64,000 nucleotides of DNA from a virus (IMGVR_UViG_3300022934_000004); one strand, 5' to 3'. Positions 1-64,000 are shown, counted from the first letter of the stretch. A program made the numbers and translations. Notes: generated from the letters alone by a model not told the origin.

Positions 1-2
1 AA

Positions 3-539
3 GCTAGATTAGTTATTTCACCTCCTCAAGGATTTGGAGCAGATGCGCCAAATGATTTAAGATCTTCTGGAATTATGATTCATACTAAAGTTTCTGGATC
101 AGAAGAAGATTTTATTGTTGTCCAAGATTTCCGTCAAGTTGGTCTAATAAGAAATCCTGTAAAAGGAGATGGAAGTGATTCAGACTTTACTGCAGACACA
201 GGTAATGCATTACAAGCTTTAAACTTATCATCTACAACAGTAGCCTTTAGTGTTGATAAAACAATTGTAGGTGGAACTTCAGGCACAAAGGCTTATATTG
301 ATGAAGTAGATTCAAATTTATTATATTATCATCAAAACTCTACAACTGGATATGGCACCTTTACATTAGGTGAAACAATAACAGAATCTGATGGTTCTGG
401 TGAAGGAGTACTAGGATCTATCATAGATAGTTCAGAAGTCGATCCATTCTCTGGAGAAGTCCTATACATTGATAATAGAACAGCAGTTGAGAGAATGTCT
501 AATCAAACAGAAGATGTTAAAATCATTCTACAATTATAA
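3..539 (+). CDS. gp8: Baseplate wedge subunit gp8-like, C-terminal part (gene starts before the window)
   Basis: Frame is open from nt 3 (ARLVISPPQGFGAD...). C-terminus DPFSGEVLYIDNR...QTEDVKIILQL is typical of gp8 in marine T4-like phages. Lies directly upstream of the VrlC-like gene. Confidence 0.8.
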   Translation, partial: ARLVISPPQGFGADAPNDLRSSGIMIHTKVSGSEEDFIVVQDFRQVGLIRNPVKGDGSDSDFTADTGNALQALNLSSTTVAFSVDKTIVGGTSGTKAYIDEVDSNLLYYHQNSTTGYGTFTLGETITESDGSGEGVLGSIIDSSEVDPFSGEVLYIDNRTAVERMSNQTEDVKIILQL

Positions 540-550
540 AGAGCTAGCAC

Positions 551-3500
551 ATGACGATAAATTACACTGAAAAATTATTTGAAACTAGATACCGAGATGA
601 CTACGCGGATAGTAACGGGTTTGTTCGTATCTTATTCAACAATGGACGTCACTTACAAGCTAGAGAGTTAACACAATCTCAAACGATTATTCAAAAGCAA
701 TTGGAAAGATTCGGCCGCAATATTTTTAAAGAGGGCGCTGATGTTCTTCCTGGAGCAGTTGCTTTAAATAATAAGTATGAATTTGTAAAATTAGATGCTG
801 GAGTTTACTCTGTTCCAGTTGATGGAAGCATTCTTGATGAAACATTTGTTGGTCAAAATTCAAATGTAAGAGTAAAAGTTTTAGAGCAAGTTGGGATTGA
901 AGGATCTGATCCTCATACACTTTATGTAGAATATACCAATACGATAGGTGGAACAGTTAGTGATACTCCAATTAGATTAACACCTGGTGAAGATATTGTA
1001 GGTGTTTCTACTGGTACTATTTTAAGAGTACAAACAACAAACACAATTTCAAATCCAGCGGTTGGACAAGGCGTCAAGTTCTCCGTAGATGAGGGTTCCT
1101 TTTTCGTCAATGGTTTCTTTGTATTTGCGCCCAAACAAGAAATAATTATTCAAAAGTATAGCCCCATTTATACTGGTACTGTTGGATTTAAAGTTGTTCA
1201 AGACATTGTTACAGAAGATGATGATGAATCTCTTTATGATAACTCACAAAAACTTCCTAATACTACAGCACCTGGTGCAGATAGATTTAGAATTACATTA
1301 ACTTTAATTGATGAAGCAAATACAAGTGCAACTGATACATTTGTTTATTTAGCTAAAGTAATAAATTCAAATGTTGTAGATGCTGTAACCGGATTTAATC
1401 AATATAATAAAATAAATGACTTAATTGCTTTAAGAACAAAGGAAGAATCTGGAAACTATTTAGTGCGTCCATTTAAAATTTTGTATGATTCAGCAGATGC
1501 AACAAATCTAAATTTAAATATTTCTGATGGCACAGCTTATGTTAATGGATATAGAGTTAATAAAGATTATCCTACAGAATTAGAAGTGCCTAGAGCTCAA
1601 GATACCGAGCAATTAGAAAATGAAGTAGTTGCAAGTAACTTTGGAAACTATGTTATTGCAAGTACTTTAATAGGTTTACCTGATATATCCACATTTTCTG
1701 AAGTTAATTTAAGAGATAATGCTACTTATGGATCTGGATCTAATATAGGTACCGCTAGAATTAGATCTATTGACCGTGTTGGTGATGGTACTTATAGAAT
1801 TTATCTATTTAATATTGCAATGTCTGGTGGTAATAATTTTAGAAACGTTAAATCTCTTGGAACTTCTTCAATTAATAATGCCACTTTATTATTAGAAAAT
1901 AATTTAGCGGTATTAAAAGAAGCAAATAATATAGATTTATTATTTCCTCTTCCACAAATTAGACCTTCTACAATTAATGACATATCATTAACAGTACAGA
2001 GAAAAATCAATGCTGTAACGGATGGTGCTGGAGCAGTTGATTTAACTTTATCAGCAGCAGGTGAAACCTGGGCAAGTACTTCTGATTGGATTACAGCAGT
2101 AGATTCTGATGGAGCTTTAGTCACTCCATCGATTTCAGGATCTGGTACTACGACAGCTTCTATTTCAGGCGCGCCATTTAATTCTAATTTAACACTTTTT
2201 GCTTATGTTAATAAAAGTGTTGGAACAGTTAAACAAAAGTTAATACAAGAAACTACTGGAAATCAAGGAAGCTTAAACACTGGTGGTAATGGAGAGCGTT
2301 ACGTAGACCTTGCTGTTCCTGATGCTTTTCAAGTGAATTATATTAGACAAGATAGTGAAAACGGCGCAGACATTTCTGACCAATTTAACTTAGATACTGG
2401 CCAAAGAGATGCATATTATGATATTTCTAGATTAGTGCTTAAAGGCGGTATTGCAGTACCAACAAATGTTTTCTGGTCAATTAAACATTTTCAGCACGCC
2501 ACTTCAGGTGATTTCTTTGGAATTAATTCATACTCTTCATTAAGCTACACTGATATTCCATCATATACTAAACAAGATGGAACCGTAGTTGATTTAAGAA
2601 ATGTTATGGATTTTCGTTCAGTTAAAAACGTTGGTGATACTTTTGTTGGCGGAACTGGACGAATTCATGAACTTCCAAAAAATACTGACGTTATTAATTC
2701 CGACATTACTTATTATCTACCAAGATATGATAAAGTTATAGTTGATGAACAAGGAGAGTTATCTGTATTACAAGGTATTTCTTCTTTAACACCAAAGTTT
2801 AAAGAAGTTTCGCCAAATGCTTTAGAATTATATAGAGTTAAAATGAATCCATTTACTCTACATGATAGTGATATGGTAACTCAATTCATAGAAGCCAAAG
2901 GCTATACTATGAAAGACATTGGTTTAATAGAAAAAAGAGTAAACACTTTAGAAAAAGCTGTTAGTCTTTCATTACTTGAATTAGATACTAATGCATTAGA
3001 ATTAATTGATTCAAATGGAACACCCAGAACTAAATCTGGATTTGCAGTAGATAACTTTACGAGTCATATTTTATCTGATACTACAAGTTCAGAATATAAA
3101 GCGTCAATTAATCCTAGTCAACAAACTTTAAATTCTGCATATGTTGAAAAAAATGTTGGATTAGTGTATGATTCTTCTTTATCGACTAATACTGTGTTAA
3201 AAGGCGATAATGTATATGTAAAATATAATGAAACAAGTTATATTTCTCAACCTCAAGTTTCTAATACTCAAAGCGCCAATCCATTTACTACTTCTTTATA
3301 TAATGGCACAGTGATTTTATCAGGTGCTTCTGATGAACATAGAGATACAAAAACTCCAGCCACTGTAGTATTACAAGGGGGTGTAAGTTTAACGCCAAAA
3401 CAAGAATTACTTTATTCATTTAATGAATGGGGATGGAATGGTATTGATAGAAATTCTACTGTAACAACTAGAGTTGTAGAAAATGAAACAATTAGAGAAG

Positions 3501-5491
3501 TGGTTAATGATAGAATAGTTGATGTAACTTTAATTCCATTTATGAGATCAAGAAAAGTTTATTTTAAAGCTGTAGGTTTAAGACCTAATACAAGAATTAT
3601 TCCTTATTTTGATGGTGTTAATGTTAGTGATTGGTGCAAATCTGAAGCCTTCCAAAGAATTAATACAAATAAAGCCGAATACGGAAACACTAAATCTAAA
3701 TTAACAAGTCATCCAGATGGAAGTTCTAATTTATTTACCGATGCTAAAGGTGAAGTTTCTGGTTCTTTCTTTATACCTAATACACCAAGTATTAGATTTA
3801 GAACTGGTGTAAAAGAATTTACTTTATTAGATATTACAACTTTTGATCCAGATACTTCAGGTTCTGTAGCTTCTGCTTCTTTTGCAGCAGAAGGTGTTAT
3901 AGAAACTAAAACAGCTAATCTTGTTAATACAAGAAGAGTTAATCCACCAAACTTAACAAGAAAGCATAATCCATTAGCTCAATCTTTTTATGTTGCTGAA
4001 ACAACTGGTGTGTTTTTAACTAAAATAAGATTATATTTTAAAAATAAATCTAGTACTCTTCCAATTTGGATTCAATTAAGACCTATGAAAAATGGGGCGC
4101 CGAGTGATGAGGTTATTATACCAGGTTCAAATAAAATCTTAGATCCTATTAATGTTCAAACTTCAACCGATGGAAGTGTAGGAACTGATTTTGAATTTGA
4201 TGAACCTATTTATTTAAACCCACAAACAGAATATGCTTTAGTAGTTCTTACAGATGCTTCTGATTATAATCTTTTCATTTCAAGAATGGGCGAGTTTGAA
4301 TTAGGATCTACTGAAAAGAGAATTACAAAACAACCTACATTAGGTTCTATGTTTAAACCTCAAAGCGTTGCAGATTGGGAGCCTTCACAATTAGAAGATT
4401 TAATGTTTATAGCTTATAGAGCTTCATTTTCTACTGGAACATCAACTGCGTATTTAGAAAATATAAGCTTACCTAATAAACTTCTCGGTGATAATCCAAT
4501 TACTACAACTTCAGGTTCAGCTGAAATCACAGTAAAACATAATGAACATGGTTTATTTGTTGGAGACACTGTTACTCTTAGTGGTATTGTTGGTAATATT
4601 GGTGGATTCTCACAAGATAGCTTAAACGCCAATCATATTATCACAGCAATTGATGGAACTGGATATACTTTTGACATGGATTCAACTGCAAGCATTACAA
4701 CTACTTCTGGTGGTGATGATGTAATTGCATCAGATCAAATGCTAATGGATAAAGTCTTCCCTTATATTGAAACGATTGCGCCAGAAGAAACTGCTTTACA
4801 GTATAAAGGTAAATTCCACACTGGTAAATCTTTTGCTGGAAATGAAACAGCTTATGCTGAGGATGTTATCTTTACAAGTCTTAATAATAAAGAATATAAT
4901 TTCTTTCCAGCTCCAAGAGTTATAGCGCAAAGTTCAAAAGAAACTTCATTAGCAACTTCTACTGCTAAAATGAATGTATTAATGACTACTGCATCTGAAT
5001 ATGTATCACCTATTGTTGATTTACAAAGAAGTTCATTAACAGGTATATCACATAAAATAGATGATCAAGCAGCAGCTCCTGCATCAGGTAAAAATGTTCC
5101 TTTAAATTATGTAGCAGAAACTGATCCAGCTGAAGGTTCTTCTTTATCAAAGCATATAACAAAGCCTGTTACTCTTATTCAAGATGCTGTTGGTTTAAAA
5201 ATTGTATTTAGTGCAAATAGACCATCAGTTTCTACTATAGAAGTTTATTATAAAGCAATTACTGAAGACGAAGATTTAAACTTAGTTGATTGGTCACTTG
5301 CTACAATAGAGACGGAAGTTCCTTCTGATGAGAATAGAGATGAATTTAGAGAATATAGATACCTAGTTGGAGGAAGTAGCGGTAGCCTATCTTCATTCTC
5401 GGTATACCAACTAAAAATTGTTATGAAATCTACAAATAGTTCTAAGGTTCCTGTAATAAAAGATTTAAGAGCAATTGCGCTAGGGACATAA
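551..5491 (+). CDS. Large baseplate/virion structural protein, VrlC/DUF4815-like
   Basis: 1646 aa. N-terminal YRDDY...RILF...LQARELTQSQTI, APGADRF and RTKEESGNY motifs, PLAQSFYV, and C-terminal VPVIKDLRAIAL. Usual position after gp8. Confidence 0.8.
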   Translation: MTINYTEKLFETRYRDDYADSNGFVRILFNNGRHLQARELTQSQTIIQKQLERFGRNIFKEGADVLPGAVALNNKYEFVKLDAGVYSVPVDGSILDETFVGQNSNVRVKVLEQVGIEGSDPHTLYVEYTNTIGGTVSDTPIRLTPGEDIVGVSTGTILRVQTTNTISNPAVGQGVKFSVDEGSFFVNGFFVFAPKQEIIIQKYSPIYTGTVGFKVVQDIVTEDDDESLYDNSQKLPNTTAPGADRFRITLTLIDEANTSATDTFVYLAKVINSNVVDAVTGFNQYNKINDLIALRTKEESGNYLVRPFKILYDSADATNLNLNISDGTAYVNGYRVNKDYPTELEVPRAQDTEQLENEVVASNFGNYVIASTLIGLPDISTFSEVNLRDNATYGSGSNIGTARIRSIDRVGDGTYRIYLFNIAMSGGNNFRNVKSLGTSSINNATLLLENNLAVLKEANNIDLLFPLPQIRPSTINDISLTVQRKINAVTDGAGAVDLTLSAAGETWASTSDWITAVDSDGALVTPSISGSGTTTASISGAPFNSNLTLFAYVNKSVGTVKQKLIQETTGNQGSLNTGGNGERYVDLAVPDAFQVNYIRQDSENGADISDQFNLDTGQRDAYYDISRLVLKGGIAVPTNVFWSIKHFQHATSGDFFGINSYSSLSYTDIPSYTKQDGTVVDLRNVMDFRSVKNVGDTFVGGTGRIHELPKNTDVINSDITYYLPRYDKVIVDEQGELSVLQGISSLTPKFKEVSPNALELYRVKMNPFTLHDSDMVTQFIEAKGYTMKDIGLIEKRVNTLEKAVSLSLLELDTNALELIDSNGTPRTKSGFAVDNFTSHILSDTTSSEYKASINPSQQTLNSAYVEKNVGLVYDSSLSTNTVLKGDNVYVKYNETSYISQPQVSNTQSANPFTTSLYNGTVILSGASDEHRDTKTPATVVLQGGVSLTPKQELLYSFNEWGWNGIDRNSTVTTRVVENETIREVVNDRIVDVTLIPFMRSRKVYFKAVGLRPNTRIIPYFDGVNVSDWCKSEAFQRINTNKAEYGNTKSKLTSHPDGSSNLFTDAKGEVSGSFFIPNTPSIRFRTGVKEFTLLDITTFDPDTSGSVASASFAAEGVIETKTANLVNTRRVNPPNLTRKHNPLAQSFYVAETTGVFLTKIRLYFKNKSSTLPIWIQLRPMKNGAPSDEVIIPGSNKILDPINVQTSTDGSVGTDFEFDEPIYLNPQTEYALVVLTDASDYNLFISRMGEFELGSTEKRITKQPTLGSMFKPQSVADWEPSQLEDLMFIAYRASFSTGTSTAYLENISLPNKLLGDNPITTTSGSAEITVKHNEHGLFVGDTVTLSGIVGNIGGFSQDSLNANHIITAIDGTGYTFDMDSTASITTTSGGDDVIASDQMLMDKVFPYIETIAPEETALQYKGKFHTGKSFAGNETAYAEDVIFTSLNNKEYNFFPAPRVIAQSSKETSLATSTAKMNVLMTTASEYVSPIVDLQRSSLTGISHKIDDQAAAPASGKNVPLNYVAETDPAEGSSLSKHITKPVTLIQDAVGLKIVFSANRPSVSTIEVYYKAITEDEDLNLVDWSLATIETEVPSDENRDEFREYRYLVGGSSGSLSSFSVYQLKIVMKSTNSSKVPVIKDLRAIALGT

Positions 5492-5492
5492 T

Positions 5493-5699
5493 ATGAAATT
5501 TTTACCGGTAGAAGGAAATAGCGATTTAGTAAAAGATCCTAATACAGGAGCTATTTTAAATACTTCTAGTAATATTGCAATTGCAAGAAGAGCTAAAGAG
5601 GCACGGAAACAAAAAGAAAAAGAATTAATTGAACTAAAAGAAGAAGTAAAAGAATTGAAAACTATGTTAAATGTACTTCTAAATAAATTGGATAATTAA
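5493..5699 (+). CDS. Small conserved hypothetical protein following VrlC, with coiled-coil C-terminus
   Basis: VEGNSDLVKDPNTGAILN followed by a heptad-like tail; this type of gene commonly follows VrlC. Confidence 0.65.
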   Translation: MKFLPVEGNSDLVKDPNTGAILNTSSNIAIARRAKEARKQKEKELIELKEEVKELKTMLNVLLNKLDN

Positions 5700-5701
5700 T
5701 T

Positions 5702-5953
5702 ATGGCACGTCAAGTAAGAGTAGATTTAAGCGATCACTTTGAAGCATGGAGAGAAAAAACAAATCTTCTTTCTCAATATATGGGTGATTTAGATAGGTTA
5801 ATTACACCAGAAGATTCTGATCTTGTTGGTGCTATTAATTCTGCTTATACGTATAGACAGGACTATTATACTGACACGACTGTAGTTTTAGTTAATTCAG
5901 CTGGCAGTATAATCAAAACAATGTATGTTTATGATAGTATTGGCGGCTTATAA
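5702..5953 (+). CDS. Small virion/fibre-associated protein (paralogue of 5979..6227)
   Basis: DLSDxxEAWREKTN and DSDLVGAIN motifs are shared with the next ORF; C-terminal NSAGSIIKTMY. Confidence 0.6.
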   Translation: MARQVRVDLSDHFEAWREKTNLLSQYMGDLDRLITPEDSDLVGAINSAYTYRQDYYTDTTVVLVNSAGSIIKTMYVYDSIGGL

Positions 5954-5956
5954 ATA
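5949..5956 (+). promoter_or_regulatory. T4-type late promoter TATAAATA
   Basis: Exact consensus 22 nt upstream of the ATG at 5979; gp55 is encoded in the window. Confidence 0.75.
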
Positions 5957-5978
5957 AAGAATAAAATGGGCGGATTAG

Positions 5979-6227
5979 ATGGCAAGAAAAATTTACGTAG
6001 ATTTAAGCGATACAATCGACGCTTGGCGGGAGAAAACAAATATTCTTGGTGCGAATAGTGGTGACTTAGATAATTTAATCACTACTGCAGATTCTGACCT
6101 CGTGGCTGCTATTAATGAAGTTTATAATTTTCAACCAATACGGGATGAGAATTTGCGCATTAGAAGGGCTGATGGAACTATTGCAAAAGATTTATATGGC
6201 TTCACAGCAGATTCATCCGGTGGTTAA
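5979..6227 (+). CDS. Small virion/fibre-associated protein (paralogue of 5702..5953)
   Basis: MARKIYVDLSDTIDAWREKTN...DSDLVAAINE closely matches the preceding ORF. Confidence 0.6.
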   Translation: MARKIYVDLSDTIDAWREKTNILGANSGDLDNLITTADSDLVAAINEVYNFQPIRDENLRIRRADGTIAKDLYGFTADSSGG

Positions 6228-6232
6228 TTATT

Positions 6233-7228
6233 ATGGCAAGAAGAAGACCGCTTAGAATAGATGATAGCGACAACCTAATAGAAATGTCTCTTGATGACAT
6301 GTTACAAGTTAGAAAACGTATAATTTCATTATACGGCGCCAATCCTTCTGTAACATTAGGTGTTGTTCCATCTGGTGGTAATTTACCAGGAGCTCCACTA
6401 TATGATAGAAGAACTGTTTCTGGTGGTGCTGTTTTAGCTGGAGATCCTCTTAAACCTTTAAGTACAATAGATGTTGCTTATAACAGAGTTGAACAATCAA
6501 TAGAAGATTCTAGTACAACTCCAACTTGTCCTGATACAAATCTTAGAGGATTTCCAGTTTATTTAAATGACAGCGATCACATCCAGGCGATGACTGATTC
6601 CGATTTTTATGATACCTTTATGGATTCAGCTATTGAGACACTTACGCTTACTGGCTGGGCAGATAGTACTCAAGCTGGAACATATGTAGTATCAACTACT
6701 CAATTTGTAGAAGATGCTGAACTTATATCAACTACTCCAATTTTTGTTAATACTATAGCAGATGTTGAAGCATTTGGAAGTGGCCCTTTGCCTGAAGATT
6801 CAGATCAGCCATTAGAATTAACTTCATACTATTTACATAGAATTAATCCAACTCGTGCAGAAAGTTTTAATTGTATTGTAATTGACGATTCAGATCATTT
6901 ACAAGAATTAACAGATTCAGATTTCGATGAATGTCTTTCTAAATCTATTCGATATTCAGCCGCAAGGCGACCTTTAAATCAAATAAGATATGCATGGGAT
7001 AGTGGTAATATTAGAACTACTGCTATTTTAGATACTGTTATCGATTCATCTGGTGGACCTGTTAGTGATTATGACGAATATGGTACATATGAAGTAGATT
7101 ATGAGTACACTCAGTACGATTCTGCGTTACCATATATAATTAGAGAAGATGGAACATATCGTCAAATTGTTCCAAGTGGAAGAGAAGCAATTTATAGAAG
7201 ATATTATTTGAAAATACAAAAGGTGTAA
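6233..7228 (+). CDS. Putative virion structural protein with three internal repeats (paralogue of 13460..14440)
   Basis: Shares NPSVxL..V.SGGNL, GTY.V.T, PI(F/Y).(N/D)T.A.V and (Y/W)YLH motifs with 13460..14440. Repeats are PLRIDDSDNL, PVYLNDSDHI and IVIDDSDHL. Confidence 0.55.
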   Translation: MARRRPLRIDDSDNLIEMSLDDMLQVRKRIISLYGANPSVTLGVVPSGGNLPGAPLYDRRTVSGGAVLAGDPLKPLSTIDVAYNRVEQSIEDSSTTPTCPDTNLRGFPVYLNDSDHIQAMTDSDFYDTFMDSAIETLTLTGWADSTQAGTYVVSTTQFVEDAELISTTPIFVNTIADVEAFGSGPLPEDSDQPLELTSYYLHRINPTRAESFNCIVIDDSDHLQELTDSDFDECLSKSIRYSAARRPLNQIRYAWDSGNIRTTAILDTVIDSSGGPVSDYDEYGTYEVDYEYTQYDSALPYIIREDGTYRQIVPSGREAIYRRYYLKIQKV

Positions 7229-7234
7229 TTTATA

Positions 7235-7702
7235 ATGGCAGTATTTAGTGGAAAGATTGTAGAAGCTAAATTCTTAGATCGTCAAAAAACAATGATAGAA
7301 ATCTTATATAAAGATGATGATAAAATTGTGGCGCATTCTATAGAAGTTGATTGGGAATTAAAAGATTTTCATGATTTATTAGAAGAAATGGATCTTGAAG
7401 ATATTGAAAGACAAACAATCATTAGAAATCAAGATTTAGCGGAACAAAAGAAAGCAGCTGTAAAAGCGGGTGTTGAAGCAAGATTATCAGATGGATTTAA
7501 AGAAAAAGCTACTGCAATTGATGTTTTAATAAAAGAAGTAATTGCTAATAGACACGATGAAAGTTTCTTATTTAAATTTAAAGCAGAAATATTTAAAATG
7601 GAAGAAGTAAGTCTTTCTTATAAATGGTTTAAAAAAAGAAAAATTCAGAAATCTAAAGATGCATTAGAAATTTTAGCTATATTATATAAAATTATAAAGT
7701 GA
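7235..7702 (+). CDS. Hypothetical protein
   Basis: 155-aa ORF tightly packed in the operon; charged and probably helical; no motif recognised. Confidence 0.55.
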   Translation: MAVFSGKIVEAKFLDRQKTMIEILYKDDDKIVAHSIEVDWELKDFHDLLEEMDLEDIERQTIIRNQDLAEQKKAAVKAGVEARLSDGFKEKATAIDVLIKEVIANRHDESFLFKFKAEIFKMEEVSLSYKWFKKRKIQKSKDALEILAILYKIIK

Positions 7703-7711
7703 TGGTTTATA

Positions 7712-8461
7712 ATGGGAAACAAAATCATTTACCTCAGGTGGGGTGAAAGATACACTGAAGAGCATGTATCACAATTATTCGATAAAGTAAATAAAAATTG
7801 TTCAGTTGATTTTGAATTTACTACAATTGAAAGTGTTCATCTTGGTGATGAATTTGATGAACTTGCAAAAGGTCAAAAAATTTGTTTTAGAGGAACGCAG
7901 GATCCAGAATCTTCAGTAACAGACAATCCTAATCAAGATTATTGTAGAGAAGACGCTGGTGGCATGGCTCATTGGCGTAAATATCTTATGTTTAACCGAG
8001 ATGTTGAGCAATTTAGTGAAGAAGATACTTTATTATATTTAGATTTAGATACACTTATAACTGGAGATTTAGCTTACTTTTTTGATTTAGATATGTCTAA
8101 GCCATATATTGCTCGAAGCTGGCAATTTGAAATAGACAATTTATGGAGAAAGCTCTATAATCTTAGAAGTTGTCCTTATTTTAATAGTTCAGTTTTAGTT
8201 TGGAAACCAGGTCAATGTTTACCTGTTTTTGATGAAATGATGAAACAATATTGGAATATGATGTTATCATATGGAAGCAATGATAATTGGCTATTCCATA
8301 GATTTGGGCCACATACTTTTTCAGATGAAAATAGAAACTTTTTTAATTGGTTTCCAAAATATACAGTAGCATCTGATTCTCGCTTTGTTAAAGAAGGCGA
8401 AACAATTATTCACACTTTAGCTGGATTAACTATGTCTGAAAAGAATAAATTATGTTTATAA
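7712..8461 (+). CDS. GT-A fold glycosyltransferase (GT8-like phage family)
   Basis: N-terminal WGERY..., DxD motif in LYLDLD, FNSSVLVW, and GSNDNWL at the equivalent of the G-D-Q motif. Confidence 0.7.
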   Translation: MGNKIIYLRWGERYTEEHVSQLFDKVNKNCSVDFEFTTIESVHLGDEFDELAKGQKICFRGTQDPESSVTDNPNQDYCREDAGGMAHWRKYLMFNRDVEQFSEEDTLLYLDLDTLITGDLAYFFDLDMSKPYIARSWQFEIDNLWRKLYNLRSCPYFNSSVLVWKPGQCLPVFDEMMKQYWNMMLSYGSNDNWLFHRFGPHTFSDENRNFFNWFPKYTVASDSRFVKEGETIIHTLAGLTMSEKNKLCL

Positions 8462-9102
8462 TAGATGATTACAATATTAATGATAGTTTAGTTGATAGTC
8501 TATTTGCATTAGATGAAAACTGTCCATGGATGAAAATTGATTTTTATAGATCATTATCTAAACGTAAATTACAAAAAAATATGTGGTTATATGATCAATT
8601 AACAAATGTTATACACGATCCAACTATAATGTCTAGAGTAAATTGGTTAGCGCCTGGTTTTTGTTATTATTCTTCTATAATTTTAGATAAATTGGGTTTC
8701 AAAGATATAAAATTTTATGATTATGATCCTTCAGTTAAATACGTTAATTATCAATCTACAAAATTAATTAAAAATGCAAATGTAGAACATATTATGTTAG
8801 ATGTAGTATTTGATAGAGAATTTATTAGAAAAGATCCAGATTTAGTAGTTTGTCTTTCTATGTCATCTCTTGGAAATGATTTTTTTATGCTTAATGAAAA
8901 TTATAAAAATAATCCTATGTTTGCTTTAATGGGTTCTAGTAAATGTAAACGAGGAAATATTCATGTTTTTGAGAGTATAGATAAATTCATAGAATCAACT
9001 GGAATTAAGAATATTTTATATTCCGGTGAAAAAAATATACATGGAGAAATTTATTATTTGGTAATAGGGCATAAGGAAGATGATGGATGCTACAAATTAT
9101 AG
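8452..9102 (+). CDS. Class I SAM methyltransferase-like protein (divergent)
   Basis: Rossmann-like order VNWLAPGFCY...IKFYDYDP...DVVFD...PDLVVC. Paralogous to 10547..11167 (shared VxFDxxxI, RGxI and C-terminal LVIG). Confidence 0.5.
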   Translation: MFIIDDYNINDSLVDSLFALDENCPWMKIDFYRSLSKRKLQKNMWLYDQLTNVIHDPTIMSRVNWLAPGFCYYSSIILDKLGFKDIKFYDYDPSVKYVNYQSTKLIKNANVEHIMLDVVFDREFIRKDPDLVVCLSMSSLGNDFFMLNENYKNNPMFALMGSSKCKRGNIHVFESIDKFIESTGIKNILYSGEKNIHGEIYYLVIGHKEDDGCYKL

Positions 9103-9782
9103 TTTCTAAGTGGGGAACATTATATGGTGAAGAATATATAGATCGCTTAAAAGAAAGAATTGAAAAAAATTGTAGTGTACCCTGGAATTTAACAGTTATA
9201 AGAGATCATGAAAATGGTTGGGGAGATTATAGTAAAAAACATTATAGAGGTGAAGGAGAACCAAAAGTAGTTCAAGGTGAAGGATTTCAAAATGGATATC
9301 ACCATTATAATTTAGGAGGAATTCCTTTATATAGAAAAATGTATCCATTTGGTATGGACGATCATTGTCATGAAGATGATACAATTATGATGATGGATAT
9401 AGATATGTTAATCACTGATGATTTAGCATATTTTACAACTTTATCTACTGATAAACCGTGGATTCAATTTGATTATGATACACCAGAATGGGAACTTATG
9501 GATGATTATAAAAATCAAAATATAACTCCGTTAAATAGTTCTGTAACAGTATGGCGAAAAGGTCAAATGAGACCAGTATACGATTTCGTTAATAAATTTA
9601 AAAATGAAGTATTTTTTACATATAGACGTGTCGATGCTTATCTTTGGTATTGTTGGGGAGTAAAAGACTTCTTTAATTATTTACCAGTTGAAGCTGTTGA
9701 TTGGTATTATAAAGGAACAAATGCAATTGTAAGAAATATGGCAGGTGAAAAGATTGAGTTGAAGAATGAAGTGGTTGTATAA
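9087..9782 (+). CDS. GT-A fold glycosyltransferase
   Basis: SKWGTLYG, MMDID (DxD) and LNSSVTVW; paralogue of 7712 and 9766. Confidence 0.7.
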   Translation: MLQIIVSKWGTLYGEEYIDRLKERIEKNCSVPWNLTVIRDHENGWGDYSKKHYRGEGEPKVVQGEGFQNGYHHYNLGGIPLYRKMYPFGMDDHCHEDDTIMMMDIDMLITDDLAYFTTLSTDKPWIQFDYDTPEWELMDDYKNQNITPLNSSVTVWRKGQMRPVYDFVNKFKNEVFFTYRRVDAYLWYCWGVKDFFNYLPVEAVDWYYKGTNAIVRNMAGEKIELKNEVVV

Positions 9783-10560
9783 TATAATGAATCCTAGACC
9801 TCCTAGAACGTCTACAAGCAAAAATAAAATAGTGTGTGCTCGATGGGGAAAACTCTATGGTGAAAAAGATATTGATGATTTATATGAAAAAGTGAAAAAG
9901 AATTGTTCAGTAGATTTTGATTTTGAAATATTTGATAACTTTAAAAAATATAAACATTGGGAAAGAGCAAAGAAAAAACATTATAGAGCTTCTTTACAAC
10001 CTGATGAAAGGTTCGATGCTGTTCAAAATGGTTATCACCGTGATGATTTTGGAGGAATTCCTCATTATCGTAAAATTACAATGTTTGACCAAGATAAAAA
10101 ATTTAATCCAGATGATACAATATTATATCTTGATCTGGATACAAATATTACTGGTGATTTAGCTTATTTTTTTGAAGAGATTAATCATGCTAGGCCATAT
10201 TTAGTTTGGAATTATTGGTGGGACAAAGATGATGGTATTGAGTGGAAAAGGCAATATCATGTTACTCGTTGTCCATTATTTAATAGCTCAGTTATGGTTT
10301 GGAAACCAGGTCAAAATGAAGCTATATATAATTTTGTAGAAAATAATTTAAATGAATGTTTTTATACTTATCCTTCTATGGATACTTTTATGTTCCATAA
10401 TTTTGGACCTTATAGTAATCCAGAAAGAAGAAATCATTTTAATTATTATGATGAAGGTATAGTCACTTCACAACGAGTATTAGGTCATGATAAGCCTGGG
10501 ATTATTAATATGCTCGAAGGGCTAAGTGCAGAAGAGAAACATAAACATGTATCACATTGA
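9766..10560 (+). CDS. GT-A fold glycosyltransferase
   Basis: CARWGKLYG, LYLDLD and FNSSVMVW; close paralogue of 7712..8461. Confidence 0.7.
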   Translation: MKWLYNIMNPRPPRTSTSKNKIVCARWGKLYGEKDIDDLYEKVKKNCSVDFDFEIFDNFKKYKHWERAKKKHYRASLQPDERFDAVQNGYHRDDFGGIPHYRKITMFDQDKKFNPDDTILYLDLDTNITGDLAYFFEEINHARPYLVWNYWWDKDDGIEWKRQYHVTRCPLFNSSVMVWKPGQNEAIYNFVENNLNECFYTYPSMDTFMFHNFGPYSNPERRNHFNYYDEGIVTSQRVLGHDKPGIINMLEGLSAEEKHKHVSH

Positions 10561-11167
10561 AGAAAAAGATGTAGATAGATTCCAAAAAATACTTGATCAA
10601 CTTAAACATACTTATCCATGGGATGGAATGCATGCTAATATCTGCGCTCAAGTAGGACCAATTGAATTTCAAATTCAAAAATGGTGGGCAGATAGAATAA
10701 ATTGTATAGATCAAAGAGTAGCTATTTTGAATGGTGGGATTGGTTATTTTTCAGTTCCCTTTGCATATGAAATGGGAGCTAAAAAAATAGATTTATATGA
10801 TATGGATCCAATCACAGAAAACTTAAGTTGGTATGTAAATGGAATATACAAACCTGAATTCGTTCACCATCAAAAAAATGTTATTTTTGATAAAAGAGAA
10901 ATTGATAACGCTGATGTGTACATAAATACTAGTTGTGAGCATAGTTATCATATGAGAGATATAATTCCATCAAATCGCCTTTGTGTAATGAGTGGAAATA
11001 ATTTAACAGCTAGAGGACATATAAATTTATTTAAGAATATGCGAGCGCTGAAAAAATCAGTAGGATTTAAAGATGTATTATATGAAACGACAATGGAATT
11101 TACATATCATGATGATATGGGAAAAAGACCATATAAACAATTTTTAGTAATAGGGATAAAATCATGA
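10547..11167 (+). CDS. Class I SAM methyltransferase-like protein
   Basis: VAILNGGIG (motif I), IDLYDMDP (motif II) and DVYINTSCEH. Start moved from the ORF track's 10526 to the ATG at 10547. Confidence 0.6.
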   Translation: MYHIEEKDVDRFQKILDQLKHTYPWDGMHANICAQVGPIEFQIQKWWADRINCIDQRVAILNGGIGYFSVPFAYEMGAKKIDLYDMDPITENLSWYVNGIYKPEFVHHQKNVIFDKREIDNADVYINTSCEHSYHMRDIIPSNRLCVMSGNNLTARGHINLFKNMRALKKSVGFKDVLYETTMEFTYHDDMGKRPYKQFLVIGIKS

Positions 11168-12066
11168 AAAAGAGAGTTATTTTTTCAATTTATATTGAAA
11201 TCCCTGAAGCACTTTTGGATGAAACAGGTTATTCAAAACATGCCGAGAAAAATACGCATAGAGGTGAAAGAGCTGGGGAAACTAAAGATAAGTTAAAAGC
11301 ATATAAAAATAGATTGATGTGGAATCAAAAATGGTATGCGGATCAATGTGATGCAGACTATCATATGTACACTTATGATAAACAGTTTTTAGAATATTAT
11401 CGTTATTGTAAAGGTGTTCACGATAAGCTTCCAATGTATCATATTGTAAATTATTATAAGAATCATTTGCTTCAAGAATTAGCGAAAACTTATGATGAAG
11501 TTTTTTATATGGATATTGATATTATTCCTAGAACAAAAGATAATATATTTGAAGTCCACAATATGAATAAGCTTTGGGCAAAGAATAATAATGATTTAGC
11601 TGAGTGGAGTAAGCACTACGATTTAACAAAATATAATAGTTGTGATAGAAACCCTGGTATAAAATATTGGAATTGTTATGCTCTTTTAGTTCAAAACGGA
11701 CATGATCCTGAAAACGACGTTATTAACACAGGAACAGTAATTGGCGGTAAAAAAGCAATTATGGCAATGAATTGGCAAGGGGAATTTGAAGGATTAGTTG
11801 CTGATATGTTAAAATTACAAGAAGATGAAGCAACAATGTTTCCTGAAGCACTACATTCAAGGTTTGCATTCGATAATGAAACCATGTTTAGTTATTTAGT
11901 AAAAACTAAAAAATTAAAGTATGATACTTTAGATGATATTTGGCATGGAAGATTGCCAGATGATGGAGTAGATCCAAGACATAAAATTATTCATGCTATT
12001 AATAAGAAGTTTGAATTAATTTGGGATGATGTTCCATATGATGGAAGAACTTTAGGAAAATCATAA
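11164..12066 (+). CDS. GT-A fold glycosyltransferase (GT34/GT8-like)
   Basis: YADQCDADY, YDEVFYMDID (DxD), INTGTV, DNETMFS and C-terminal IIHAINK. Confidence 0.65.
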   Translation: MKKRVIFSIYIEIPEALLDETGYSKHAEKNTHRGERAGETKDKLKAYKNRLMWNQKWYADQCDADYHMYTYDKQFLEYYRYCKGVHDKLPMYHIVNYYKNHLLQELAKTYDEVFYMDIDIIPRTKDNIFEVHNMNKLWAKNNNDLAEWSKHYDLTKYNSCDRNPGIKYWNCYALLVQNGHDPENDVINTGTVIGGKKAIMAMNWQGEFEGLVADMLKLQEDEATMFPEALHSRFAFDNETMFSYLVKTKKLKYDTLDDIWHGRLPDDGVDPRHKIIHAINKKFELIWDDVPYDGRTLGKS

Positions 12067-12779
12067 TGCCTATTACAACACATTCTTCAGGTGAGACTAA
12101 TCAAGCACAAAAAATATTTGTTTTCAGAATGGGAAAAAAATATGGTGAAGAGTATGAAGAATACTTAAACCGAAAACTAAAGGGAAGATATGATCTTGTT
12201 TGGATAAGAAATCCATTAGATTCAAAAGTAGCATTACAATGGAATAAAATGTTTCTTATGAATTTAGATTATATTGACCCCATTATTGTAATGGATATTG
12301 ATATTTTATTAGAAAATAATTTCCATGAATTATTTGAATATCCTATTCAAAGAGGTGAATTTTTATCAATTCCAGCGTGGTGGAATGAAAGAGCTGGATA
12401 TTTACTAAATGGCGGGTTTTTTAAATACTATCCTAAAGACTGTAAATACATTTTTGATGAATTTATTAATAATTCTAAGCATTGGCAATCACATTATATT
12501 AAAGAAGGTATTACAATAGGTCCAGTAAATGGTGAGCAATATTTTGTTGAAGATCAGGTTAAGAAACACTTAGATTTAAAGTTTGTCCCTAAGTCATGGG
12601 TAACTAGATGGACGAATGATAGTAGCAAAAATATGAAAATTGCTGATAGATGGAGAAAAAAGGTAGAAGATACACAATTATTTTACCATGAAAAAAATAA
12701 ATTTAACGAAAATGTGAAATTTGTTCATTTTACTACCTCTTTAAATAAACCGCACGAATCGAAATTATATAAATACTAG
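12066..12779 (+). CDS. GT-A fold glycosyltransferase
   Basis: MGKKYGEEY, QWNKM, VMDID (DxD), NGGFFK, GEQYFV and FVHFT. Confidence 0.7.
   Translation: MPITTHSSGETNQAQKIFVFRMGKKYGEEYEEYLNRKLKGRYDLVWIRNPLDSKVALQWNKMFLMNLDYIDPIIVMDIDILLENNFHELFEYPIQRGEFLSIPAWWNERAGYLLNGGFFKYYPKDCKYIFDEFINNSKHWQSHYIKEGITIGPVNGEQYFVEDQVKKHLDLKFVPKSWVTRWTNDSSKNMKIADRWRKKVEDTQLFYHEKNKFNENVKFVHFTTSLNKPHESKLYKY
12768..12775 (+). promoter_or_regulatory. T4-type late promoter TATAAATA
   Basis: Exact consensus upstream of the GAGG Shine-Dalgarno and the ATG at 12804. Confidence 0.75.
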
Positions 12780-12803
12780 TAACCAGAAAAAAGAGGTTTT
12801 AGT

Positions 12804-13457
12804 ATGCCCAGAATTATAGATTTACCTTCAATTAGTGCAGATTCTGCCGATTCCGCAGATTGGCTCATTTTATACAATGTTGATGCAGCATCAAATGACG
12901 CTGTTAATAAAATTAGAGTTGATCAACTAGCTGAATTAACAGCAGGAGTTGCAGCTTATGGTGATTCTGACGTAGGAGTATATTTAGCTAATAGTGATTC
13001 AGCTAATCCTATACAAGTTGGGCAAATGGTCATAGATAGCGACCTTGTTGTTCTAGGTGACTTAAGAGTTTTAGGTACAACTACTACAGTTAGTAGCTCA
13101 AATTTAAGTATTTCAGATAAATTACTAATATTAGCTGATAGTGCATTAACACCAACTGATGCTGATGGTGGTGGTATTCAATTAAATGGTGCTGATGCTA
13201 CATTACTATATCAACAATCAGATGATACATGGAATTTTAATAAAAACTTAGAATATCCAAATAGATTTTCATTAACTGACACAGATTCATTAAATGAAGG
13301 AACTACAAACTTATATTATAGTTCTGCAAGATTTGATTCCGATTTAACTAATGCAGATTCGTCAATTACTTCTAGTCAATTAGCTTCTGCTGTTTCTTTA
13401 ATCATTTATGATTCTGCTGGATCTGCTATAAAGACGTTGTATGGTGCAGGAGTTTAA
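12804..13457 (+). CDS. Short tail-fibre-like structural protein
   Basis: GDLRVLGTTTTVSSSNLSISDK fibre motif and a TDSLNEGTTNLYY repeat unit, both also in the 3003-aa fibre; C-terminal YDSAGSAIKTLYG. Confidence 0.6.
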   Translation: MPRIIDLPSISADSADSADWLILYNVDAASNDAVNKIRVDQLAELTAGVAAYGDSDVGVYLANSDSANPIQVGQMVIDSDLVVLGDLRVLGTTTTVSSSNLSISDKLLILADSALTPTDADGGGIQLNGADATLLYQQSDDTWNFNKNLEYPNRFSLTDTDSLNEGTTNLYYSSARFDSDLTNADSSITSSQLASAVSLIIYDSAGSAIKTLYGAGV

Positions 13458-13459
13458 GT

Positions 13460-14440
13460 ATGGCTGGCAATCCTTTAGTATGGGACACATCATCTGAAGA
13501 TGTACGTCCAGCAAGTGCTGCACACGTTATAAACTTAATTGAAAGAGGAATTTTTCACTATAGCTCTAATCCTAGTGTGCAATTAAGTTATGTTGCATCT
13601 GGTGGTAATTTAAATTCTATTGATGACACAAGATATGCACCTAGCGCAGGTTTATCTAGAGTTGATAGATTTCCAACACCAGCTGAAACTGGAGCAGTTG
13701 ACCTTATTACTGTATCACAGCAAAAAATACAACAAACAAAGGCAACTGTAACAAAGCCAACAAATACTAAGCCTTTAGCTTATGTTACAAATACTGGAAA
13801 TATTAGAGCTCTTCCTATTGATGAAGCAGTTGAAATATTAGTAAAACCTGCAATTGATAAGTTAAATGATAAAACAGCTATTGCAGATGATAATCGCGGT
13901 GGAACTTATTTTGTTACTACATCAGTTTCAGCAACAGATGCTGATAATGTTTCATCCCAACCAATATACACTGATACTAATGCAAATGTTTCTTTTTATG
14001 ATGCAGAAAGATCTGGAAATGGATTATTCGTTTCAGCAGATACTCCAACCACTAACACTTCTTGGTATTTGCATAAACAAAAAGCAGATGCTTTTGATAG
14101 AAATTTAACTGGAACAGCTGGAGGGGATGTAAATAGATATCCTCTTTATATTACACCATCTGGTGATTTAAGACATTACACTATTGCTGAATACGATAAT
14201 TTTATTGGTGAATTAATTAGATGGGCTGCTGTAAATTTATCAGGTTACATATTAGATTATCAAGTTAGCACTTCTTCTGTTGATAATACGTATAGAAGTT
14301 CAACAATTACTAATACTTTAGTTGATAGTTCAAAACACTTTACTGAACAAATAGGTCCAGATGATTATAGAGGACAATCAATTCCTCAAGGTACTGCAAC
14401 CTTAATAAATTCTTATTATCTTACCCTTTCTAAAAGCTAA
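13460..14440 (+). CDS. Putative virion structural protein (paralogue of 6233..7228)
   Basis: Collinear similarity to 6233..7228 along its length, ending IPQG...YYL. Confidence 0.55.
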   Translation: MAGNPLVWDTSSEDVRPASAAHVINLIERGIFHYSSNPSVQLSYVASGGNLNSIDDTRYAPSAGLSRVDRFPTPAETGAVDLITVSQQKIQQTKATVTKPTNTKPLAYVTNTGNIRALPIDEAVEILVKPAIDKLNDKTAIADDNRGGTYFVTTSVSATDADNVSSQPIYTDTNANVSFYDAERSGNGLFVSADTPTTNTSWYLHKQKADAFDRNLTGTAGGDVNRYPLYITPSGDLRHYTIAEYDNFIGELIRWAAVNLSGYILDYQVSTSSVDNTYRSSTITNTLVDSSKHFTEQIGPDDYRGQSIPQGTATLINSYYLTLSKS

Positions 14441-14444
14441 TCTT

Positions 14445-14452
14445 TATAAATA
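14445..14452 (+). promoter_or_regulatory. T4-type late promoter TATAAATA
   Basis: Exact consensus in the intergenic region before 14513. Confidence 0.8.
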
Positions 14453-14512
14453 GAATATAAAAGAGGCAGGGGCGTTTTGCACGTCCGACAAAGAAATCGG
14501 TAGGAGTATTTC

Positions 14513-14878
14513 ATGGCCCAATATGAAGAATTCACCTTAGCTCAAGGTGCAGACATAGCAATTGAGCTACATTTAGTAGACGACCAAGGATCTCCAAAAG
14601 ATCTGACAAACCATACGGTTTCGGCACGACTACAAAAATCATATACATCTACATCTTATACTGATTTCAATTCAATAGTTGCAAGCCCACCTTCTGACGG
14701 TATTGCTACTATATCACTAACTAATGTTCAAACTGAAGCTTTAGAAAAGGGACGTTATGTTTATGATGTCATACTTTCTTTTGTTGATAGCGCTGGTGAT
14801 ACAATAGCTGAAAGGCTGTTAGAAGGAAGAGTTCAAGTGACACCAAATGTCACACCAACTCCGGGAGGCAGTGAATAA
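14513..14878 (+). CDS. Small Ig-like virion structural protein (BppU N-terminal-like)
   Basis: QGAD...DLTNHTV...KSY...G.ATISLT..QT..L..GRYVYDV...RLLEG.V.VTP, a common pattern in marine T4-like phages; AGGAG Shine-Dalgarno. Confidence 0.65.
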   Translation: MAQYEEFTLAQGADIAIELHLVDDQGSPKDLTNHTVSARLQKSYTSTSYTDFNSIVASPPSDGIATISLTNVQTEALEKGRYVYDVILSFVDSAGDTIAERLLEGRVQVTPNVTPTPGGSE

Positions 14879-17800
14879 ATGGCTGAAATAACACTAACTT
14901 CTCAAGGCCGAACAACTGTAGTTAAAAAGGTTATAATTGGAACTCCAGTTAGAAGAGTTACATCTGGTTCGTTTAGTATTTTTAATATTTCAGGTATTTC
15001 AGCTGTCGGATCTAGTCATAACGATCTTCTTGTTTTTGATTCATCTACTGGCAATTATGAAAATGAAAGTACGCTTCGTGTTTTAAAAGTAGATGATTTT
15101 ACAATTGACAGTAACTCAATAAGTGCTACTGGCGATATAAACATCTTTGCTACACAACTTAATATTTCAGCTCCAGTTGAAGCAACATCATTCAAGCAAA
15201 CTCAATTAGGTGCTTTTGATGATTCTGATCTAACAAGTAAAATTTATGTAGACACTGAAGTTGAAAGAGTTAAACATGTTATTTTTACTACAGATGATGG
15301 ATTTACAGATTCTGTTCAAATTTATAATGATGAAGATATAAAAGTAATTGGTGGAACTGGTCTTAAAACTTCTGCTACAAAAATTGGAACTCAATATCAA
15401 TTAACAATTGATTTAGATAGTTCTGGTATAGTAACCGGAACTTATGGTACTGCTACTTCAGATGTTTCAGCTGATTTTTCTAAAGGCCAGCAGATTACAT
15501 CAAGTAATTTGCAACAAAATTTTGCAGGAGCTCCAAGTCAATCACAATTTAATAATGATGGTACTAAATGGTTTGTTATTGGAACTAATGGTTCTTTTGA
15601 TGAAGAATTTGAAGAATGGGATTTAAGTACACCATACGATTTATCTACTGCTACATTTAGTCAAAGTGTATCAAGAGATATGGGCGGAGAAACAAACGGC
15701 GCCCAAGCGATGACGTTTAACAATGATGGTACAAGCTTATTAGTTTTTGTAAGAAGACCAGGCGGGTCAAGCCCAAGAGCAATATCTTATACCTTTACAT
15801 TAGGCACAGCATATGATATAAGCACTTTATCTGCTGTACCTGGTAGTTTCAAATCCACAAATGATTATGGTGTAACAGGAACTGATAAAGGATATGCTTG
15901 GAATAATGATGGAACTAAATTATTTGCGGTATCTCATACTCAAAATTTAGCTGTTATTGATGTTAGTACTCCTTATGATATTAGTACGCAAACATCATAT
16001 AATGATTATCACCCAACAGATATTGATTCAAATATTACTGCAAATGCTCTGTGGGGTATAGCGTTTGATAATAATGGTTCAACTCTTTACTTGTTGGAAA
16101 GTAATGATACCACAAATGAAATATTCAAACTAACATTATCGACACCATACGATGTAACTACTGCTACATTAGATGAAGTGTTGGATATTGATGAAACTAG
16201 TTCATATGATATATCTTATCCAAAAAGTTTAGTAACAACGCCTGATCATCTAATTGTATATGGCACAACATCTGGAAGTGAACAATACACATATATTACT
16301 AAACCTTCAGGTGGCTCTGGCAATTATGGCCTTACAATACCTATTCTTCAATTTGATTCATCTGGAATATTATCTGGTGTTACAGTATCTGATCCTATTA
16401 CAACAGATAATGTTAGAGAAGGCGACTCAAATTTATATTATACTACAGCTAGATTTGATGATAGATTAGACGATAGTAGTTCTATTTCAACTATACGTAG
16501 TATGTTCTCTCCTGGCGGAGATATGGTATATGATTCAATTAACGGTATCTTTTCAGTTAATGTTCTTGCTAGCTATAACTCAGAAAACTTTGATTCTGAC
16601 TTAGATGATGCTTTAGCTAATAGTCAAAATATTGTATATAATGATTCATTAAATTCATTTGACTTAACTGCTATAAATGAATCGAATGCTGGTACATTTG
16701 GGTCAACAACTGAGGTTCCAATTCTTCATGTTGATTCATATGGTAGAATTGATAGTATTAGTACTGCTTCAATTTCATCAACATTGAGAATTAGTGCTGA
16801 TAATTCAGCTGTTGCTATTCCTGCTGATACATCTATTGAATTTAATGCAGGAAAATACTTATCTGTATCCGCTGCAGATGCAGATAGTGCTTTTGGGCCA
16901 GATGGATGGTCGATTGATTTTTGGTATAAAAAAGATTCAAACACTACAGCTGGCGGGACTGGAATGTTCCAAGATGGTATTATCAACCAGCACGGCCATT
17001 TTGTTATATTTGATAACACAAATAATGGTGTTTCTACACTTGCTATTGCTGGTTCAAAAGATAACACTGGATCAAATTTTTGGTCGGCGAATACTAACAC
17101 TGTAACAACAACAAACTGGAATCATTTCCATGTTGGTTATGATGGAACAACTGTTAGAGTATTCGTTAATGGAACATTAGATAATAGTGTAACCACTACA
17201 TCTTATCATGGTCCCGTAACAGGAGGAACAGCACCTTTAAATATCGGCGCAAGATCTGGTGGCGTTGGCGCAACTGTAACAGAGGTTTTGGCTGGACAAC
17301 TAGCAGATGTTCACATACAAACAGGAACTGGTGGTGTTAAAACTAGTAACTTTAGTACTCCAACAGGAACACCTGGTGCAACAAGTAATTCTTTAATTCT
17401 ATTATATGGCTCAAGTTCAGGTTGGCAAAATGCCACTTCTACTACAGTAACAGAAGCTGGAACTGGCAACGCTGTTACTACAAATACTCTACCATACACT
17501 GCAGGTTCTGCTATTAGTAGTGGTGTAGATTCGATAAATCTTGGTACTGATTTTTTCAATATTTCAGGCCAACCTGATAATATCATTACAACAGTAACAG
17601 ATAATGGTATTAATATACGCTTAGATAGTGGTCAAACCTCACACAATTCTGTTTTAGGTGCAGTGCAGCCAGGATTATATACGTATGGTGGTGGGTCGTC
17701 TATTGCGCGAGTTTCAGTTAATGAGTTTGGTATTGTTAAACACATAGACGCAACTGACATTCAGGCGGAAATAACTCTTAAAAATGAAAATAATACAGAA

Positions 17801-20800
17801 TATACAGCATTTACTACACAAAATGACTTAAAGTTTGTAGGTGGGAACGGGATTGATGTTGATATTAGTGGCGGCTTTTCAGGTTTCGATATCAACGCTG
17901 ATGCAGTAATTACTGTTTCAATTGATTCATCTGAATTAAGTGCAATAGATAGTGTATCTTGGTTAACTGATTCTAATAAATTACAAATTAGTACTTCTGA
18001 TGGAGCAAGATTTGTTCCACAAATTAATTACTTTGGTGATAGTGTAATTTACGACGATACACTTCGCATGAATACCTATAAATCCGCAGTTTGGGGTACA
18101 AAAGGAAATACTGAGCAAGGTGTATCTGGATCATTTAGTTCAATATTTATGATGCCAGGTGGTAATGAACAATTAGGCGGTTGGTGGTTCTATAATAATT
18201 CACCTGCAATGAAGTTTTATTCTAAGAGTAAAAATAGTCAAACAGGTGCTGATAAAGCTGGGTCCATTGAATTCCTGACTTATTATAACGATGGAAGTTC
18301 CTTTTACGAAGATATGATTGTCAGTAATGGGGTTGCGCTAAAGTATAAAGGTCGGCAAGCATTATCTATTATAGGGCCACAAAATGGCGCTAATGATAGC
18401 ACGAATGTTACAAGGTTTTATTCCCATGCTATTCCTTATACTGGTTTGGGTGTAAACTATGATTTAGGTGATTCTGAAAACCCATGGAGAGATTTATATC
18501 TTTCTGGACAAACAATACATTTAGGTGAAGTTCAACTAGCAGATAGCAATGGTGATTTTGCAATTAGATCTGCAGATGGATCTCCTGGTAATATAACAGC
18601 AGCTCATATAAGTGCTGATTCTGGTTATATTGGTCAATTCAGAGCAGATTCTGCACAAATTACTAATTATACTGCAACTACGGGATTTGTTGGACAATTA
18701 ACGGTTGATTCTATAAATGTAACAGATCTTAATATTAGTACAGCAATAGTAACAAATGGTCTTACAGCAGACTCAGCTAAAGTGCAAGGTACTTTAACTG
18801 TAAGAGATATAAATGTAGATTCAGGATCTATTAGTCAATTTACAGCAGACTCAGCTTCAATTACTAATCTTAATGCTACAACAATATCCGGTGACTCTGC
18901 AACATTTACAAACATAGTAAGATCTGGAACAACTGTTACTGCCGGCACATATGGTTCAGCTTCAGAAGTTCCAATTCTTACAGTTGATTCTTCAGGTTTT
19001 GTTGATAGTATTGGATCAGTCTCAGTTGCAGGTGTAACAGCATTTGCATGGGATTCGGCAACTTCAACTGCTACAATTAGTACAGCTGATGGCGGATCTT
19101 ATCCAGCAACTATCAATGGTTTTCATAAAATCACAAGTCATTTAATACCATCAATTGCTAATACATACGATCTTGGTAACGATTCATATAGATGGAATGA
19201 TCTCTATCTAAATGGAACTAGTTTGTATCTTGGGGATACTATTATAGAAGATAGTGCTGGTGGCTTTGTCTTTATGCACAATGACGGTAGTGCAGCAAGC
19301 CCTGTAGGAGTTACTGTACCAGAAACTAATTATATTACTTCGACACCACCTACAGGCGATACTAGTATCACCGCACAAAGAATGATATTTAATCCAACTG
19401 GTACGATATTACAGGTAGGTGGACTATATACACCTTTGACATATTATGATTTATCTACAGGTTGGGACTTAAGCACTGCAACTGTAGATCAAAATAATTC
19501 TTGGACAACTGGTGGTACTCCTTGGAGTGAAAATGTTAAGTTTGATACTGGAAGTCTAAGCTTTAATGCTGATGGTTCAAAAGTTTTCACTGGACGGTAT
19601 AACAGTTCTATAGGCCAATTAGTATTACACGCCTATGACCTAGGCACAAATTACGTAATTGAAAGCGTAGGAAATAATCCTTCTCAATCCGTAAACGTTA
19701 ATGTTACTTCATTAAATACAGCTTGGAATGACAACAAACCTGCTGGATGGGCGTTCAATTTCTATTCATCTGGTAGAGATTTTAAAGTAAGAGTTATTGA
19801 TAGTGGTAATAAAATTGCCATGTTTACGGGTGAAAGCAGTAGCTACTTAGACCTAATTGTTCTTCCTTTAACTACTCCTTATGACTTAAGTACTATTGAC
19901 TATACTCCGGCCAATGCAAAATGTTTTGATTTCGAATATGAATTAACAAATAATATTGTGCCAGGTAGATATGCTGATACGATAATTTACGGCGAAGATT
20001 TTCAATTTAGTAACGACGGCACGAAGCTTTGGTTGACTGTTTATGACAGAGTTGGAGCTTCAAGTCCTTTTACTTATGAAATGGATTTCTATCAATTTGA
20101 TTTATCTACTGCCTATGATATCGATCCAAGTAGCTTATCTTATAATAGTTCTGTAAGATTAGGAGAATCTGCTTCTTCTCCTTATTATAGATTAGGTGAA
20201 AGAATAGATGCTTTCCATGTAGAAGAGTCACAAAATAAAATATTCATGGTAGTAAGAAATGAATATTTAAATTCTGGTGGAAGTCAGTTGCTAGCAACTA
20301 GCGCAATTGTAGAATTTAGTTATGGTAGCCCAGCAATTATGGCTCAAACTAAAATGGGTCATGTAAAAGCAGATTCAGCTCAAATTTCCTTACTAAACGC
20401 TGATTCAGGAACTATTGGTCAATTTACAGCTGACTCAGCTTCAATTACTACACTAAATACTACAACCGGTAATATAAGTCAGTTTACATCAGATTCAGCT
20501 TCGATTACTAATTTAAATGTATCTACTCTTAATGCTCCAAGTTTAGATGTTGATTCAGCACACATTACTACACTTTCAACAAATAGATTTAATGTTGATT
20601 CTGCTAGAGCTGGATTTATACAGTTTAATGTAGGCGAATATGATGATAACGTTAAACCTGCAACTACAGAAGGCGCAGTTTATTATAATTCTGGACCAGA
20701 TACACTTGTCTTTAAATCTTCTTCTGGTGGTCCAATTAAAATTGGTCAAGAAGAAGTTACTAGAGTTTATAATAATACTGTTGCAACTATACCAAAAGGA

Positions 20801-23800
20801 AAGGCTGTTTATGTAACAGGAGCAGCAAATGATTTTCCAACTATTGCTTTATCTAGAGCAGATGATATATCCACTGTCTATAAAACAATAGGTATTACAA
20901 AAGATGATATATCACCATCTTCTTTTGGTTTAGTAGTAAATCGAGGCTTATTTGGTGGAGTAGATACTACAGCATTTTCACCTGGTGATATTTTACATGT
21001 TTCTCCTGATAGCGCTGGAGAATTTGTTGCAACAAATCCCGTATATCCTAACTTTGCTTTCCAAGTTGGTACAGTTTTAGTTGTAGATTCTGCTGGAGGA
21101 AGTCCAGTAGGTGGATGTATACAAATTGAGATTGTAAGAGAAGTTTTTGAAACTATTAGAGTTACAGAAAATTCTAGATTTGATAATGATGTTACTGTTG
21201 GCGGAAACTTAAATGTTCTTGGTACTGAAACAAGAACTTCAATTTCTAACTTAAATGTTGCTGATACTTTCATATATTTAGGTGGTGGTGACACTATTGG
21301 TGCTGGTGGAACAAACTTTAATGGTACTGGTGACCAAAACGCAACATATATTGGTCATTATAAAGGTGACAGCGACGAAACATTTAGAGTACGTATTTCT
21401 GGTGTTGGTGGTGATACTCTTGAATGGGCACTTGATAGTTGGGGTGCAGGTACCTTAACATTCGATTCAGCTGGTGGTCCAACAACATGGAATTTAACTA
21501 CTGATGGCTTAATTGCACCTTTACGATATGGTATTTCAATTGATTTTGATGCAGCCACAGGCCATGATTTAGGAGATAGTTGGAGCGGAGATGCATCACC
21601 AATTAATGTTCAAATTGGTCTTGCTGGTAACTATAATGAACCAGATGATATCTATCGCCATGCTGGCTTGTTTAGAGATGTTGCAGATGGTGTTTGGAAA
21701 TTCTTTGATAATTATGTTCCAGAGCCAGAAGGTCAAATAAACACTGCTGCGCCAACATTCTCTTTTGCAGATTTGAAAGCAAAAGATATTACTGGAGCTG
21801 CTATTGAAGCAACTAATGGATTTACCGGTAATGTCACTGGTACAGTTTCAGATATATCTAATCATACTACTACAAATCTTGCCGAAGGTAATAACTTATA
21901 TTATACATTAGCCAGAGATGATTCTGCCTTTGATGTTAGACTTGCAACTAAGTCTACAACAGACCTAACTGAAGGTAATAACTTATATTATACATTAGCT
22001 AGAGCAGATAGTGCTGCTCGTAGCGCTTTAAGTGTAGATGATCAAAGTGGTGATGGATCATTATCTTATGATTCAGCAACTGGTAAATTTACTTATATAG
22101 GACCTTCTCCAGCTGAGGTTAGAGCTCATCTTTCAGAAGGTAACGGAATCACTTATGATTCAGCTTTAGGCCAGATAACTATAACAGATACTGGAGTAGA
22201 TTCAGGTACATATGGTTCAAGTACTGAAATTCCTGTATTTACAGTAAATACTAGAGGTCAAATAGATTCAATTGGAACAGTTACTGTTGCAGGAGTCACT
22301 GGATTTGTATATGATTCATCAAGTGGAAATCTAACTATTTCTACAGCAGATGGCGCAACTTTCAGTGATAGTATTAACTTAAATCCATTTACTACAAATG
22401 ATCTAACTGAAGGTAGTAATAACCTTTATTATACTACAACAAGAGCAGATTCAGACTTTGATGTTAGACTTGGCATAGCAGGATCTATTGCTACTATTAG
22501 AAGTTATTTCTCAGCTAGTGGTGATTTATCATATGATTCCACTACTGGTGATTTTAGCTTCGATGTAGAACAAGTTTATACAAAAGCTAATTTTGATAGT
22601 GATCTAGGTGATGCACTAATCGGTGGAAAAGGAATATCTTACGATTCATCAACAGATACTATTAACATCGATTCTGCTGAATTCTCTGCAATGTTTACTA
22701 CTACAGATTTACCAGAAGGTGATAATCTATACTACACATTAGCCAGAGTTGATTCGGCATTTGATGTCAGGCTTGCAACTAAGTCAACTACTGATTTAAG
22801 TGAAGGAAATAATCTTTATTACACTAGAGCGAGATTTGATTCTGCTTTAGGCGATGCTACATCAACGGCTACTATTAGAAGTTATTTCTCAGCATCTGGT
22901 GACCTAACATATGATTCTACTACTGGTGACTTCTCAATTGATGTAGAAGAAATTTATACCGCTGCTAATTTTGATTCTGATTTTAGAGTTAGATTATTAA
23001 CTACTACAACTGATTCAATTGGTGAAGGTACTACAAATCTTTATTACACTACAGCCCGCGCTGACTCAGACTTTGATGTTAGACTTGCAACTAAGTCTAC
23101 AACAAACTTAACTGAAGGCGATAATCTATATTATACTACATCAAGAGCAGATTCAGACTTTGATGTTAGACTTGCAACTAAGTCTACAACAAACTTAACT
23201 GAAGGCGATAATCTATATTATACTCAGGCGCGTACTGATTCAGATATTATTTCTAGATTAAAAGATGTAAATGAATTTGATGCTGATTCAGTTGGTACTA
23301 GAGAATTAATTGTGGAAGCTGATGATTCTGCAGGTGATTTAACAATTAAAAATGGAATTATTCATAGAGAGTATCATGGAAGAACTGGTGGTGATAGTAC
23401 ATCTGAAAGAGTTAACATATATGTAAGAACAGCAGCAAAAACAAATACTCATAGATTCTATCAAATAGGATCAGCTGCAGCATATTGGTTATCTTATGAT
23501 TCAGCTGACATAAACACAGGAAGAGAAATTCAAGCTCCTCATTTAGATATGACTCCAGGTGTTAAATATAGATTCTGGACATTCCATTCATCTATGGCAT
23601 CGCATGATGTAAGATTTTATTATGAAAATGACAAATATCAAATATTAACTGATTCAAGTCCAGGTGTAGATATTACATATAACGGAGTAGCTGGCACTGC
23701 TGGAGCATATTCAGAAATTTTAGTTCATGATGGTGGTCCATCTTCTTTAGCATATCAATGTATTAATCACCCATATATGGGTAATCATTTTGCTTCAAAT

Positions 23801-23890
23801 TCATTAGCACTCTCAAGATTATATCAAACTGACTCGGCTATTAATGTTGTTGGAAGATTAAATGCAACAATTGATGGAGGTACGTTCTAA
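14879..23890 (+). CDS. Giant modular tail fibre / virion appendage protein (3003 aa)
   Basis: Fibre repeats (EGxNLYYT; GTYGS..VP..TVD; YDLG...WxDLYL), two propeller-like domains with LSTPYDLST repeats, a LamG/ConA-like domain, a C-terminal cupredoxin-like motif and a terminal IDGGTF. Confidence 0.75.
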   Translation: MAEITLTSQGRTTVVKKVIIGTPVRRVTSGSFSIFNISGISAVGSSHNDLLVFDSSTGNYENESTLRVLKVDDFTIDSNSISATGDINIFATQLNISAPVEATSFKQTQLGAFDDSDLTSKIYVDTEVERVKHVIFTTDDGFTDSVQIYNDEDIKVIGGTGLKTSATKIGTQYQLTIDLDSSGIVTGTYGTATSDVSADFSKGQQITSSNLQQNFAGAPSQSQFNNDGTKWFVIGTNGSFDEEFEEWDLSTPYDLSTATFSQSVSRDMGGETNGAQAMTFNNDGTSLLVFVRRPGGSSPRAISYTFTLGTAYDISTLSAVPGSFKSTNDYGVTGTDKGYAWNNDGTKLFAVSHTQNLAVIDVSTPYDISTQTSYNDYHPTDIDSNITANALWGIAFDNNGSTLYLLESNDTTNEIFKLTLSTPYDVTTATLDEVLDIDETSSYDISYPKSLVTTPDHLIVYGTTSGSEQYTYITKPSGGSGNYGLTIPILQFDSSGILSGVTVSDPITTDNVREGDSNLYYTTARFDDRLDDSSSISTIRSMFSPGGDMVYDSINGIFSVNVLASYNSENFDSDLDDALANSQNIVYNDSLNSFDLTAINESNAGTFGSTTEVPILHVDSYGRIDSISTASISSTLRISADNSAVAIPADTSIEFNAGKYLSVSAADADSAFGPDGWSIDFWYKKDSNTTAGGTGMFQDGIINQHGHFVIFDNTNNGVSTLAIAGSKDNTGSNFWSANTNTVTTTNWNHFHVGYDGTTVRVFVNGTLDNSVTTTSYHGPVTGGTAPLNIGARSGGVGATVTEVLAGQLADVHIQTGTGGVKTSNFSTPTGTPGATSNSLILLYGSSSGWQNATSTTVTEAGTGNAVTTNTLPYTAGSAISSGVDSINLGTDFFNISGQPDNIITTVTDNGINIRLDSGQTSHNSVLGAVQPGLYTYGGGSSIARVSVNEFGIVKHIDATDIQAEITLKNENNTEYTAFTTQNDLKFVGGNGIDVDISGGFSGFDINADAVITVSIDSSELSAIDSVSWLTDSNKLQISTSDGARFVPQINYFGDSVIYDDTLRMNTYKSAVWGTKGNTEQGVSGSFSSIFMMPGGNEQLGGWWFYNNSPAMKFYSKSKNSQTGADKAGSIEFLTYYNDGSSFYEDMIVSNGVALKYKGRQALSIIGPQNGANDSTNVTRFYSHAIPYTGLGVNYDLGDSENPWRDLYLSGQTIHLGEVQLADSNGDFAIRSADGSPGNITAAHISADSGYIGQFRADSAQITNYTATTGFVGQLTVDSINVTDLNISTAIVTNGLTADSAKVQGTLTVRDINVDSGSISQFTADSASITNLNATTISGDSATFTNIVRSGTTVTAGTYGSASEVPILTVDSSGFVDSIGSVSVAGVTAFAWDSATSTATISTADGGSYPATINGFHKITSHLIPSIANTYDLGNDSYRWNDLYLNGTSLYLGDTIIEDSAGGFVFMHNDGSAASPVGVTVPETNYITSTPPTGDTSITAQRMIFNPTGTILQVGGLYTPLTYYDLSTGWDLSTATVDQNNSWTTGGTPWSENVKFDTGSLSFNADGSKVFTGRYNSSIGQLVLHAYDLGTNYVIESVGNNPSQSVNVNVTSLNTAWNDNKPAGWAFNFYSSGRDFKVRVIDSGNKIAMFTGESSSYLDLIVLPLTTPYDLSTIDYTPANAKCFDFEYELTNNIVPGRYADTIIYGEDFQFSNDGTKLWLTVYDRVGASSPFTYEMDFYQFDLSTAYDIDPSSLSYNSSVRLGESASSPYYRLGERIDAFHVEESQNKIFMVVRNEYLNSGGSQLLATSAIVEFSYGSPAIMAQTKMGHVKADSAQISLLNADSGTIGQFTADSASITTLNTTTGNISQFTSDSASITNLNVSTLNAPSLDVDSAHITTLSTNRFNVDSARAGFIQFNVGEYDDNVKPATTEGAVYYNSGPDTLVFKSSSGGPIKIGQEEVTRVYNNTVATIPKGKAVYVTGAANDFPTIALSRADDISTVYKTIGITKDDISPSSFGLVVNRGLFGGVDTTAFSPGDILHVSPDSAGEFVATNPVYPNFAFQVGTVLVVDSAGGSPVGGCIQIEIVREVFETIRVTENSRFDNDVTVGGNLNVLGTETRTSISNLNVADTFIYLGGGDTIGAGGTNFNGTGDQNATYIGHYKGDSDETFRVRISGVGGDTLEWALDSWGAGTLTFDSAGGPTTWNLTTDGLIAPLRYGISIDFDAATGHDLGDSWSGDASPINVQIGLAGNYNEPDDIYRHAGLFRDVADGVWKFFDNYVPEPEGQINTAAPTFSFADLKAKDITGAAIEATNGFTGNVTGTVSDISNHTTTNLAEGNNLYYTLARDDSAFDVRLATKSTTDLTEGNNLYYTLARADSAARSALSVDDQSGDGSLSYDSATGKFTYIGPSPAEVRAHLSEGNGITYDSALGQITITDTGVDSGTYGSSTEIPVFTVNTRGQIDSIGTVTVAGVTGFVYDSSSGNLTISTADGATFSDSINLNPFTTNDLTEGSNNLYYTTTRADSDFDVRLGIAGSIATIRSYFSASGDLSYDSTTGDFSFDVEQVYTKANFDSDLGDALIGGKGISYDSSTDTINIDSAEFSAMFTTTDLPEGDNLYYTLARVDSAFDVRLATKSTTDLSEGNNLYYTRARFDSALGDATSTATIRSYFSASGDLTYDSTTGDFSIDVEEIYTAANFDSDFRVRLLTTTTDSIGEGTTNLYYTTARADSDFDVRLATKSTTNLTEGDNLYYTTSRADSDFDVRLATKSTTNLTEGDNLYYTQARTDSDIISRLKDVNEFDADSVGTRELIVEADDSAGDLTIKNGIIHREYHGRTGGDSTSERVNIYVRTAAKTNTHRFYQIGSAAAYWLSYDSADINTGREIQAPHLDMTPGVKYRFWTFHSSMASHDVRFYYENDKYQILTDSSPGVDITYNGVAGTAGAYSEILVHDGGPSSLAYQCINHPYMGNHFASNSLALSRLYQTDSAINVVGRLNATIDGGTF
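21860..23240 (+). repeat. Coding repeat region of TTxLxEGxNLYYTxARxDSxFDVRL units, including a perfect 72-nt direct repeat (23066-23137 and 23153-23224)
   Basis: About eight protein-level units. The two last DNA copies are identical over 72 nt with an 87-nt period. Confidence 0.85.
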
Positions 23891-23893
23891 GCG

Positions 23894-23901
23894 TATAAAT
23901 A
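23894..23901 (+). promoter_or_regulatory. T4-type late promoter TATAAATA
   Basis: Exact consensus, intergenic. Confidence 0.8.
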
Positions 23902-23953
23902 GACTAAAGTCGAGTTTTTACTCATATATGGCTTCCTTTATTAAGGTGTAACT

Positions 23954-24781
23954 ATGGCAGCAAATATTAAATTAAAAAGATCCTCAGTTTCGGGGAAACA
24001 ACCTTTAGTAGGTGATATTGATTATGGGGAGTTAGCATTAAACTATGCTGACGGTATTCTCTATTACAAAAATAATACAGATGTAATATCATCAATATCA
24101 GGTGGCGGCGCTGAAACTGATAGTGCAGCACCCTCTGGCGCTAGTTTAAGAGATGGCCAGTTTTGGTGGGATGCTACAAACGGAAGACTTAAAATTTATT
24201 ATGATGATGGTGCTGATTCTGCTCAATGGGTAGATGCATCACCTGCCGGTAAAGGTTACACTGGTTCAGCTGGCGCAATTTCATTTAGTGAAACAGCACC
24301 AACAAATCCTTCAGATGGTCAAATCTGGTATAATTCACAAACAGGAAAATCATATCTTTATTACGAAAATCAAGGTAATAGAGCATGGATTTTATTTGCA
24401 GATCCAACTGTAACTGATGGTGACACTGGTTTTACTGGATCTGTAGGCTATGTTGGCTCACAAGGAACAATTTCACCTAGAATGATTTCACTTCTTAACC
24501 CATCAGGTGGTCAAGAAATAACTTTACTTAGAACTTCAACTGCAATATCAATTTCAGAAGTAAGAGCTGTAATTAGAGGAAGTAGTTGTGAATATGCAAT
24601 AAAATATGATACTGATAGGAGTGCAGCTGGAACTACAATCGCAACAGAAACAACTACTAATACAACTACAGGATCAACTCCTGTAATTTCTAATGCTTCT
24701 GTTCCTGCTGGAAATTATATTTGGTTAGAAATTGTTTCTGTAAACAGTTTAACTGAAATTTCAGTAAATGTTACGTTTTAA
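23954..24781 (+). CDS. Tail-fibre connector-like protein
   Basis: N-terminal IKLKRSS...GELALNYADGILYYK fibre domain; two AP...DGQ(F/I)W(W/Y) modules; short GYTGS triplets. Confidence 0.6.
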   Translation: MAANIKLKRSSVSGKQPLVGDIDYGELALNYADGILYYKNNTDVISSISGGGAETDSAAPSGASLRDGQFWWDATNGRLKIYYDDGADSAQWVDASPAGKGYTGSAGAISFSETAPTNPSDGQIWYNSQTGKSYLYYENQGNRAWILFADPTVTDGDTGFTGSVGYVGSQGTISPRMISLLNPSGGQEITLLRTSTAISISEVRAVIRGSSCEYAIKYDTDRSAAGTTIATETTTNTTTGSTPVISNASVPAGNYIWLEIVSVNSLTEISVNVTF

Positions 24782-24791
24782 GGAGTAAAAA

Positions 24792-25748
24792 ATGGTAGCT
24801 TTAAATTTTCCAGCATCTCCTACACATTTAGATCAATATACTGATCCTAATCAAGCTGTTTGGCAATATGATTCAGATGGTCCATTTTGGAATGTTATAA
24901 CAAATACAACACGTAAAAATTTTAGTGGATCTAGAAGAAGAATTCAAACTTCATTTGATGTTACAGAAACATTGTCGGCGATTGAGTTTTTAACTGAAGA
25001 TTTTTCAGTAGATAATTATTTTGGTGGTTCATCTACCAGAGCAACAGTTCCAACCACTGGTTTTTACAGAGTTTATGTTTCTCTTTTTACTTCAACCGGG
25101 GGATCTGGCGCATCTTACACAGCAGAATTAAGAAAAAACGGAGTAGCTTTGTTTACCGTTAATTTAGGGCCAAATCAAAACGTTAATTTTGATGAAACAC
25201 TTTCTTTAGTTGCTGGTGATTATATCGAAGTTTTTGCATCCGAAGGCGCAAGTGTAGGTCAATTTACCGATGAATCAGAATTTTTAGTGTATAGAATAGG
25301 TTTTGCTCCAGGTACTGGAATTAGTAATCACAATGCATTTAGTGGTGCTAGAGCTGTTTTAAATGCAGCAGTTAATACTACAAATTCTGCTACACCTATT
25401 TCATGGTTTACTACAGACTTTAATGCTAATGCAAATGTGATTGGAGATTTATTTTGGTATTCTGGTGCGCCTGATAGATTAACAGTAAGAACTTCTGGTT
25501 TTTATAGATGTAGATCTTTTGTTAGAACTAATTCTTTCGGTGGATCAGAAACATATACTATAGAAATTAAGAAAAATAACGTAACAACCATCGATACAAT
25601 TACGATGGGACCTAATGATCAATTAGATTTTGATGAAGTTTTAGAATTAGCTTCAGATGATTTTATTCAACTAATTATTAGTAACTCCGATAATACTGGA
25701 GCAGTTACTGATGAAACATATTTAGAACTTGTCAGAGAAGGAGTGTAA
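24792..25748 (+). CDS. Fibre protein with two tandem C1q/TNF-like jelly-roll domains
   Basis: N-terminal LNFPASP motif; duplicated FSGxR...TGFYR...L(S/E)LxxxD(Y/F)I(E/Q) domain. Confidence 0.55.
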   Translation: MVALNFPASPTHLDQYTDPNQAVWQYDSDGPFWNVITNTTRKNFSGSRRRIQTSFDVTETLSAIEFLTEDFSVDNYFGGSSTRATVPTTGFYRVYVSLFTSTGGSGASYTAELRKNGVALFTVNLGPNQNVNFDETLSLVAGDYIEVFASEGASVGQFTDESEFLVYRIGFAPGTGISNHNAFSGARAVLNAAVNTTNSATPISWFTTDFNANANVIGDLFWYSGAPDRLTVRTSGFYRCRSFVRTNSFGGSETYTIEIKKNNVTTIDTITMGPNDQLDFDEVLELASDDFIQLIISNSDNTGAVTDETYLELVREGV

Positions 25749-25751
25749 TCT

Positions 25752-26120
25752 ATGGCATTCGTTAAATCAACCAGTACACTTTCTGCTGATGCCATTACGG
25801 TACCAAACCTTTCTGGCGGTGATAATGGTAAAGTAGTAAGAATTTCTGGATCAAATACAGCAACTAATGCTGCAAATACTGATACTGCTACTCAACTTCA
25901 AACAGTATTAATTAAAATCGGTGATGAGTATTATGCTGGAGGAACTGTTTCTGGTTTTGCTGGATTGACAGCAGGTACGCCATTATTTTTAGATGCAACA
26001 GGAGGATTAACAACATCTCCTCCTACACCTACTGCTTCAACTAGAGCGTTATTTATCGGTTTCGCTTTAAATACAACAGACCTTGTTTTTAGACCGGGAA
26101 TACCTATTTCAGGAACATAA
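25752..26120 (+). CDS. Small structural protein (capsid-cement/DUF2190-like pattern)
   Basis: GLTAGTPLFLDATGGLTTSPP...IGFALNTT pattern; a related segment is embedded in the 3003-aa fibre. Confidence 0.45.
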   Translation: MAFVKSTSTLSADAITVPNLSGGDNGKVVRISGSNTATNAANTDTATQLQTVLIKIGDEYYAGGTVSGFAGLTAGTPLFLDATGGLTTSPPTPTASTRALFIGFALNTTDLVFRPGIPISGT

Positions 26121-26123
26121 CAT

Positions 26124-29100
26124 ATGACTATTGCTAACGTAACTAGAGCTATTGCACTTGCTGATGACTCAGATTTTTTGGGTCTTCCAGTTATGCACCA
26201 TATATCTGAACAGGGTTATTGGTATACTTATCACCCTTCAGATTATGATTCAAATGCAACTTTAGCAGGTAATTCACTTACAATATATGAGTGGGATTCT
26301 ATATCTTCTATTGCTTCAGCTGACCAAGTTTCTGGATTTTCAAATAGAATAGAATTAGATGGAACTGCAGCATTTATTGATGAATCACACGGAAATGGTA
26401 CTTTACGTTATCATGGAGGTTGCATTGTTCATATTGGCGCTGGAGTTAATGATATTACTAACGTAAGCGAAGATGATGCTTTCTTTATGGGTCATATTGG
26501 TACTTGGGGCGATGATGGACCAACAAACGGTGGTCTATTAGAAGACGATGCGTTTTATTGGGATAGATTTTATCAAACTACAGCAGGCGGCGATTGGAAT
26601 TTTTATCAATATCATAAACACTTACCTTCTAATTATCCAAAATTTGATGATGGTAGACTTGTTTTTGCGGCGGATGATTATATTAGACCAGCAGATAAAC
26701 AATATGGATATTTAATTAATGTAAGAGCTAGCACTGGTGGTAGGTCTTATAATGTTCCATTAGCTCGTATTCACACACCTTCTATTGGTGGTGCACACAA
26801 CTCTCACAATGATGTTACTTTGCCAAATGCTTCTGGTGTTAATTTTGTAAATGGTGGAATCATTTCTGGAGGATCAAATAGATTCCATGCAGCGTATTTA
26901 GATTCAAATGGAAGTGGAGATTGGAATTTTTATACAAGAACATATACTTCAAGTTCGGGGTCCTTCACTCCAGAAGTTAATTATGGTTCTTATGATTTAG
27001 CTGATCCTGTAAACACGCCTTATGCTGGTGGTGATGCTCAAGCAGAAGGTAGTTTAAGTCAATATCCTATGAGATTATCTGCAGGACATGCTTTTGGGAC
27101 TAAAGTTTACTGGCCAGTTTTAATGAATTCAACTTATAAGACATTTAATGTAGAATTATATGGAAATAACGCTAACAACCGATACTATGTCGCCGGTGAA
27201 CACAGAGACGATCCCGATAAATTAGATTATGTTGCTGGTGGAGATTTCGCCACTATGTCACAACAGCCTACAATATATCTAAAAGTAGGTGATACTATTG
27301 TATTTGATGCAACACAGTCATATCAAGCTCACCCAATGTATGTGAAAGATAGTTTGACAAACCTTCAATCTACAACACAAAACGTAGCCGCAGGGTCTTC
27401 TGGTAATGGAACAGCTACAGTAACATGGGATACTACTGGATTAACGCCAGGTGATTATTATTATGTGTGTGTAATTCACCTTGCTATGTATGGTAAAATT
27501 GTGTTAGAACCTTCTAATGGTTGTGTTGACGCTCAAATTTGGAGTGTTACTGATGCTAATACTATTTCACCAGGAACATTAAGTAGAGTAGATCTTCCAT
27601 GGAGATTTACAGGAAGAGATGATAAGCCAGATATTTTAATTACAAGTGTAGGCGATAAACTTTATATTGCTGGTGGATCAGCTAGAGATGGTGGTTTACA
27701 CTTATATAGCGCTGAAGCAATAGACTCTACAGGAAGCTTTTATGATGAAGGAAAAATTATAAGCACTGATTCTGCAAATCCTGCAAGATTACATGGATTT
27801 AAGTATAATGCAACGAATACAAAATTTTATGCATTAGCTTCAGCTGATGGACAAGCTAATTTTAAAGGATTGTATAGTTTTGACTTAGCTGGAGGTACAT
27901 TTGATGGTTATGAGCATTTAAAATGGAATGATTCTGGATATTTTCAAGATATAGGTGCAACAACAAGTGGATACATAGAATATACTCATGCAGATGCTCA
28001 ATATACTGCAAAAACAAGCATTGAGCCAGAAGGTATACCAAATGGATCTTCTATTTTAAGGTGGGATGTTGCTTCTCCACAATTTTTTAATAGAAAAGAA
28101 ATAAACACTAATTCTGAAGAATATCTTTTCCAAGGAATTTATTTAAGCGATGGAAGAAAAGCTTTAGTTGGTAGGATTGAAGGACATGTAGGAAATACTG
28201 GAACTGAGCAAACTGGAGATTTATTACTTACAATAGTTGATAATGAAAATAACTCAATAAGTTATTCTTGGGGTGGAACCGGAGATGATTTTATTACAGG
28301 TATTATAGAAGATGAAGAAAATGATAGACTTGTGATATCTGGATATGCTAAAGGTGAATTAGGTACTAAATCAAATCAGTGGGTTCATGGTTGGGCAAGA
28401 AGATTAAGAAATACTGATAATACAGCAGGAATAACATTCACTGGCATTGATATAGATCAATATGGACATTATACATTATCTGCAAATGATAATTTAAATG
28501 GAGATGCTCTTCTTACATGTTATAATAAGAATTTTGATTACTTAACGACTGTTGCTATGTCATTAGGTGCTGAATCTGATAATTTTTCTGGTGTTCTTAC
28601 TACGGCCAATAACAAAAGATTAGTTACTGGTGGAACTAAAAATTTAACATTAGAAAAAAATGCGTTTGTTATGAATGTTGATTCTGATCTTACAACTGTA
28701 AATTGGGCTAAAGGATTTGGATCTAGTACAAATTATTTAACAATAACCGATCATTGTTTAATTCAAAATTCAGGAACTGAATATGCAATTTGTTTTGCTC
28801 AAATAAACACTACTGTTAATCAAGAAGATTATCAAAAAGAAGGTGTTTTATTTGGTGTTAATACTTCAAATGGAAGTGTAATTTTCCAAAAATCAATAAG
28901 TGGTTTAGTATCATCTCCCTCTACGCAAAGATGGGTATCTTCAATTACGCCCGGCGCGCCTAATACTGGTACATTTTTTATTGCTGGTGCATCAGGTATC
29001 GAACTGTCTTCCCCAACTAGAGTTTATAAAACCCCATTTTTTGCTTATGGTGATATTAATACTGGAGATGTTATACAATATATTGAAGATAAATGGGGAG

Positions 29101-31403
29101 CCAACGAAGCATCATATGAGCTAATTTCTGATCCTAATAGCGATTGGGATGTTAATGAAAGCAGATTTGATGTCATTAGAGTTGCAAAATATGATTCGGC
29201 TACTGGTACTTATGATTTATTATTAGGAGGTCGAGCAGAAGATGTTAGCTTATTGACTGGAGATTCTGCACCATACACAGATCCGTCTACACCATTGGGT
29301 AGTACACCTGGACATGTTAGTTATGGTATTTATGAAAAAATTAAATTCGTAGACAGTAATTATAAAACTAGTACATTGTGGGCAAAGCAACTAAACTCAC
29401 ATATGGGATATATTGAAGGTGTTACTACTCTATTGATTGAAGAATCGGATATGAGACCTTGGTGGTTTAATGAAACAGAATTTTTCCATAATGGCAATCA
29501 TAGAGTGGTTGCATTTGCAGATGGCCTAGGATTAGATAGTGATGCTAGTACTCTTAAAAGAAGTGATACCGCAATTTTTGGATTTAATGATAATGATGGT
29601 TCTTTATATTTTAGAAGCTCATTCGGCCATATGGGTGAAGATTATATAAACACTGATGTTGTATGGGATCATAATTTTAGAAACTTTGTTGTAGCTGGTG
29701 GATCTTCTTCTCACTCTCCAGGTAAAGATGGAGTTTTATTTAGAGGTGATAAAGAAGGATTTGGGCAAGGTGTGTATCACACATCTTCTTCAACCTCAAA
29801 TGCGTATTACTATGATTCTGCACCTTTTTATGTTACAGATTGGACTTGGCCAAATGTAACTAAAGATAGTAACCCTGCGGCGCCAGACAGTATATTAGAT
29901 GTTGATAGCTATAATCCTTCTATGATTACATCAACATATAATAGTTTAGAATATAATGGATCATATGGTGCTAATGGATTGTTTACAGGTTTCTTAGGAA
30001 TAGTTGATAAAGCAGATTTACAATCATTCTTAAACACTGACACATATAAAGAAAATGTAGCTAATGGTATTAGAGTACATAGAGCTAATGATTTATTTCA
30101 AATACACCAAGTATCAACAGTTGGTGATGCTACTGCTGATGACGGAAACGTGTTTATGTATGACGTAATTAAATCTAAAGATGGTGAATATTATTATTTA
30201 GCAGGACAAACTTCAGGTATGATTGCTAAACAAAATACAGGTTTATCTGGTGTTTATGATTATTTCTTAGGCCAATGGGACATTGCATCAGAACAATTTA
30301 GATTTTGGCAAAATGGAACAGCAGATGATGAAGAAATTTACGCTTTAACTGAATTGCGTGGAACATCTAAAGCTGTAACTAATCCTGAAGCTGAAAATAA
30401 TGGCGCTAGCAAAGGAACTATTAGTTGGACGCCTTCAACCGCTGGTTCATATTTTTATCAATGTGGAAACCATCAAGGTATGAATGGATCATTGAATGTT
30501 ACAGTAGGTGTTGGAGGAAACACATATAATATTGAAGTCTTATATACAAACGCGCCAGGCGCATTTAGATTTAGTGGATCTGATAGAAATGGAACTATTA
30601 ATTCCAGTACAGATAATCCTACAATTACTATACAAACAAATGATACAGTTGTCTTTACAGTAAATAACACTGGGCATCCATTCTGGATACAAACTGCAAC
30701 GGGTACAGGTGGTGCTAAAAAAGGACACATAGCATTTTGTGGACGAACTACTGGTCAATTAGGAGATTCTGTAGATACGCCAACATTTGGAGGATATGAT
30801 TTATTTTTAGGTATATTTGATCCTAGGAATTGGGGAGCAGAATATTATAATATGGGGTCTGGATATAATGATAAAGCAATGAATGTTCATGATATAGATA
30901 GCACTATACCTAATACATTAGCTTTAGTATACACAACTTTTGGATCTATGAATGGCGGCCCAACATTTGGATCAGAAGATATTGGAGTAATTACGTTTAA
31001 TTATGATACTGATGTTTGGAGTGAAGGATTTACAACCGGATCAGAAACTTCAGAAGAAATAGATCAAAATGGAAAACCTAGCACAAGACTAGCTGATGGA
31101 AGAATAGCAGTAGTTGCAAATAGTTCAGGTGCGTTCGCGGATGATGCTGTAACATTTGGATTAAAAGACATGGTTTTAGGCATCTTTGACTTTGATAGTG
31201 ATACATTAAATGGTGGTTATAAAGGATGGAGAAAATATCAAGTTGGATCAGGTTCTTCTGATTTTTCTTATAGTGTTGATAATAATGGATCTTCACTACT
31301 TATAACCGGCTATTCAGAAGCAACATGGGATAAAGAAGTGCATGGTGTTATAGTTGAATTTGACCCAGAAAGAAATGTGCTTGCAAAATCAAGCGGGAGT
31401 TAA
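26124..31403 (+). CDS. Large beta-propeller-rich virion protein with two inserted cupredoxin-like domains (1759 aa)
   Basis: Propeller-like blades (WGGTGDDFI, NGTADDEEIY, GGYDLFLG, VGSGSSDFSY) and CxxHxxM motifs near 27468 and 30462. Confidence 0.6.
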   Translation: MTIANVTRAIALADDSDFLGLPVMHHISEQGYWYTYHPSDYDSNATLAGNSLTIYEWDSISSIASADQVSGFSNRIELDGTAAFIDESHGNGTLRYHGGCIVHIGAGVNDITNVSEDDAFFMGHIGTWGDDGPTNGGLLEDDAFYWDRFYQTTAGGDWNFYQYHKHLPSNYPKFDDGRLVFAADDYIRPADKQYGYLINVRASTGGRSYNVPLARIHTPSIGGAHNSHNDVTLPNASGVNFVNGGIISGGSNRFHAAYLDSNGSGDWNFYTRTYTSSSGSFTPEVNYGSYDLADPVNTPYAGGDAQAEGSLSQYPMRLSAGHAFGTKVYWPVLMNSTYKTFNVELYGNNANNRYYVAGEHRDDPDKLDYVAGGDFATMSQQPTIYLKVGDTIVFDATQSYQAHPMYVKDSLTNLQSTTQNVAAGSSGNGTATVTWDTTGLTPGDYYYVCVIHLAMYGKIVLEPSNGCVDAQIWSVTDANTISPGTLSRVDLPWRFTGRDDKPDILITSVGDKLYIAGGSARDGGLHLYSAEAIDSTGSFYDEGKIISTDSANPARLHGFKYNATNTKFYALASADGQANFKGLYSFDLAGGTFDGYEHLKWNDSGYFQDIGATTSGYIEYTHADAQYTAKTSIEPEGIPNGSSILRWDVASPQFFNRKEINTNSEEYLFQGIYLSDGRKALVGRIEGHVGNTGTEQTGDLLLTIVDNENNSISYSWGGTGDDFITGIIEDEENDRLVISGYAKGELGTKSNQWVHGWARRLRNTDNTAGITFTGIDIDQYGHYTLSANDNLNGDALLTCYNKNFDYLTTVAMSLGAESDNFSGVLTTANNKRLVTGGTKNLTLEKNAFVMNVDSDLTTVNWAKGFGSSTNYLTITDHCLIQNSGTEYAICFAQINTTVNQEDYQKEGVLFGVNTSNGSVIFQKSISGLVSSPSTQRWVSSITPGAPNTGTFFIAGASGIELSSPTRVYKTPFFAYGDINTGDVIQYIEDKWGANEASYELISDPNSDWDVNESRFDVIRVAKYDSATGTYDLLLGGRAEDVSLLTGDSAPYTDPSTPLGSTPGHVSYGIYEKIKFVDSNYKTSTLWAKQLNSHMGYIEGVTTLLIEESDMRPWWFNETEFFHNGNHRVVAFADGLGLDSDASTLKRSDTAIFGFNDNDGSLYFRSSFGHMGEDYINTDVVWDHNFRNFVVAGGSSSHSPGKDGVLFRGDKEGFGQGVYHTSSSTSNAYYYDSAPFYVTDWTWPNVTKDSNPAAPDSILDVDSYNPSMITSTYNSLEYNGSYGANGLFTGFLGIVDKADLQSFLNTDTYKENVANGIRVHRANDLFQIHQVSTVGDATADDGNVFMYDVIKSKDGEYYYLAGQTSGMIAKQNTGLSGVYDYFLGQWDIASEQFRFWQNGTADDEEIYALTELRGTSKAVTNPEAENNGASKGTISWTPSTAGSYFYQCGNHQGMNGSLNVTVGVGGNTYNIEVLYTNAPGAFRFSGSDRNGTINSSTDNPTITIQTNDTVVFTVNNTGHPFWIQTATGTGGAKKGHIAFCGRTTGQLGDSVDTPTFGGYDLFLGIFDPRNWGAEYYNMGSGYNDKAMNVHDIDSTIPNTLALVYTTFGSMNGGPTFGSEDIGVITFNYDTDVWSEGFTTGSETSEEIDQNGKPSTRLADGRIAVVANSSGAFADDAVTFGLKDMVLGIFDFDSDTLNGGYKGWRKYQVGSGSSDFSYSVDNNGSSLLITGYSEATWDKEVHGVIVEFDPERNVLAKSSGS

Positions 31404-31406
31404 TAA

Positions 31407-33782
31407 ATGGCAATTTTAAATTTTCCACCTAATCCTAATAATGGTGATACATATAGCGCTAATGGGATTGATTACACATATGATTCTAATACAACATCTT
31501 GGCTTGTAGATGCTCCAGTAGGATACACTGGATCAAGAGGATTTACTGGATCTAAAGGAGCAGGATATACTGGATCAAGAGGTCTTTTAGGTTATGCGGG
31601 ATCAAGAGGTTTTACAGGATCTCGAGGCTTTACAGGTTCAAGAGGATTTACTGGATCTTCAAACTCACTTGGAATCATATATTATGTAGACACAACTACT
31701 ACTAATACTGCGCAGGACACTGATGCAGGCCAAATGGTTTTTAATAATGCAACTTTTACTAGTGCCACTGAAATTGCTATTGATGCGTTTGATGATCTTA
31801 ATAATAATCAAAATGGTTATATTGACACATTTGATGATTTTGGTTCTAGTACAAATAGAGGTTACTTATATGTAAGATCTCTAGATGCGGCAGATAGTGG
31901 ATTTATTATTTATGAAGTTACTGGTAGTGTTGTTGCAACAGGTAGTGCTAGAAGATTAACTGTTACTGGTGTATCAGGCGGAGCAAACTGGCAAAATAAT
32001 GATAAAGTACTTATTAATTTTATTCATCAGGGGCAAACGGGATTTGTTGGATCACAAGGTAATATAGGATATACTGGATCAAGAGGATTTACAGGATCTC
32101 AAGGCGATACTGGATTTACTGGATCTCAAGGTGTAAGAGGATTTACAGGATCTCAAGGGTTTCGCGGATATACCGGATCTAAAGGTGATAGAGGTTTTAC
32201 TGGCTCTCAAGGTGATATAGGATATACAGGCTCCAAAGGAGATAGAGGATATACTGGATCAAGAGGTGATACTGGTTTTACTGGTTCTTTTGGTGATATC
32301 GGTTATAGTGGATCGAAAGGTGATATTGGTTATACTGGATCGAAAGGTGACATAGGTTTTACAGGTTCACGAGGATTTACTGGATCTAAAGGATTTACAG
32401 GATCAAAAGGTGATATCGGTTATACTGGATCTAAAGGTGATAGAGGATATACCGGATCAAAAGGGGATATCGGTTATACTGGTTCACGAGGATTTACAGG
32501 ATCAAAAGGTGATATCGGTTATACTGGATCTAAAGGTGATAGAGGATATACCGGATCAAAAGGTGATGATGGTACATCTGTTACAATTGCTGGATCAGTA
32601 GCAGATGTTAATGTAAATCCTCCAAATAATCCTCAAACTACTTTAAACTCAGCTTTTCCTTCAGCTTCGGCTGGTGATGGTGTGGTTGATCAGGCAACCG
32701 GTAGTCTTTGGGTTTATGATGGGTCAACTTGGAATAATGTTGGTCAGTTCGTTGGTTATACTGGATCGAAAGGTGATCGAGGATATACGGGATCGAAAGG
32801 TGATATTGGTTATACTGGATCGAAAGGTGACAGAGGATATACTGGATCGAAAGGTGATCGAGGATATACAGGATCGAAAGGTGATCGAGGATATACTGGT
32901 TCACGAGGTTACACTGGATCAAGAGGTGTAACTGGATTCACTGGATCAAGAGGTGTAACTGGATTCACTGGTTCTAAAGGTGACCAAGGTGTTCAAGGAT
33001 TAGCTGGAGCAAATGGATCAGGAGGAGGATATTTTGTTTATGTCGGTGAACAAGCAGGAACTTGGTCTCAATATTTAGCTTTCGGCGACGGTGATAATAG
33101 CACAGGTCGTGGCCCACCCGTTCCAGTGGATTGTAATCTTGATAGAGTTTCAGTTGTTAGTGCAGGTGCACCTACAGGCACAAATACTACGGTACAACTT
33201 TATAAAAATAATAGTTCAGTTGGTATGCCAACAATTACAATCAATGTAGGCTCGACTATCACTGTTTCTAGTAGTTTAAATATATCTGCAAACGCAGGCG
33301 ATCATTTTAACGCTAGAAGAGTAAGTGGTGGTTATCCTACATATCCTAAAGTTACTTTTTCTTTTGCTCATGATGGTGTAAAAGGTTATACTGGATCAAA
33401 AGGAGATCGAGGTTATACGGGGTCTAAAGGTGATACTGGTTATGATGGATCTAAAGGTGATAGAGGATTTACTGGATCTCAAGGTGATAGAGGATATACT
33501 GGTTCAAAAGGTGATACTGGCTTCACTGGATCAAAAGGAGATCGAGGATATACGGGCTCCAAAGGAGATCGAGGATATACGGGCTCAAAGGGAGATCGAG
33601 GTTATACTGGATCTAAAGGAAATCGAGGATATACAGGATCTAAAGGTGATAGAGGTTACACAGGATCAAAGGGAGATCGAGGATATACCGGATCTAAAGG
33701 TGATAGAGGTTACACAGGATCAAAAGGCGCAGATGGTGCAGGTATTGGTTTAGCAATCGCAATGGCGTTAATTTTTGGATAA
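31407..33782 (+). CDS. Collagen-like fibre protein
   Basis: Four Gly-X-Y tracts built from GYT-GSK-GDR units, separated by globular domains. N-terminal LNFPPNP; C-terminal GLAIAMALIFG. Confidence 0.85.
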   Translation: MAILNFPPNPNNGDTYSANGIDYTYDSNTTSWLVDAPVGYTGSRGFTGSKGAGYTGSRGLLGYAGSRGFTGSRGFTGSRGFTGSSNSLGIIYYVDTTTTNTAQDTDAGQMVFNNATFTSATEIAIDAFDDLNNNQNGYIDTFDDFGSSTNRGYLYVRSLDAADSGFIIYEVTGSVVATGSARRLTVTGVSGGANWQNNDKVLINFIHQGQTGFVGSQGNIGYTGSRGFTGSQGDTGFTGSQGVRGFTGSQGFRGYTGSKGDRGFTGSQGDIGYTGSKGDRGYTGSRGDTGFTGSFGDIGYSGSKGDIGYTGSKGDIGFTGSRGFTGSKGFTGSKGDIGYTGSKGDRGYTGSKGDIGYTGSRGFTGSKGDIGYTGSKGDRGYTGSKGDDGTSVTIAGSVADVNVNPPNNPQTTLNSAFPSASAGDGVVDQATGSLWVYDGSTWNNVGQFVGYTGSKGDRGYTGSKGDIGYTGSKGDRGYTGSKGDRGYTGSKGDRGYTGSRGYTGSRGVTGFTGSRGVTGFTGSKGDQGVQGLAGANGSGGGYFVYVGEQAGTWSQYLAFGDGDNSTGRGPPVPVDCNLDRVSVVSAGAPTGTNTTVQLYKNNSSVGMPTITINVGSTITVSSSLNISANAGDHFNARRVSGGYPTYPKVTFSFAHDGVKGYTGSKGDRGYTGSKGDTGYDGSKGDRGFTGSQGDRGYTGSKGDTGFTGSKGDRGYTGSKGDRGYTGSKGDRGYTGSKGNRGYTGSKGDRGYTGSKGDRGYTGSKGDRGYTGSKGADGAGIGLAIAMALIFG
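31521..33740 (+). repeat. Collagen-type coding repeats (18- and 27-nt units) in four tracts: ~31521-31658, ~32031-32573, ~32754-33020, ~33375-33740
   Basis: Recurring ggN taY acN ggN tcN aaR ggN gaY codons; a perfect 74-nt repeat at 32391-32464 and 32490-32563. Confidence 0.85.
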
Positions 33783-33787
33783 GTATT

Positions 33788-34264
33788 ATGGTAGCAGGTG
33801 TATTAGATTTAGCAGCACTTACATCAGCAGGTGCGTATGATACGATAGAATTGCATACTGAGGTTGGAACTTTATCATCCAGTGCTACTATGACAATTTC
33901 TGCAACATCATCTAACGTTAATTATCATGAATTAAAAATTCTTCAAAGTTTGTACGTATGTAGTATAGATGCAAATAGTGATCCGCAGATTGCTCCTGGT
34001 TTAGAACTTGTAGAAGGATCTGTTGGTACTGAACATGTTACTAATACGGGCAATACAGGTTATTTTGTAAGGCCCGCTTTTTGGTTTGGATTTGGAGAAA
34101 CTTGGCATTATGTAGATAAAGCAAAACCTATATATTTAGAATCAGATCCTACAAGTACTTCAGATTGGAAGCCTCTTCAACAAGCAATTATACGAAGATA
34201 TGATGGATCAAGTGGAGATTTTGATATTATCGCATGTTATGCTCTTATAAGGAGATCTAAATAA
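33788..34264 (+). CDS. Small beta-rich virion protein, paralogue 1 of 6
   Basis: LKILQSLYVCSID...VDKAKPIYLE pattern shared with the following ORFs. Confidence 0.55.
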   Translation: MVAGVLDLAALTSAGAYDTIELHTEVGTLSSSATMTISATSSNVNYHELKILQSLYVCSIDANSDPQIAPGLELVEGSVGTEHVTNTGNTGYFVRPAFWFGFGETWHYVDKAKPIYLESDPTSTSDWKPLQQAIIRRYDGSSGDFDIIACYALIRRSK

Positions 34265-34698
34265 TGGCTAATCCAGTTGATTTTTTAAATGTAAGTGAAA
34301 TTGTTCCACATTCAAAAGATTTAAATATCACTTCAAATGGTGCTTGGAATATTTTAATTTCTGGTACCAATATGGGTAGTAATAATGATGGTGGTGCAGC
34401 GCGCAATGGCATGACAACATCTTTAACTATTGAAAATCGTAGAGATTCAGATGCTACGTTTTCAATGAGAGTTTATGATGGTAGCACTCACCGAACAATG
34501 TTTAATAGAACAGGAATTGCTGGACATAGTGTATTACAAATTTTAGATAAACACACACCTGTTGTTATTGTGAGAGATAGTCCAGGGCAAGGTGCAAATT
34601 CCACTGGAATAGAACAAATACAATTTAGACTAGATTCGGGAGTAACTAATCATTTAACAGCACAAGTTCAATACTTTTTATTTGATAGCGGGACTTAA
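34264..34698 (+). CDS. Small beta-rich virion protein, paralogue 2 of 6
   Basis: FLNVSEI...TSLTIEN...ILDKHTPVVI; TAATG stop-start overlap. Confidence 0.55.
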   Translation: MANPVDFLNVSEIVPHSKDLNITSNGAWNILISGTNMGSNNDGGAARNGMTTSLTIENRRDSDATFSMRVYDGSTHRTMFNRTGIAGHSVLQILDKHTPVVIVRDSPGQGANSTGIEQIQFRLDSGVTNHLTAQVQYFLFDSGT

Positions 34699-34699
34699 T

Positions 34700-35071
34700 A
34701 TGACTTTAGTAACTGGAACTAACAATTTTTTAGGTTTAACAAATATAAGAAGAATATCTTCGACTGGTCAAGGTAATGTTTCATCTTATGCAGATATAAT
34801 ATCAAATCCAAATGGATCGGGTAAAACATTTGCTGTTAATTTTGTAGGTATTTCAAACACAGGAGCATCTGAAAACGCACAATATAGAATTTATCAATCG
34901 ACAGGCAGTACTAATTATATGATGATGCAAATGACAATAACTAGAGGTATAATGAATCCTATTTTTACTAATGAAAATCCCTTTTATTTATTTCCAAATG
35001 ATAAACTAAGACTTTATACTGATGCTGGTGGAATTACTAATTATTGGTGTACTTATACGGAGTTGTCATAA
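34700..35071 (+). CDS. Small beta-rich virion protein, paralogue 3 of 6
   Basis: NFLGLTNI...SGKTFAVNFVGISN...NENPFYL...YTELS; start moved to the ATG at 34700. Confidence 0.6.
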   Translation: MTLVTGTNNFLGLTNIRRISSTGQGNVSSYADIISNPNGSGKTFAVNFVGISNTGASENAQYRIYQSTGSTNYMMMQMTITRGIMNPIFTNENPFYLFPNDKLRLYTDAGGITNYWCTYTELS

Positions 35072-35445
35072 TGGCTGTCAATTTATTAACATTAAATGCT
35101 GCTAGTAATACAATATATGCTTGGAGAAAGCGATATGATATGACTACTACTGCAACTTCTGTTATGACTTTTGCAAACGCTGAAACACATATAATAGAAT
35201 CAATTGTTGTAGCTTGGGATGCTACAGCAACACCATCTGCTACTGATAACTTTTCAGTAAGATTAAATACGCCAGGTGGGAATAGATATTTAGCATATAA
35301 TCAAAAATTATTTAGATTTGATGCTGTTCAATTAGTGTATAAAGGTGCGCCAATTTATGCAGGAAATGGTGAAGTAACATCAATATCAGCTTTCGCATCT
35401 AGTGCAAATTATAGAATGTTTATAAACGGATTAAAGATAACATAA
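35071..35445 (+). CDS. Small beta-rich virion protein, paralogue 4 of 6
   Basis: MAVNLLTL...IIESIVVA...YKGAPIY; ATG at 35071 overlaps the previous TAA. Confidence 0.55.
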   Translation: MAVNLLTLNAASNTIYAWRKRYDMTTTATSVMTFANAETHIIESIVVAWDATATPSATDNFSVRLNTPGGNRYLAYNQKLFRFDAVQLVYKGAPIYAGNGEVTSISAFASSANYRMFINGLKIT

Positions 35446-35844
35446 ATGTCATACAATATACTAAATCTTACAAAAATTGAGCCATTTCTACAAAGTGGCG
35501 TTTTAGGATCAACTAATACTACACTCTATCAAACAAGTGCGTCTGATGGATTAATTAGAATTACTGATTTAGAATTTTTTAATGTGCATTCTAGTACTAC
35601 TGCTACAATTTCCGTTAGAGCTTGGACAAATACCACGTCAAATATTACTGAAATTTATTTAAATGATTTTCCATTATTACCAGGTGAAAATATTTTAGTA
35701 GCAGATGCATCTTGTCCCATATGGTTAGGTCCTCATAATGCTCATGAAGCATCAACAGGAGCTCATGGGCTTTATATTACCACATCTTTAACTGGTGCGA
35801 CAAATGGAGTAAGATACATAATTAGTGGGGAGGAATTTGCATAA
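35446..35844 (+). CDS. Small beta-rich virion protein, paralogue 5 of 6
   Basis: NILNLTKI...IRITDLEFFNV...ADASCPIWL...ISGEEFA. Confidence 0.6.
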   Translation: MSYNILNLTKIEPFLQSGVLGSTNTTLYQTSASDGLIRITDLEFFNVHSSTTATISVRAWTNTTSNITEIYLNDFPLLPGENILVADASCPIWLGPHNAHEASTGAHGLYITTSLTGATNGVRYIISGEEFA

Positions 35845-36335
35845 TGGCTGTTAATTATTTAAATATGACAAACGTATATACTTATTCATTTGCTGCTACA
35901 GGTGCTAATTCATCTGCTGATGATACTTGGCATGAATTAATTGATTTTGGTGAAGCTTTAGGAAGTACTAATGCTGTAAGTAATGATGCTATTAGAATAG
36001 TAAATTTAACTGTAACAGGAATGGAAGGATATGCTGATCAAGGAGCATTAATAGGAAATCATCCACCTTATTATCCTTCGTTAGGATTTAGAATACAACA
36101 AAGCAGTTATGGTGGTTCTTCTGCATGGGATTATGTTTGGAGTAGAGAGGATACTAATACACTTCAAGTGGCTGGCGCTAGGGGTGTTACCATTATTGAT
36201 GCTGAAAATCCAGTTACTTTTCCAAATACAAAGGATTGGCGTTTGGATTGGAGATATTCAACAGAGCCTACAAGCGGGCAATGGACATACCGTCCAAGTA
36301 TAATTTGTTCTTTTCAGAGGTTGATGACATCATGA
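35844..36335 (+). CDS. Small beta-rich virion protein, paralogue 6 of 6
   Basis: MAVNYLNMTNV...IRIVNLTVT...IDAENPVTF; TAATG overlap. Confidence 0.55.
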   Translation: MAVNYLNMTNVYTYSFAATGANSSADDTWHELIDFGEALGSTNAVSNDAIRIVNLTVTGMEGYADQGALIGNHPPYYPSLGFRIQQSSYGGSSAWDYVWSREDTNTLQVAGARGVTIIDAENPVTFPNTKDWRLDWRYSTEPTSGQWTYRPSIICSFQRLMTS

Positions 36336-37489
36336 GTAAAAGATTTAATTTCGGCGGAATATTGGGATCAAAAAGAGTTACGGGAGGCTTTAGTACAGGA
36401 GGATACCTAGGGCAAAAAGATCCTGGAATATATTCACTTAGAGCTTTAGCAGGGTTACATAAACGGTGGGCAGCGCCGGCAATAGATGCATTTGATTTTT
36501 ATTTAACATCAGCAGGCGCTGCAACGACAACAACATTACAAACTGGACCAACGACTGCTCAAATAACAAGTCAAAGCGTACCAGCTGGTACTCTAGGTGG
36601 ATCAAATGGTTATCAAGAATGGACAGTACCTGCAGCAGGTAATTATAGATTTACTTTAGAAGGAGCCAGAGGAGGTGTTTCTATAGCAACTAGCGCGTCC
36701 CGTGCAGCAATTAGCGGATGGAATCATTTTTCACCTGCTTCTAACCCTTCACAAAAAAGATGTGCTAGGGGCGCAAAAGTTCAAGGAGTAGTTAGTCTAA
36801 ATGCTGGTGATGTTATTACTGTTCTTGTAGGTCAACAAGGAGCAGATGATCCAGGTAATGGTCAAAATCCAAGTGGAGGAGGTGGTACCTTTGTCTCTCT
36901 TGGTACTAAAGCTCAAGTGGAAGCTGGAAGTGATAATTTATTGTTTGCAGCTGGTGGTGCCGGTGGTTATGCTGGAGATGGTGGATCAGATAATTATACA
37001 GCTGGCGAAGGGCAATCAACAAATACAAATTCGAATGGCAATAGTGGAGCTAATGGATCGGTAGGAAATGGCGCTGCGCAGGCTACCAGTGACGGTAACT
37101 CTGGCGGAGGAGGAGGCTATCTTACTAATAGTTCGAATGGCAGTACTATAAACTTTACTGATATTGAATTAACTGGACGTATAGCATATGGGTTTAGAAG
37201 AGGAGGACATGGCGCTGAACACACTTCTGGTTCTAATGATCAAGGAGGATTTGGTGGAGGTGGAGCAGGATCATCACAAACTGGTCTTGATGATGATAAA
37301 GGCGGCGGCGGTGGATATTCCGGTGGTGCTTATGCTTTTGATGCGTTTTCTTTTGGTGGAGGAGGTGGATCTTATGCTAATCCAGCCGCAACTAGTACAA
37401 CTTTAACTAGAGGCGGAGCTCAATATAATAATGGTGCAACTGGTGTTTCTGAAGGAAATGGAAGTGTTTACATAGAATTTGGTTTTTAG
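36332..37489 (+). CDS. Glycine-rich protein (ALK/LTK-type polyglycine domain), putative adhesin
   Basis: WTVP.AG.Y.F...GARGG...GAKV.G...L..GD.I.VLVGQQG...GGGGTFV...LLFAAGGAGG. Start moved to the ATG at 36332 (ATGA overlap, GAGG upstream). Confidence 0.65.
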   Translation: MSKRFNFGGILGSKRVTGGFSTGGYLGQKDPGIYSLRALAGLHKRWAAPAIDAFDFYLTSAGAATTTTLQTGPTTAQITSQSVPAGTLGGSNGYQEWTVPAAGNYRFTLEGARGGVSIATSASRAAISGWNHFSPASNPSQKRCARGAKVQGVVSLNAGDVITVLVGQQGADDPGNGQNPSGGGGTFVSLGTKAQVEAGSDNLLFAAGGAGGYAGDGGSDNYTAGEGQSTNTNSNGNSGANGSVGNGAAQATSDGNSGGGGGYLTNSSNGSTINFTDIELTGRIAYGFRRGGHGAEHTSGSNDQGGFGGGGAGSSQTGLDDDKGGGGGYSGGAYAFDAFSFGGGGGSYANPAATSTTLTRGGAQYNNGATGVSEGNGSVYIEFGF

Positions 37490-37499
37490 GAGAAGATAA

Positions 37500-38531
37500 A
37501 TGGTGCAGAATCCTCTTGGTCAACATTTAGGAAATGAAAGCTTAAGACAGCTTAATATGGATAGTGATGAAGATGCTTTATATGGAACTAATTATTCTAG
37601 AGCGTTTGTCCACGGTGGCACATTCGATGCAGATTATGTACAGGAATGGTTTTACACTGGAGATTCAAATAATTACTTAGGATTAGCCGCTCCTCCCGGT
37701 CAAACGATATTCACATCAACTGGAATATCACTTTTTACTGTTCCAACTGGAGTCGTTGAAGTTTCTGCTGTATGTGTAGGTGGAGGCGGTGGTGCGGCCG
37801 GCACAGGTAGTAACAGAGGTGGCGCAGGAGGAGGTGGTGGAGGTTTAGCTTACGGCACCTTTGCAGTAACACCTGGAGAAACTTTGACAGTTGAAGTTGG
37901 AACAGGTGGTCAAGGTGGTAGTAGTAGAGCATCTGCTGGGCAAAATGGTCAGAACACATCTATTTCTAGAGGTGGTACATTGGTACTTGTTGGAGGCGGC
38001 GGCGGAGGTGGAAATATAGCAGGATCTTCAGGTACCCCACAAACCGCCAATGATGGCGATCCTGGAACATCAAGTGGAACTGAAAGAGACGGAGGGGGCA
38101 CCGGTGGTAGAGGTGGATATGCTTCATATAATAACGCAGGTGGAGCCGGCGGAGGAGCCGGTGGTTATTCAGGAAATGGTGGAAATGGCGCATATACAAA
38201 CAGTAACACCGGAGGGCAATCAGGTTCAGGTGGAGGAGGATCGGGTGGAACAGTCATTTCTTCAGCTTGTGGCGGAGGAGGAGGCGTAGGCCTTTTGGGT
38301 GAAGGAGCTTCTGGGTCATTACCTGGCGCTGGTCTAGGTGGAAGAGGAGGATCAGGTGGTGCTAATGGAACTGTGGGAAATTCAAACTCTAATGGTGGAG
38401 CATACGGAGGCGGTGGAGGTGCTGATGATGATGATTATACCGGAGCCGGTGGAGACGGCGGCCAAGGAGGAGCTAGAATTATTTGGGGAGTTGGCAGAGC
38501 GTATCCTTCAACTGGTACCGCAGACGTATAA
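37500..38531 (+). CDS. Glycine-rich fibre-tip/adhesin-like protein
   Basis: FTVPTGVVEVSAVCVGGGGG...VTPGETLTVEVG, polyglycine tracts and terminal GGARIIWG...YPST. Confidence 0.65.
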   Translation: MVQNPLGQHLGNESLRQLNMDSDEDALYGTNYSRAFVHGGTFDADYVQEWFYTGDSNNYLGLAAPPGQTIFTSTGISLFTVPTGVVEVSAVCVGGGGGAAGTGSNRGGAGGGGGGLAYGTFAVTPGETLTVEVGTGGQGGSSRASAGQNGQNTSISRGGTLVLVGGGGGGGNIAGSSGTPQTANDGDPGTSSGTERDGGGTGGRGGYASYNNAGGAGGGAGGYSGNGGNGAYTNSNTGGQSGSGGGGSGGTVISSACGGGGGVGLLGEGASGSLPGAGLGGRGGSGGANGTVGNSNSNGGAYGGGGGADDDDYTGAGGDGGQGGARIIWGVGRAYPSTGTADV

Positions 38532-38537
38532 TAAATA
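38530..38537 (+). promoter_or_regulatory. Possible late promoter variant AATAAATA
   Basis: One mismatch to consensus; 22 nt upstream of the ATG at 38560. Confidence 0.45.
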
Positions 38538-38559
38538 GTTTAAAAATAAGGTTTATATT

Positions 38560-41148
38560 ATGAAAATTGCATTTATTGACCCTTTAGGCTTAGTATATGA
38601 TGGTGATACACTTAGTAAACGTGGACTAGGTGGATCCGAATATGCAGTAGTAATGATGTCAAGAGAACTTCAAAAAATTGGATTTGAAGTTACTGTATTT
38701 AATAATTGTAATGATGAAACTTCTTCATCTGGAATCTATGATAATGTGAGATATGTCGATCATAGTGAAGCAGATTTCAGCGAAAGATTTGATATCACTA
38801 TAGTTTCTAGAACAACAATTCCTTTTCTTGAACCCCAAAGATATCATCACATGGTTATGGCTTCAAAGTACAGAGTAATGTGGTTACATGATACTTTTGC
38901 TTGGGGCGATGAATCAATACCGAACTTATTGGAAACTGGAGTAATACACCAGTTATTTACTTTATCCGATTTCCACACAGTATATACTACAACAAGTGAC
39001 CACTTTAACATTAAAAGAATGTTTGAAGTGATGAAACCTTATATTTTTCAAACTAGAAATGGCGCAACTAAGCATATAGATGAGGTTGATATATCTCAGA
39101 AAGATAAAAATCATTTTGTATATGCATCTGCTGTAACTAAAGGTCTTAATCCTTTATTACAATTAATTTGGCCAAAAGTAAAGGAAAAAATACCTGATGC
39201 AAGACTAACAGTAGTAGGTGGATTTTACAAGTTTTCAGATAAAGCCGAGCCTGATAAACAAGAACAAGATTTAATTCGTTACCAAAAAGAATTTGAAAAT
39301 AGTAATTTAGATGTATCGTTTACTGGTGTAGTTTCACAACAAAAGGTGGCAGAAACAATTGCTAATGCTACCTTTATGTTATATCCAACTGAATATCCTG
39401 AAACATTTGGCATATCAACTTTAGAATCTCTTTTATATAAAACACCAGTTATTACAAATAATTTTGGTGCTTTAGAAGAAACAGCTATTGATTTAGCATG
39501 TTATAAAACTGATTATCCAATAGTTCCAAATGGATTATTTCCTTATATAAACGCAGAAGAACAATCTAAAAAATTTGTAGATTTAGTATTAGAAGCTTAT
39601 CATAATGATTATTTGCTTATGCAAAAACAAAATTATTGTGATGTAGTAAATGACATTTATTCATGGTCTACTATAGCATTACAATGGAAGCAACATTTTT
39701 ATAGAAAAGTTGAAGACTATTTACCAAAAATAGATTTTCAAAAAGTGAATAAAATTAATAAAGACGTAGCAAGAATCTATGGAAGAAAATTTGTAAATGA
39801 AGATGATTTAATTGTCCATCCTAAAATTGGAACAGAAAGAAGAATAATAGTCGTTTCTCCATTTAGAAATGCAAATGATTATGTTTATACTCACTGTAAA
39901 TCAGTTGAGCAGCAAGACTATAGTAATTATATTCATGTATTAATAGATGACGCATCAGAAGATACACCTATTATACCTGAAAATAAAAATAGAGCTGTGA
40001 TAAGAAATTCTAAAAGAGAAGGCTGTATTGCAAATCAATTAAAAGCTATTAGTAAGTTTGTTAAAAAAGATGACATCGTTATGTTTTTAGACGGTGATGA
40101 CTTTTTAGTTAGTAATAATACTTTATTTGATTATTATAATAGATTGTACGATGAAGGCTACGAATTTACATATGGATCTATGTGGAGTTTAGCTGATGAA
40201 ATTCCTTTGGTTGCTCAAGATTATCCTAAAAAGGTAAAAGAAAATAAAACTTATAGAGAGCATTTATTTAATTGGAAAATTCCTTATACTCATTTACGAA
40301 CAGTAAAAGGAGAATACTGTTTAGAATTAAATGAAGAAGTTTTTAAAGAAAATGGAAACTTTTTAATGAGTGGTATGGATAATCCATTATTTTATGAGTT
40401 AATTGAAAAGGTTCCACCCGAAAAAGTTAAAGCAGTAAAGGAAATAGTTTGTTACTATAATGATATAAATCCTTTAAATGATTATAAAGTAAATACAATA
40501 GAACAAAATAAAAATGCTTCTATTTCATATAAGAAAGACTCTGAATTGAAAAAAATATTAATTGCTATACCAACAAACAAAAATATTGAATCTGATACAT
40601 TTAAATCAATATATGATTTAAAAATTCCAGATGGATACAAAACACAATTAGAATTTTTTTATGGTTATCAAGTAGATCAAATAAGAAACTTAATAGCTGA
40701 ATGGGGTAAGAACTATGATTTTGTATTACATGTAGATTCAGATATAGTATTACCAAATGACACATTACAGAGATTAATATCATATGATAAAGATATTGTT
40801 TCTGGTGTTTATGTTCAAAGAAATGATGAAAATAGACCTGAAATATTTTTAGATAATCCTCAAACTGGAGGTTTAGACCATGCAATACTTGATGGATTGC
40901 CACATGGTTTAGTTCAAGTTGGTGGTTGTGGATTTGGTTGTGTGTTAGTTAAAGGTGAGGTTTATAGAGCATTAGAATATCCTCATTTCTTATATAAGTC
41001 TGCGATAGATCATAAAAATACAATATCTGAAGATACTTATTTTTGTCAAAAAGCTCGCGCGGCGGGGTTTGAAGTTTGGGCTGATACAAGTTTAATGTGT
41101 GATCATATTGGACAAAGAGTTTTTAGACCAACAAAATCTTATAAATAG
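38560..41148 (+). CDS. Three-domain glycosyltransferase (GT4-like GT-B plus two GT2-like GT-A domains)
   Basis: GLGGSE and YPETFGISTLES (GT4 ExFG-x4-E); VSPFRN, IDDAS and FLDGDD (GT2); ILIAIP, HVDSDI, GFGCVLVK and SEDTYFC (GT2-like). Confidence 0.85.
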   Translation: MKIAFIDPLGLVYDGDTLSKRGLGGSEYAVVMMSRELQKIGFEVTVFNNCNDETSSSGIYDNVRYVDHSEADFSERFDITIVSRTTIPFLEPQRYHHMVMASKYRVMWLHDTFAWGDESIPNLLETGVIHQLFTLSDFHTVYTTTSDHFNIKRMFEVMKPYIFQTRNGATKHIDEVDISQKDKNHFVYASAVTKGLNPLLQLIWPKVKEKIPDARLTVVGGFYKFSDKAEPDKQEQDLIRYQKEFENSNLDVSFTGVVSQQKVAETIANATFMLYPTEYPETFGISTLESLLYKTPVITNNFGALEETAIDLACYKTDYPIVPNGLFPYINAEEQSKKFVDLVLEAYHNDYLLMQKQNYCDVVNDIYSWSTIALQWKQHFYRKVEDYLPKIDFQKVNKINKDVARIYGRKFVNEDDLIVHPKIGTERRIIVVSPFRNANDYVYTHCKSVEQQDYSNYIHVLIDDASEDTPIIPENKNRAVIRNSKREGCIANQLKAISKFVKKDDIVMFLDGDDFLVSNNTLFDYYNRLYDEGYEFTYGSMWSLADEIPLVAQDYPKKVKENKTYREHLFNWKIPYTHLRTVKGEYCLELNEEVFKENGNFLMSGMDNPLFYELIEKVPPEKVKAVKEIVCYYNDINPLNDYKVNTIEQNKNASISYKKDSELKKILIAIPTNKNIESDTFKSIYDLKIPDGYKTQLEFFYGYQVDQIRNLIAEWGKNYDFVLHVDSDIVLPNDTLQRLISYDKDIVSGVYVQRNDENRPEIFLDNPQTGGLDHAILDGLPHGLVQVGGCGFGCVLVKGEVYRALEYPHFLYKSAIDHKNTISEDTYFCQKARAAGFEVWADTSLMCDHIGQRVFRPTKSYK
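41140..41147 (+). promoter_or_regulatory. T4-type late promoter TATAAATA
   Basis: Exact consensus upstream of gp13. Confidence 0.8.
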
Positions 41149-41176
41149 TCATAGATACTTTTAAGCGGAGAATACT

Positions 41177-41932
41177 ATGGCCAGTCCTGCAAGTAGAAAT
41201 GATTTAATTGATTATTGTTTAAGGAAATTAGGTGATCCTGTTATTGAAATCAATGTAGATGTTGATCAAATAGAAGATCGCGTTGATGAAGCAATTCAAT
41301 ACTATCAAGAATTTCATTCAGATGCTACATTTAAAACATACTTAAAACATCAAGTTACTGCAACTGATGTTAGCAATGAGTATATTCCTGTTTCTGCAGA
41401 TATACTTTATGTACAAAGACTTTTTCCTCTTTCAAGTTCCTTTAATAACTCAATGAATTTTTTTGATATTAAATATCAAATGATGTTAAATGACATAGCA
41501 GATTTACAAACCTGGGCAGGTGATTTAGTTTATTTTGAAATGATGCAACAATACTTATCTTTATTAGATATGAAATTAAATGGTGCTCCAATTGTTAATT
41601 TTGCTAGAAGACAAAATAGATTGTATATTCATGGAGATTTTGCAGATAAAGATATAAAAGAAGGTGATTATATTGTAGCTGAAGTTTATCAAACTGTAGA
41701 TCCTGATACTCATACTTCAGTTTATAATGATATGTGGCTAAAAAAATATACTACAGCATTAATAAAAAGACAATGGGGTGCTAACCTCATTAAATTTGAA
41801 GGAATGCAACTTCCAGGCGGTGTAACCATGAATGGTAGACAGATTTTTGAAGACGCTTTGACAGAAATAGAATCACTTGAAGAAAAAATTAGATTAGAAC
41901 ACGAACTTCCTCCAGCATTTTTTGTAGGTTAA
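41177..41932 (+). CDS. gp13: Neck protein gp13
   Basis: LIDYCLRKLGDPVIEINV...KRQWGANLIKFEGMQLPGGVTMNG. Confidence 0.93.
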   Translation: MASPASRNDLIDYCLRKLGDPVIEINVDVDQIEDRVDEAIQYYQEFHSDATFKTYLKHQVTATDVSNEYIPVSADILYVQRLFPLSSSFNNSMNFFDIKYQMMLNDIADLQTWAGDLVYFEMMQQYLSLLDMKLNGAPIVNFARRQNRLYIHGDFADKDIKEGDYIVAEVYQTVDPDTHTSVYNDMWLKKYTTALIKRQWGANLIKFEGMQLPGGVTMNGRQIFEDALTEIESLEEKIRLEHELPPAFFVG

Positions 41933-41933
41933 T

Positions 41934-42812
41934 ATGAGAAATCCATACTTCACTGACGGTAAACGTTCAGAACAAAACTTATATGAAGATATTGTCATAG
42001 AATCTTTAAAAATCTATGGTCAAGATTTATATTACTTACCTAGAGATACTGTAGCAGAAGATAGAATATTTGGTGACGAAGTTCCAGCAAGATACAATTC
42101 AAATTATAAAATTGAAATGTATATTGAGAATGTTGAAGGTTTTGATGGAGAAGGTGACTTATTTACTAGGTTTGGTGTTGAAATTAGAGATGAAGCTACA
42201 TTTATAGTTTCAAGAAGAAGATGGACACAAACTGTAGGTAGAGTTGATAATGAAATAAATTCTGTAAGACCTTTAGAAGGTGATTTAATTTATGTTCCAT
42301 TATCTCGTTCGTTATTTCAAATTATGCATGTTGAACATGAACAACCCTTTTATCAATTAAGTAATTTACCAGTTTATAAATTAAGAGCTCAACTATTCGA
42401 ATATAATGATGAAGATTTAGATACTGGCTTAGAAACGGTAGACAATATAGAAACTAAATATGCATACACTTATACATTAACAGTTTCAGATAATATTGCT
42501 GATGATGAAGATTTTGCTGCTGGCGATGTATTTACACAAGCATTAGCATCTACTACAATGAGAGGAGAGCTAGCAATATGGGATTTTGTTAACAATAAAA
42601 TATCACTGGTTCATGTAGGTGCGGATGACGGAGCTTATCATGAATTCATTCCTGGAAGTATTGTTAACACGAGAACAAATACAACTTATACTGTAACTGC
42701 TGTGTCAGAAGATAATAAGATTTCTAACAATGAACAAAATGATGATTTCCAAACTACATTTACAGACTTCTTAGACTTCAGTGAAGCAAACCCATTTGGA
42801 GATCCTAGCTAA
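41934..42812 (+). CDS. gp14: Neck protein gp14
   Basis: EQNLYEDIVIESLKIYGQDLYYLPR...EGDLIY...DFSEANPFG. Confidence 0.93.
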   Translation: MRNPYFTDGKRSEQNLYEDIVIESLKIYGQDLYYLPRDTVAEDRIFGDEVPARYNSNYKIEMYIENVEGFDGEGDLFTRFGVEIRDEATFIVSRRRWTQTVGRVDNEINSVRPLEGDLIYVPLSRSLFQIMHVEHEQPFYQLSNLPVYKLRAQLFEYNDEDLDTGLETVDNIETKYAYTYTLTVSDNIADDEDFAAGDVFTQALASTTMRGELAIWDFVNNKISLVHVGADDGAYHEFIPGSIVNTRTNTTYTVTAVSEDNKISNNEQNDDFQTTFTDFLDFSEANPFGDPS

Positions 42813-43603
42813 TGTTTAGTTATTTTTATCATCAAAAATTAAGAAAAAGTGTTGCTGTTTTTGGATCATTGTTTAATAACATATATGTTCTGAGAAAAAA
42901 TAGTAGTGGTGCAACAATAAGTCAAGTTAAAGTTCCTCTATCATATGCTCCAAAAAATAAGTATTTAGAAAGAATAAGAGAAGCACCTGACTTAGATACT
43001 GATACTACTCTAGCTTTAAAACTTCCTAGAATGTCATTTGAAATAACATCATTTCAATATGATGCTGAAAGAAAGCTTCCTAAGTTAAATAACTTTATGA
43101 GATATACTGATGAATTAAATGGAAATAGAGCAGAAAGATTTTTTACTCCAGCACCATATTTAATTAATTTTCAATTGAATGTGTATACTAAAACACAGGA
43201 TGATGCTTTACAAATTGTAGAACAAATTTTACCATACTTTAATCCACAATATACAATTACTGTAAAACCTTTTGAAAGTTTTCAAGATGTAAAAGAAGAT
43301 ATTCCTATTACTATCGTATCAACATCCTTTAGTGATGATTTTGAAGGAGCTTTGGAAGCTAGAAGAACAATTATTTATACTTTAGATTTTGAAATGAGAG
43401 TTTCATTTTATGGACCTATTGATGATTTAAATGTAATTAGACAAGCTACAGCGGAAGTTGATTTAATTAAAGAAGACTCTGATGCTAAAGCAGCAACTAT
43501 TGTTGTAGAACCTAACCCTATTGATTTAGATCCTTATGATGTAAGTGCAGATAGTGATTATGGATTCACTACTACAATTACTGAAGTAGGTGGTGTAGGA
43601 TAA
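42812..43603 (+). CDS. gp15: Tail sheath stabiliser/terminator gp15
   Basis: YFYH...FGSLFNNI...KVPLSYAPK...LPRMSFE...QIVEQILPYF. Confidence 0.93.
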   Translation: MFSYFYHQKLRKSVAVFGSLFNNIYVLRKNSSGATISQVKVPLSYAPKNKYLERIREAPDLDTDTTLALKLPRMSFEITSFQYDAERKLPKLNNFMRYTDELNGNRAERFFTPAPYLINFQLNVYTKTQDDALQIVEQILPYFNPQYTITVKPFESFQDVKEDIPITIVSTSFSDDFEGALEARRTIIYTLDFEMRVSFYGPIDDLNVIRQATAEVDLIKEDSDAKAATIVVEPNPIDLDPYDVSADSDYGFTTTITEVGGVG

Positions 43604-43607
43604 AATA

Positions 43608-43976
43608 ATGAATGATTCAGATAATGCAAGAAATGATTTTGAATTTACGAGACAAGTATATCACGATCTAATTAATAAACAATCAGCCGCTATTGAAGAC
43701 ATGATGGAAGTTGCTAGGAATACTGAACATCCTAGAGCATTTGAAGTTTTATCTCAAATGATAAAGCATGGTGCTGACATAAATGGTGACTTACTAGCAA
43801 TGCATAAAAAGAAAAAAGAGCATTTTAAAGTAGACGATAAAAAACAAATTGGTCACCAAACAAATAATCTTTTTGTAGGATCAACAACAGATTTGCAAAG
43901 ATTACTAAAAGATGCTAAGAAAGTGAAAGAATCCGATAATGTCATTGACATCACCGATAGATTTACAGAAGAATGA
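43608..43976 (+). CDS. gp16: Terminase small subunit
   Basis: DFEFTR...EHPRAFEV...NNLFVGSTTDLQRLL. Confidence 0.92.
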   Translation: MNDSDNARNDFEFTRQVYHDLINKQSAAIEDMMEVARNTEHPRAFEVLSQMIKHGADINGDLLAMHKKKKEHFKVDDKKQIGHQTNNLFVGSTTDLQRLLKDAKKVKESDNVIDITDRFTEE

Positions 43977-45558
43977 TCAGCATTACTTAGGAAATCCTAA
44001 TGTAAAGAAAGATGGTGTAGTTCAAAACTGGTCAGAAAACCAGATAAAAGAATACACCAAATGCATGGATGATCCAGTCTATTTTGCTAGAACATATTGT
44101 AAAGTTATTTCTCTTGATAGAGGATTAGTACCATTTGATCTATATCCATATCAAGAAGAAATGTTCTCTAGGTTTAACGAAAATAGATTTAGCATTGTTT
44201 TAGCCTGCCGTCAGTCAGGTAAGTCTATTTCTTCCGTTGCTTACTTATTATGGTATGCTATTTTCAATTCAGAAAAAACAATTGCTATTCTTGCTAATAA
44301 AGGCGCAACTTCACGAGAAATGCTGGCTAGAATCACTCTAATGCTCGAGAATCTCCCTTTCTTCTTACAGCCTGGATGTAAAGCATTAAATAAAGGCTCA
44401 ATTGAATTTTCAAATAATTCTAGAATAGTTGCTGCTGCGACATCGGGTTCATCTATTCGTGGTATGTCTGTTTCTTTATTGTATCTTGACGAATTTGCAT
44501 TTGTTGAAAACGATGCTACATTCTATACTTCAACATATCCTGTTATTTCATCAGGTATTGATACAAAAGTTATTATTACTTCTACAGCAAATGGTATTGG
44601 CAATGTATTCCATAAAATATGGGAAGGAGCCGAACAAGGAACAAACGAATATAAATCATTTAGAGTTGATTGGTGGAATGTTCCAGGACGTGATGAACAA
44701 TGGAAAGAACAAACAATTGCTAATACGTCTCAAATTCAATTTGATCAAGAATTTGGAAATACTTTCTTTGGTACCGGTGATACTTTAATTAATGCTGACA
44801 CATTATTAAAATTGAGAAGGAAAGAACCTATAATGGTTACACCAGAAGGTGTAAAGATATATGAAGAAACTGAAAAAACACATGACTATGTATTAATGGT
44901 AGATGTTGCGAAGGGAAGAGGACAGGACTTTAGTACATTTAATGTGATCGACATTAGCGTAAGGCCCTTTAAGCAGGTTGCTGTATATCGCAACAATCTT
45001 ATCTCTCCATTACTCTTCCCAAATATTATTTATAAATATGCAAATTCTTACAATGAAGCATTAATTGTTGTAGAATCAAATGATGTAGGAATGGTTGTTT
45101 GTAATGGATTATATCATGATTTAGAATATGAAAATATGTTTGTAGAATCCACTATAAAATCAGATTCTCTTGGAATTAATATGAATAGAAAAGTTAAAAG
45201 AATTGGCTGTTCATCTTTTAAAGATTTATTAGAAGAGAATAAACTAGATATTGTAGATGAAGATACTATTTTAGAAGTATCTACCTTTGTAGCAAAAGGA
45301 CAAAGCTTTGAAGCATCTGATGGTAATCATGATGATTTAGTAATGAATTTGGTTTTATTTGGTTATTTTGTTGGCACAAGTTATTTTGGAGAAGTTACCG
45401 ATATTAATATAAAGAAAATGATGTTTGAACAAAGAATGAGAGAAATAGAAGATAATATGGTACCATTTGGTTTTTATGATAATGGAATCGTTGAAGAAGC
45501 TGAGCCTTGGAAACCTGATGATCCTTGGCAAGTTAGAGAAGATCCGTGGGATATTTAA
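43939..45558 (+). CDS. gp17: Terminase large subunit
   Basis: YLGNPNVK, Walker A RQSGKS, Walker B LYLDEFAF, and nuclease motifs VDVAKGRGQD and HDDLVM. Confidence 0.96.
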   Translation: MSLTSPIDLQKNDQHYLGNPNVKKDGVVQNWSENQIKEYTKCMDDPVYFARTYCKVISLDRGLVPFDLYPYQEEMFSRFNENRFSIVLACRQSGKSISSVAYLLWYAIFNSEKTIAILANKGATSREMLARITLMLENLPFFLQPGCKALNKGSIEFSNNSRIVAAATSGSSIRGMSVSLLYLDEFAFVENDATFYTSTYPVISSGIDTKVIITSTANGIGNVFHKIWEGAEQGTNEYKSFRVDWWNVPGRDEQWKEQTIANTSQIQFDQEFGNTFFGTGDTLINADTLLKLRRKEPIMVTPEGVKIYEETEKTHDYVLMVDVAKGRGQDFSTFNVIDISVRPFKQVAVYRNNLISPLLFPNIIYKYANSYNEALIVVESNDVGMVVCNGLYHDLEYENMFVESTIKSDSLGINMNRKVKRIGCSSFKDLLEENKLDIVDEDTILEVSTFVAKGQSFEASDGNHDDLVMNLVLFGYFVGTSYFGEVTDINIKKMMFEQRMREIEDNMVPFGFYDNGIVEEAEPWKPDDPWQVREDPWDI

Positions 45559-45562
45559 TTTT

Positions 45563-45570
45563 TATAAATA
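45563..45570 (+). promoter_or_regulatory. T4-type late promoter TATAAATA
   Basis: Exact consensus upstream of gp18. Confidence 0.85.
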
Positions 45571-45635
45571 GTAATAATTGAAAATTCGTATCATGTAAAA
45601 ACTTATAATTAGAAAAATGGAAAAGGAAGAGACAT

Positions 45636-47252
45636 ATGGCATTCAATCCATCAGCGTCTCCAGCAGTCACGACAAGAGAAATTGACCTAACAAGTGTTGT
45701 TCCAGGAATTACTTCCCCTATTGGAGCATATGTAGGCGATTTCAATTGGGGTCCAGTTAGGGAACCAATTCTTGTAAGTGATGAAGGAGTACTCGTACAA
45801 AAATTTGGTGCCCCTGAAGCAACTAATTCCGTAGACTTCCACTCAGCCGCATATTACTTAAGGTACTCTTCAGATTTATATGTGGTTAGAGAAGCTACAG
45901 CTGCAGCAGTTAATGCTGTAGACGCAGGGACCGCCAGACAAATTAGAAACGAGGCACATTTTGATGTAAGCGAATCAGGCTTAGATTCAGATGGTGTTAG
46001 CCTCGCAGCTCGTTATCCAGGTACACTTGGTAACAGCTTAAAAGTTATTACAGCCGGACCAAACAATTTTACAAGTCAATTTGATTCAGCACAGCAAAGT
46101 CAATTTGATGCGGCACCGGATAGTAATGAAGTTCACGTTTTAGTTATTGACGAAGACGGTGAAATCACTGGTACCGCTGGTGAAGTGTTAGAAACATGGC
46201 AGTTCTTGTCAACTGTTTCTGGTACTAAAACAGCAGATGGTACTGACAATTATGCACCAAATGTTATCAATAATGGATCAAATTGGGTCTATGTGGTTGG
46301 AACATTAAGCGATAGCGTTAGTGCAAGCTTAGATTCTGGTGTTCAATCAGATTCTCTTACCACAAGTGAATATGCAACAGGGTTTGATTTATTTGAAGAT
46401 ATCGACACTACTACTGTTGATTTCTTAATCGCACCTAGCATGTCATCTGCTTCTAATCATAGAACAGTAGTAAATGATTTAGTAGCAATTGCACAAGACG
46501 GTAGACAAGATTGTATGGTGGTAGCATCGCCAAATAGAGCAGCGGTTGTAAATAATAGTGGTTCAGAAGTAACCGATACAACTACAGCACTAAATGGTTT
46601 AACAAGATCTTCATACTTAGCGGTAGATAATAACTTCCTAAAAGTATACGATAAATATAACGATCAATACATCTTTATTCCTGCTGCATCTTCTACAGCG
46701 GGTATTATGGCATCAACTGCTGTTAATGCAGCACCTTGGTTCTCACCAGCAGGATCAAGAAGAGGCCAGTATTTAGGTGTTACATCGTTAGCATACAGTG
46801 CTAATAAAACAGAGCGAGACACTCTATATAAAGCGGGTATCAATCCTGTAGCAAATATTCCTGGTGAAGGAATCTTGTTATATGGTGATAAAACTCATTT
46901 ATCTAGACCTTCTGCATTCGATAGAATTAATGTCCGTAGATTGTTCTTAGTTATTGAACGATCAATTGCGGCAGCAGCTAAGAATGTCTTGTTTGAATTT
47001 AATGACGAATTCACAAGAGCTGAGTTCGTAAGTATTGTTGAACCATTCTTGAGAGAAATTCAAGGTGGAAGAGGTATCACAGACTTTAGAGTTGTATGTG
47101 ATGAAACTAACAATACAGCAGCTGTAATTGACAGAAACGAATTTATTTCGAACCTTTTCATTAAACCAGCACGTTCTATTAACTTTGTCACTCTTAATTT
47201 TGTGGCTGCTAGAACCGGTGTTGCGTTTGAAGAAATCGTCGGTACAGTGTAG
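45636..47252 (+). CDS. gp18: Tail sheath protein
   Basis: SPAVTTREIDLT, ARYPGTLGN, WFSPAG, FDRINVRRLF and IKPARSINFV. Confidence 0.96.
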   Translation: MAFNPSASPAVTTREIDLTSVVPGITSPIGAYVGDFNWGPVREPILVSDEGVLVQKFGAPEATNSVDFHSAAYYLRYSSDLYVVREATAAAVNAVDAGTARQIRNEAHFDVSESGLDSDGVSLAARYPGTLGNSLKVITAGPNNFTSQFDSAQQSQFDAAPDSNEVHVLVIDEDGEITGTAGEVLETWQFLSTVSGTKTADGTDNYAPNVINNGSNWVYVVGTLSDSVSASLDSGVQSDSLTTSEYATGFDLFEDIDTTTVDFLIAPSMSSASNHRTVVNDLVAIAQDGRQDCMVVASPNRAAVVNNSGSEVTDTTTALNGLTRSSYLAVDNNFLKVYDKYNDQYIFIPAASSTAGIMASTAVNAAPWFSPAGSRRGQYLGVTSLAYSANKTERDTLYKAGINPVANIPGEGILLYGDKTHLSRPSAFDRINVRRLFLVIERSIAAAAKNVLFEFNDEFTRAEFVSIVEPFLREIQGGRGITDFRVVCDETNNTAAVIDRNEFISNLFIKPARSINFVTLNFVAARTGVAFEEIVGTV

Positions 47253-47264
47253 GGAGATTAGAAA

Positions 47265-47798
47265 ATGGCAATTCTTAGAATCGAAGATTTCAAATCTCAA
47301 CTTAAAGGTGGCGGTGCACGCCCTAATCTGTTTCAATGTATTATTACATTTCCGCCAGCAGTTAATGCTCAAGGTGATGTAGTAAAAACTGCATTTATGG
47401 CAAAAGCAGCGCAATTACCGGCATCAACGATGTCATCAATTCCTGTTGGATTCCGTGGTAGACAGTTACAAATCGCAGGAGACAGAACCTTTGAACCTTG
47501 GACAGTAACAATTATTAATGACACTGATTTTACTGTAAGAAACTCAATGGAACGTTGGATGAATGCAATTAATGAACATGCAGCCAACACAGGTTTAACA
47601 AATCCAGCTGATTATCAAACTGATCTTTTTGTAGATCAATTGGATAAAGATGGTGTTAAACTAAAATCATATGTAATTAAAAGTGCTTTCCCAACTAATG
47701 TAAGCGCTATTGATTTAGCATATGATACGAACGACACAATTGAAGAGTTCACTGTTGAGTTCCAAATGCAGTACTGGGAGTCAAATACTACTAGTTAA
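47265..47798 (+). CDS. gp19: Tail tube protein
   Basis: GGARPNLF...FRGRQLQIAGDRTFEPWTVT...IEEFTVEF. Confidence 0.96.
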   Translation: MAILRIEDFKSQLKGGGARPNLFQCIITFPPAVNAQGDVVKTAFMAKAAQLPASTMSSIPVGFRGRQLQIAGDRTFEPWTVTIINDTDFTVRNSMERWMNAINEHAANTGLTNPADYQTDLFVDQLDKDGVKLKSYVIKSAFPTNVSAIDLAYDTNDTIEEFTVEFQMQYWESNTTS

Positions 47799-47818
47799 GG
47801 TTGTATAGATAAAATAAA

Positions 47819-47845
47819 GCGGAGAGGGGTTACACCCCTCTCTGT
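47819..47845 (+). terminator. GC-rich stem-loop between gp19 and gp20 (weak terminator or mRNA-stabilising hairpin)
   Basis: GCGGAGAGGGGT-TAC-ACCCCTCTCTGT; no U-tract follows. Confidence 0.5.
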
Positions 47846-47866
47846 AACTGTAATTAGGATAAAAAT

Positions 47867-49369
47867 ATGGCAGAACCAAATAGTGTAAAACTTTTCGGAT
47901 TTGAGATTAGAAGATCTCCTAAAGTTGAAAAGGAAGAAAAGAAAAGAGTTTCTATTGTTCCACCTCAAGACGAGGATGGTTCTGGATATGTCACTTCAGG
48001 TGCAGCTGGCCATTATGGTCAATATGTAGATATTAATGGTGATCAAGCTAAAGACAATGTTCAATTAATTATGAAATACAGAGGGGTTTCAATGCACCCT
48101 GAAGTAGATATGGCTATTGAGGATATTGTAAACGAGTCAATTATTGCTGGTGGCTTAGATCAAACCATAGAAATTAATTTAGATGATGTTGAAATGAAAG
48201 AGACTGTAAAGAAAACTATAAGTGATGAATTTAAAAACGTTTTAAATTTGCTAGATTTTTCAAATAATGGTCATGATATTTTCCGTAGATGGTATACTGA
48301 TGGCAGGCTATATCATCATTTAATTATTGATGATGCAAACCCTAAGCTTGGTATTCAAGAAGCAAGATATATTGATGCTACAAAAATAAGAAAAGTTAAA
48401 GAAGTTAAATCAAAACAAGATCCAAAGACTGGTGCTAAGATAATTGAAAAGGTAGATGAATACTACATTTATCAAGAAAAACCAGGGAAAATGAACACTG
48501 GTGTTAAAATTTCTTCTGATGCTATTAGTTATATTACATCAGGTGTTTTAGATGAAACTAGAAAAAAGGTTGTTTCACATTTACATAAAGCTGTGAAACC
48601 AGTAAATCAATTAAGAATGATGGAAGACTCATTGGTCATCTATCGTTTAGCACGTGCTCCAGAACGTAGAATATTCTATATTGATGTTGGTAATTTGCCT
48701 AAGGGTAAAGCTGAGGAGTATATGCAAAACATCATGGCAAAGTATCGTAACAAGCTTGTCTATGATGCAAATTCTGGAGCAATAAAAGATGATCGTAAGC
48801 ATATGTCTATGCTTGAAGATTTTTGGCTACCACGGAAAGAAGGTGGTAGAGGCACTGAAATTTCTACTCTCCCAGGCGGTGAAAACTTAGGCCAAATAGA
48901 AGATATTATCTATTTCCAAAAACGTGTATATCGTGCTTTAAATGTTCCAGTAAATAGATTAGAACAAGAATCAGGTTTTAATCTTGGTCGGGCTACTGAA
49001 ATTTCAAGAGATGAAATAAAATTTCAGAAATTTATTGACAGATTACGTCGTAGATTCTCTGGTTTATTTTTAGATATGTTACGTAAAAATCTCTTGTTAA
49101 AAAACATCATTACTGAAGAAGATTGGAACTCTTGGAAATATGATATTAAAGTAGATTTTGCTTTAGATAATCATTTCTCAGAATTAAAAGATACAGAGAT
49201 TATGAGAGAACGCTTAACAAGTTTAGATCAAATATCTCAATATGTTGGTATGTATTTCTCCAGAGATTATGTAATGAAAAATATTTTACATTTTAGTGAT
49301 GAAGACATTACTGAAATGGATAAGCAAATCAAAGCGGAACCTGATATGGAACCGCCTGAAGAAAATTAA
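47867..49369 (+). CDS. gp20: Portal protein
   Basis: NQLRMMEDSLVIYRLARAPERRIFYIDVGNLPK...EDFWLPRKEGGRGTEISTLPGG. Confidence 0.97.
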   Translation: MAEPNSVKLFGFEIRRSPKVEKEEKKRVSIVPPQDEDGSGYVTSGAAGHYGQYVDINGDQAKDNVQLIMKYRGVSMHPEVDMAIEDIVNESIIAGGLDQTIEINLDDVEMKETVKKTISDEFKNVLNLLDFSNNGHDIFRRWYTDGRLYHHLIIDDANPKLGIQEARYIDATKIRKVKEVKSKQDPKTGAKIIEKVDEYYIYQEKPGKMNTGVKISSDAISYITSGVLDETRKKVVSHLHKAVKPVNQLRMMEDSLVIYRLARAPERRIFYIDVGNLPKGKAEEYMQNIMAKYRNKLVYDANSGAIKDDRKHMSMLEDFWLPRKEGGRGTEISTLPGGENLGQIEDIIYFQKRVYRALNVPVNRLEQESGFNLGRATEISRDEIKFQKFIDRLRRRFSGLFLDMLRKNLLLKNIITEEDWNSWKYDIKVDFALDNHFSELKDTEIMRERLTSLDQISQYVGMYFSRDYVMKNILHFSDEDITEMDKQIKAEPDMEPPEEN

Positions 49370-49397
49370 TATTCTAATAGTTAGAAAACTATTTTTA

Positions 49398-49405
49398 TAT
49401 AAATA
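49398..49405 (+). promoter_or_regulatory. T4-type late promoter TATAAATA
   Basis: Exact consensus, with a second GATAAATA at 49409-49416 before the AGGAG Shine-Dalgarno. Confidence 0.8.
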
Positions 49406-49426
49406 ATTGATAAATAGGAGATAATA

Positions 49427-49759
49427 ATGGAAGATATGAATAATTTTATTGATGCTATGGTTCAAAAAGATTATGCCCAAGCCAATGGTATATTCAATGA
49501 ACTAATGGGTCAAAAAATTGATACTGCTTTGGACGCTGAAAAAATCAACGTGGCAGCGCAAGTATTTAATGATGTTGAGCCAGAAGACGATGATGTCAGT
49601 GATGAAGAAATTGAAGCAATTGCTGATGAAGCTATCGAAGATGAAGAGGAATGGGAAGATGACGCCGACTACGCCGAAGACGACGACAATATTGAAGATG
49701 TCGAAGAAGAAGGTGAACATCTTGAAGCAGAAGACGAATTCGAGGATGAAGAAGTTTAG
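49427..49759 (+). CDS. Acidic prohead core protein, gp67-like
   Basis: Highly acidic 110-aa ORF directly after the portal gene, the gp67 position in T4. Confidence 0.6.
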   Translation: MEDMNNFIDAMVQKDYAQANGIFNELMGQKIDTALDAEKINVAAQVFNDVEPEDDDVSDEEIEAIADEAIEDEEEWEDDADYAEDDDNIEDVEEEGEHLEAEDEFEDEEV

Positions 49760-49934
49760 TGATTTTCGAGAGCAAGTCATATTTAATAAGAAGATTGATA
49801 GAGTTTCTGTCAAGATTCAAAAGAAAGGTAATAAATTTGTAGCATATGTAGATGGTGACATGTTAGATACATACTCATCTGAAAAAGAAGCTAAGAAAAT
49901 GGCTACAACATTTATTAAACAATATAAAGGTTAA
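49746..49934 (+). CDS. Small basic protein at the gp68 position
   Basis: MKKFSDFREQ... from the ATG at 49746; the upstream part of the 49518 ORF merely overlaps the gp67-like gene. Confidence 0.55.
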   Translation: MKKFSDFREQVIFNKKIDRVSVKIQKKGNKFVAYVDGDMLDTYSSEKEAKKMATTFIKQYKG

Positions 49935-49938
49935 AACA

Positions 49939-50595
49939 ATGAAGCTTATTGCAGAATATATTGATCAAGAAATTGGATACGTTACTGAAGCAAAAGGTGA
50001 CGGTAGTAAATCATATACTATTGAAGGTATATTTGCACAAGCTGAAGGTAAAAATCGTAACGGTAGAGTATATCCAAAGGCTGTTATGGAATCAGCCGTT
50101 GACAAATACGTTACGGAACAAGTTAATACTAAGAGAGCTGTTGGTGAATTAAACCATCCAGATGGTCCAACAGTAAACTTAGATAAAGTTTCTCATCGCA
50201 TTACAGAACTTGATTGGGATGGTAATAATGTGATGGGCAAAGCGCTTATATTAGACACACCGATGGGTAATATCGTAAAAGGTTTATTAGAGGGTGGTGT
50301 ACAACTGGGCGTTTCAACTCGTGGTATGGGAAGTCTTGAGCAAAGGAACAATGCAATGTATGTTAAGGATGATTTTATGCTTAACACTGTTGACATCGTT
50401 CAAGATCCATCTGCACCTGATGCATTTGTTAATGGGATTATGGAAGGTGTTGAATGGGTTTGGAATAATGGAATTATTCAAGCACAAGAAATTGAAAGAA
50501 TGGAGACTGAAATTAAACAAGCTCCGCGTACTTACTCTTATGAGACACAAGTTCGTGAGTTCAAAAATTTCCTCTCGTTACTGAAAAATAAATAA
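49939..50595 (+). CDS. gp21: Prohead protease
   Basis: IEGIFAQAE.KNRNGRVY, GELNHP, GVSTRGMGSL and DIVQDPSAPDAFV. Confidence 0.96.
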   Translation: MKLIAEYIDQEIGYVTEAKGDGSKSYTIEGIFAQAEGKNRNGRVYPKAVMESAVDKYVTEQVNTKRAVGELNHPDGPTVNLDKVSHRITELDWDGNNVMGKALILDTPMGNIVKGLLEGGVQLGVSTRGMGSLEQRNNAMYVKDDFMLNTVDIVQDPSAPDAFVNGIMEGVEWVWNNGIIQAQEIERMETEIKQAPRTYSYETQVREFKNFLSLLKNK

Positions 50596-50605
50596 GGAGT
50601 CAAGC

Positions 50606-51580
50606 ATGACTGATCAAATCGAAGAGCATGATCTTGAGCTCAATGAAAACGAGGAAATCGTTGATGAAGCTCACGATCCTAAAAATGCGGAAAGCCAGAG
50701 TGTAGCTTCTGTGGATGCGGCTGGATCTAAAACCGGTACTGCTAAAAAGCGTAAAGGTGATAAGTCCAATTCTGAAAAAGCAGATAAACATACTCCAGGT
50801 GATCCTGATAAACACACAGCAAGCGTAAGAGATGCTGGTGCACAACCAAAAGAAGATTACGATTTTTCTGATGATTTAAGTGCACTTATTTCTGAAGAAG
50901 CAACTCTATCTGAGGGTTTCAAAGATAAAGCAGCTCTAATTTTCGAAGCAGCAATTAATTCTAAAGTTGCCGCTGAAGTAAATCGCTTGGAAGAGCAGTA
51001 CGAAGAACAATTGTCAGAAGCTTTAAAAACCGAAAAAGAAGAAATGGTTGAAAAAGTAGATGGCTATTTGAACTACGTAGTTGAACAATGGATGGAAGAT
51101 AATAAACTTGCAATCCAAAACGGTCTACGTGCAGAAATTGCTGAGAACTTTATGAGCCAGTTGAAAGACTTGTTTGTAGAATCTCACATTGATGTACCAG
51201 ACGAAAAAGTTGACCTAGTTGACGACCTATCTGAGCATGCAGAAGAACTAGAAGAAGCACTTAACAAAGAGATCGAAACATCTATTGCGTTGAAAGAAGC
51301 CTTAGAAGCTCTTCAGCGTAAAGATATTCTCCGCGAAGCTTCCAAAGAACTTGCAGATACTCAAGCTGCTAAGCTTGAAGATTTGGCTGAAGGTGTTGAA
51401 TTTGAATCAGCAGAGAAATTTGCTGAAAAAGTTGCAACATTAAAAGAGTCATATTTCAAATCTGAAAACAAAACCTCTGAGTCTATGACTGAAGAAGTTG
51501 AGGACGATGAAGGTACTGTTGAAGAAGTATCAGAAGCAATGAGCCAGTATGTCTCAGCTCTCAAAAGAACTCATAAATAA
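50606..51580 (+). CDS. gp22: Prohead core scaffold protein
   Basis: LSEGFKDKAALIFEAA...VDGYLNYVVEQWMEDN...LKESYF. Confidence 0.93.
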   Translation: MTDQIEEHDLELNENEEIVDEAHDPKNAESQSVASVDAAGSKTGTAKKRKGDKSNSEKADKHTPGDPDKHTASVRDAGAQPKEDYDFSDDLSALISEEATLSEGFKDKAALIFEAAINSKVAAEVNRLEEQYEEQLSEALKTEKEEMVEKVDGYLNYVVEQWMEDNKLAIQNGLRAEIAENFMSQLKDLFVESHIDVPDEKVDLVDDLSEHAEELEEALNKEIETSIALKEALEALQRKDILREASKELADTQAAKLEDLAEGVEFESAEKFAEKVATLKESYFKSENKTSESMTEEVEDDEGTVEEVSEAMSQYVSALKRTHK

Positions 51581-51591
51581 GGGAAATACAA

Positions 51592-52923
51592 ATGGAAAAT
51601 AATATCCAATACCAAGCAATGATGGAAAAGTGGGCTCCTGTTCTTAACGAGGAATCTGCTGGAAACATCAAAGACGCCCATCGTCGCGCGGTGACTGCAA
51701 TGGTTCTTGAGAACCAAGAAAAAGCACTTCGCGAAGAAGGTCTGATTGCAGAAGCAGTTCCAGGAAATAACACTACTTCCGCTGCTAACTGGAATCCAAT
51801 TCTAATCTCACTTGTACGTCGTGCAATGCCAAACATGATGGCATACGATGTATGTGGTGTTCAGCCAATGACTGGCCCAACTGGCTTGATCTTCGCAATG
51901 AAGTCACGCTACGATGGCGGTGATACTTCAAATACTGAAGCACTATTTAACGAAGCAGACACTAAATTCTCTGGTGATTCTTCTGCTACACACGGTGCTG
52001 ATGGTTCTGGTCTATCTGGTCTAACCGACTCAAACTCTGACTCTTCTATCGATAATGATAGAACTGGTCCAAGCTTTGGTGGCGGTATGGATACAGCAGA
52101 CGCTGAAGGACTTGGTTCATCTGGTGCCGGTCCAGCATCTTCTTTCAACGAAATGGGTTTCACCATTGAAAAAGCAACTGTGACTGCGAAGTCACGTGCG
52201 TTGAAAGCAGAGTACAGCCTAGAGCTTGCTCAAGATCTTAAAGCAATCCACGGGTTGGATGCTGAGACAGAATTAGCAAACATTCTGTCAACTGAGATCT
52301 TGGCTGAAATCAACCGCGAAGTAATTCGTACAATCAACAGCCAAGCTAAAACTGGTGCAGGTACTGCTAACACTGCAATCAATGGTATCTTCGATCTTTC
52401 TACAGATGCAGATGGCCGTTGGTCAGTTGAGAAGTTCAAAGGCTTGATCGTTCAACTAGAGCGTGAAGCAAACACAATCGCAAAAGAAACTCGTAGAGGT
52501 CGTGGTAACTTTATCATCACTTCTTCTGATGTTGCTTCTGCATTGTCTGCAACAGGTATGTTGGATTACGCACCAGCGCTATCTACAAACTTGAATGTTG
52601 ACGACACAGGCAACACATTTGCTGGTGTTCTTAACGGTCGTACTCGTGTATACATCGACCCATATGCAACTGTTGATTATATCACAGTTGGATACAAAGG
52701 TACTAACCCATATGACGCAGGCGTATTCTACTGCCCATACGTTCCACTAACAATGGTACGTGCTGTTGGGGAAGAAACCTTCCAACCAAAAATTGGTTTC
52801 AAAACTCGTTACGGCATGGTTTCAAACCCATTCGTAGGTGCAACACCATCAGATGGTCTAGCAGCAGCGAAATCAAACCAATACTACAGAATCTTCCGTG
52901 TCGACAATATCTTGACTACGTAG
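51592..52923 (+). CDS. gp23: Major capsid protein
   Basis: EKWAPVL, LISLVRRAMPN, GVQPMTGPTGLIFAM, KSRALKAEYSLELAQDLKAIHGLDAE and FQPKIGFKTRYG. Confidence 0.98.
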   Translation: MENNIQYQAMMEKWAPVLNEESAGNIKDAHRRAVTAMVLENQEKALREEGLIAEAVPGNNTTSAANWNPILISLVRRAMPNMMAYDVCGVQPMTGPTGLIFAMKSRYDGGDTSNTEALFNEADTKFSGDSSATHGADGSGLSGLTDSNSDSSIDNDRTGPSFGGGMDTADAEGLGSSGAGPASSFNEMGFTIEKATVTAKSRALKAEYSLELAQDLKAIHGLDAETELANILSTEILAEINREVIRTINSQAKTGAGTANTAINGIFDLSTDADGRWSVEKFKGLIVQLEREANTIAKETRRGRGNFIITSSDVASALSATGMLDYAPALSTNLNVDDTGNTFAGVLNGRTRVYIDPYATVDYITVGYKGTNPYDAGVFYCPYVPLTMVRAVGEETFQPKIGFKTRYGMVSNPFVGATPSDGLAAAKSNQYYRIFRVDNILTT

Positions 52924-52954
52924 GAATAATAAAAATAATAATAACAAAACTTTT

Positions 52955-52979
52955 GGGGCCAAATTTGGCCCCTTTTTTT
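52955..52979 (+). terminator. Rho-independent terminator after gp23
   Basis: GGGGCCAAATTTGGCCCC palindrome followed by seven T. Confidence 0.9.
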
Positions 52980-52982
52980 CTG

Positions 52983-52990
52983 TATAAATA
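52983..52990 (+). promoter_or_regulatory. T4-type late promoter TATAAATA
   Basis: Exact consensus just after the gp23 terminator and upstream of gp3. Confidence 0.85.
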
Positions 52991-53012
52991 AAACAGAATA
53001 GCGAGGTGATTC

Positions 53013-53513
53013 ATGGCCGAAATAACTAAAAATATAAATTTATTACAAGCTACACAATTTCAGATTTCAATTGATCGAAATTATGGCAATTTAACATATT
53101 TTGTCCAGAATGTAAACCATCCTGGTGCTTCAGTTAATCCCGTAACTATGCCAATTCCTAGAGTTTCTTCAATATCTCTAACAGGAGATACGTTAACAAC
53201 TGATGAATTATCAATGGATGTGTTAGTTGATGAAGACATGAGTTCATACGTAGAAATGTATAATTGGCTCATACAATCAGTGCAATCAAATTATGAAACA
53301 CCAAGTTCTAGAGATCCGGACTCTACATTTGTACCTGAAGCCGACATTACATTGTTAGTAATGTCTAGTCATAATAATGTAGTTAGAAGAATTAAATATA
53401 TAGATTGTGTACCAGTTTCAATTGGTACAATTTCTTTCCAATCTACATTAACAGAACCAACTCCCTTAACCTTTCCAATAACATTTAGAACAACACATTT
53501 TGAAATAAACTAA
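53013..53513 (+). CDS. gp3: Tail tube terminator / tail completion protein gp3-like
   Basis: YFVQNVNHPG...GDTL...LVDEDMSSYVEMYNW...DITL...DCVP; usual position after gp23. Confidence 0.85.
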   Translation: MAEITKNINLLQATQFQISIDRNYGNLTYFVQNVNHPGASVNPVTMPIPRVSSISLTGDTLTTDELSMDVLVDEDMSSYVEMYNWLIQSVQSNYETPSSRDPDSTFVPEADITLLVMSSHNNVVRRIKYIDCVPVSIGTISFQSTLTEPTPLTFPITFRTTHFEIN

Positions 53514-53523
53514 GAGATATAAC

Positions 53524-54393
53524 ATGAGTGAAAAAGAAATTCAGTATGGACCACGTGTAGTCGATGAGTATGTTAGACTATATAGAGCAATGATAGTGTG
53601 GTGTAATCAAAGAACTGGCGGTGGCAGATTTTTTGAATGGATGACAGTTGAACATCATAAGCTTACTATATGGAATGACTTATTTGATGCAGTAGAAAAA
53701 GCAGGATATACTATCAATAGAGATGACATGAGTGATACTATCTTTGATCCTGTTCATGGCGTTTTTAGAAACGTTTATGAGCAATACGAAAAAGATAAAG
53801 ATTATCAAAAATTGTCACGCGCTGTTGCTATGATTCTTTGGCATCGGCCTTCATTTAGAATTATAAATGAATATACCCCTGATACACTATGTCAATTAAT
53901 TATACAAAAAGCAAATGATTATCATTATAGCAATATTTTCATATATAGACGTAATGCCATGAATCGTTTACTATCTTTATATTGGGCTGAAGAAAGTCAA
54001 AATTGGACTGAAAATAATTGGGCGGTTTCTGATTTAAATATATCTAAATGGAAACCAGAAGAACCAGATGAAAAAAGATTAAACCAATTAAGAGATCAAG
54101 AAGTAAAAACTAGAGAAAAAAATATCATGGTTTGGCGATGGATGGGTAGATTTGGCTGTCGATACTCATCAACCTCATACGAAGATTTATATCAAGTCGG
54201 TGGTGATATGACAATTCTTCATATTACTTTTAGATGGCTGTTTTATAATATTTGGGACTTCATGAGTTTGCAAGAAAAAGGTCATATAGGCGATAATAAA
54301 TATTATATAAAGATGGATGCTTATGACAAATTAGAAGAATTGTTAAAGCACGAGCATCGGCCAACTTTTTCTAATATGCATGTAGAGGTTTAA
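53524..54393 (+). CDS. Putative PAPS-dependent sulfotransferase (Stf0-like)
   Basis: IVWCNQRTGG resembles the 5'-PSB loop; IFIYRRNAMNRLLSLYWAEESQNW resembles the 3'-PB R-x7-S motif; SYEDL further downstream. Confidence 0.55.
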   Translation: MSEKEIQYGPRVVDEYVRLYRAMIVWCNQRTGGGRFFEWMTVEHHKLTIWNDLFDAVEKAGYTINRDDMSDTIFDPVHGVFRNVYEQYEKDKDYQKLSRAVAMILWHRPSFRIINEYTPDTLCQLIIQKANDYHYSNIFIYRRNAMNRLLSLYWAEESQNWTENNWAVSDLNISKWKPEEPDEKRLNQLRDQEVKTREKNIMVWRWMGRFGCRYSSTSYEDLYQVGGDMTILHITFRWLFYNIWDFMSLQEKGHIGDNKYYIKMDAYDKLEELLKHEHRPTFSNMHVEV

Positions 54394-54839
54394 TGATAAA
54401 TTTAGATAATGTATTGAGTGATTGGAAAACTGATAGCGTTATTAATCAAAATGATTTAGCAAGATCTTCGGTAGACACCGCAACACTCCACGCGAAATAT
54501 TTACAGTTGTTAGCTATAGCAAAATTGCGATTGAAAAAAGTAAAGCTAGAGCAAAAAATTCTATTAAAACAAAAATGGAAATATTATAATGGAAAAATGG
54601 ACCAGTCCGAAATAGAAAAATTAGGATGGGATTACGATCCATTTGAAGGCTTAAAGGTAATGAAAGGTGAAATGGATTACTATTATGATTCAGATGTAGA
54701 AATCCAAAGAAGTGAAGAAAAAATTGAATATTGTAAAACATTAGTAGAAACTTTGCACGAAATAGTAGAAACTTTAAGATGGCGACACCAAACAATTGGA
54801 AATATAATTAAGTGGAAACAATTCGAAAGTGGTGGATAA
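54393..54839 (+). CDS. uvsY: Recombination mediator UvsY
   Basis: WKTDSVI...LHAKYL...KWKYYNGK...IGNIIKWKQFESG. Confidence 0.9.
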   Translation: MINLDNVLSDWKTDSVINQNDLARSSVDTATLHAKYLQLLAIAKLRLKKVKLEQKILLKQKWKYYNGKMDQSEIEKLGWDYDPFEGLKVMKGEMDYYYDSDVEIQRSEEKIEYCKTLVETLHEIVETLRWRHQTIGNIIKWKQFESGG

Positions 54840-56340
54840 ATTAATCATACAAAAGAAAAATGAAAGCATTATGCTTGTAGGCTGTGATTTTGGTATTGCT
54901 GCTGAATTAAGTGAGTTTTTTTCTTTCTTTGTTCCTGGATATAAATTCATGCCTGCGTTTAGAAATAAAGTGTGGGATGGAAAGATAAGATTATTTAATG
55001 CTCAAACACACGAGTTAGCATTAGGATTATTACCATATGTAAAAGACTTTTGCAAAAAACGTAATTATGAAATTGAATATGAAGATGGTCCATATGGTCC
55101 ACCTGAAAATTTTAATAATATAAATCCAAAAGAAATCATGTCTTTTATAAAAAGTTTAGACTTACGTAGCCGTAATGAAGAAATAGAAATAAGAGACTAT
55201 CAGTTTAATGCTATATGTGAAGGAATTAGAAGAAAGAGAGCTGTACTCTTATCTCCAACTGGATCTGGTAAATCTCTCGTTATTTACGCTTTAATGAGGT
55301 GGTACTTACATAATTACGATCAAAAGGTTTTAATTATAGTACCAACAACTTCTCTTGTTAGACAAATGTATTCAGACTTTGAAGATTATTCTTCAGCAGA
55401 TCAGTCTTGGATACCAAATGATGAGTGTCATGTGATTTACTCTGGTCAACCAAAGATAAATATAAATGAAAGGGTGTTTATTAGTACATGGCAATCCATA
55501 TATAAATTACCACCAACGTGGTTTGAACAATTTGGAATTGTGTTTGGTGATGAGTGTCATGGATTTAAATCTAAATCTTTAACTTCGATTATGAACAAAT
55601 CACGTAATGCATCCTATAGGTTTGGAACTACTGGCACTCTCGATGGAACACAGACCCACCAATTGGTACTAGAAGGGTTATTTGGTAAACTATTAAAGGT
55701 TACAACCACAAAGCAGTTACAAGATGAAAATACTCTCGCTGATTTAAATATTTCAATGATAGTTTTTAAACACAGTGAAGAGACTCGAAAAAACTTTGGC
55801 CAATTATCATATCGCGATGAAATTGAACATTTAATTACTGATAAAAAAAGAAACACATTTATTAGAAATTTAGCATTAAAGCAAAAGGGAAACACATTAG
55901 TTTTATTTCAATTTGTTCAAAAGCATGGTAAAGTTTTATTTGATATGATAGAATCTAAAGCTGAAGAAGGTAGAAAAATTTTCTTTGTTTCTGGAAATAC
56001 GGAAGCTTCTGACAGAGAAGCAATTAGAAAAATTACAGAAGGACAAAAAAATGCGATCATCGTGGCCTCCTTGGGAACTTTTAGCACTGGTATTAATATA
56101 CGCAATCTTCATAATATCATATTCGCTAGTCCAAGTAAGTCACAAATTAAAGTCTTACAATCAATCGGAAGAGGACTTAGGAAATCTGATGACGGTGCAG
56201 CCGCAAAATTATTCGACCTTGCAGATGACTTACATTGGAAAAACAGAAAAAACTATTCACTATTACATGGGATAGAAAGATTAAAAATATATAAAAAAGA
56301 GAAATTCAAATATAAAATATATGAAGTGGAAGTTGAATGA
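54829..56340 (+). CDS. uvsW: RNA-DNA/DNA helicase UvsW
   Basis: WDGKIRLF, RDYQ, SPTGSGKS, DECH, GTTGT and QSIGRGLR. Confidence 0.96.
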   Translation: MVDKLIIQKKNESIMLVGCDFGIAAELSEFFSFFVPGYKFMPAFRNKVWDGKIRLFNAQTHELALGLLPYVKDFCKKRNYEIEYEDGPYGPPENFNNINPKEIMSFIKSLDLRSRNEEIEIRDYQFNAICEGIRRKRAVLLSPTGSGKSLVIYALMRWYLHNYDQKVLIIVPTTSLVRQMYSDFEDYSSADQSWIPNDECHVIYSGQPKININERVFISTWQSIYKLPPTWFEQFGIVFGDECHGFKSKSLTSIMNKSRNASYRFGTTGTLDGTQTHQLVLEGLFGKLLKVTTTKQLQDENTLADLNISMIVFKHSEETRKNFGQLSYRDEIEHLITDKKRNTFIRNLALKQKGNTLVLFQFVQKHGKVLFDMIESKAEEGRKIFFVSGNTEASDREAIRKITEGQKNAIIVASLGTFSTGINIRNLHNIIFASPSKSQIKVLQSIGRGLRKSDDGAAAKLFDLADDLHWKNRKNYSLLHGIERLKIYKKEKFKYKIYEVEVE

Positions 56341-56756
56341 TTCGACAATTTAAATTTACAAATGGCGAAGAAATTATATGTGAAGTAGTTTCAAGTGAGC
56401 CAGACGAAGATGAAATCATTGCACGCTTTTGCTTTAAAATTTTAAAATTAGAAGCTGCTCATGACATAACGTATTATTCTTTTAGACCTTGGATGATGCT
56501 AAAAGATGAATTAGAAGAACCAGTTTCTATTAATGCTTATCATATAGTTGCAATGGCAAATCCATCTTCAGAAATGCTTAAAGAATATAAGCAAGCTCTC
56601 ATAAGATTTAAAACAGAAGATGAAGCCGCCGGCGGATCAATGAATATAGATGAAGCAATGGACAAACTTGCAGCGTCGTTAGAGGACATAGATAATTTAG
56701 AAGAATCAAATGGAAACGTAATAGAATTTCCGTTTGACAAAGATAAACTACACTAG
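56337..56756 (+). CDS. Conserved hypothetical protein (Sm-like N-terminus) between uvsW and gp55
   Basis: FKFTNGEEIICEV...RPWM pattern, typical at this locus. Confidence 0.6.
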   Translation: MIRQFKFTNGEEIICEVVSSEPDEDEIIARFCFKILKLEAAHDITYYSFRPWMMLKDELEEPVSINAYHIVAMANPSSEMLKEYKQALIRFKTEDEAAGGSMNIDEAMDKLAASLEDIDNLEESNGNVIEFPFDKDKLH

Positions 56757-56785
56757 TATATCCCCATCTCCAAAACCACTTTAAT

Positions 56786-56813
56786 ATTATACCACAGCTG
56801 CGCGAGATGTACA
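56786..56813 (-). promoter_or_regulatory. Leftward sigma70-type promoter (antisense to the uvsW operon)
   Basis: Minus strand reads TGTACA, 16 nt, TATAAT, with an extended -10 (TGgTATAAT). Confidence 0.55.
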
Positions 56814-56834
56814 CCCCTAAAACACACTTTTTTC

Positions 56835-56885
56835 AAAAAAAATGAAAAAAAAGTTGTTTACTTTTGGTGAAAAATATGGTAGTAT
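56835..56885 (+). promoter_or_regulatory. Early sigma70-type promoter for the gp55-gp46 operon
   Basis: A-tract UP element, gTTTACT (-35, 56857-56862), 17-nt spacer, extended -10 TGgTAGTAT (56880-56885); matches the T4 early GTTTAC consensus. Confidence 0.75.
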
Positions 56886-56915
56886 AGTAAAGTATGTTGA
56901 AGGAGAACTTATAAC

Positions 56916-57503
56916 ATGGCAAAGAAAAAAAATATACATTATGTAAACAATTCTGAGTTCTCTCAAGCAGTGGTTGATTATGTAAAAGAAGTTAATAAAG
57001 CAAAAGAAGCTGGAGAAAAATTACCAGTTGTTCCTGACTATATTGCTGTCTGTTTTCTAAAGATCGCACAAAATTTATCTCATAAATCTAATTTTATACG
57101 TTATACTTATAGAGAAGAAATGGTAATGGATGCTGTAGAAAATTGCTTAAAGGCAATTGAAAACTACAACATTAATGCTGCTACGAGAACTGGCAAACCG
57201 AATGCCTTTGCATATTTTACACAGATCATTTGGTACGCTTTTTTAAGACGTATTCAAAAAGAAAAGAAACAACAAGATATTAAACATAAGTTTATGACAC
57301 AATCTGGAGCTGAAGCATTTTTATATTTTGGAGAAGAAGATGGTGCGGCTACTGTTGCAAATCATTTTGTAGATGTGTTGAAAGATCGCATTGAAAAAGT
57401 AAAACATTATGATACGGAATTTAAAGAGTTTGCAAAGAAAGAAAAAATAAAACGTAAAACTAAAATTGCAGATTCTAATTTAGAGGAATTCTTTGAAGAA
57501 TGA
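56916..57503 (+). CDS. gp55: Late-transcription sigma factor
   Basis: HYVNN..F, YIAVCFLKIA, NFIRYTYREEMVMDAVENC and NAFAYFTQIIWYAFLRRIQKEKKQ. Confidence 0.96.
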   Translation: MAKKKNIHYVNNSEFSQAVVDYVKEVNKAKEAGEKLPVVPDYIAVCFLKIAQNLSHKSNFIRYTYREEMVMDAVENCLKAIENYNINAATRTGKPNAFAYFTQIIWYAFLRRIQKEKKQQDIKHKFMTQSGAEAFLYFGEEDGAATVANHFVDVLKDRIEKVKHYDTEFKEFAKKEKIKRKTKIADSNLEEFFEE

Positions 57504-58561
57504 AAATAGCTATTCTTAACGATACTCATTGTGGTATACGTAATAGCTCTAACATTTTCCTAGACAACGCTGAAAAATTTTATAGTGAAGTATTTTTTCC
57601 ATACTTACTAGAAAATAATATTAAGCACATTTTACATCTAGGAGACTATTATGATCATCGTAAGTTCATAAATTTTAGAGCTCTTAATAGAAACCGCCAA
57701 CATTTTTTAGATAAATTAAGAGAACACAAGATTACTATGGACATCATTCCTGGTAATCATGATACGTTTTATAAAAATACAAATGAAGTAAATTCATTAA
57801 AAGAACTCCTTGGCCATTTTATGAATGAAATTCATATTGTAATGAAGCCAACTGTTATGACATATGGCAGCATGAAAATAGCATTGCTACCTTGGATTGC
57901 AAATGATAATTATGATGAATCTATTAACTTTGTAAAAACATGTAAAGCTGATTGGTTAGCTGGTCATTTAGAGTTAACTGGATTTGAAATGATGAGAGGT
58001 GTTAGAAACACTCATGGTATGGATCCAAAATTATTTTCACGGTTTGAAAATGTGCTAAGTGGCCACTATCATGTTGGATCTAAAGAAGGTAATATACATT
58101 ACTTAGGATCTCAAATGGAATTCTTTTGGAGCGACGCTCATGATCCAAAACACTTTCACGTTTTAGATACAGAAACAAGACAGTTAACTCCAATTTTAAA
58201 TCCACATACTTTATTTTATCGTATTAATTATGATGATAGAGTATTTAAACCAGATGAATTTGATCTTTCTCTTGTTGATGAAAAATTTGTAAAAATAGTT
58301 GTATATAATAAAAGTGATATATTTACATTTGACTCATTTGTTGATAGAATACAAAATAGGCCAATACATGAACTAAAGATAGCAGAAAACTTTAGCGATT
58401 TCGTTGGCTCAAATGTTGACGATGAAAACATATCAATAGAAGATACTAGTGTTTTACTCGATAGTTATATTGACGCAGTAGATACAGAATTAGATAAAGA
58501 CATCATTAAGTCTAAAATGAGAAACTTAATGACAGAAGCTCAGGCGCTTGAAATTTTATGA
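57500..58561 (+). CDS. gp47: Recombination endonuclease subunit (Mre11/SbcD-like)
   Basis: DTHCG, HLGDYYD, GNHD and SGHYH metallophosphoesterase motifs. Confidence 0.95.
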   Translation: MKIAILNDTHCGIRNSSNIFLDNAEKFYSEVFFPYLLENNIKHILHLGDYYDHRKFINFRALNRNRQHFLDKLREHKITMDIIPGNHDTFYKNTNEVNSLKELLGHFMNEIHIVMKPTVMTYGSMKIALLPWIANDNYDESINFVKTCKADWLAGHLELTGFEMMRGVRNTHGMDPKLFSRFENVLSGHYHVGSKEGNIHYLGSQMEFFWSDAHDPKHFHVLDTETRQLTPILNPHTLFYRINYDDRVFKPDEFDLSLVDEKFVKIVVYNKSDIFTFDSFVDRIQNRPIHELKIAENFSDFVGSNVDDENISIEDTSVLLDSYIDAVDTELDKDIIKSKMRNLMTEAQALEIL

Positions 58562-60306
58562 TTTTATTTAAAACTCTTAGATGGAAAAACTTTCTGTCAA
58601 CAGGTAATACTTGGACAGAAATAAATTTAAATGATACAAAGTCTACATTAATTGTAGGTCAAAATGGTGCAGGTAAATCTACACTATTGGATGCTTTGGC
58701 GTTTGCTTTATTTGGTAAACCACATCGAAATATTAATAAACCACAACTTATAAACTCAATCAATAACAAAGATTGTCGTGTTGAAGTTTCCTTCAATGCT
58801 TTAGGATCTGAGTTTAAAATTATTAGAGGTATTAAACCAGGAATATTTGAAATTTGGCAAAACGGAAAACTGCTTAATCAGTCTTCTCATGCCAAAGAGT
58901 ACCAGAAGATCCTCGAACAAAACATCTTAAAACTTAATCACAAAAGTTTTCATCAAATTGTTGTGTTAGGCTCTTCCTCCTTCATTCCATTTATGCAACT
59001 GCCTTCACAACATAGAAGGGATGTTATCGAGGATCTTCTGGATATTAATATTTTTTCTAAGATGAATCAACTATTAAAAGAACAAACAGGTTCATTAAAA
59101 GATACACTTAGTAAAATTGAATATGATTTGGAATTAACAAAAGAAAAAATAAGTCTGCAAGAAAAATATATTAAAGAAGTGGAGACTCTTAGCAATGATC
59201 AGGTGGAATACAAAGAAAATGAAATATTCCTCGCGGAAGCTGAAGTCACGGAACTACAGTTCATCAATAGTGAAAAGGAATCCGAAATCAATCTTTTATC
59301 AGATGGGCTCGATGAAGCGCTTAAAAAAAGTCACAACAAAAAACAAGCTCTCTTACAATACAAGGCTGAATTCAATCAAAAAATCGCGACCCTCGTCAAA
59401 GACTCGAAATTTTACGAAGAAAATGATACATGCCCATCATGTTCCCAAGATATTAGTGAGAGTTTACGATCAGAGAAACTTTCCTCCTCCAAAGCTAAGG
59501 CAGCAGAGATTAAAAAAGCTCTCGACGATGTCGCTGAACAGTCAACTATTGTGGAACAAGATATTGAGCGGCTCAATCAAACCGCTGCTAAAATACGAGA
59601 AACCACCGCATCTATTTCTAGCAACAATAAAGAAATCTTACGGTTGCAAGGACAGATTAGAAATCTCACCGATGCCATATCAAAAATACGCGGCAATGAT
59701 GGGGATGTGGTAAAATCACAGAAAGAATTAGAAAGATTAAATAATGATTCTAATGATTTTTGGCAAGCAAAGTTGCAGACAAATGAATCTTTAAACTATA
59801 ATATGATAATGTCAGAAATGCTTAAAGATACTGGTATTAAAACAAAAATCATTAAACAATATTTACCAGTAATTAATAAACTAGTGAACAAGTATTTACA
59901 GATACTTGACTTTTTTGTTTACTTTGATTTAGATGAAAGTTTTCAAGAAACAATTAAATCTAGACATAGAGATTCTTTTTCATATGATTCATTTAGTGAA
60001 GGTGAAAAACAAAGAATCGACTTAGCACTATTGTTTACTTGGAGAATGGTAGCTAAAATGAAAAATAGTGTTTCAACTAATCTTTTAGTTTTAGATGAAA
60101 CATTTGATAGTTCATTAGATCATGAAGGTGTAGATAATCTTATGAAAATTTTACATACACTTGATGATGATACTAATGTATTTGTCATATCCCATAAAGG
60201 TGAAATATTAGATGGGAAGTTCAATAACAAGTTAGAGTTTGCAAAAGTAAAAAATTTCAGCAAACTTGTAAATAATGGTGTTACAGATACTAATAATGTG
60301 GTATAA
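58558..60306 (+). CDS. gp46: Recombination endonuclease ATPase subunit (Rad50/SbcC-like)
   Basis: WKNFLSTGN, GQNGAGKST, CPSC zinc hook, FSEGEK and LDETFD. Confidence 0.96.
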   Translation: MILFKTLRWKNFLSTGNTWTEINLNDTKSTLIVGQNGAGKSTLLDALAFALFGKPHRNINKPQLINSINNKDCRVEVSFNALGSEFKIIRGIKPGIFEIWQNGKLLNQSSHAKEYQKILEQNILKLNHKSFHQIVVLGSSSFIPFMQLPSQHRRDVIEDLLDINIFSKMNQLLKEQTGSLKDTLSKIEYDLELTKEKISLQEKYIKEVETLSNDQVEYKENEIFLAEAEVTELQFINSEKESEINLLSDGLDEALKKSHNKKQALLQYKAEFNQKIATLVKDSKFYEENDTCPSCSQDISESLRSEKLSSSKAKAAEIKKALDDVAEQSTIVEQDIERLNQTAAKIRETTASISSNNKEILRLQGQIRNLTDAISKIRGNDGDVVKSQKELERLNNDSNDFWQAKLQTNESLNYNMIMSEMLKDTGIKTKIIKQYLPVINKLVNKYLQILDFFVYFDLDESFQETIKSRHRDSFSYDSFSEGEKQRIDLALLFTWRMVAKMKNSVSTNLLVLDETFDSSLDHEGVDNLMKILHTLDDDTNVFVISHKGEILDGKFNNKLEFAKVKNFSKLVNNGVTDTNNVV

Positions 60307-60307
60307 T
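60279..60307 (+). promoter_or_regulatory. Sigma70-type promoter upstream of gp45
   Basis: TGTTACA -35-like element and extended -10 TGgTATAAT (60299-60307). Confidence 0.65.
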
Positions 60308-60336
60308 AAATTAATTGACTTAAACAGGAGTATATT

Positions 60337-61014
60337 ATGGAACTAAGCGAATCAACTTTAGCAAAGTTGAAAAATTTTGCAGGGATTAATTCTAACCTTG
60401 TAATTAAAGAAGGCAATCAAATTTCAACTATTTCAGAAGCTAAGAACATTCTAGCTGTTGCAAATGTAGAAGAAACATTTGATAAAACCTTTGGTATATA
60501 CGATTTAAATGAATTTCTTGGTGTTTTAGGTTTAGTTGATAAACCTCGTATTCAACTAAAAGATGATCATGCTGTTATTGGAGATTCAAGCGGCAGATCA
60601 AAGATTCGTTATTATTTCTCTGATGTAGAAATGTTAACTACACCAACAAAGACTGCATCAATGCCTTCAGTGGATGTTAAATTTCATTTAGACAATGATA
60701 CATTAAATCGTATTAAACGTGCCGCAGCAGCACTTGGACACACTGAACTCACCGCTTCACCTGGCGGAGATGGTGTTGTATCACTTACTGTACAAAGCAG
60801 TGATAATTCGACTGCAAATACTTTCAGTATTGATGTAGTCGGCGAATCAAACACAGATAAATATAATCTCATATTTAATATTGCTAATTTAAAAATGATG
60901 TCTGGTAATTATGATGTTGAGGTTTCATCTAAATTAATTTCGCAATTTACTAATACTGAAAACAACTTAACCTACTGGATTGCAGTAGAAAAAAATTCTA
61001 ATTATGGAGAATAA
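60337..61014 (+). CDS. gp45: Sliding clamp
   Basis: LKNFAGINSNL...FGIYDLNEFL...NLKMMSGNYDV...YWIAVE. Confidence 0.95.
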   Translation: MELSESTLAKLKNFAGINSNLVIKEGNQISTISEAKNILAVANVEETFDKTFGIYDLNEFLGVLGLVDKPRIQLKDDHAVIGDSSGRSKIRYYFSDVEMLTTPTKTASMPSVDVKFHLDNDTLNRIKRAAAALGHTELTASPGGDGVVSLTVQSSDNSTANTFSIDVVGESNTDKYNLIFNIANLKMMSGNYDVEVSSKLISQFTNTENNLTYWIAVEKNSNYGE

Positions 61015-61016
61015 GA

Positions 61017-61211
61017 ATGGATCATAAAAAAGCTTACGAACAAATGAATAATATTTGTCGTTCAACAATTGCAGTTATTGATACAGTAACACAGCGTGGT
61101 GGTTTTAGAGGAGAAGAACTTTCTACAATTGGTCAATTACGTGATCAGTGTACACAAGGTATTTCAATTGTGGAAGCCTTTAAACAAGAAGAAGACGAAG
61201 CCGACGAGTAG
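61017..61211 (+). CDS. Small hypothetical protein
   Basis: 64 aa with IDTVTQRGGFRGEELSTIG; GGAG Shine-Dalgarno. Confidence 0.6.
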   Translation: MDHKKAYEQMNNICRSTIAVIDTVTQRGGFRGEELSTIGQLRDQCTQGISIVEAFKQEEDEADE

Positions 61212-61239
61212 TGTTTGTCTTTTTAAAATGGAGTGATAT

Positions 61240-62178
61240 ATGAATAATGATTTTTTGTGGGTAGAAAAATATCGCCCACAATATGTGAAAGACACCATTT
61301 TACCTGAACAGCTTAAACAAGTATTTCAAAAGATTGTAGATTCTGGTGAAGTTCCTAATATGCTTTTCACTGGATCTGCTGGTCTTGGTAAAACAACTGT
61401 TGCGAAAGCAATATGTAATGAACTAGATTTAGATTACATTCTAGTTAACGGATCTGAAGAAGGCAACATTGAAACTCTTCGTACGAAGATAAAACAATTT
61501 GCTTCTTCAGTATCTTTATCCGGAGGATATAAAGTAGTCATCCTTGATGAGGCTGATTATCTTAATCCACAATCTACGCAACCCGCATTGCGTGGATTTA
61601 TTGAAGAATTTGCAAACAATTGTAGATTCATTTTAACTTGCAATTTTAAGAATCGCATTATAGATCCTTTACATTCTCGTTGTTCAGTGTATGAATTCAA
61701 TACAGATCGCAAAACATTAGCTGGACTTTCTACACAAATGTTACAAAGACTAGAGGATGTTCTTAAACAAGAAAATGTAGAATATGAACGTAATACATTA
61801 GCTCAAGTTATTTTAAAACATGGACCTGATTGGAGACGTGTTCTTAATGAATGCCAACGATATGCAATCAGTGGAAAAATTGATGCCGGAATACTTGTAA
61901 ATTTATCTGATACATCATATCAAAATTTATTTACTTATCTTAAAGGTAAAGATTTTAAAAAGATGAGACAATGGGTTACTAATAATATTGACACTGATGC
62001 GTCAAGTATTTTCCGTGGAATCTATGATAGAATGCAAGATAAAGTTAGACCACAATCAATTCCGCAACTTGTATTAATCTTGGCTGACTATCAATATAAA
62101 AATGCTTTTGTTGCAGATCATGAATTAAATGTTGTTGCATGCATGACTGAAATCATGGCAAATGTGGAGATGCAATGA
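61240..62178 (+). CDS. gp44: Clamp loader large subunit
   Basis: LWVEKYRP, GSAGLGKTT, ILDEAD and HSRC. Confidence 0.96.
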   Translation: MNNDFLWVEKYRPQYVKDTILPEQLKQVFQKIVDSGEVPNMLFTGSAGLGKTTVAKAICNELDLDYILVNGSEEGNIETLRTKIKQFASSVSLSGGYKVVILDEADYLNPQSTQPALRGFIEEFANNCRFILTCNFKNRIIDPLHSRCSVYEFNTDRKTLAGLSTQMLQRLEDVLKQENVEYERNTLAQVILKHGPDWRRVLNECQRYAISGKIDAGILVNLSDTSYQNLFTYLKGKDFKKMRQWVTNNIDTDASSIFRGIYDRMQDKVRPQSIPQLVLILADYQYKNAFVADHELNVVACMTEIMANVEMQ

Positions 62179-62786
62179 TGGTAGCATATGATGGTTTAAA
62201 TAATGCTTGTATATTTGATTTTGAAACACTATCACAAGAACAAACAAATGGTGTAGTTGTTTCTATGGCAATGTTAAACTTTTCTGAATCACGTTTTACT
62301 AGTGATACAATTTCATATACGTTCGATGAATTAGTTGAACAAACTCATATGATTAAATTTGATGTCCAAGATCAAGTTAAAAGTTATAAACGACATATAA
62401 ACAAAGATACATTAAATTGGTGGATGGAACAAGGTGATTTAGCAAAAGAACAAATTAAACCTTCTTCTGATGATAAATCTATTTCAGAACTATATGGATT
62501 TTTTGTTGTAAACAAATCAGCCAATGTCAAAAAAGTTTATACAAGAGGAAATACTTTTGATCCTATCTTTCTTGAATATATAATGAGACAGACTGGAAAT
62601 CCGATGCCTTATGAATGGTGGGAAGTTAGAGATACTCGCTCTATAATTGAAGGCTTAAGTTGGGGATCAGATTTAAAGAATAGTTTTATTCCACCTAACT
62701 GTGAAAACTTTATAGCTCATGATCCAAAGCATGATATTGCTATGGATGTTATGAGATTACAAACATTAGTACAGGCAATTCAATGA
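62175..62786 (+). CDS. DEDDh 3'-5' exonuclease (DexA-like)
   Basis: IFDFETL (ExoI), RGNTFD (ExoII), RDTRS and HDPKHDIAMD (ExoIII). Confidence 0.75.
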   Translation: MMVAYDGLNNACIFDFETLSQEQTNGVVVSMAMLNFSESRFTSDTISYTFDELVEQTHMIKFDVQDQVKSYKRHINKDTLNWWMEQGDLAKEQIKPSSDDKSISELYGFFVVNKSANVKKVYTRGNTFDPIFLEYIMRQTGNPMPYEWWEVRDTRSIIEGLSWGSDLKNSFIPPNCENFIAHDPKHDIAMDVMRLQTLVQAIQ

Positions 62787-63457
62787 TAGTAGCAGCAGGT
62801 TGTGGGTACACAGCACCAAATCCAAATGTTTCTTGGCAAAATTGGCCAGAAATTGTAGCAGAAAAATTAGATAAGCCTCTTTATAATTTTGCAAAATATG
62901 GATATGGAAATGATTATATTTTAGATAAAACACTTCCATTTATATCTCGTAATTATAAAGAGATTGATTTAGTTATAATTGGTTGGACTGATGCTACTCG
63001 ATTACATTTTTATTATAAACATCATTTTAATCCTACACGTTGGTTGGATGGTAAAGATGGAGATGACTATTCTTCAGTTTATAATTTTTTAGGTGATCGT
63101 CCTTATTCTGTTGCACAAGCATTAATATCAAAAACAGATCCAAGCTTTTTTGCAGAAAAGTATTATGATGAACTCGAAACTCTTACTGATATATGCGAAG
63201 CACTAAATATAAAATATATTTTTGCTCAAATGCTTCCACCTATTGATTATGAATATATACCTTTTAAATTTCCTCATAGAAATCTAGTGACTAAAGGATG
63301 GTTAAGACATCCAGTATATGATCAACCTATGTCTAAAGTGTTAGCAAGAAATAAAGAAAAATATTTAATTTCAGATGAAGATCCACATCCAAATAAAGCT
63401 GGTCATGAATATATAGCTAGTATGTATTTAAAAAAATATAATAGACTTTATGGATAA
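62783..63457 (+). CDS. SGNH/GDSL-fold protein with an atypical block I
   Basis: AAGCGYT (block I position), NFAKYGYGNDYI, DLVIIGWT and DPHPNKAGH (block V). Confidence 0.6.
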   Translation: MIVAAGCGYTAPNPNVSWQNWPEIVAEKLDKPLYNFAKYGYGNDYILDKTLPFISRNYKEIDLVIIGWTDATRLHFYYKHHFNPTRWLDGKDGDDYSSVYNFLGDRPYSVAQALISKTDPSFFAEKYYDELETLTDICEALNIKYIFAQMLPPIDYEYIPFKFPHRNLVTKGWLRHPVYDQPMSKVLARNKEKYLISDEDPHPNKAGHEYIASMYLKKYNRLYG

Positions 63458-63463
63458 TATATT

Positions 63464-63844
63464 ATGAATCATTTTGATTATTTAAATTCTATAAACACAA
63501 CCAAGAAAGATATTATGGTTGATGATATAGCAGAAAAAGAATATAACCCCTTTATGGTTAATCGTGGTTTATCTTATTTTAATGATACTGTTATTCTTGC
63601 AAATGAAATGAATAAGTATCATAACATAGATAAGAAACTACAATATCATTTTCTTATAAATATGGTTAGACAACGGAAACGTTTTAGTAAATGGTTTAAA
63701 GCGGAATCCGTAAGTGATATTGAAGCGGTTAAAGTGTACTATGGTTATAGTAATGAAAAAGCAAGAGTAGCTTTAACCCTTCTGTCGCCTGAACAAATAA
63801 CTATACTAAAACAGAAGGTGAATAAAGGTGGAAGAAGAAAATAA
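63464..63844 (+). CDS. gp62: Clamp loader small subunit
   Basis: FDYLNSIN...YNPFMVNRGLS...ANEMN...RKRFSKW...YYGYSNEKA. Confidence 0.93.
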   Translation: MNHFDYLNSINTTKKDIMVDDIAEKEYNPFMVNRGLSYFNDTVILANEMNKYHNIDKKLQYHFLINMVRQRKRFSKWFKAESVSDIEAVKVYYGYSNEKARVALTLLSPEQITILKQKVNKGGRRK

Positions 63845-64000
63845 TTTAATAGAATGGTCGCCAGATCTTATGCTGGAAGTAACCATAGATGAGCCAGACG
63901 ATTTTTTAAAAATTAAAGAAACACTAACAAGAATCGGTGTTGCATCTAGAAAAGATAAAAAGCTCTACCAGTCATGCCATATATTGCATAAACAAGGACG
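63828..64000 (+). CDS. regA: Translational repressor RegA (runs off the window; not in the ORF track)
   Basis: GTG at 63828 after AAGGTG; translates to ...MLEVTIDEPDDFLKIKETLTRIGVASRKDKKLYQSCHILHKQG. Confidence 0.93.
   Translation, partial: MEEENNLIEWSPDLMLEVTIDEPDDFLKIKETLTRIGVASRKDKKLYQSCHILHKQG

Follow-up and report, generated by a model that had tools for sequence, protein, structure and literature searches.

Virions of mycobacteriophages are reportedly glycosylated by phage-encoded glycosyltransferases (GTs; Freeman et al. 2023, Cell Host Microbe 31:1216). The GT genes of these phages adjoin structural genes, and a cytoplasmic action of the enzymes on virion proteins of the same phage has been proposed. 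The chlorovirus PBCV-1 encodes a host-independent, multi-enzyme glycosylation machinery that includes multi-domain enzymes; the capsid protein of this virus carries the glycans in N-linkage on Asn. Autotransporter heptosyltransferases glycosylate the AIDA-I/TibA adhesins in the cytoplasm at many Ser residues, and the retaining glycosyltransferases of family GT8, among them glycogenin and LgtC, have a GT-A fold and a DxD motif.

Here we analyse a 64,000 nt stretch of viral DNA (IMGVR_UViG_3300022934_000004, called the window in the following), for which an earlier note had proposed that the phage modifies Ser in Asp-Ser (DS) sites across its particle. We find that in this marine T4-like phage and its uncultured relatives a two- to three-fold DS excess in tail-fibre and baseplate-edge proteins is usually accompanied by a late block of GT genes in the fibre module, which suggests fibres that are sugar-coated at the DS serines. 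The mycobacteriophage systems are similar in that GT genes adjoin structural genes and in the proposed cytoplasmic action on virion proteins, but the phage is of another lineage with other hosts, its GTs form a different and larger set, and a short D-S site is proposed. Targets in mycobacteriophages are said to be capsid and tail-tube subunits, whereas capsid, tube and sheath of this phage are without DS bias, and fibres and baseplate periphery are the candidates. The candidate machinery resembles that of PBCV-1 in being virus-encoded and built from several enzymes, and an 862-aa multi-domain GT recalls the multi-domain enzymes of that virus. To AIDA-I/TibA the likeness lies in repetitive fibrous surface proteins with many Ser and a dedicated cytoplasmic enzyme encoded alongside; the enzyme family is different, and this is analogy only. 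GT8 enzymes share the GT-A fold, the DxD motif and a weak Pfam match with the phage enzymes, but the match is under the Pfam gathering score, and the small viral-only families carry an extra insert.

A late enzyme cassette within the tail-fibre module

All genes given with coordinates in the following are on the + strand. A cassette of seven enzyme genes (7712..12779), five GT-A and two methyltransferase-like (MT-like), was recognized by paralogy, fold and DxD motif; fibre genes of the same orientation flank it on both sides, and the synteny of cassette and fibres is conserved across relatives. The GT-A genes at 7712-8461, 9087-9782 and 9766-10560 are paralogues of each other. The gene at 11164-12066 is GT8-like according to the protein atlas, and relatives of the gene at 12066-12779 cross-match a GT8-like profile. 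None of the seven cassette proteins is DS-rich.

The 264-aa product of 9766-10560 was modelled by AF2 (pLDDT 82) as a Rossmann-like GT-A fold, and a Foldseek search of the PDB with this model gave 118 matches at E<=0.001, led by A64R, LARGE1, XXYLT1, UGGT, LgtC and glycogenin. The best match, A64R (PDB 2p6w; E 2e-6, TM 0.66 by target, identity only 14%), is a capsid-glycosylating enzyme of PBCV-1, a eukaryotic virus, and glycogenin, among the next matches, glycosylates protein; the acceptor is not indicated by the fold. D123 and D125, which form the DxD motif, are invariant in the 21 members of the family, and DxD is also present in the products of 11164-12066 and 12066-12779 and in the X2 family. 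The product of 7712-8461 scored 21.7 bits against Pfam PF01501 (GT8), below the gathering cut-off of 24.3; no Pfam match was found for the other small GTs of the cassette, and PF01501 is carried by 3 of 71 homologue clusters. As judged from paralogy, this model and the motifs, the cassette is real and its GTs are enzymes of the GT-A fold.

Further downstream, directly upstream of the neck genes, a three-domain glycosyltransferase of 862 aa is encoded (38560..41148), with a GT1-type, a GT2-type and a third, Anp1-like domain. Pfam matches to Glycos_transf_1 (1.4e-13) and Glycos_transf_2 (3.8e-11) are both above the gathering scores, and more distant full-length relatives (44-56% identical) are encoded on other viral contigs, where the neighbouring genes are different. 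The two MT-like genes (8452-9102 and 10526-11167) are weakly indicated: searches with a profile of the family reached no better than E 0.04-0.25, with spermidine synthases and METTL6 as matches, and there is no Pfam match. A 289-aa protein (53524..54393) once called sulfotransferase-like matched no Pfam family at E 0.01 and no PDB sequence better than E 0.2, and this identity is not supported.

The cassette enzymes are always preceded by a conserved 155-aa protein (p155; 7235..7702), which a profile search placed in front of the enzymes in all cassette variants. Neither PDB nor Pfam gave a match to p155, and the atlas gave weak leads to tail-fibre-chaperone-like families. A 121-aa tail-fibre-assembly-like protein (14513..14878) matches phrog_1084 (E 9e-21) and phrog_3304 (E 2e-16; annotated 'L-shaped tail fiber protein assembly') and keeps its position directly upstream of the fibres in relatives.

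Late promoter-like TATAAATA sites are found 29-73 nt ahead of eight starts. One is located at 5949, between two small paralogous genes, and another at 12768, ahead of the gene for a 217-aa fibre-like protein. Since no TATAAATA site is present within 5979-12767, the cassette is co-transcribed with structural genes and belongs to a late-type transcription unit within the fibre module.

DS excess in fibre and baseplate-periphery proteins

DS enrichment was determined protein by protein as observed versus expected numbers from shuffled sequences. The modular 3003-aa tail fibre (14879..23890), which includes a LamG domain, contains 77 DS versus 29.4 expected (z 9.7), making DS the most over-represented of all 400 dipeptides, while SD (15 versus 29) and DT (15 versus 30) are depleted. 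That S-D is rare in this fibre and that composition alone does not explain the bias had been suspected from inspection, and both views are supported: the excess persists after shuffling, after masking of internal repeats (22 versus 9.9 in the non-repeat half) and when first repeat copies only are counted (39 versus 15.9). The proportion of TCN to AGY codons is the same for DS serines as for all Ser, and DS-coding hexamers occur almost exclusively in frame. The bias is therefore a protein-level feature, and the use of both Ser codon families suggests that the sites arose independently many times. These data demonstrate that the DS bias is real, Ser-specific and robust to repeat correction.

Enrichment was also found for a 331-aa protein (6233..7228; 12 versus 3.3) consisting of a hairpin-plus-helix unit in three copies, for the 217-aa fibre-like protein (12804..13457; 10 versus 3.5), which has modules in common with the big fibre and matches PHROG virion structural families, and for a 144-aa protein (34264..34698; 4 versus 1.0, p 0.01). 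The enrichment is marginal in a 1759-aa structural protein without Pfam match (26124..31403; 20 versus 12.9, p 0.03). Two small paralogous proteins of 83 and 82 aa (5702..6227; 49% mutual identity) have 2 DS each, and their longer orthologues in relatives (150-180 aa) have 8-11 versus about 2 expected. The window start cuts a gp8-like baseplate wedge protein, of which the C-terminal part is left (3..539; weak Pfam Phage-Gp8 match); its full-length orthologues typically have 8-11 DS versus about 3 expected.

No DS enrichment was seen in shuffle tests for gp18 (6 versus 3.4), gp23 (3 versus 2.0), gp15 (2 versus 1.4), a 791-aa collagen-like fibre (2 versus 6.4), the 862-aa GT (2 versus 3.7) and the 1646-aa VrlC-like large structural protein (551..5491; Pfam DUF4815, E 2e-55; 9 versus 10). 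The latter served as internal negative control, with 1.12x pooled over 115 orthologues. The hand counts of the earlier note were exact for these proteins (gp18, 6; gp23, 3; gp15, 2), for the DS-rich ones (12, 10, 77 and 20 in the 331-, 217-, 3003- and 1759-aa proteins) and for replication-type genes (UvsW, 0; gp44, 1; gp46, 5). Its statement that virion proteins are dense in DS applies to fibres and baseplate-periphery proteins and fails for gp18, gp23, gp15, the VrlC-like protein and the collagen-like fibre. Modification across the particle is not borne out, because gp18, gp23 and gp15 are not enriched; capsid, sheath and neck proteins lack the bias, which is confined to fibre and baseplate-periphery proteins and thus narrower than first claimed. 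Pooled, the fibre-class proteins of the window have 130 DS versus 53 expected, and the remainder of the window is DS-poor (52 versus 76). Non-virion proteins show no DS avoidance relative to cassette-free phages, which counts against glycosylation of DS sites.

To describe the site we used 252 non-redundant proteins (88 kaa) encoded downstream of VrlC in cassette-bearing loci. DS is again the most over-represented dipeptide (1443 versus 649 expected, 2.22x, z 31), with DT at 0.79x, ES at 0.48x and SD at 1.08x. Of these pairs DS alone is favoured, as expected of a Ser-specific transferase. The residue following DS is most often Ala (28%, 3.7x), then Asp (20%, 2.6x) and Ser (12%); a hydrophobic residue is preferred at -1 and Val/Ile three residues after the Ser.

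The Bacteroidetes O-glycosylation sequon, D-(S/T)-(A/I/L/V/M/T), which had been put forward as a model, likewise places Asp before a hydroxyl residue and allows Ala, the commonest following residue of the phage sites; 42 of the 77 DS sites of the 3003-aa fibre fit its +1 rule. However, the sequon accepts Thr, which the phage sites avoid, Asp is the second commonest +1 residue in the phage proteins, and the Bacteroidetes system is periplasmic and modifies exported proteins, while folding and assembly of virion proteins are cytoplasmic. SAR11 (Pelagibacter), OM43 (Methylophilales) and cyanobacteria are the hosts of the nearest cultured relatives, with no pointer to a Bacteroidetes host. The analogy to general O-glycosylation of the Bacteroidetes type thus does not hold.

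Co-occurrence of DS excess and cassette in relatives

We compared fibre-like proteins of IMG/VR relatives, most of them on incomplete contigs, between loci with and without a visible cassette. The median DS ratio (observed/expected) was 2.3 for fibre-like proteins adjoining a cassette (n=27) and 1.0 for loci without a visible one (n=7), a difference with p 0.006 when phylogeny is not corrected for. At least 6 changes to or from the cassette-free state are required on the VrlC tree, so that several separate contrasts contribute. Both the synteny of cassette and fibres and this statistical association are thus observed across relatives. Exceptions occur in both directions: DS-rich fibres without visible cassette in L098, L101 and L112 (11-57% complete where rated; L112 unrated), and a cassette with DS-neutral fibres in L024, L087, L051 and C48C1. 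The expected co-occurrence is therefore seen in the medians and broken by three and four exceptions, and enrichment in relatives lacking the GTs, which would speak against the proposal, is found in part, on contigs that are incomplete or unrated.

Fibres of cyanophages, Melnitz, HTVC008M and C48C1 showed no significant DS enrichment, the largest HTVC008M fibre being borderline (12 versus 7.0, p 0.05), and cultured relatives without cassette have DS-neutral fibres. No record in the phage collection had both a cassette and DS-rich fibres. Among orthologous fibres the Ser of DS is conserved in 78% versus 61% for other Ser (p 4e-5). Since cassette and fibres are physically linked, co-occurrence could also reflect co-inheritance.

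Alternatives to glycosylation of DS sites

In one lineage of fibre modules, DS could serve structurally to form turns, helix caps and the corners of shaft repeats, with the enzymes acting elsewhere, e.g., on the host envelope, so as to prevent re-adsorption or superinfection, or on a free glycan. The cassette would then travel with the fibre modules as an exchangeable unit, and co-occurrence would mean linkage, not function. Asp and Ser classically occupy hairpin turns and helix N-caps for structural reasons, and in the AF2 model of the 331-aa protein (pLDDT 82; no fold match in the PDB) DS is placed at hairpin turns and helix N-termini/N-caps, which fits a structural role as well. The preferred flanks of DS resemble strand-turn geometry, and in the 3003-aa fibre the shaft repeats are dense in DS whereas inserted globular domains such as LamG (residues 665-814) have few, which counts against glycosylation. 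The same holds for shared modules that retain some DS motifs in the cassette-free locus L050 (LADSA, NLYYT..RADSD), LADSA being present in all relatives compared, and for the exceptions to co-occurrence. The position following VrlC is a hot spot at which unrelated enzyme islands occur, and gp8-like proteins are about 2x DS-enriched even where the locus has a different island. GT-A or GT8-like enzymes act more often on lipo-oligosaccharide or glycans. Among the literature found, the usual interpretation of GTs in marine phages is that they modify the host surface or DNA (PMC12801897).

A purely structural need, however, should allow Thr, Asn, Gly or Asp, while the phage proteins are enriched in Ser alone and depleted in DT. 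Other residues are indeed used by homologous cyanophage fibre modules, where Asp is retained but Asp, Ala or Thr replaces Ser, and by a DS-poor paralogue of the 331-aa protein (326 aa; 13460..14440; 26% identity over the full length; DS 1 versus 2.6 expected), which has other turn or cap residues at the equivalent positions. This all-or-none difference between paralogues (12 versus 1 DS), and the bimodal DS ratio of the 331-aa family across relatives (0-0.7 or 1.5-4.3), indicate that the fold does not need DS. The bias moreover appears at once in unrelated folds, i.e., the gp8-like protein encoded on the opposite side of VrlC, the alpha/beta fold of the 331-aa protein, the small proteins and several types of fibre module, and DS positions turn over from genome to genome, as seen for the gp8-like orthologues, while density is maintained. 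Considering both sides, we regard a purely structural role as a serious rival, though somewhat less probable than glycosylation.

The DS serines might also serve a chemistry unrelated to the cassette, such as the binding of divalent cations from sea water by clusters of Asp and Ser, or a different modification, e.g., phosphorylation. The frequent DSD, with Asp at +1 in a fifth of sites, the site conservation above background and the partly cassette-independent enrichment of gp8-like proteins would agree with this. Ala as the commonest +1 residue is ill-suited to metal binding, neither a kinase nor any other enzyme turned up as a candidate, and the association with the cassette is left unexplained, which makes such a role unlikely. 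Composition, internal repeats or a motif at the DNA level as the mere source of the bias can practically be dismissed: half of the 3003-aa fibre is internally repetitive, with 32 of its 77 DS sites in one alignment-linked group, but the bias outlasts shuffling, repeat masking and restriction to unique sequence, uses both Ser codon families in frame, and recurs in divergent relatives and unrelated proteins.

A possible glycan coat on the fibres

Our leading reading, to which we give slightly less than even chances, is a fibre-restricted O-glycosylation of Ser. Cytoplasmic GT-A glycosyltransferases, made late in infection from genes inside the tail-fibre module and probably acting together with the MT-like partners, would attach and extend a sugar chain on the Ser of hydrophobic-Asp-Ser-(Ala/Asp) sites in fibre and baseplate-edge proteins, before or during particle assembly. 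Through selection for many sites, precisely these proteins would have come to a DS density increased two- to three-fold, and capsid, sheath and replication proteins would be left untouched. We infer that protein is the acceptor and the Ser of DS the attachment site; the MT-like enzymes may methylate the glycan, and the coat may protect the fibres or tune adsorption.

It is conceivable, and we suggest it with some reserve, that a widespread uncultured clade of marine T4-like phages carries a p155-headed late cassette of two to nine enzymes that O-glycosylates DS serines of fibres and baseplate-edge proteins. If true, these phages would bear a phage-made, possibly methylated glycan coat on their host-recognition apparatus. 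As cassette genes are gained, lost or swapped, this coat would become more diverse, and the target proteins would gain or shed sites accordingly.

DS is enriched in fibre and baseplate-edge proteins

The earlier note had reported that the dipeptide Asp-Ser (DS) is dense in virion proteins, and all of its hand counts were exact on recount. We judged enrichment by shuffling the sequence of each protein separately; by this measure the bias holds for the fibre and baseplate-edge proteins, but does not extend to the whole particle. DS is enriched in the 3003-aa fibre (77 versus 29.4 expected, z 9.7), the 331-aa protein (12 versus 3.3), the 217-aa protein (10 versus 3.5) and the 144-aa protein (4 versus 1.0), marginally so in the 1759-aa protein (20 versus 12.9, p 0.03), and shows no excess over expectation in gp18, gp23, gp15 and the VrlC-like, collagen-like and 862-aa proteins. 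In the 3003-aa fibre DS ranks first among the 400 dipeptides, SD and DT are depleted, and 30% of the Asp residues are followed by Ser.

As the leading explanation, with a chance not far from even, we consider that a block of small enzyme genes inside the fibre module (the cassette) performs O-glycosylation of fibre-class proteins at the serines of DS; its enzymes would act late, in the cytoplasm. The main rival, a real possibility but well short of even, is that DS is a structural motif of one lineage of fibre modules and that the cassette was co-inherited and has another target. Three further causes are ruled out: a general proteome bias by the DS-poor remainder of the window (52 versus 76 expected, against 130 versus 53 in the pooled fibre class), inflation by repeats as the sole cause by the excess that persists after their removal, and a DNA-level motif or codon-pair bias by the Ser codons of DS, which mirror overall Ser usage. 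Internal repeats make up half of the fibre, and DS is still found 22 times versus 9.9 expected in the non-repeat half, and 39 times versus 15.9 when only first repeat copies are kept. Both TCN and AGY codons encode the Ser of DS, in the proportions of all Ser, and the hexamers are nearly always in frame. Persistence of the bias in non-repeat sequence and in both codon families, with hexamers in frame, places the signal at the protein level, with many origins.

Gene order and enzymes of the module

All genes of the window are on the + strand. Its right half carries T4-type morphogenesis and replication genes (gp13 to gp23, gp3, uvsY, uvsW, gp55, gp47/46, gp45 and gp44). We named these by their synteny with the genes of Phage C48C1, which at about 70% nucleotide identity is the nearest record and is followed by Kyanoviridae myoviruses of Pelagibacter, Methylophilales and cyanobacteria. 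The left half opens with the C-terminal part of a gp8-like baseplate protein. The VrlC-like protein (1646 aa, DUF4815) and a pair of small paralogues come next, then the 331-aa protein (6233-7228), the conserved 155-aa protein p155 (7235-7702) and, directly after it, seven small enzyme genes. Downstream of these, the 217-aa protein (12804-13457) is encoded, then a paralogue (326 aa) of the 331-aa protein, a protein resembling tail-fibre-assembly proteins, and the 3003-aa fibre with more fibre-like proteins. One of these (791 aa, 31407-33782) contains about 10 collagen triple-helix repeat stretches (Pfam E 1e-67) and is DS-poor (2 versus 6.4), and two glycine-rich proteins are encoded somewhat 3' of it (36236-38531). 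An 862-aa three-domain glycosyltransferase (GT; 38560-41148) is encoded just 5' of the neck genes. The sequence TATAAATA is overall not more frequent in the window than expected by chance; 10 of its 12 sites are on the coding strand, eight of these ten 29-73 nt 5' of a start codon. No site lies inside 5979-12767, which makes late co-transcription of the cassette with its neighbours probable.

The count of six GT genes in the earlier note was confirmed (five in the cassette and the 862-aa protein, whose GT1-type and GT2-type domains exceed the Pfam thresholds). Its methyltransferase reading of two genes is tentative, drawn from weak profile matches (spermidine synthase, METTL6), and neither Pfam nor PDB sequences supported its sulfotransferase reading of 53524-54393. 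The genes starting at 7712, 9087 and 9766 are mutual paralogues, and those at 8452 and 10526 form a second paralogous pair. For the 264-aa GT (9766-10560), an alignment of 21 homologues gave a confident fold (pLDDT 82), with the PBCV-1 glycosyltransferase that modifies the capsid of that virus as best PDB match (E 2e-6). Further matches are GT8-type glycogenin, LgtC, XXYLT1, UGGT and LARGE1, and the DxD aspartates are invariant in the family. The 300-aa product of the 11164 gene is GT8-like according to the protein atlas, and the 12066 family cross-matches a GT8-like profile. A tblastn search with the 264-aa GT gave no match among 50,697 phage records; a profile search detected distant family members in the phages Mosig and C48C1. 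PDB sequence searches with profiles of p155, the 300-aa GT and the X1 family described below gave no match.

Full-length relatives of the 862-aa GT (44-56% identity, L132-L136) are found on other viral contigs in other gene contexts, with neighbouring genes mostly on the opposite strand, and the gene appears from these contexts to move between unrelated viruses. This comparison covered the 44-56% relatives, which give no information on DS; two copies with 92% identity (L130, L131) also exist.

The module and its DS site in relatives

In profile-guided scans of IMG/VR the GT family turned up in 35 loci, and the VrlC C-terminus served as the anchor for 80 loci. Even at a VrlC identity of about 37%, loci still show the order gp8-like, VrlC, small protein(s), 331-like, p155, two to nine enzymes, fibre-assembly-like and fibres. 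Within the module p155 is the most constant marker and heads every cassette variant; it belongs to no recognisable family, and weak atlas leads point to tail-fibre-chaperone-like DUF4376 and XkdW. Some loci carry another enzyme pair, X2 (a GT-A enzyme with DxD) and X1 (with W-H-N-N as an invariant motif). X1 proteins measure about 205-230 aa. The family is accompanied by X2 in every case and occurs at L084:8020-8655, L113:10627-11238, ten more loci and in C48C1 (L011:22323-23030); its invariant residues are W-H-N-N, Y-N, G-W and H, it has no Pfam or PDB sequence match and may be an enzyme of the cupin-like or oxygenase-like kind. Where relatives lack the GT cassette, a different enzyme island fills the same slot 3' of VrlC (L059:12754-21043; also L108, L115, L121 and L118). 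Its products are a cupin/JmjC-like protein, a 2OG-Fe(II) oxygenase and two radical-SAM proteins, of which one has a B12-binding domain; the island of pelagiphage Mosig (L012:28205-46023) encodes an epimerase, a carbamoyltransferase, an aminotransferase and a radical-SAM protein. Modification enzymes seem to have a hot spot in this slot, beside the fibre genes.

Among 252 non-redundant proteins encoded 3' of VrlC in cassette-bearing loci, DS was again the top dipeptide (1443 versus 649, z 31), with DT at 0.79x, SD at 1.08x and ES at 0.48x of expectation. The site follows the pattern hydrophobic-D-S-(Ala 3.7x, Asp 2.6x)-x-(Val/Ile), and Lys, Arg, Gln and Tyr are disfavoured after the Ser. VrlC orthologues are DS-neutral (1.12x). 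In homologous modules of cyanophages the Asp is kept and the Ser is replaced by Asp, Ala or Thr.

Co-occurrence of the cassette and DS-rich fibres

Considering fibre-like ORFs only, the median DS ratio (observed/expected) was 2.3 in loci with the cassette (n=27; 24 of 27 at 1.3 or above) and 1.0 in loci without a visible cassette (n=7: 0.76, 0.86, 0.89, 1.00, 1.68, 2.21, 2.29; Mann-Whitney p 0.006, phylogeny not corrected for). A quick VrlC tree requires six or more changes to account for the cassette-free state, so the contrast does not reflect one single event. Profiles of the GT, p155 and X2 gave no match in several cassette-free contigs, as far as their sequence was available (10-84% complete; the positive control worked), and the GT family was not found in the complete genomes of the phage-collection records checked (Melnitz, HTVC008M and two cyanophages, except MbCM1). 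Fibres of Melnitz, HTVC008M and two cyanophages are DS-neutral, HTVC008M being borderline.

Several observations count against the link. Fibres are DS-rich in L098, L101 and L112, where no cassette is visible, and L024, L087, L051 and C48C1 have the cassette or a p155-X1-X2 set, yet DS-neutral fibres; no other motif stands out in these four. Cassette-free L050 retains DS in the modules it has in common with this phage, and gp8-like proteins are about twofold up in DS even where the other enzyme island fills the slot. The motif LADSA is present in every relative compared. A relative depletion of DS in non-virion proteins was not found (core genes 0.78x here, 0.71-1.02x in cassette-free isolates); these ratios speak neither for nor against avoidance of the site. 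As a side observation, the major capsid protein gp23 of Melnitz (L123:25261-26544) is DS-rich (7 versus 1.6 expected, P 0.001), although the GT-family profile has no match in this phage and its fibres are DS-neutral.

Position and evolution of DS

A confident AF2 model of the 331-aa protein (pLDDT 82, pTM 0.78) consists of three hairpin-plus-helix units and had no Foldseek match in the PDB at E <= 0.1. DS is located at each of the three hairpin turns and at the N-terminus of the next helix, positions for which Asp and Ser are well suited by structure alone. Within the fibre, the shaft repeats are rich in DS and the inserted globular domains are poor in it, which also counts against a trans-acting cause.

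A trans-acting cause is favoured by the preference for Ser alone after Asp and by the joint bias of unrelated folds. We also count the evolution of the sites in its favour. In the gp8-like family DS positions turn over while density is maintained, and of the roughly two dozen columns in which DS recurs, only one shows wide conservation. The 331/326 paralogues are all-or-none (12 versus 1 DS), and across genomes the 331 family is bimodal (0-0.7x or 1.5-4.3x). In orthologous fibres 78% of DS Ser are conserved versus 61% of other Ser (p 4e-5), and 82% of DS Asp versus 68% of other Asp.

Precedents and implications

The earlier note took the Bacteroidetes O-glycosylation sequon as its model, which does not fit: Thr is disfavoured, Asp is frequent at +1, there is no sign of such a host, and that system is periplasmic, whereas the proposed phage modification would be cytoplasmic. 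A mycobacteriophage study cited in PMC12801897 is reportedly a precedent for virion glycosylation; to our knowledge, virion self-glycosylation by phage enzymes is known from mycobacteriophages alone. Outside phages it occurs in giant viruses of eukaryotes. In the literature searched, virion glycosylation was not reported for any T4-like or marine phage, and GTs of marine phages are mostly interpreted as modifiers of the host surface or of DNA (PMC12801897).

If the structural reading is true, the result is still a clean lineage-wide motif bias of modest interest. If the cassette does glycosylate DS serines, this would be the first T4-like case of virion self-glycosylation, the first to affect the host-selecting fibres, and the first with a short recognisable site legible from sequence, and DS density would be a cheap genomic marker for finding more cases. 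Abundant myoviruses of SAR11, OM43 and cyanobacteria are relatives of this phage, and such a glycan coat on the fibres could therefore matter in the sea, affecting adsorption, host range, virion decay and grazing.
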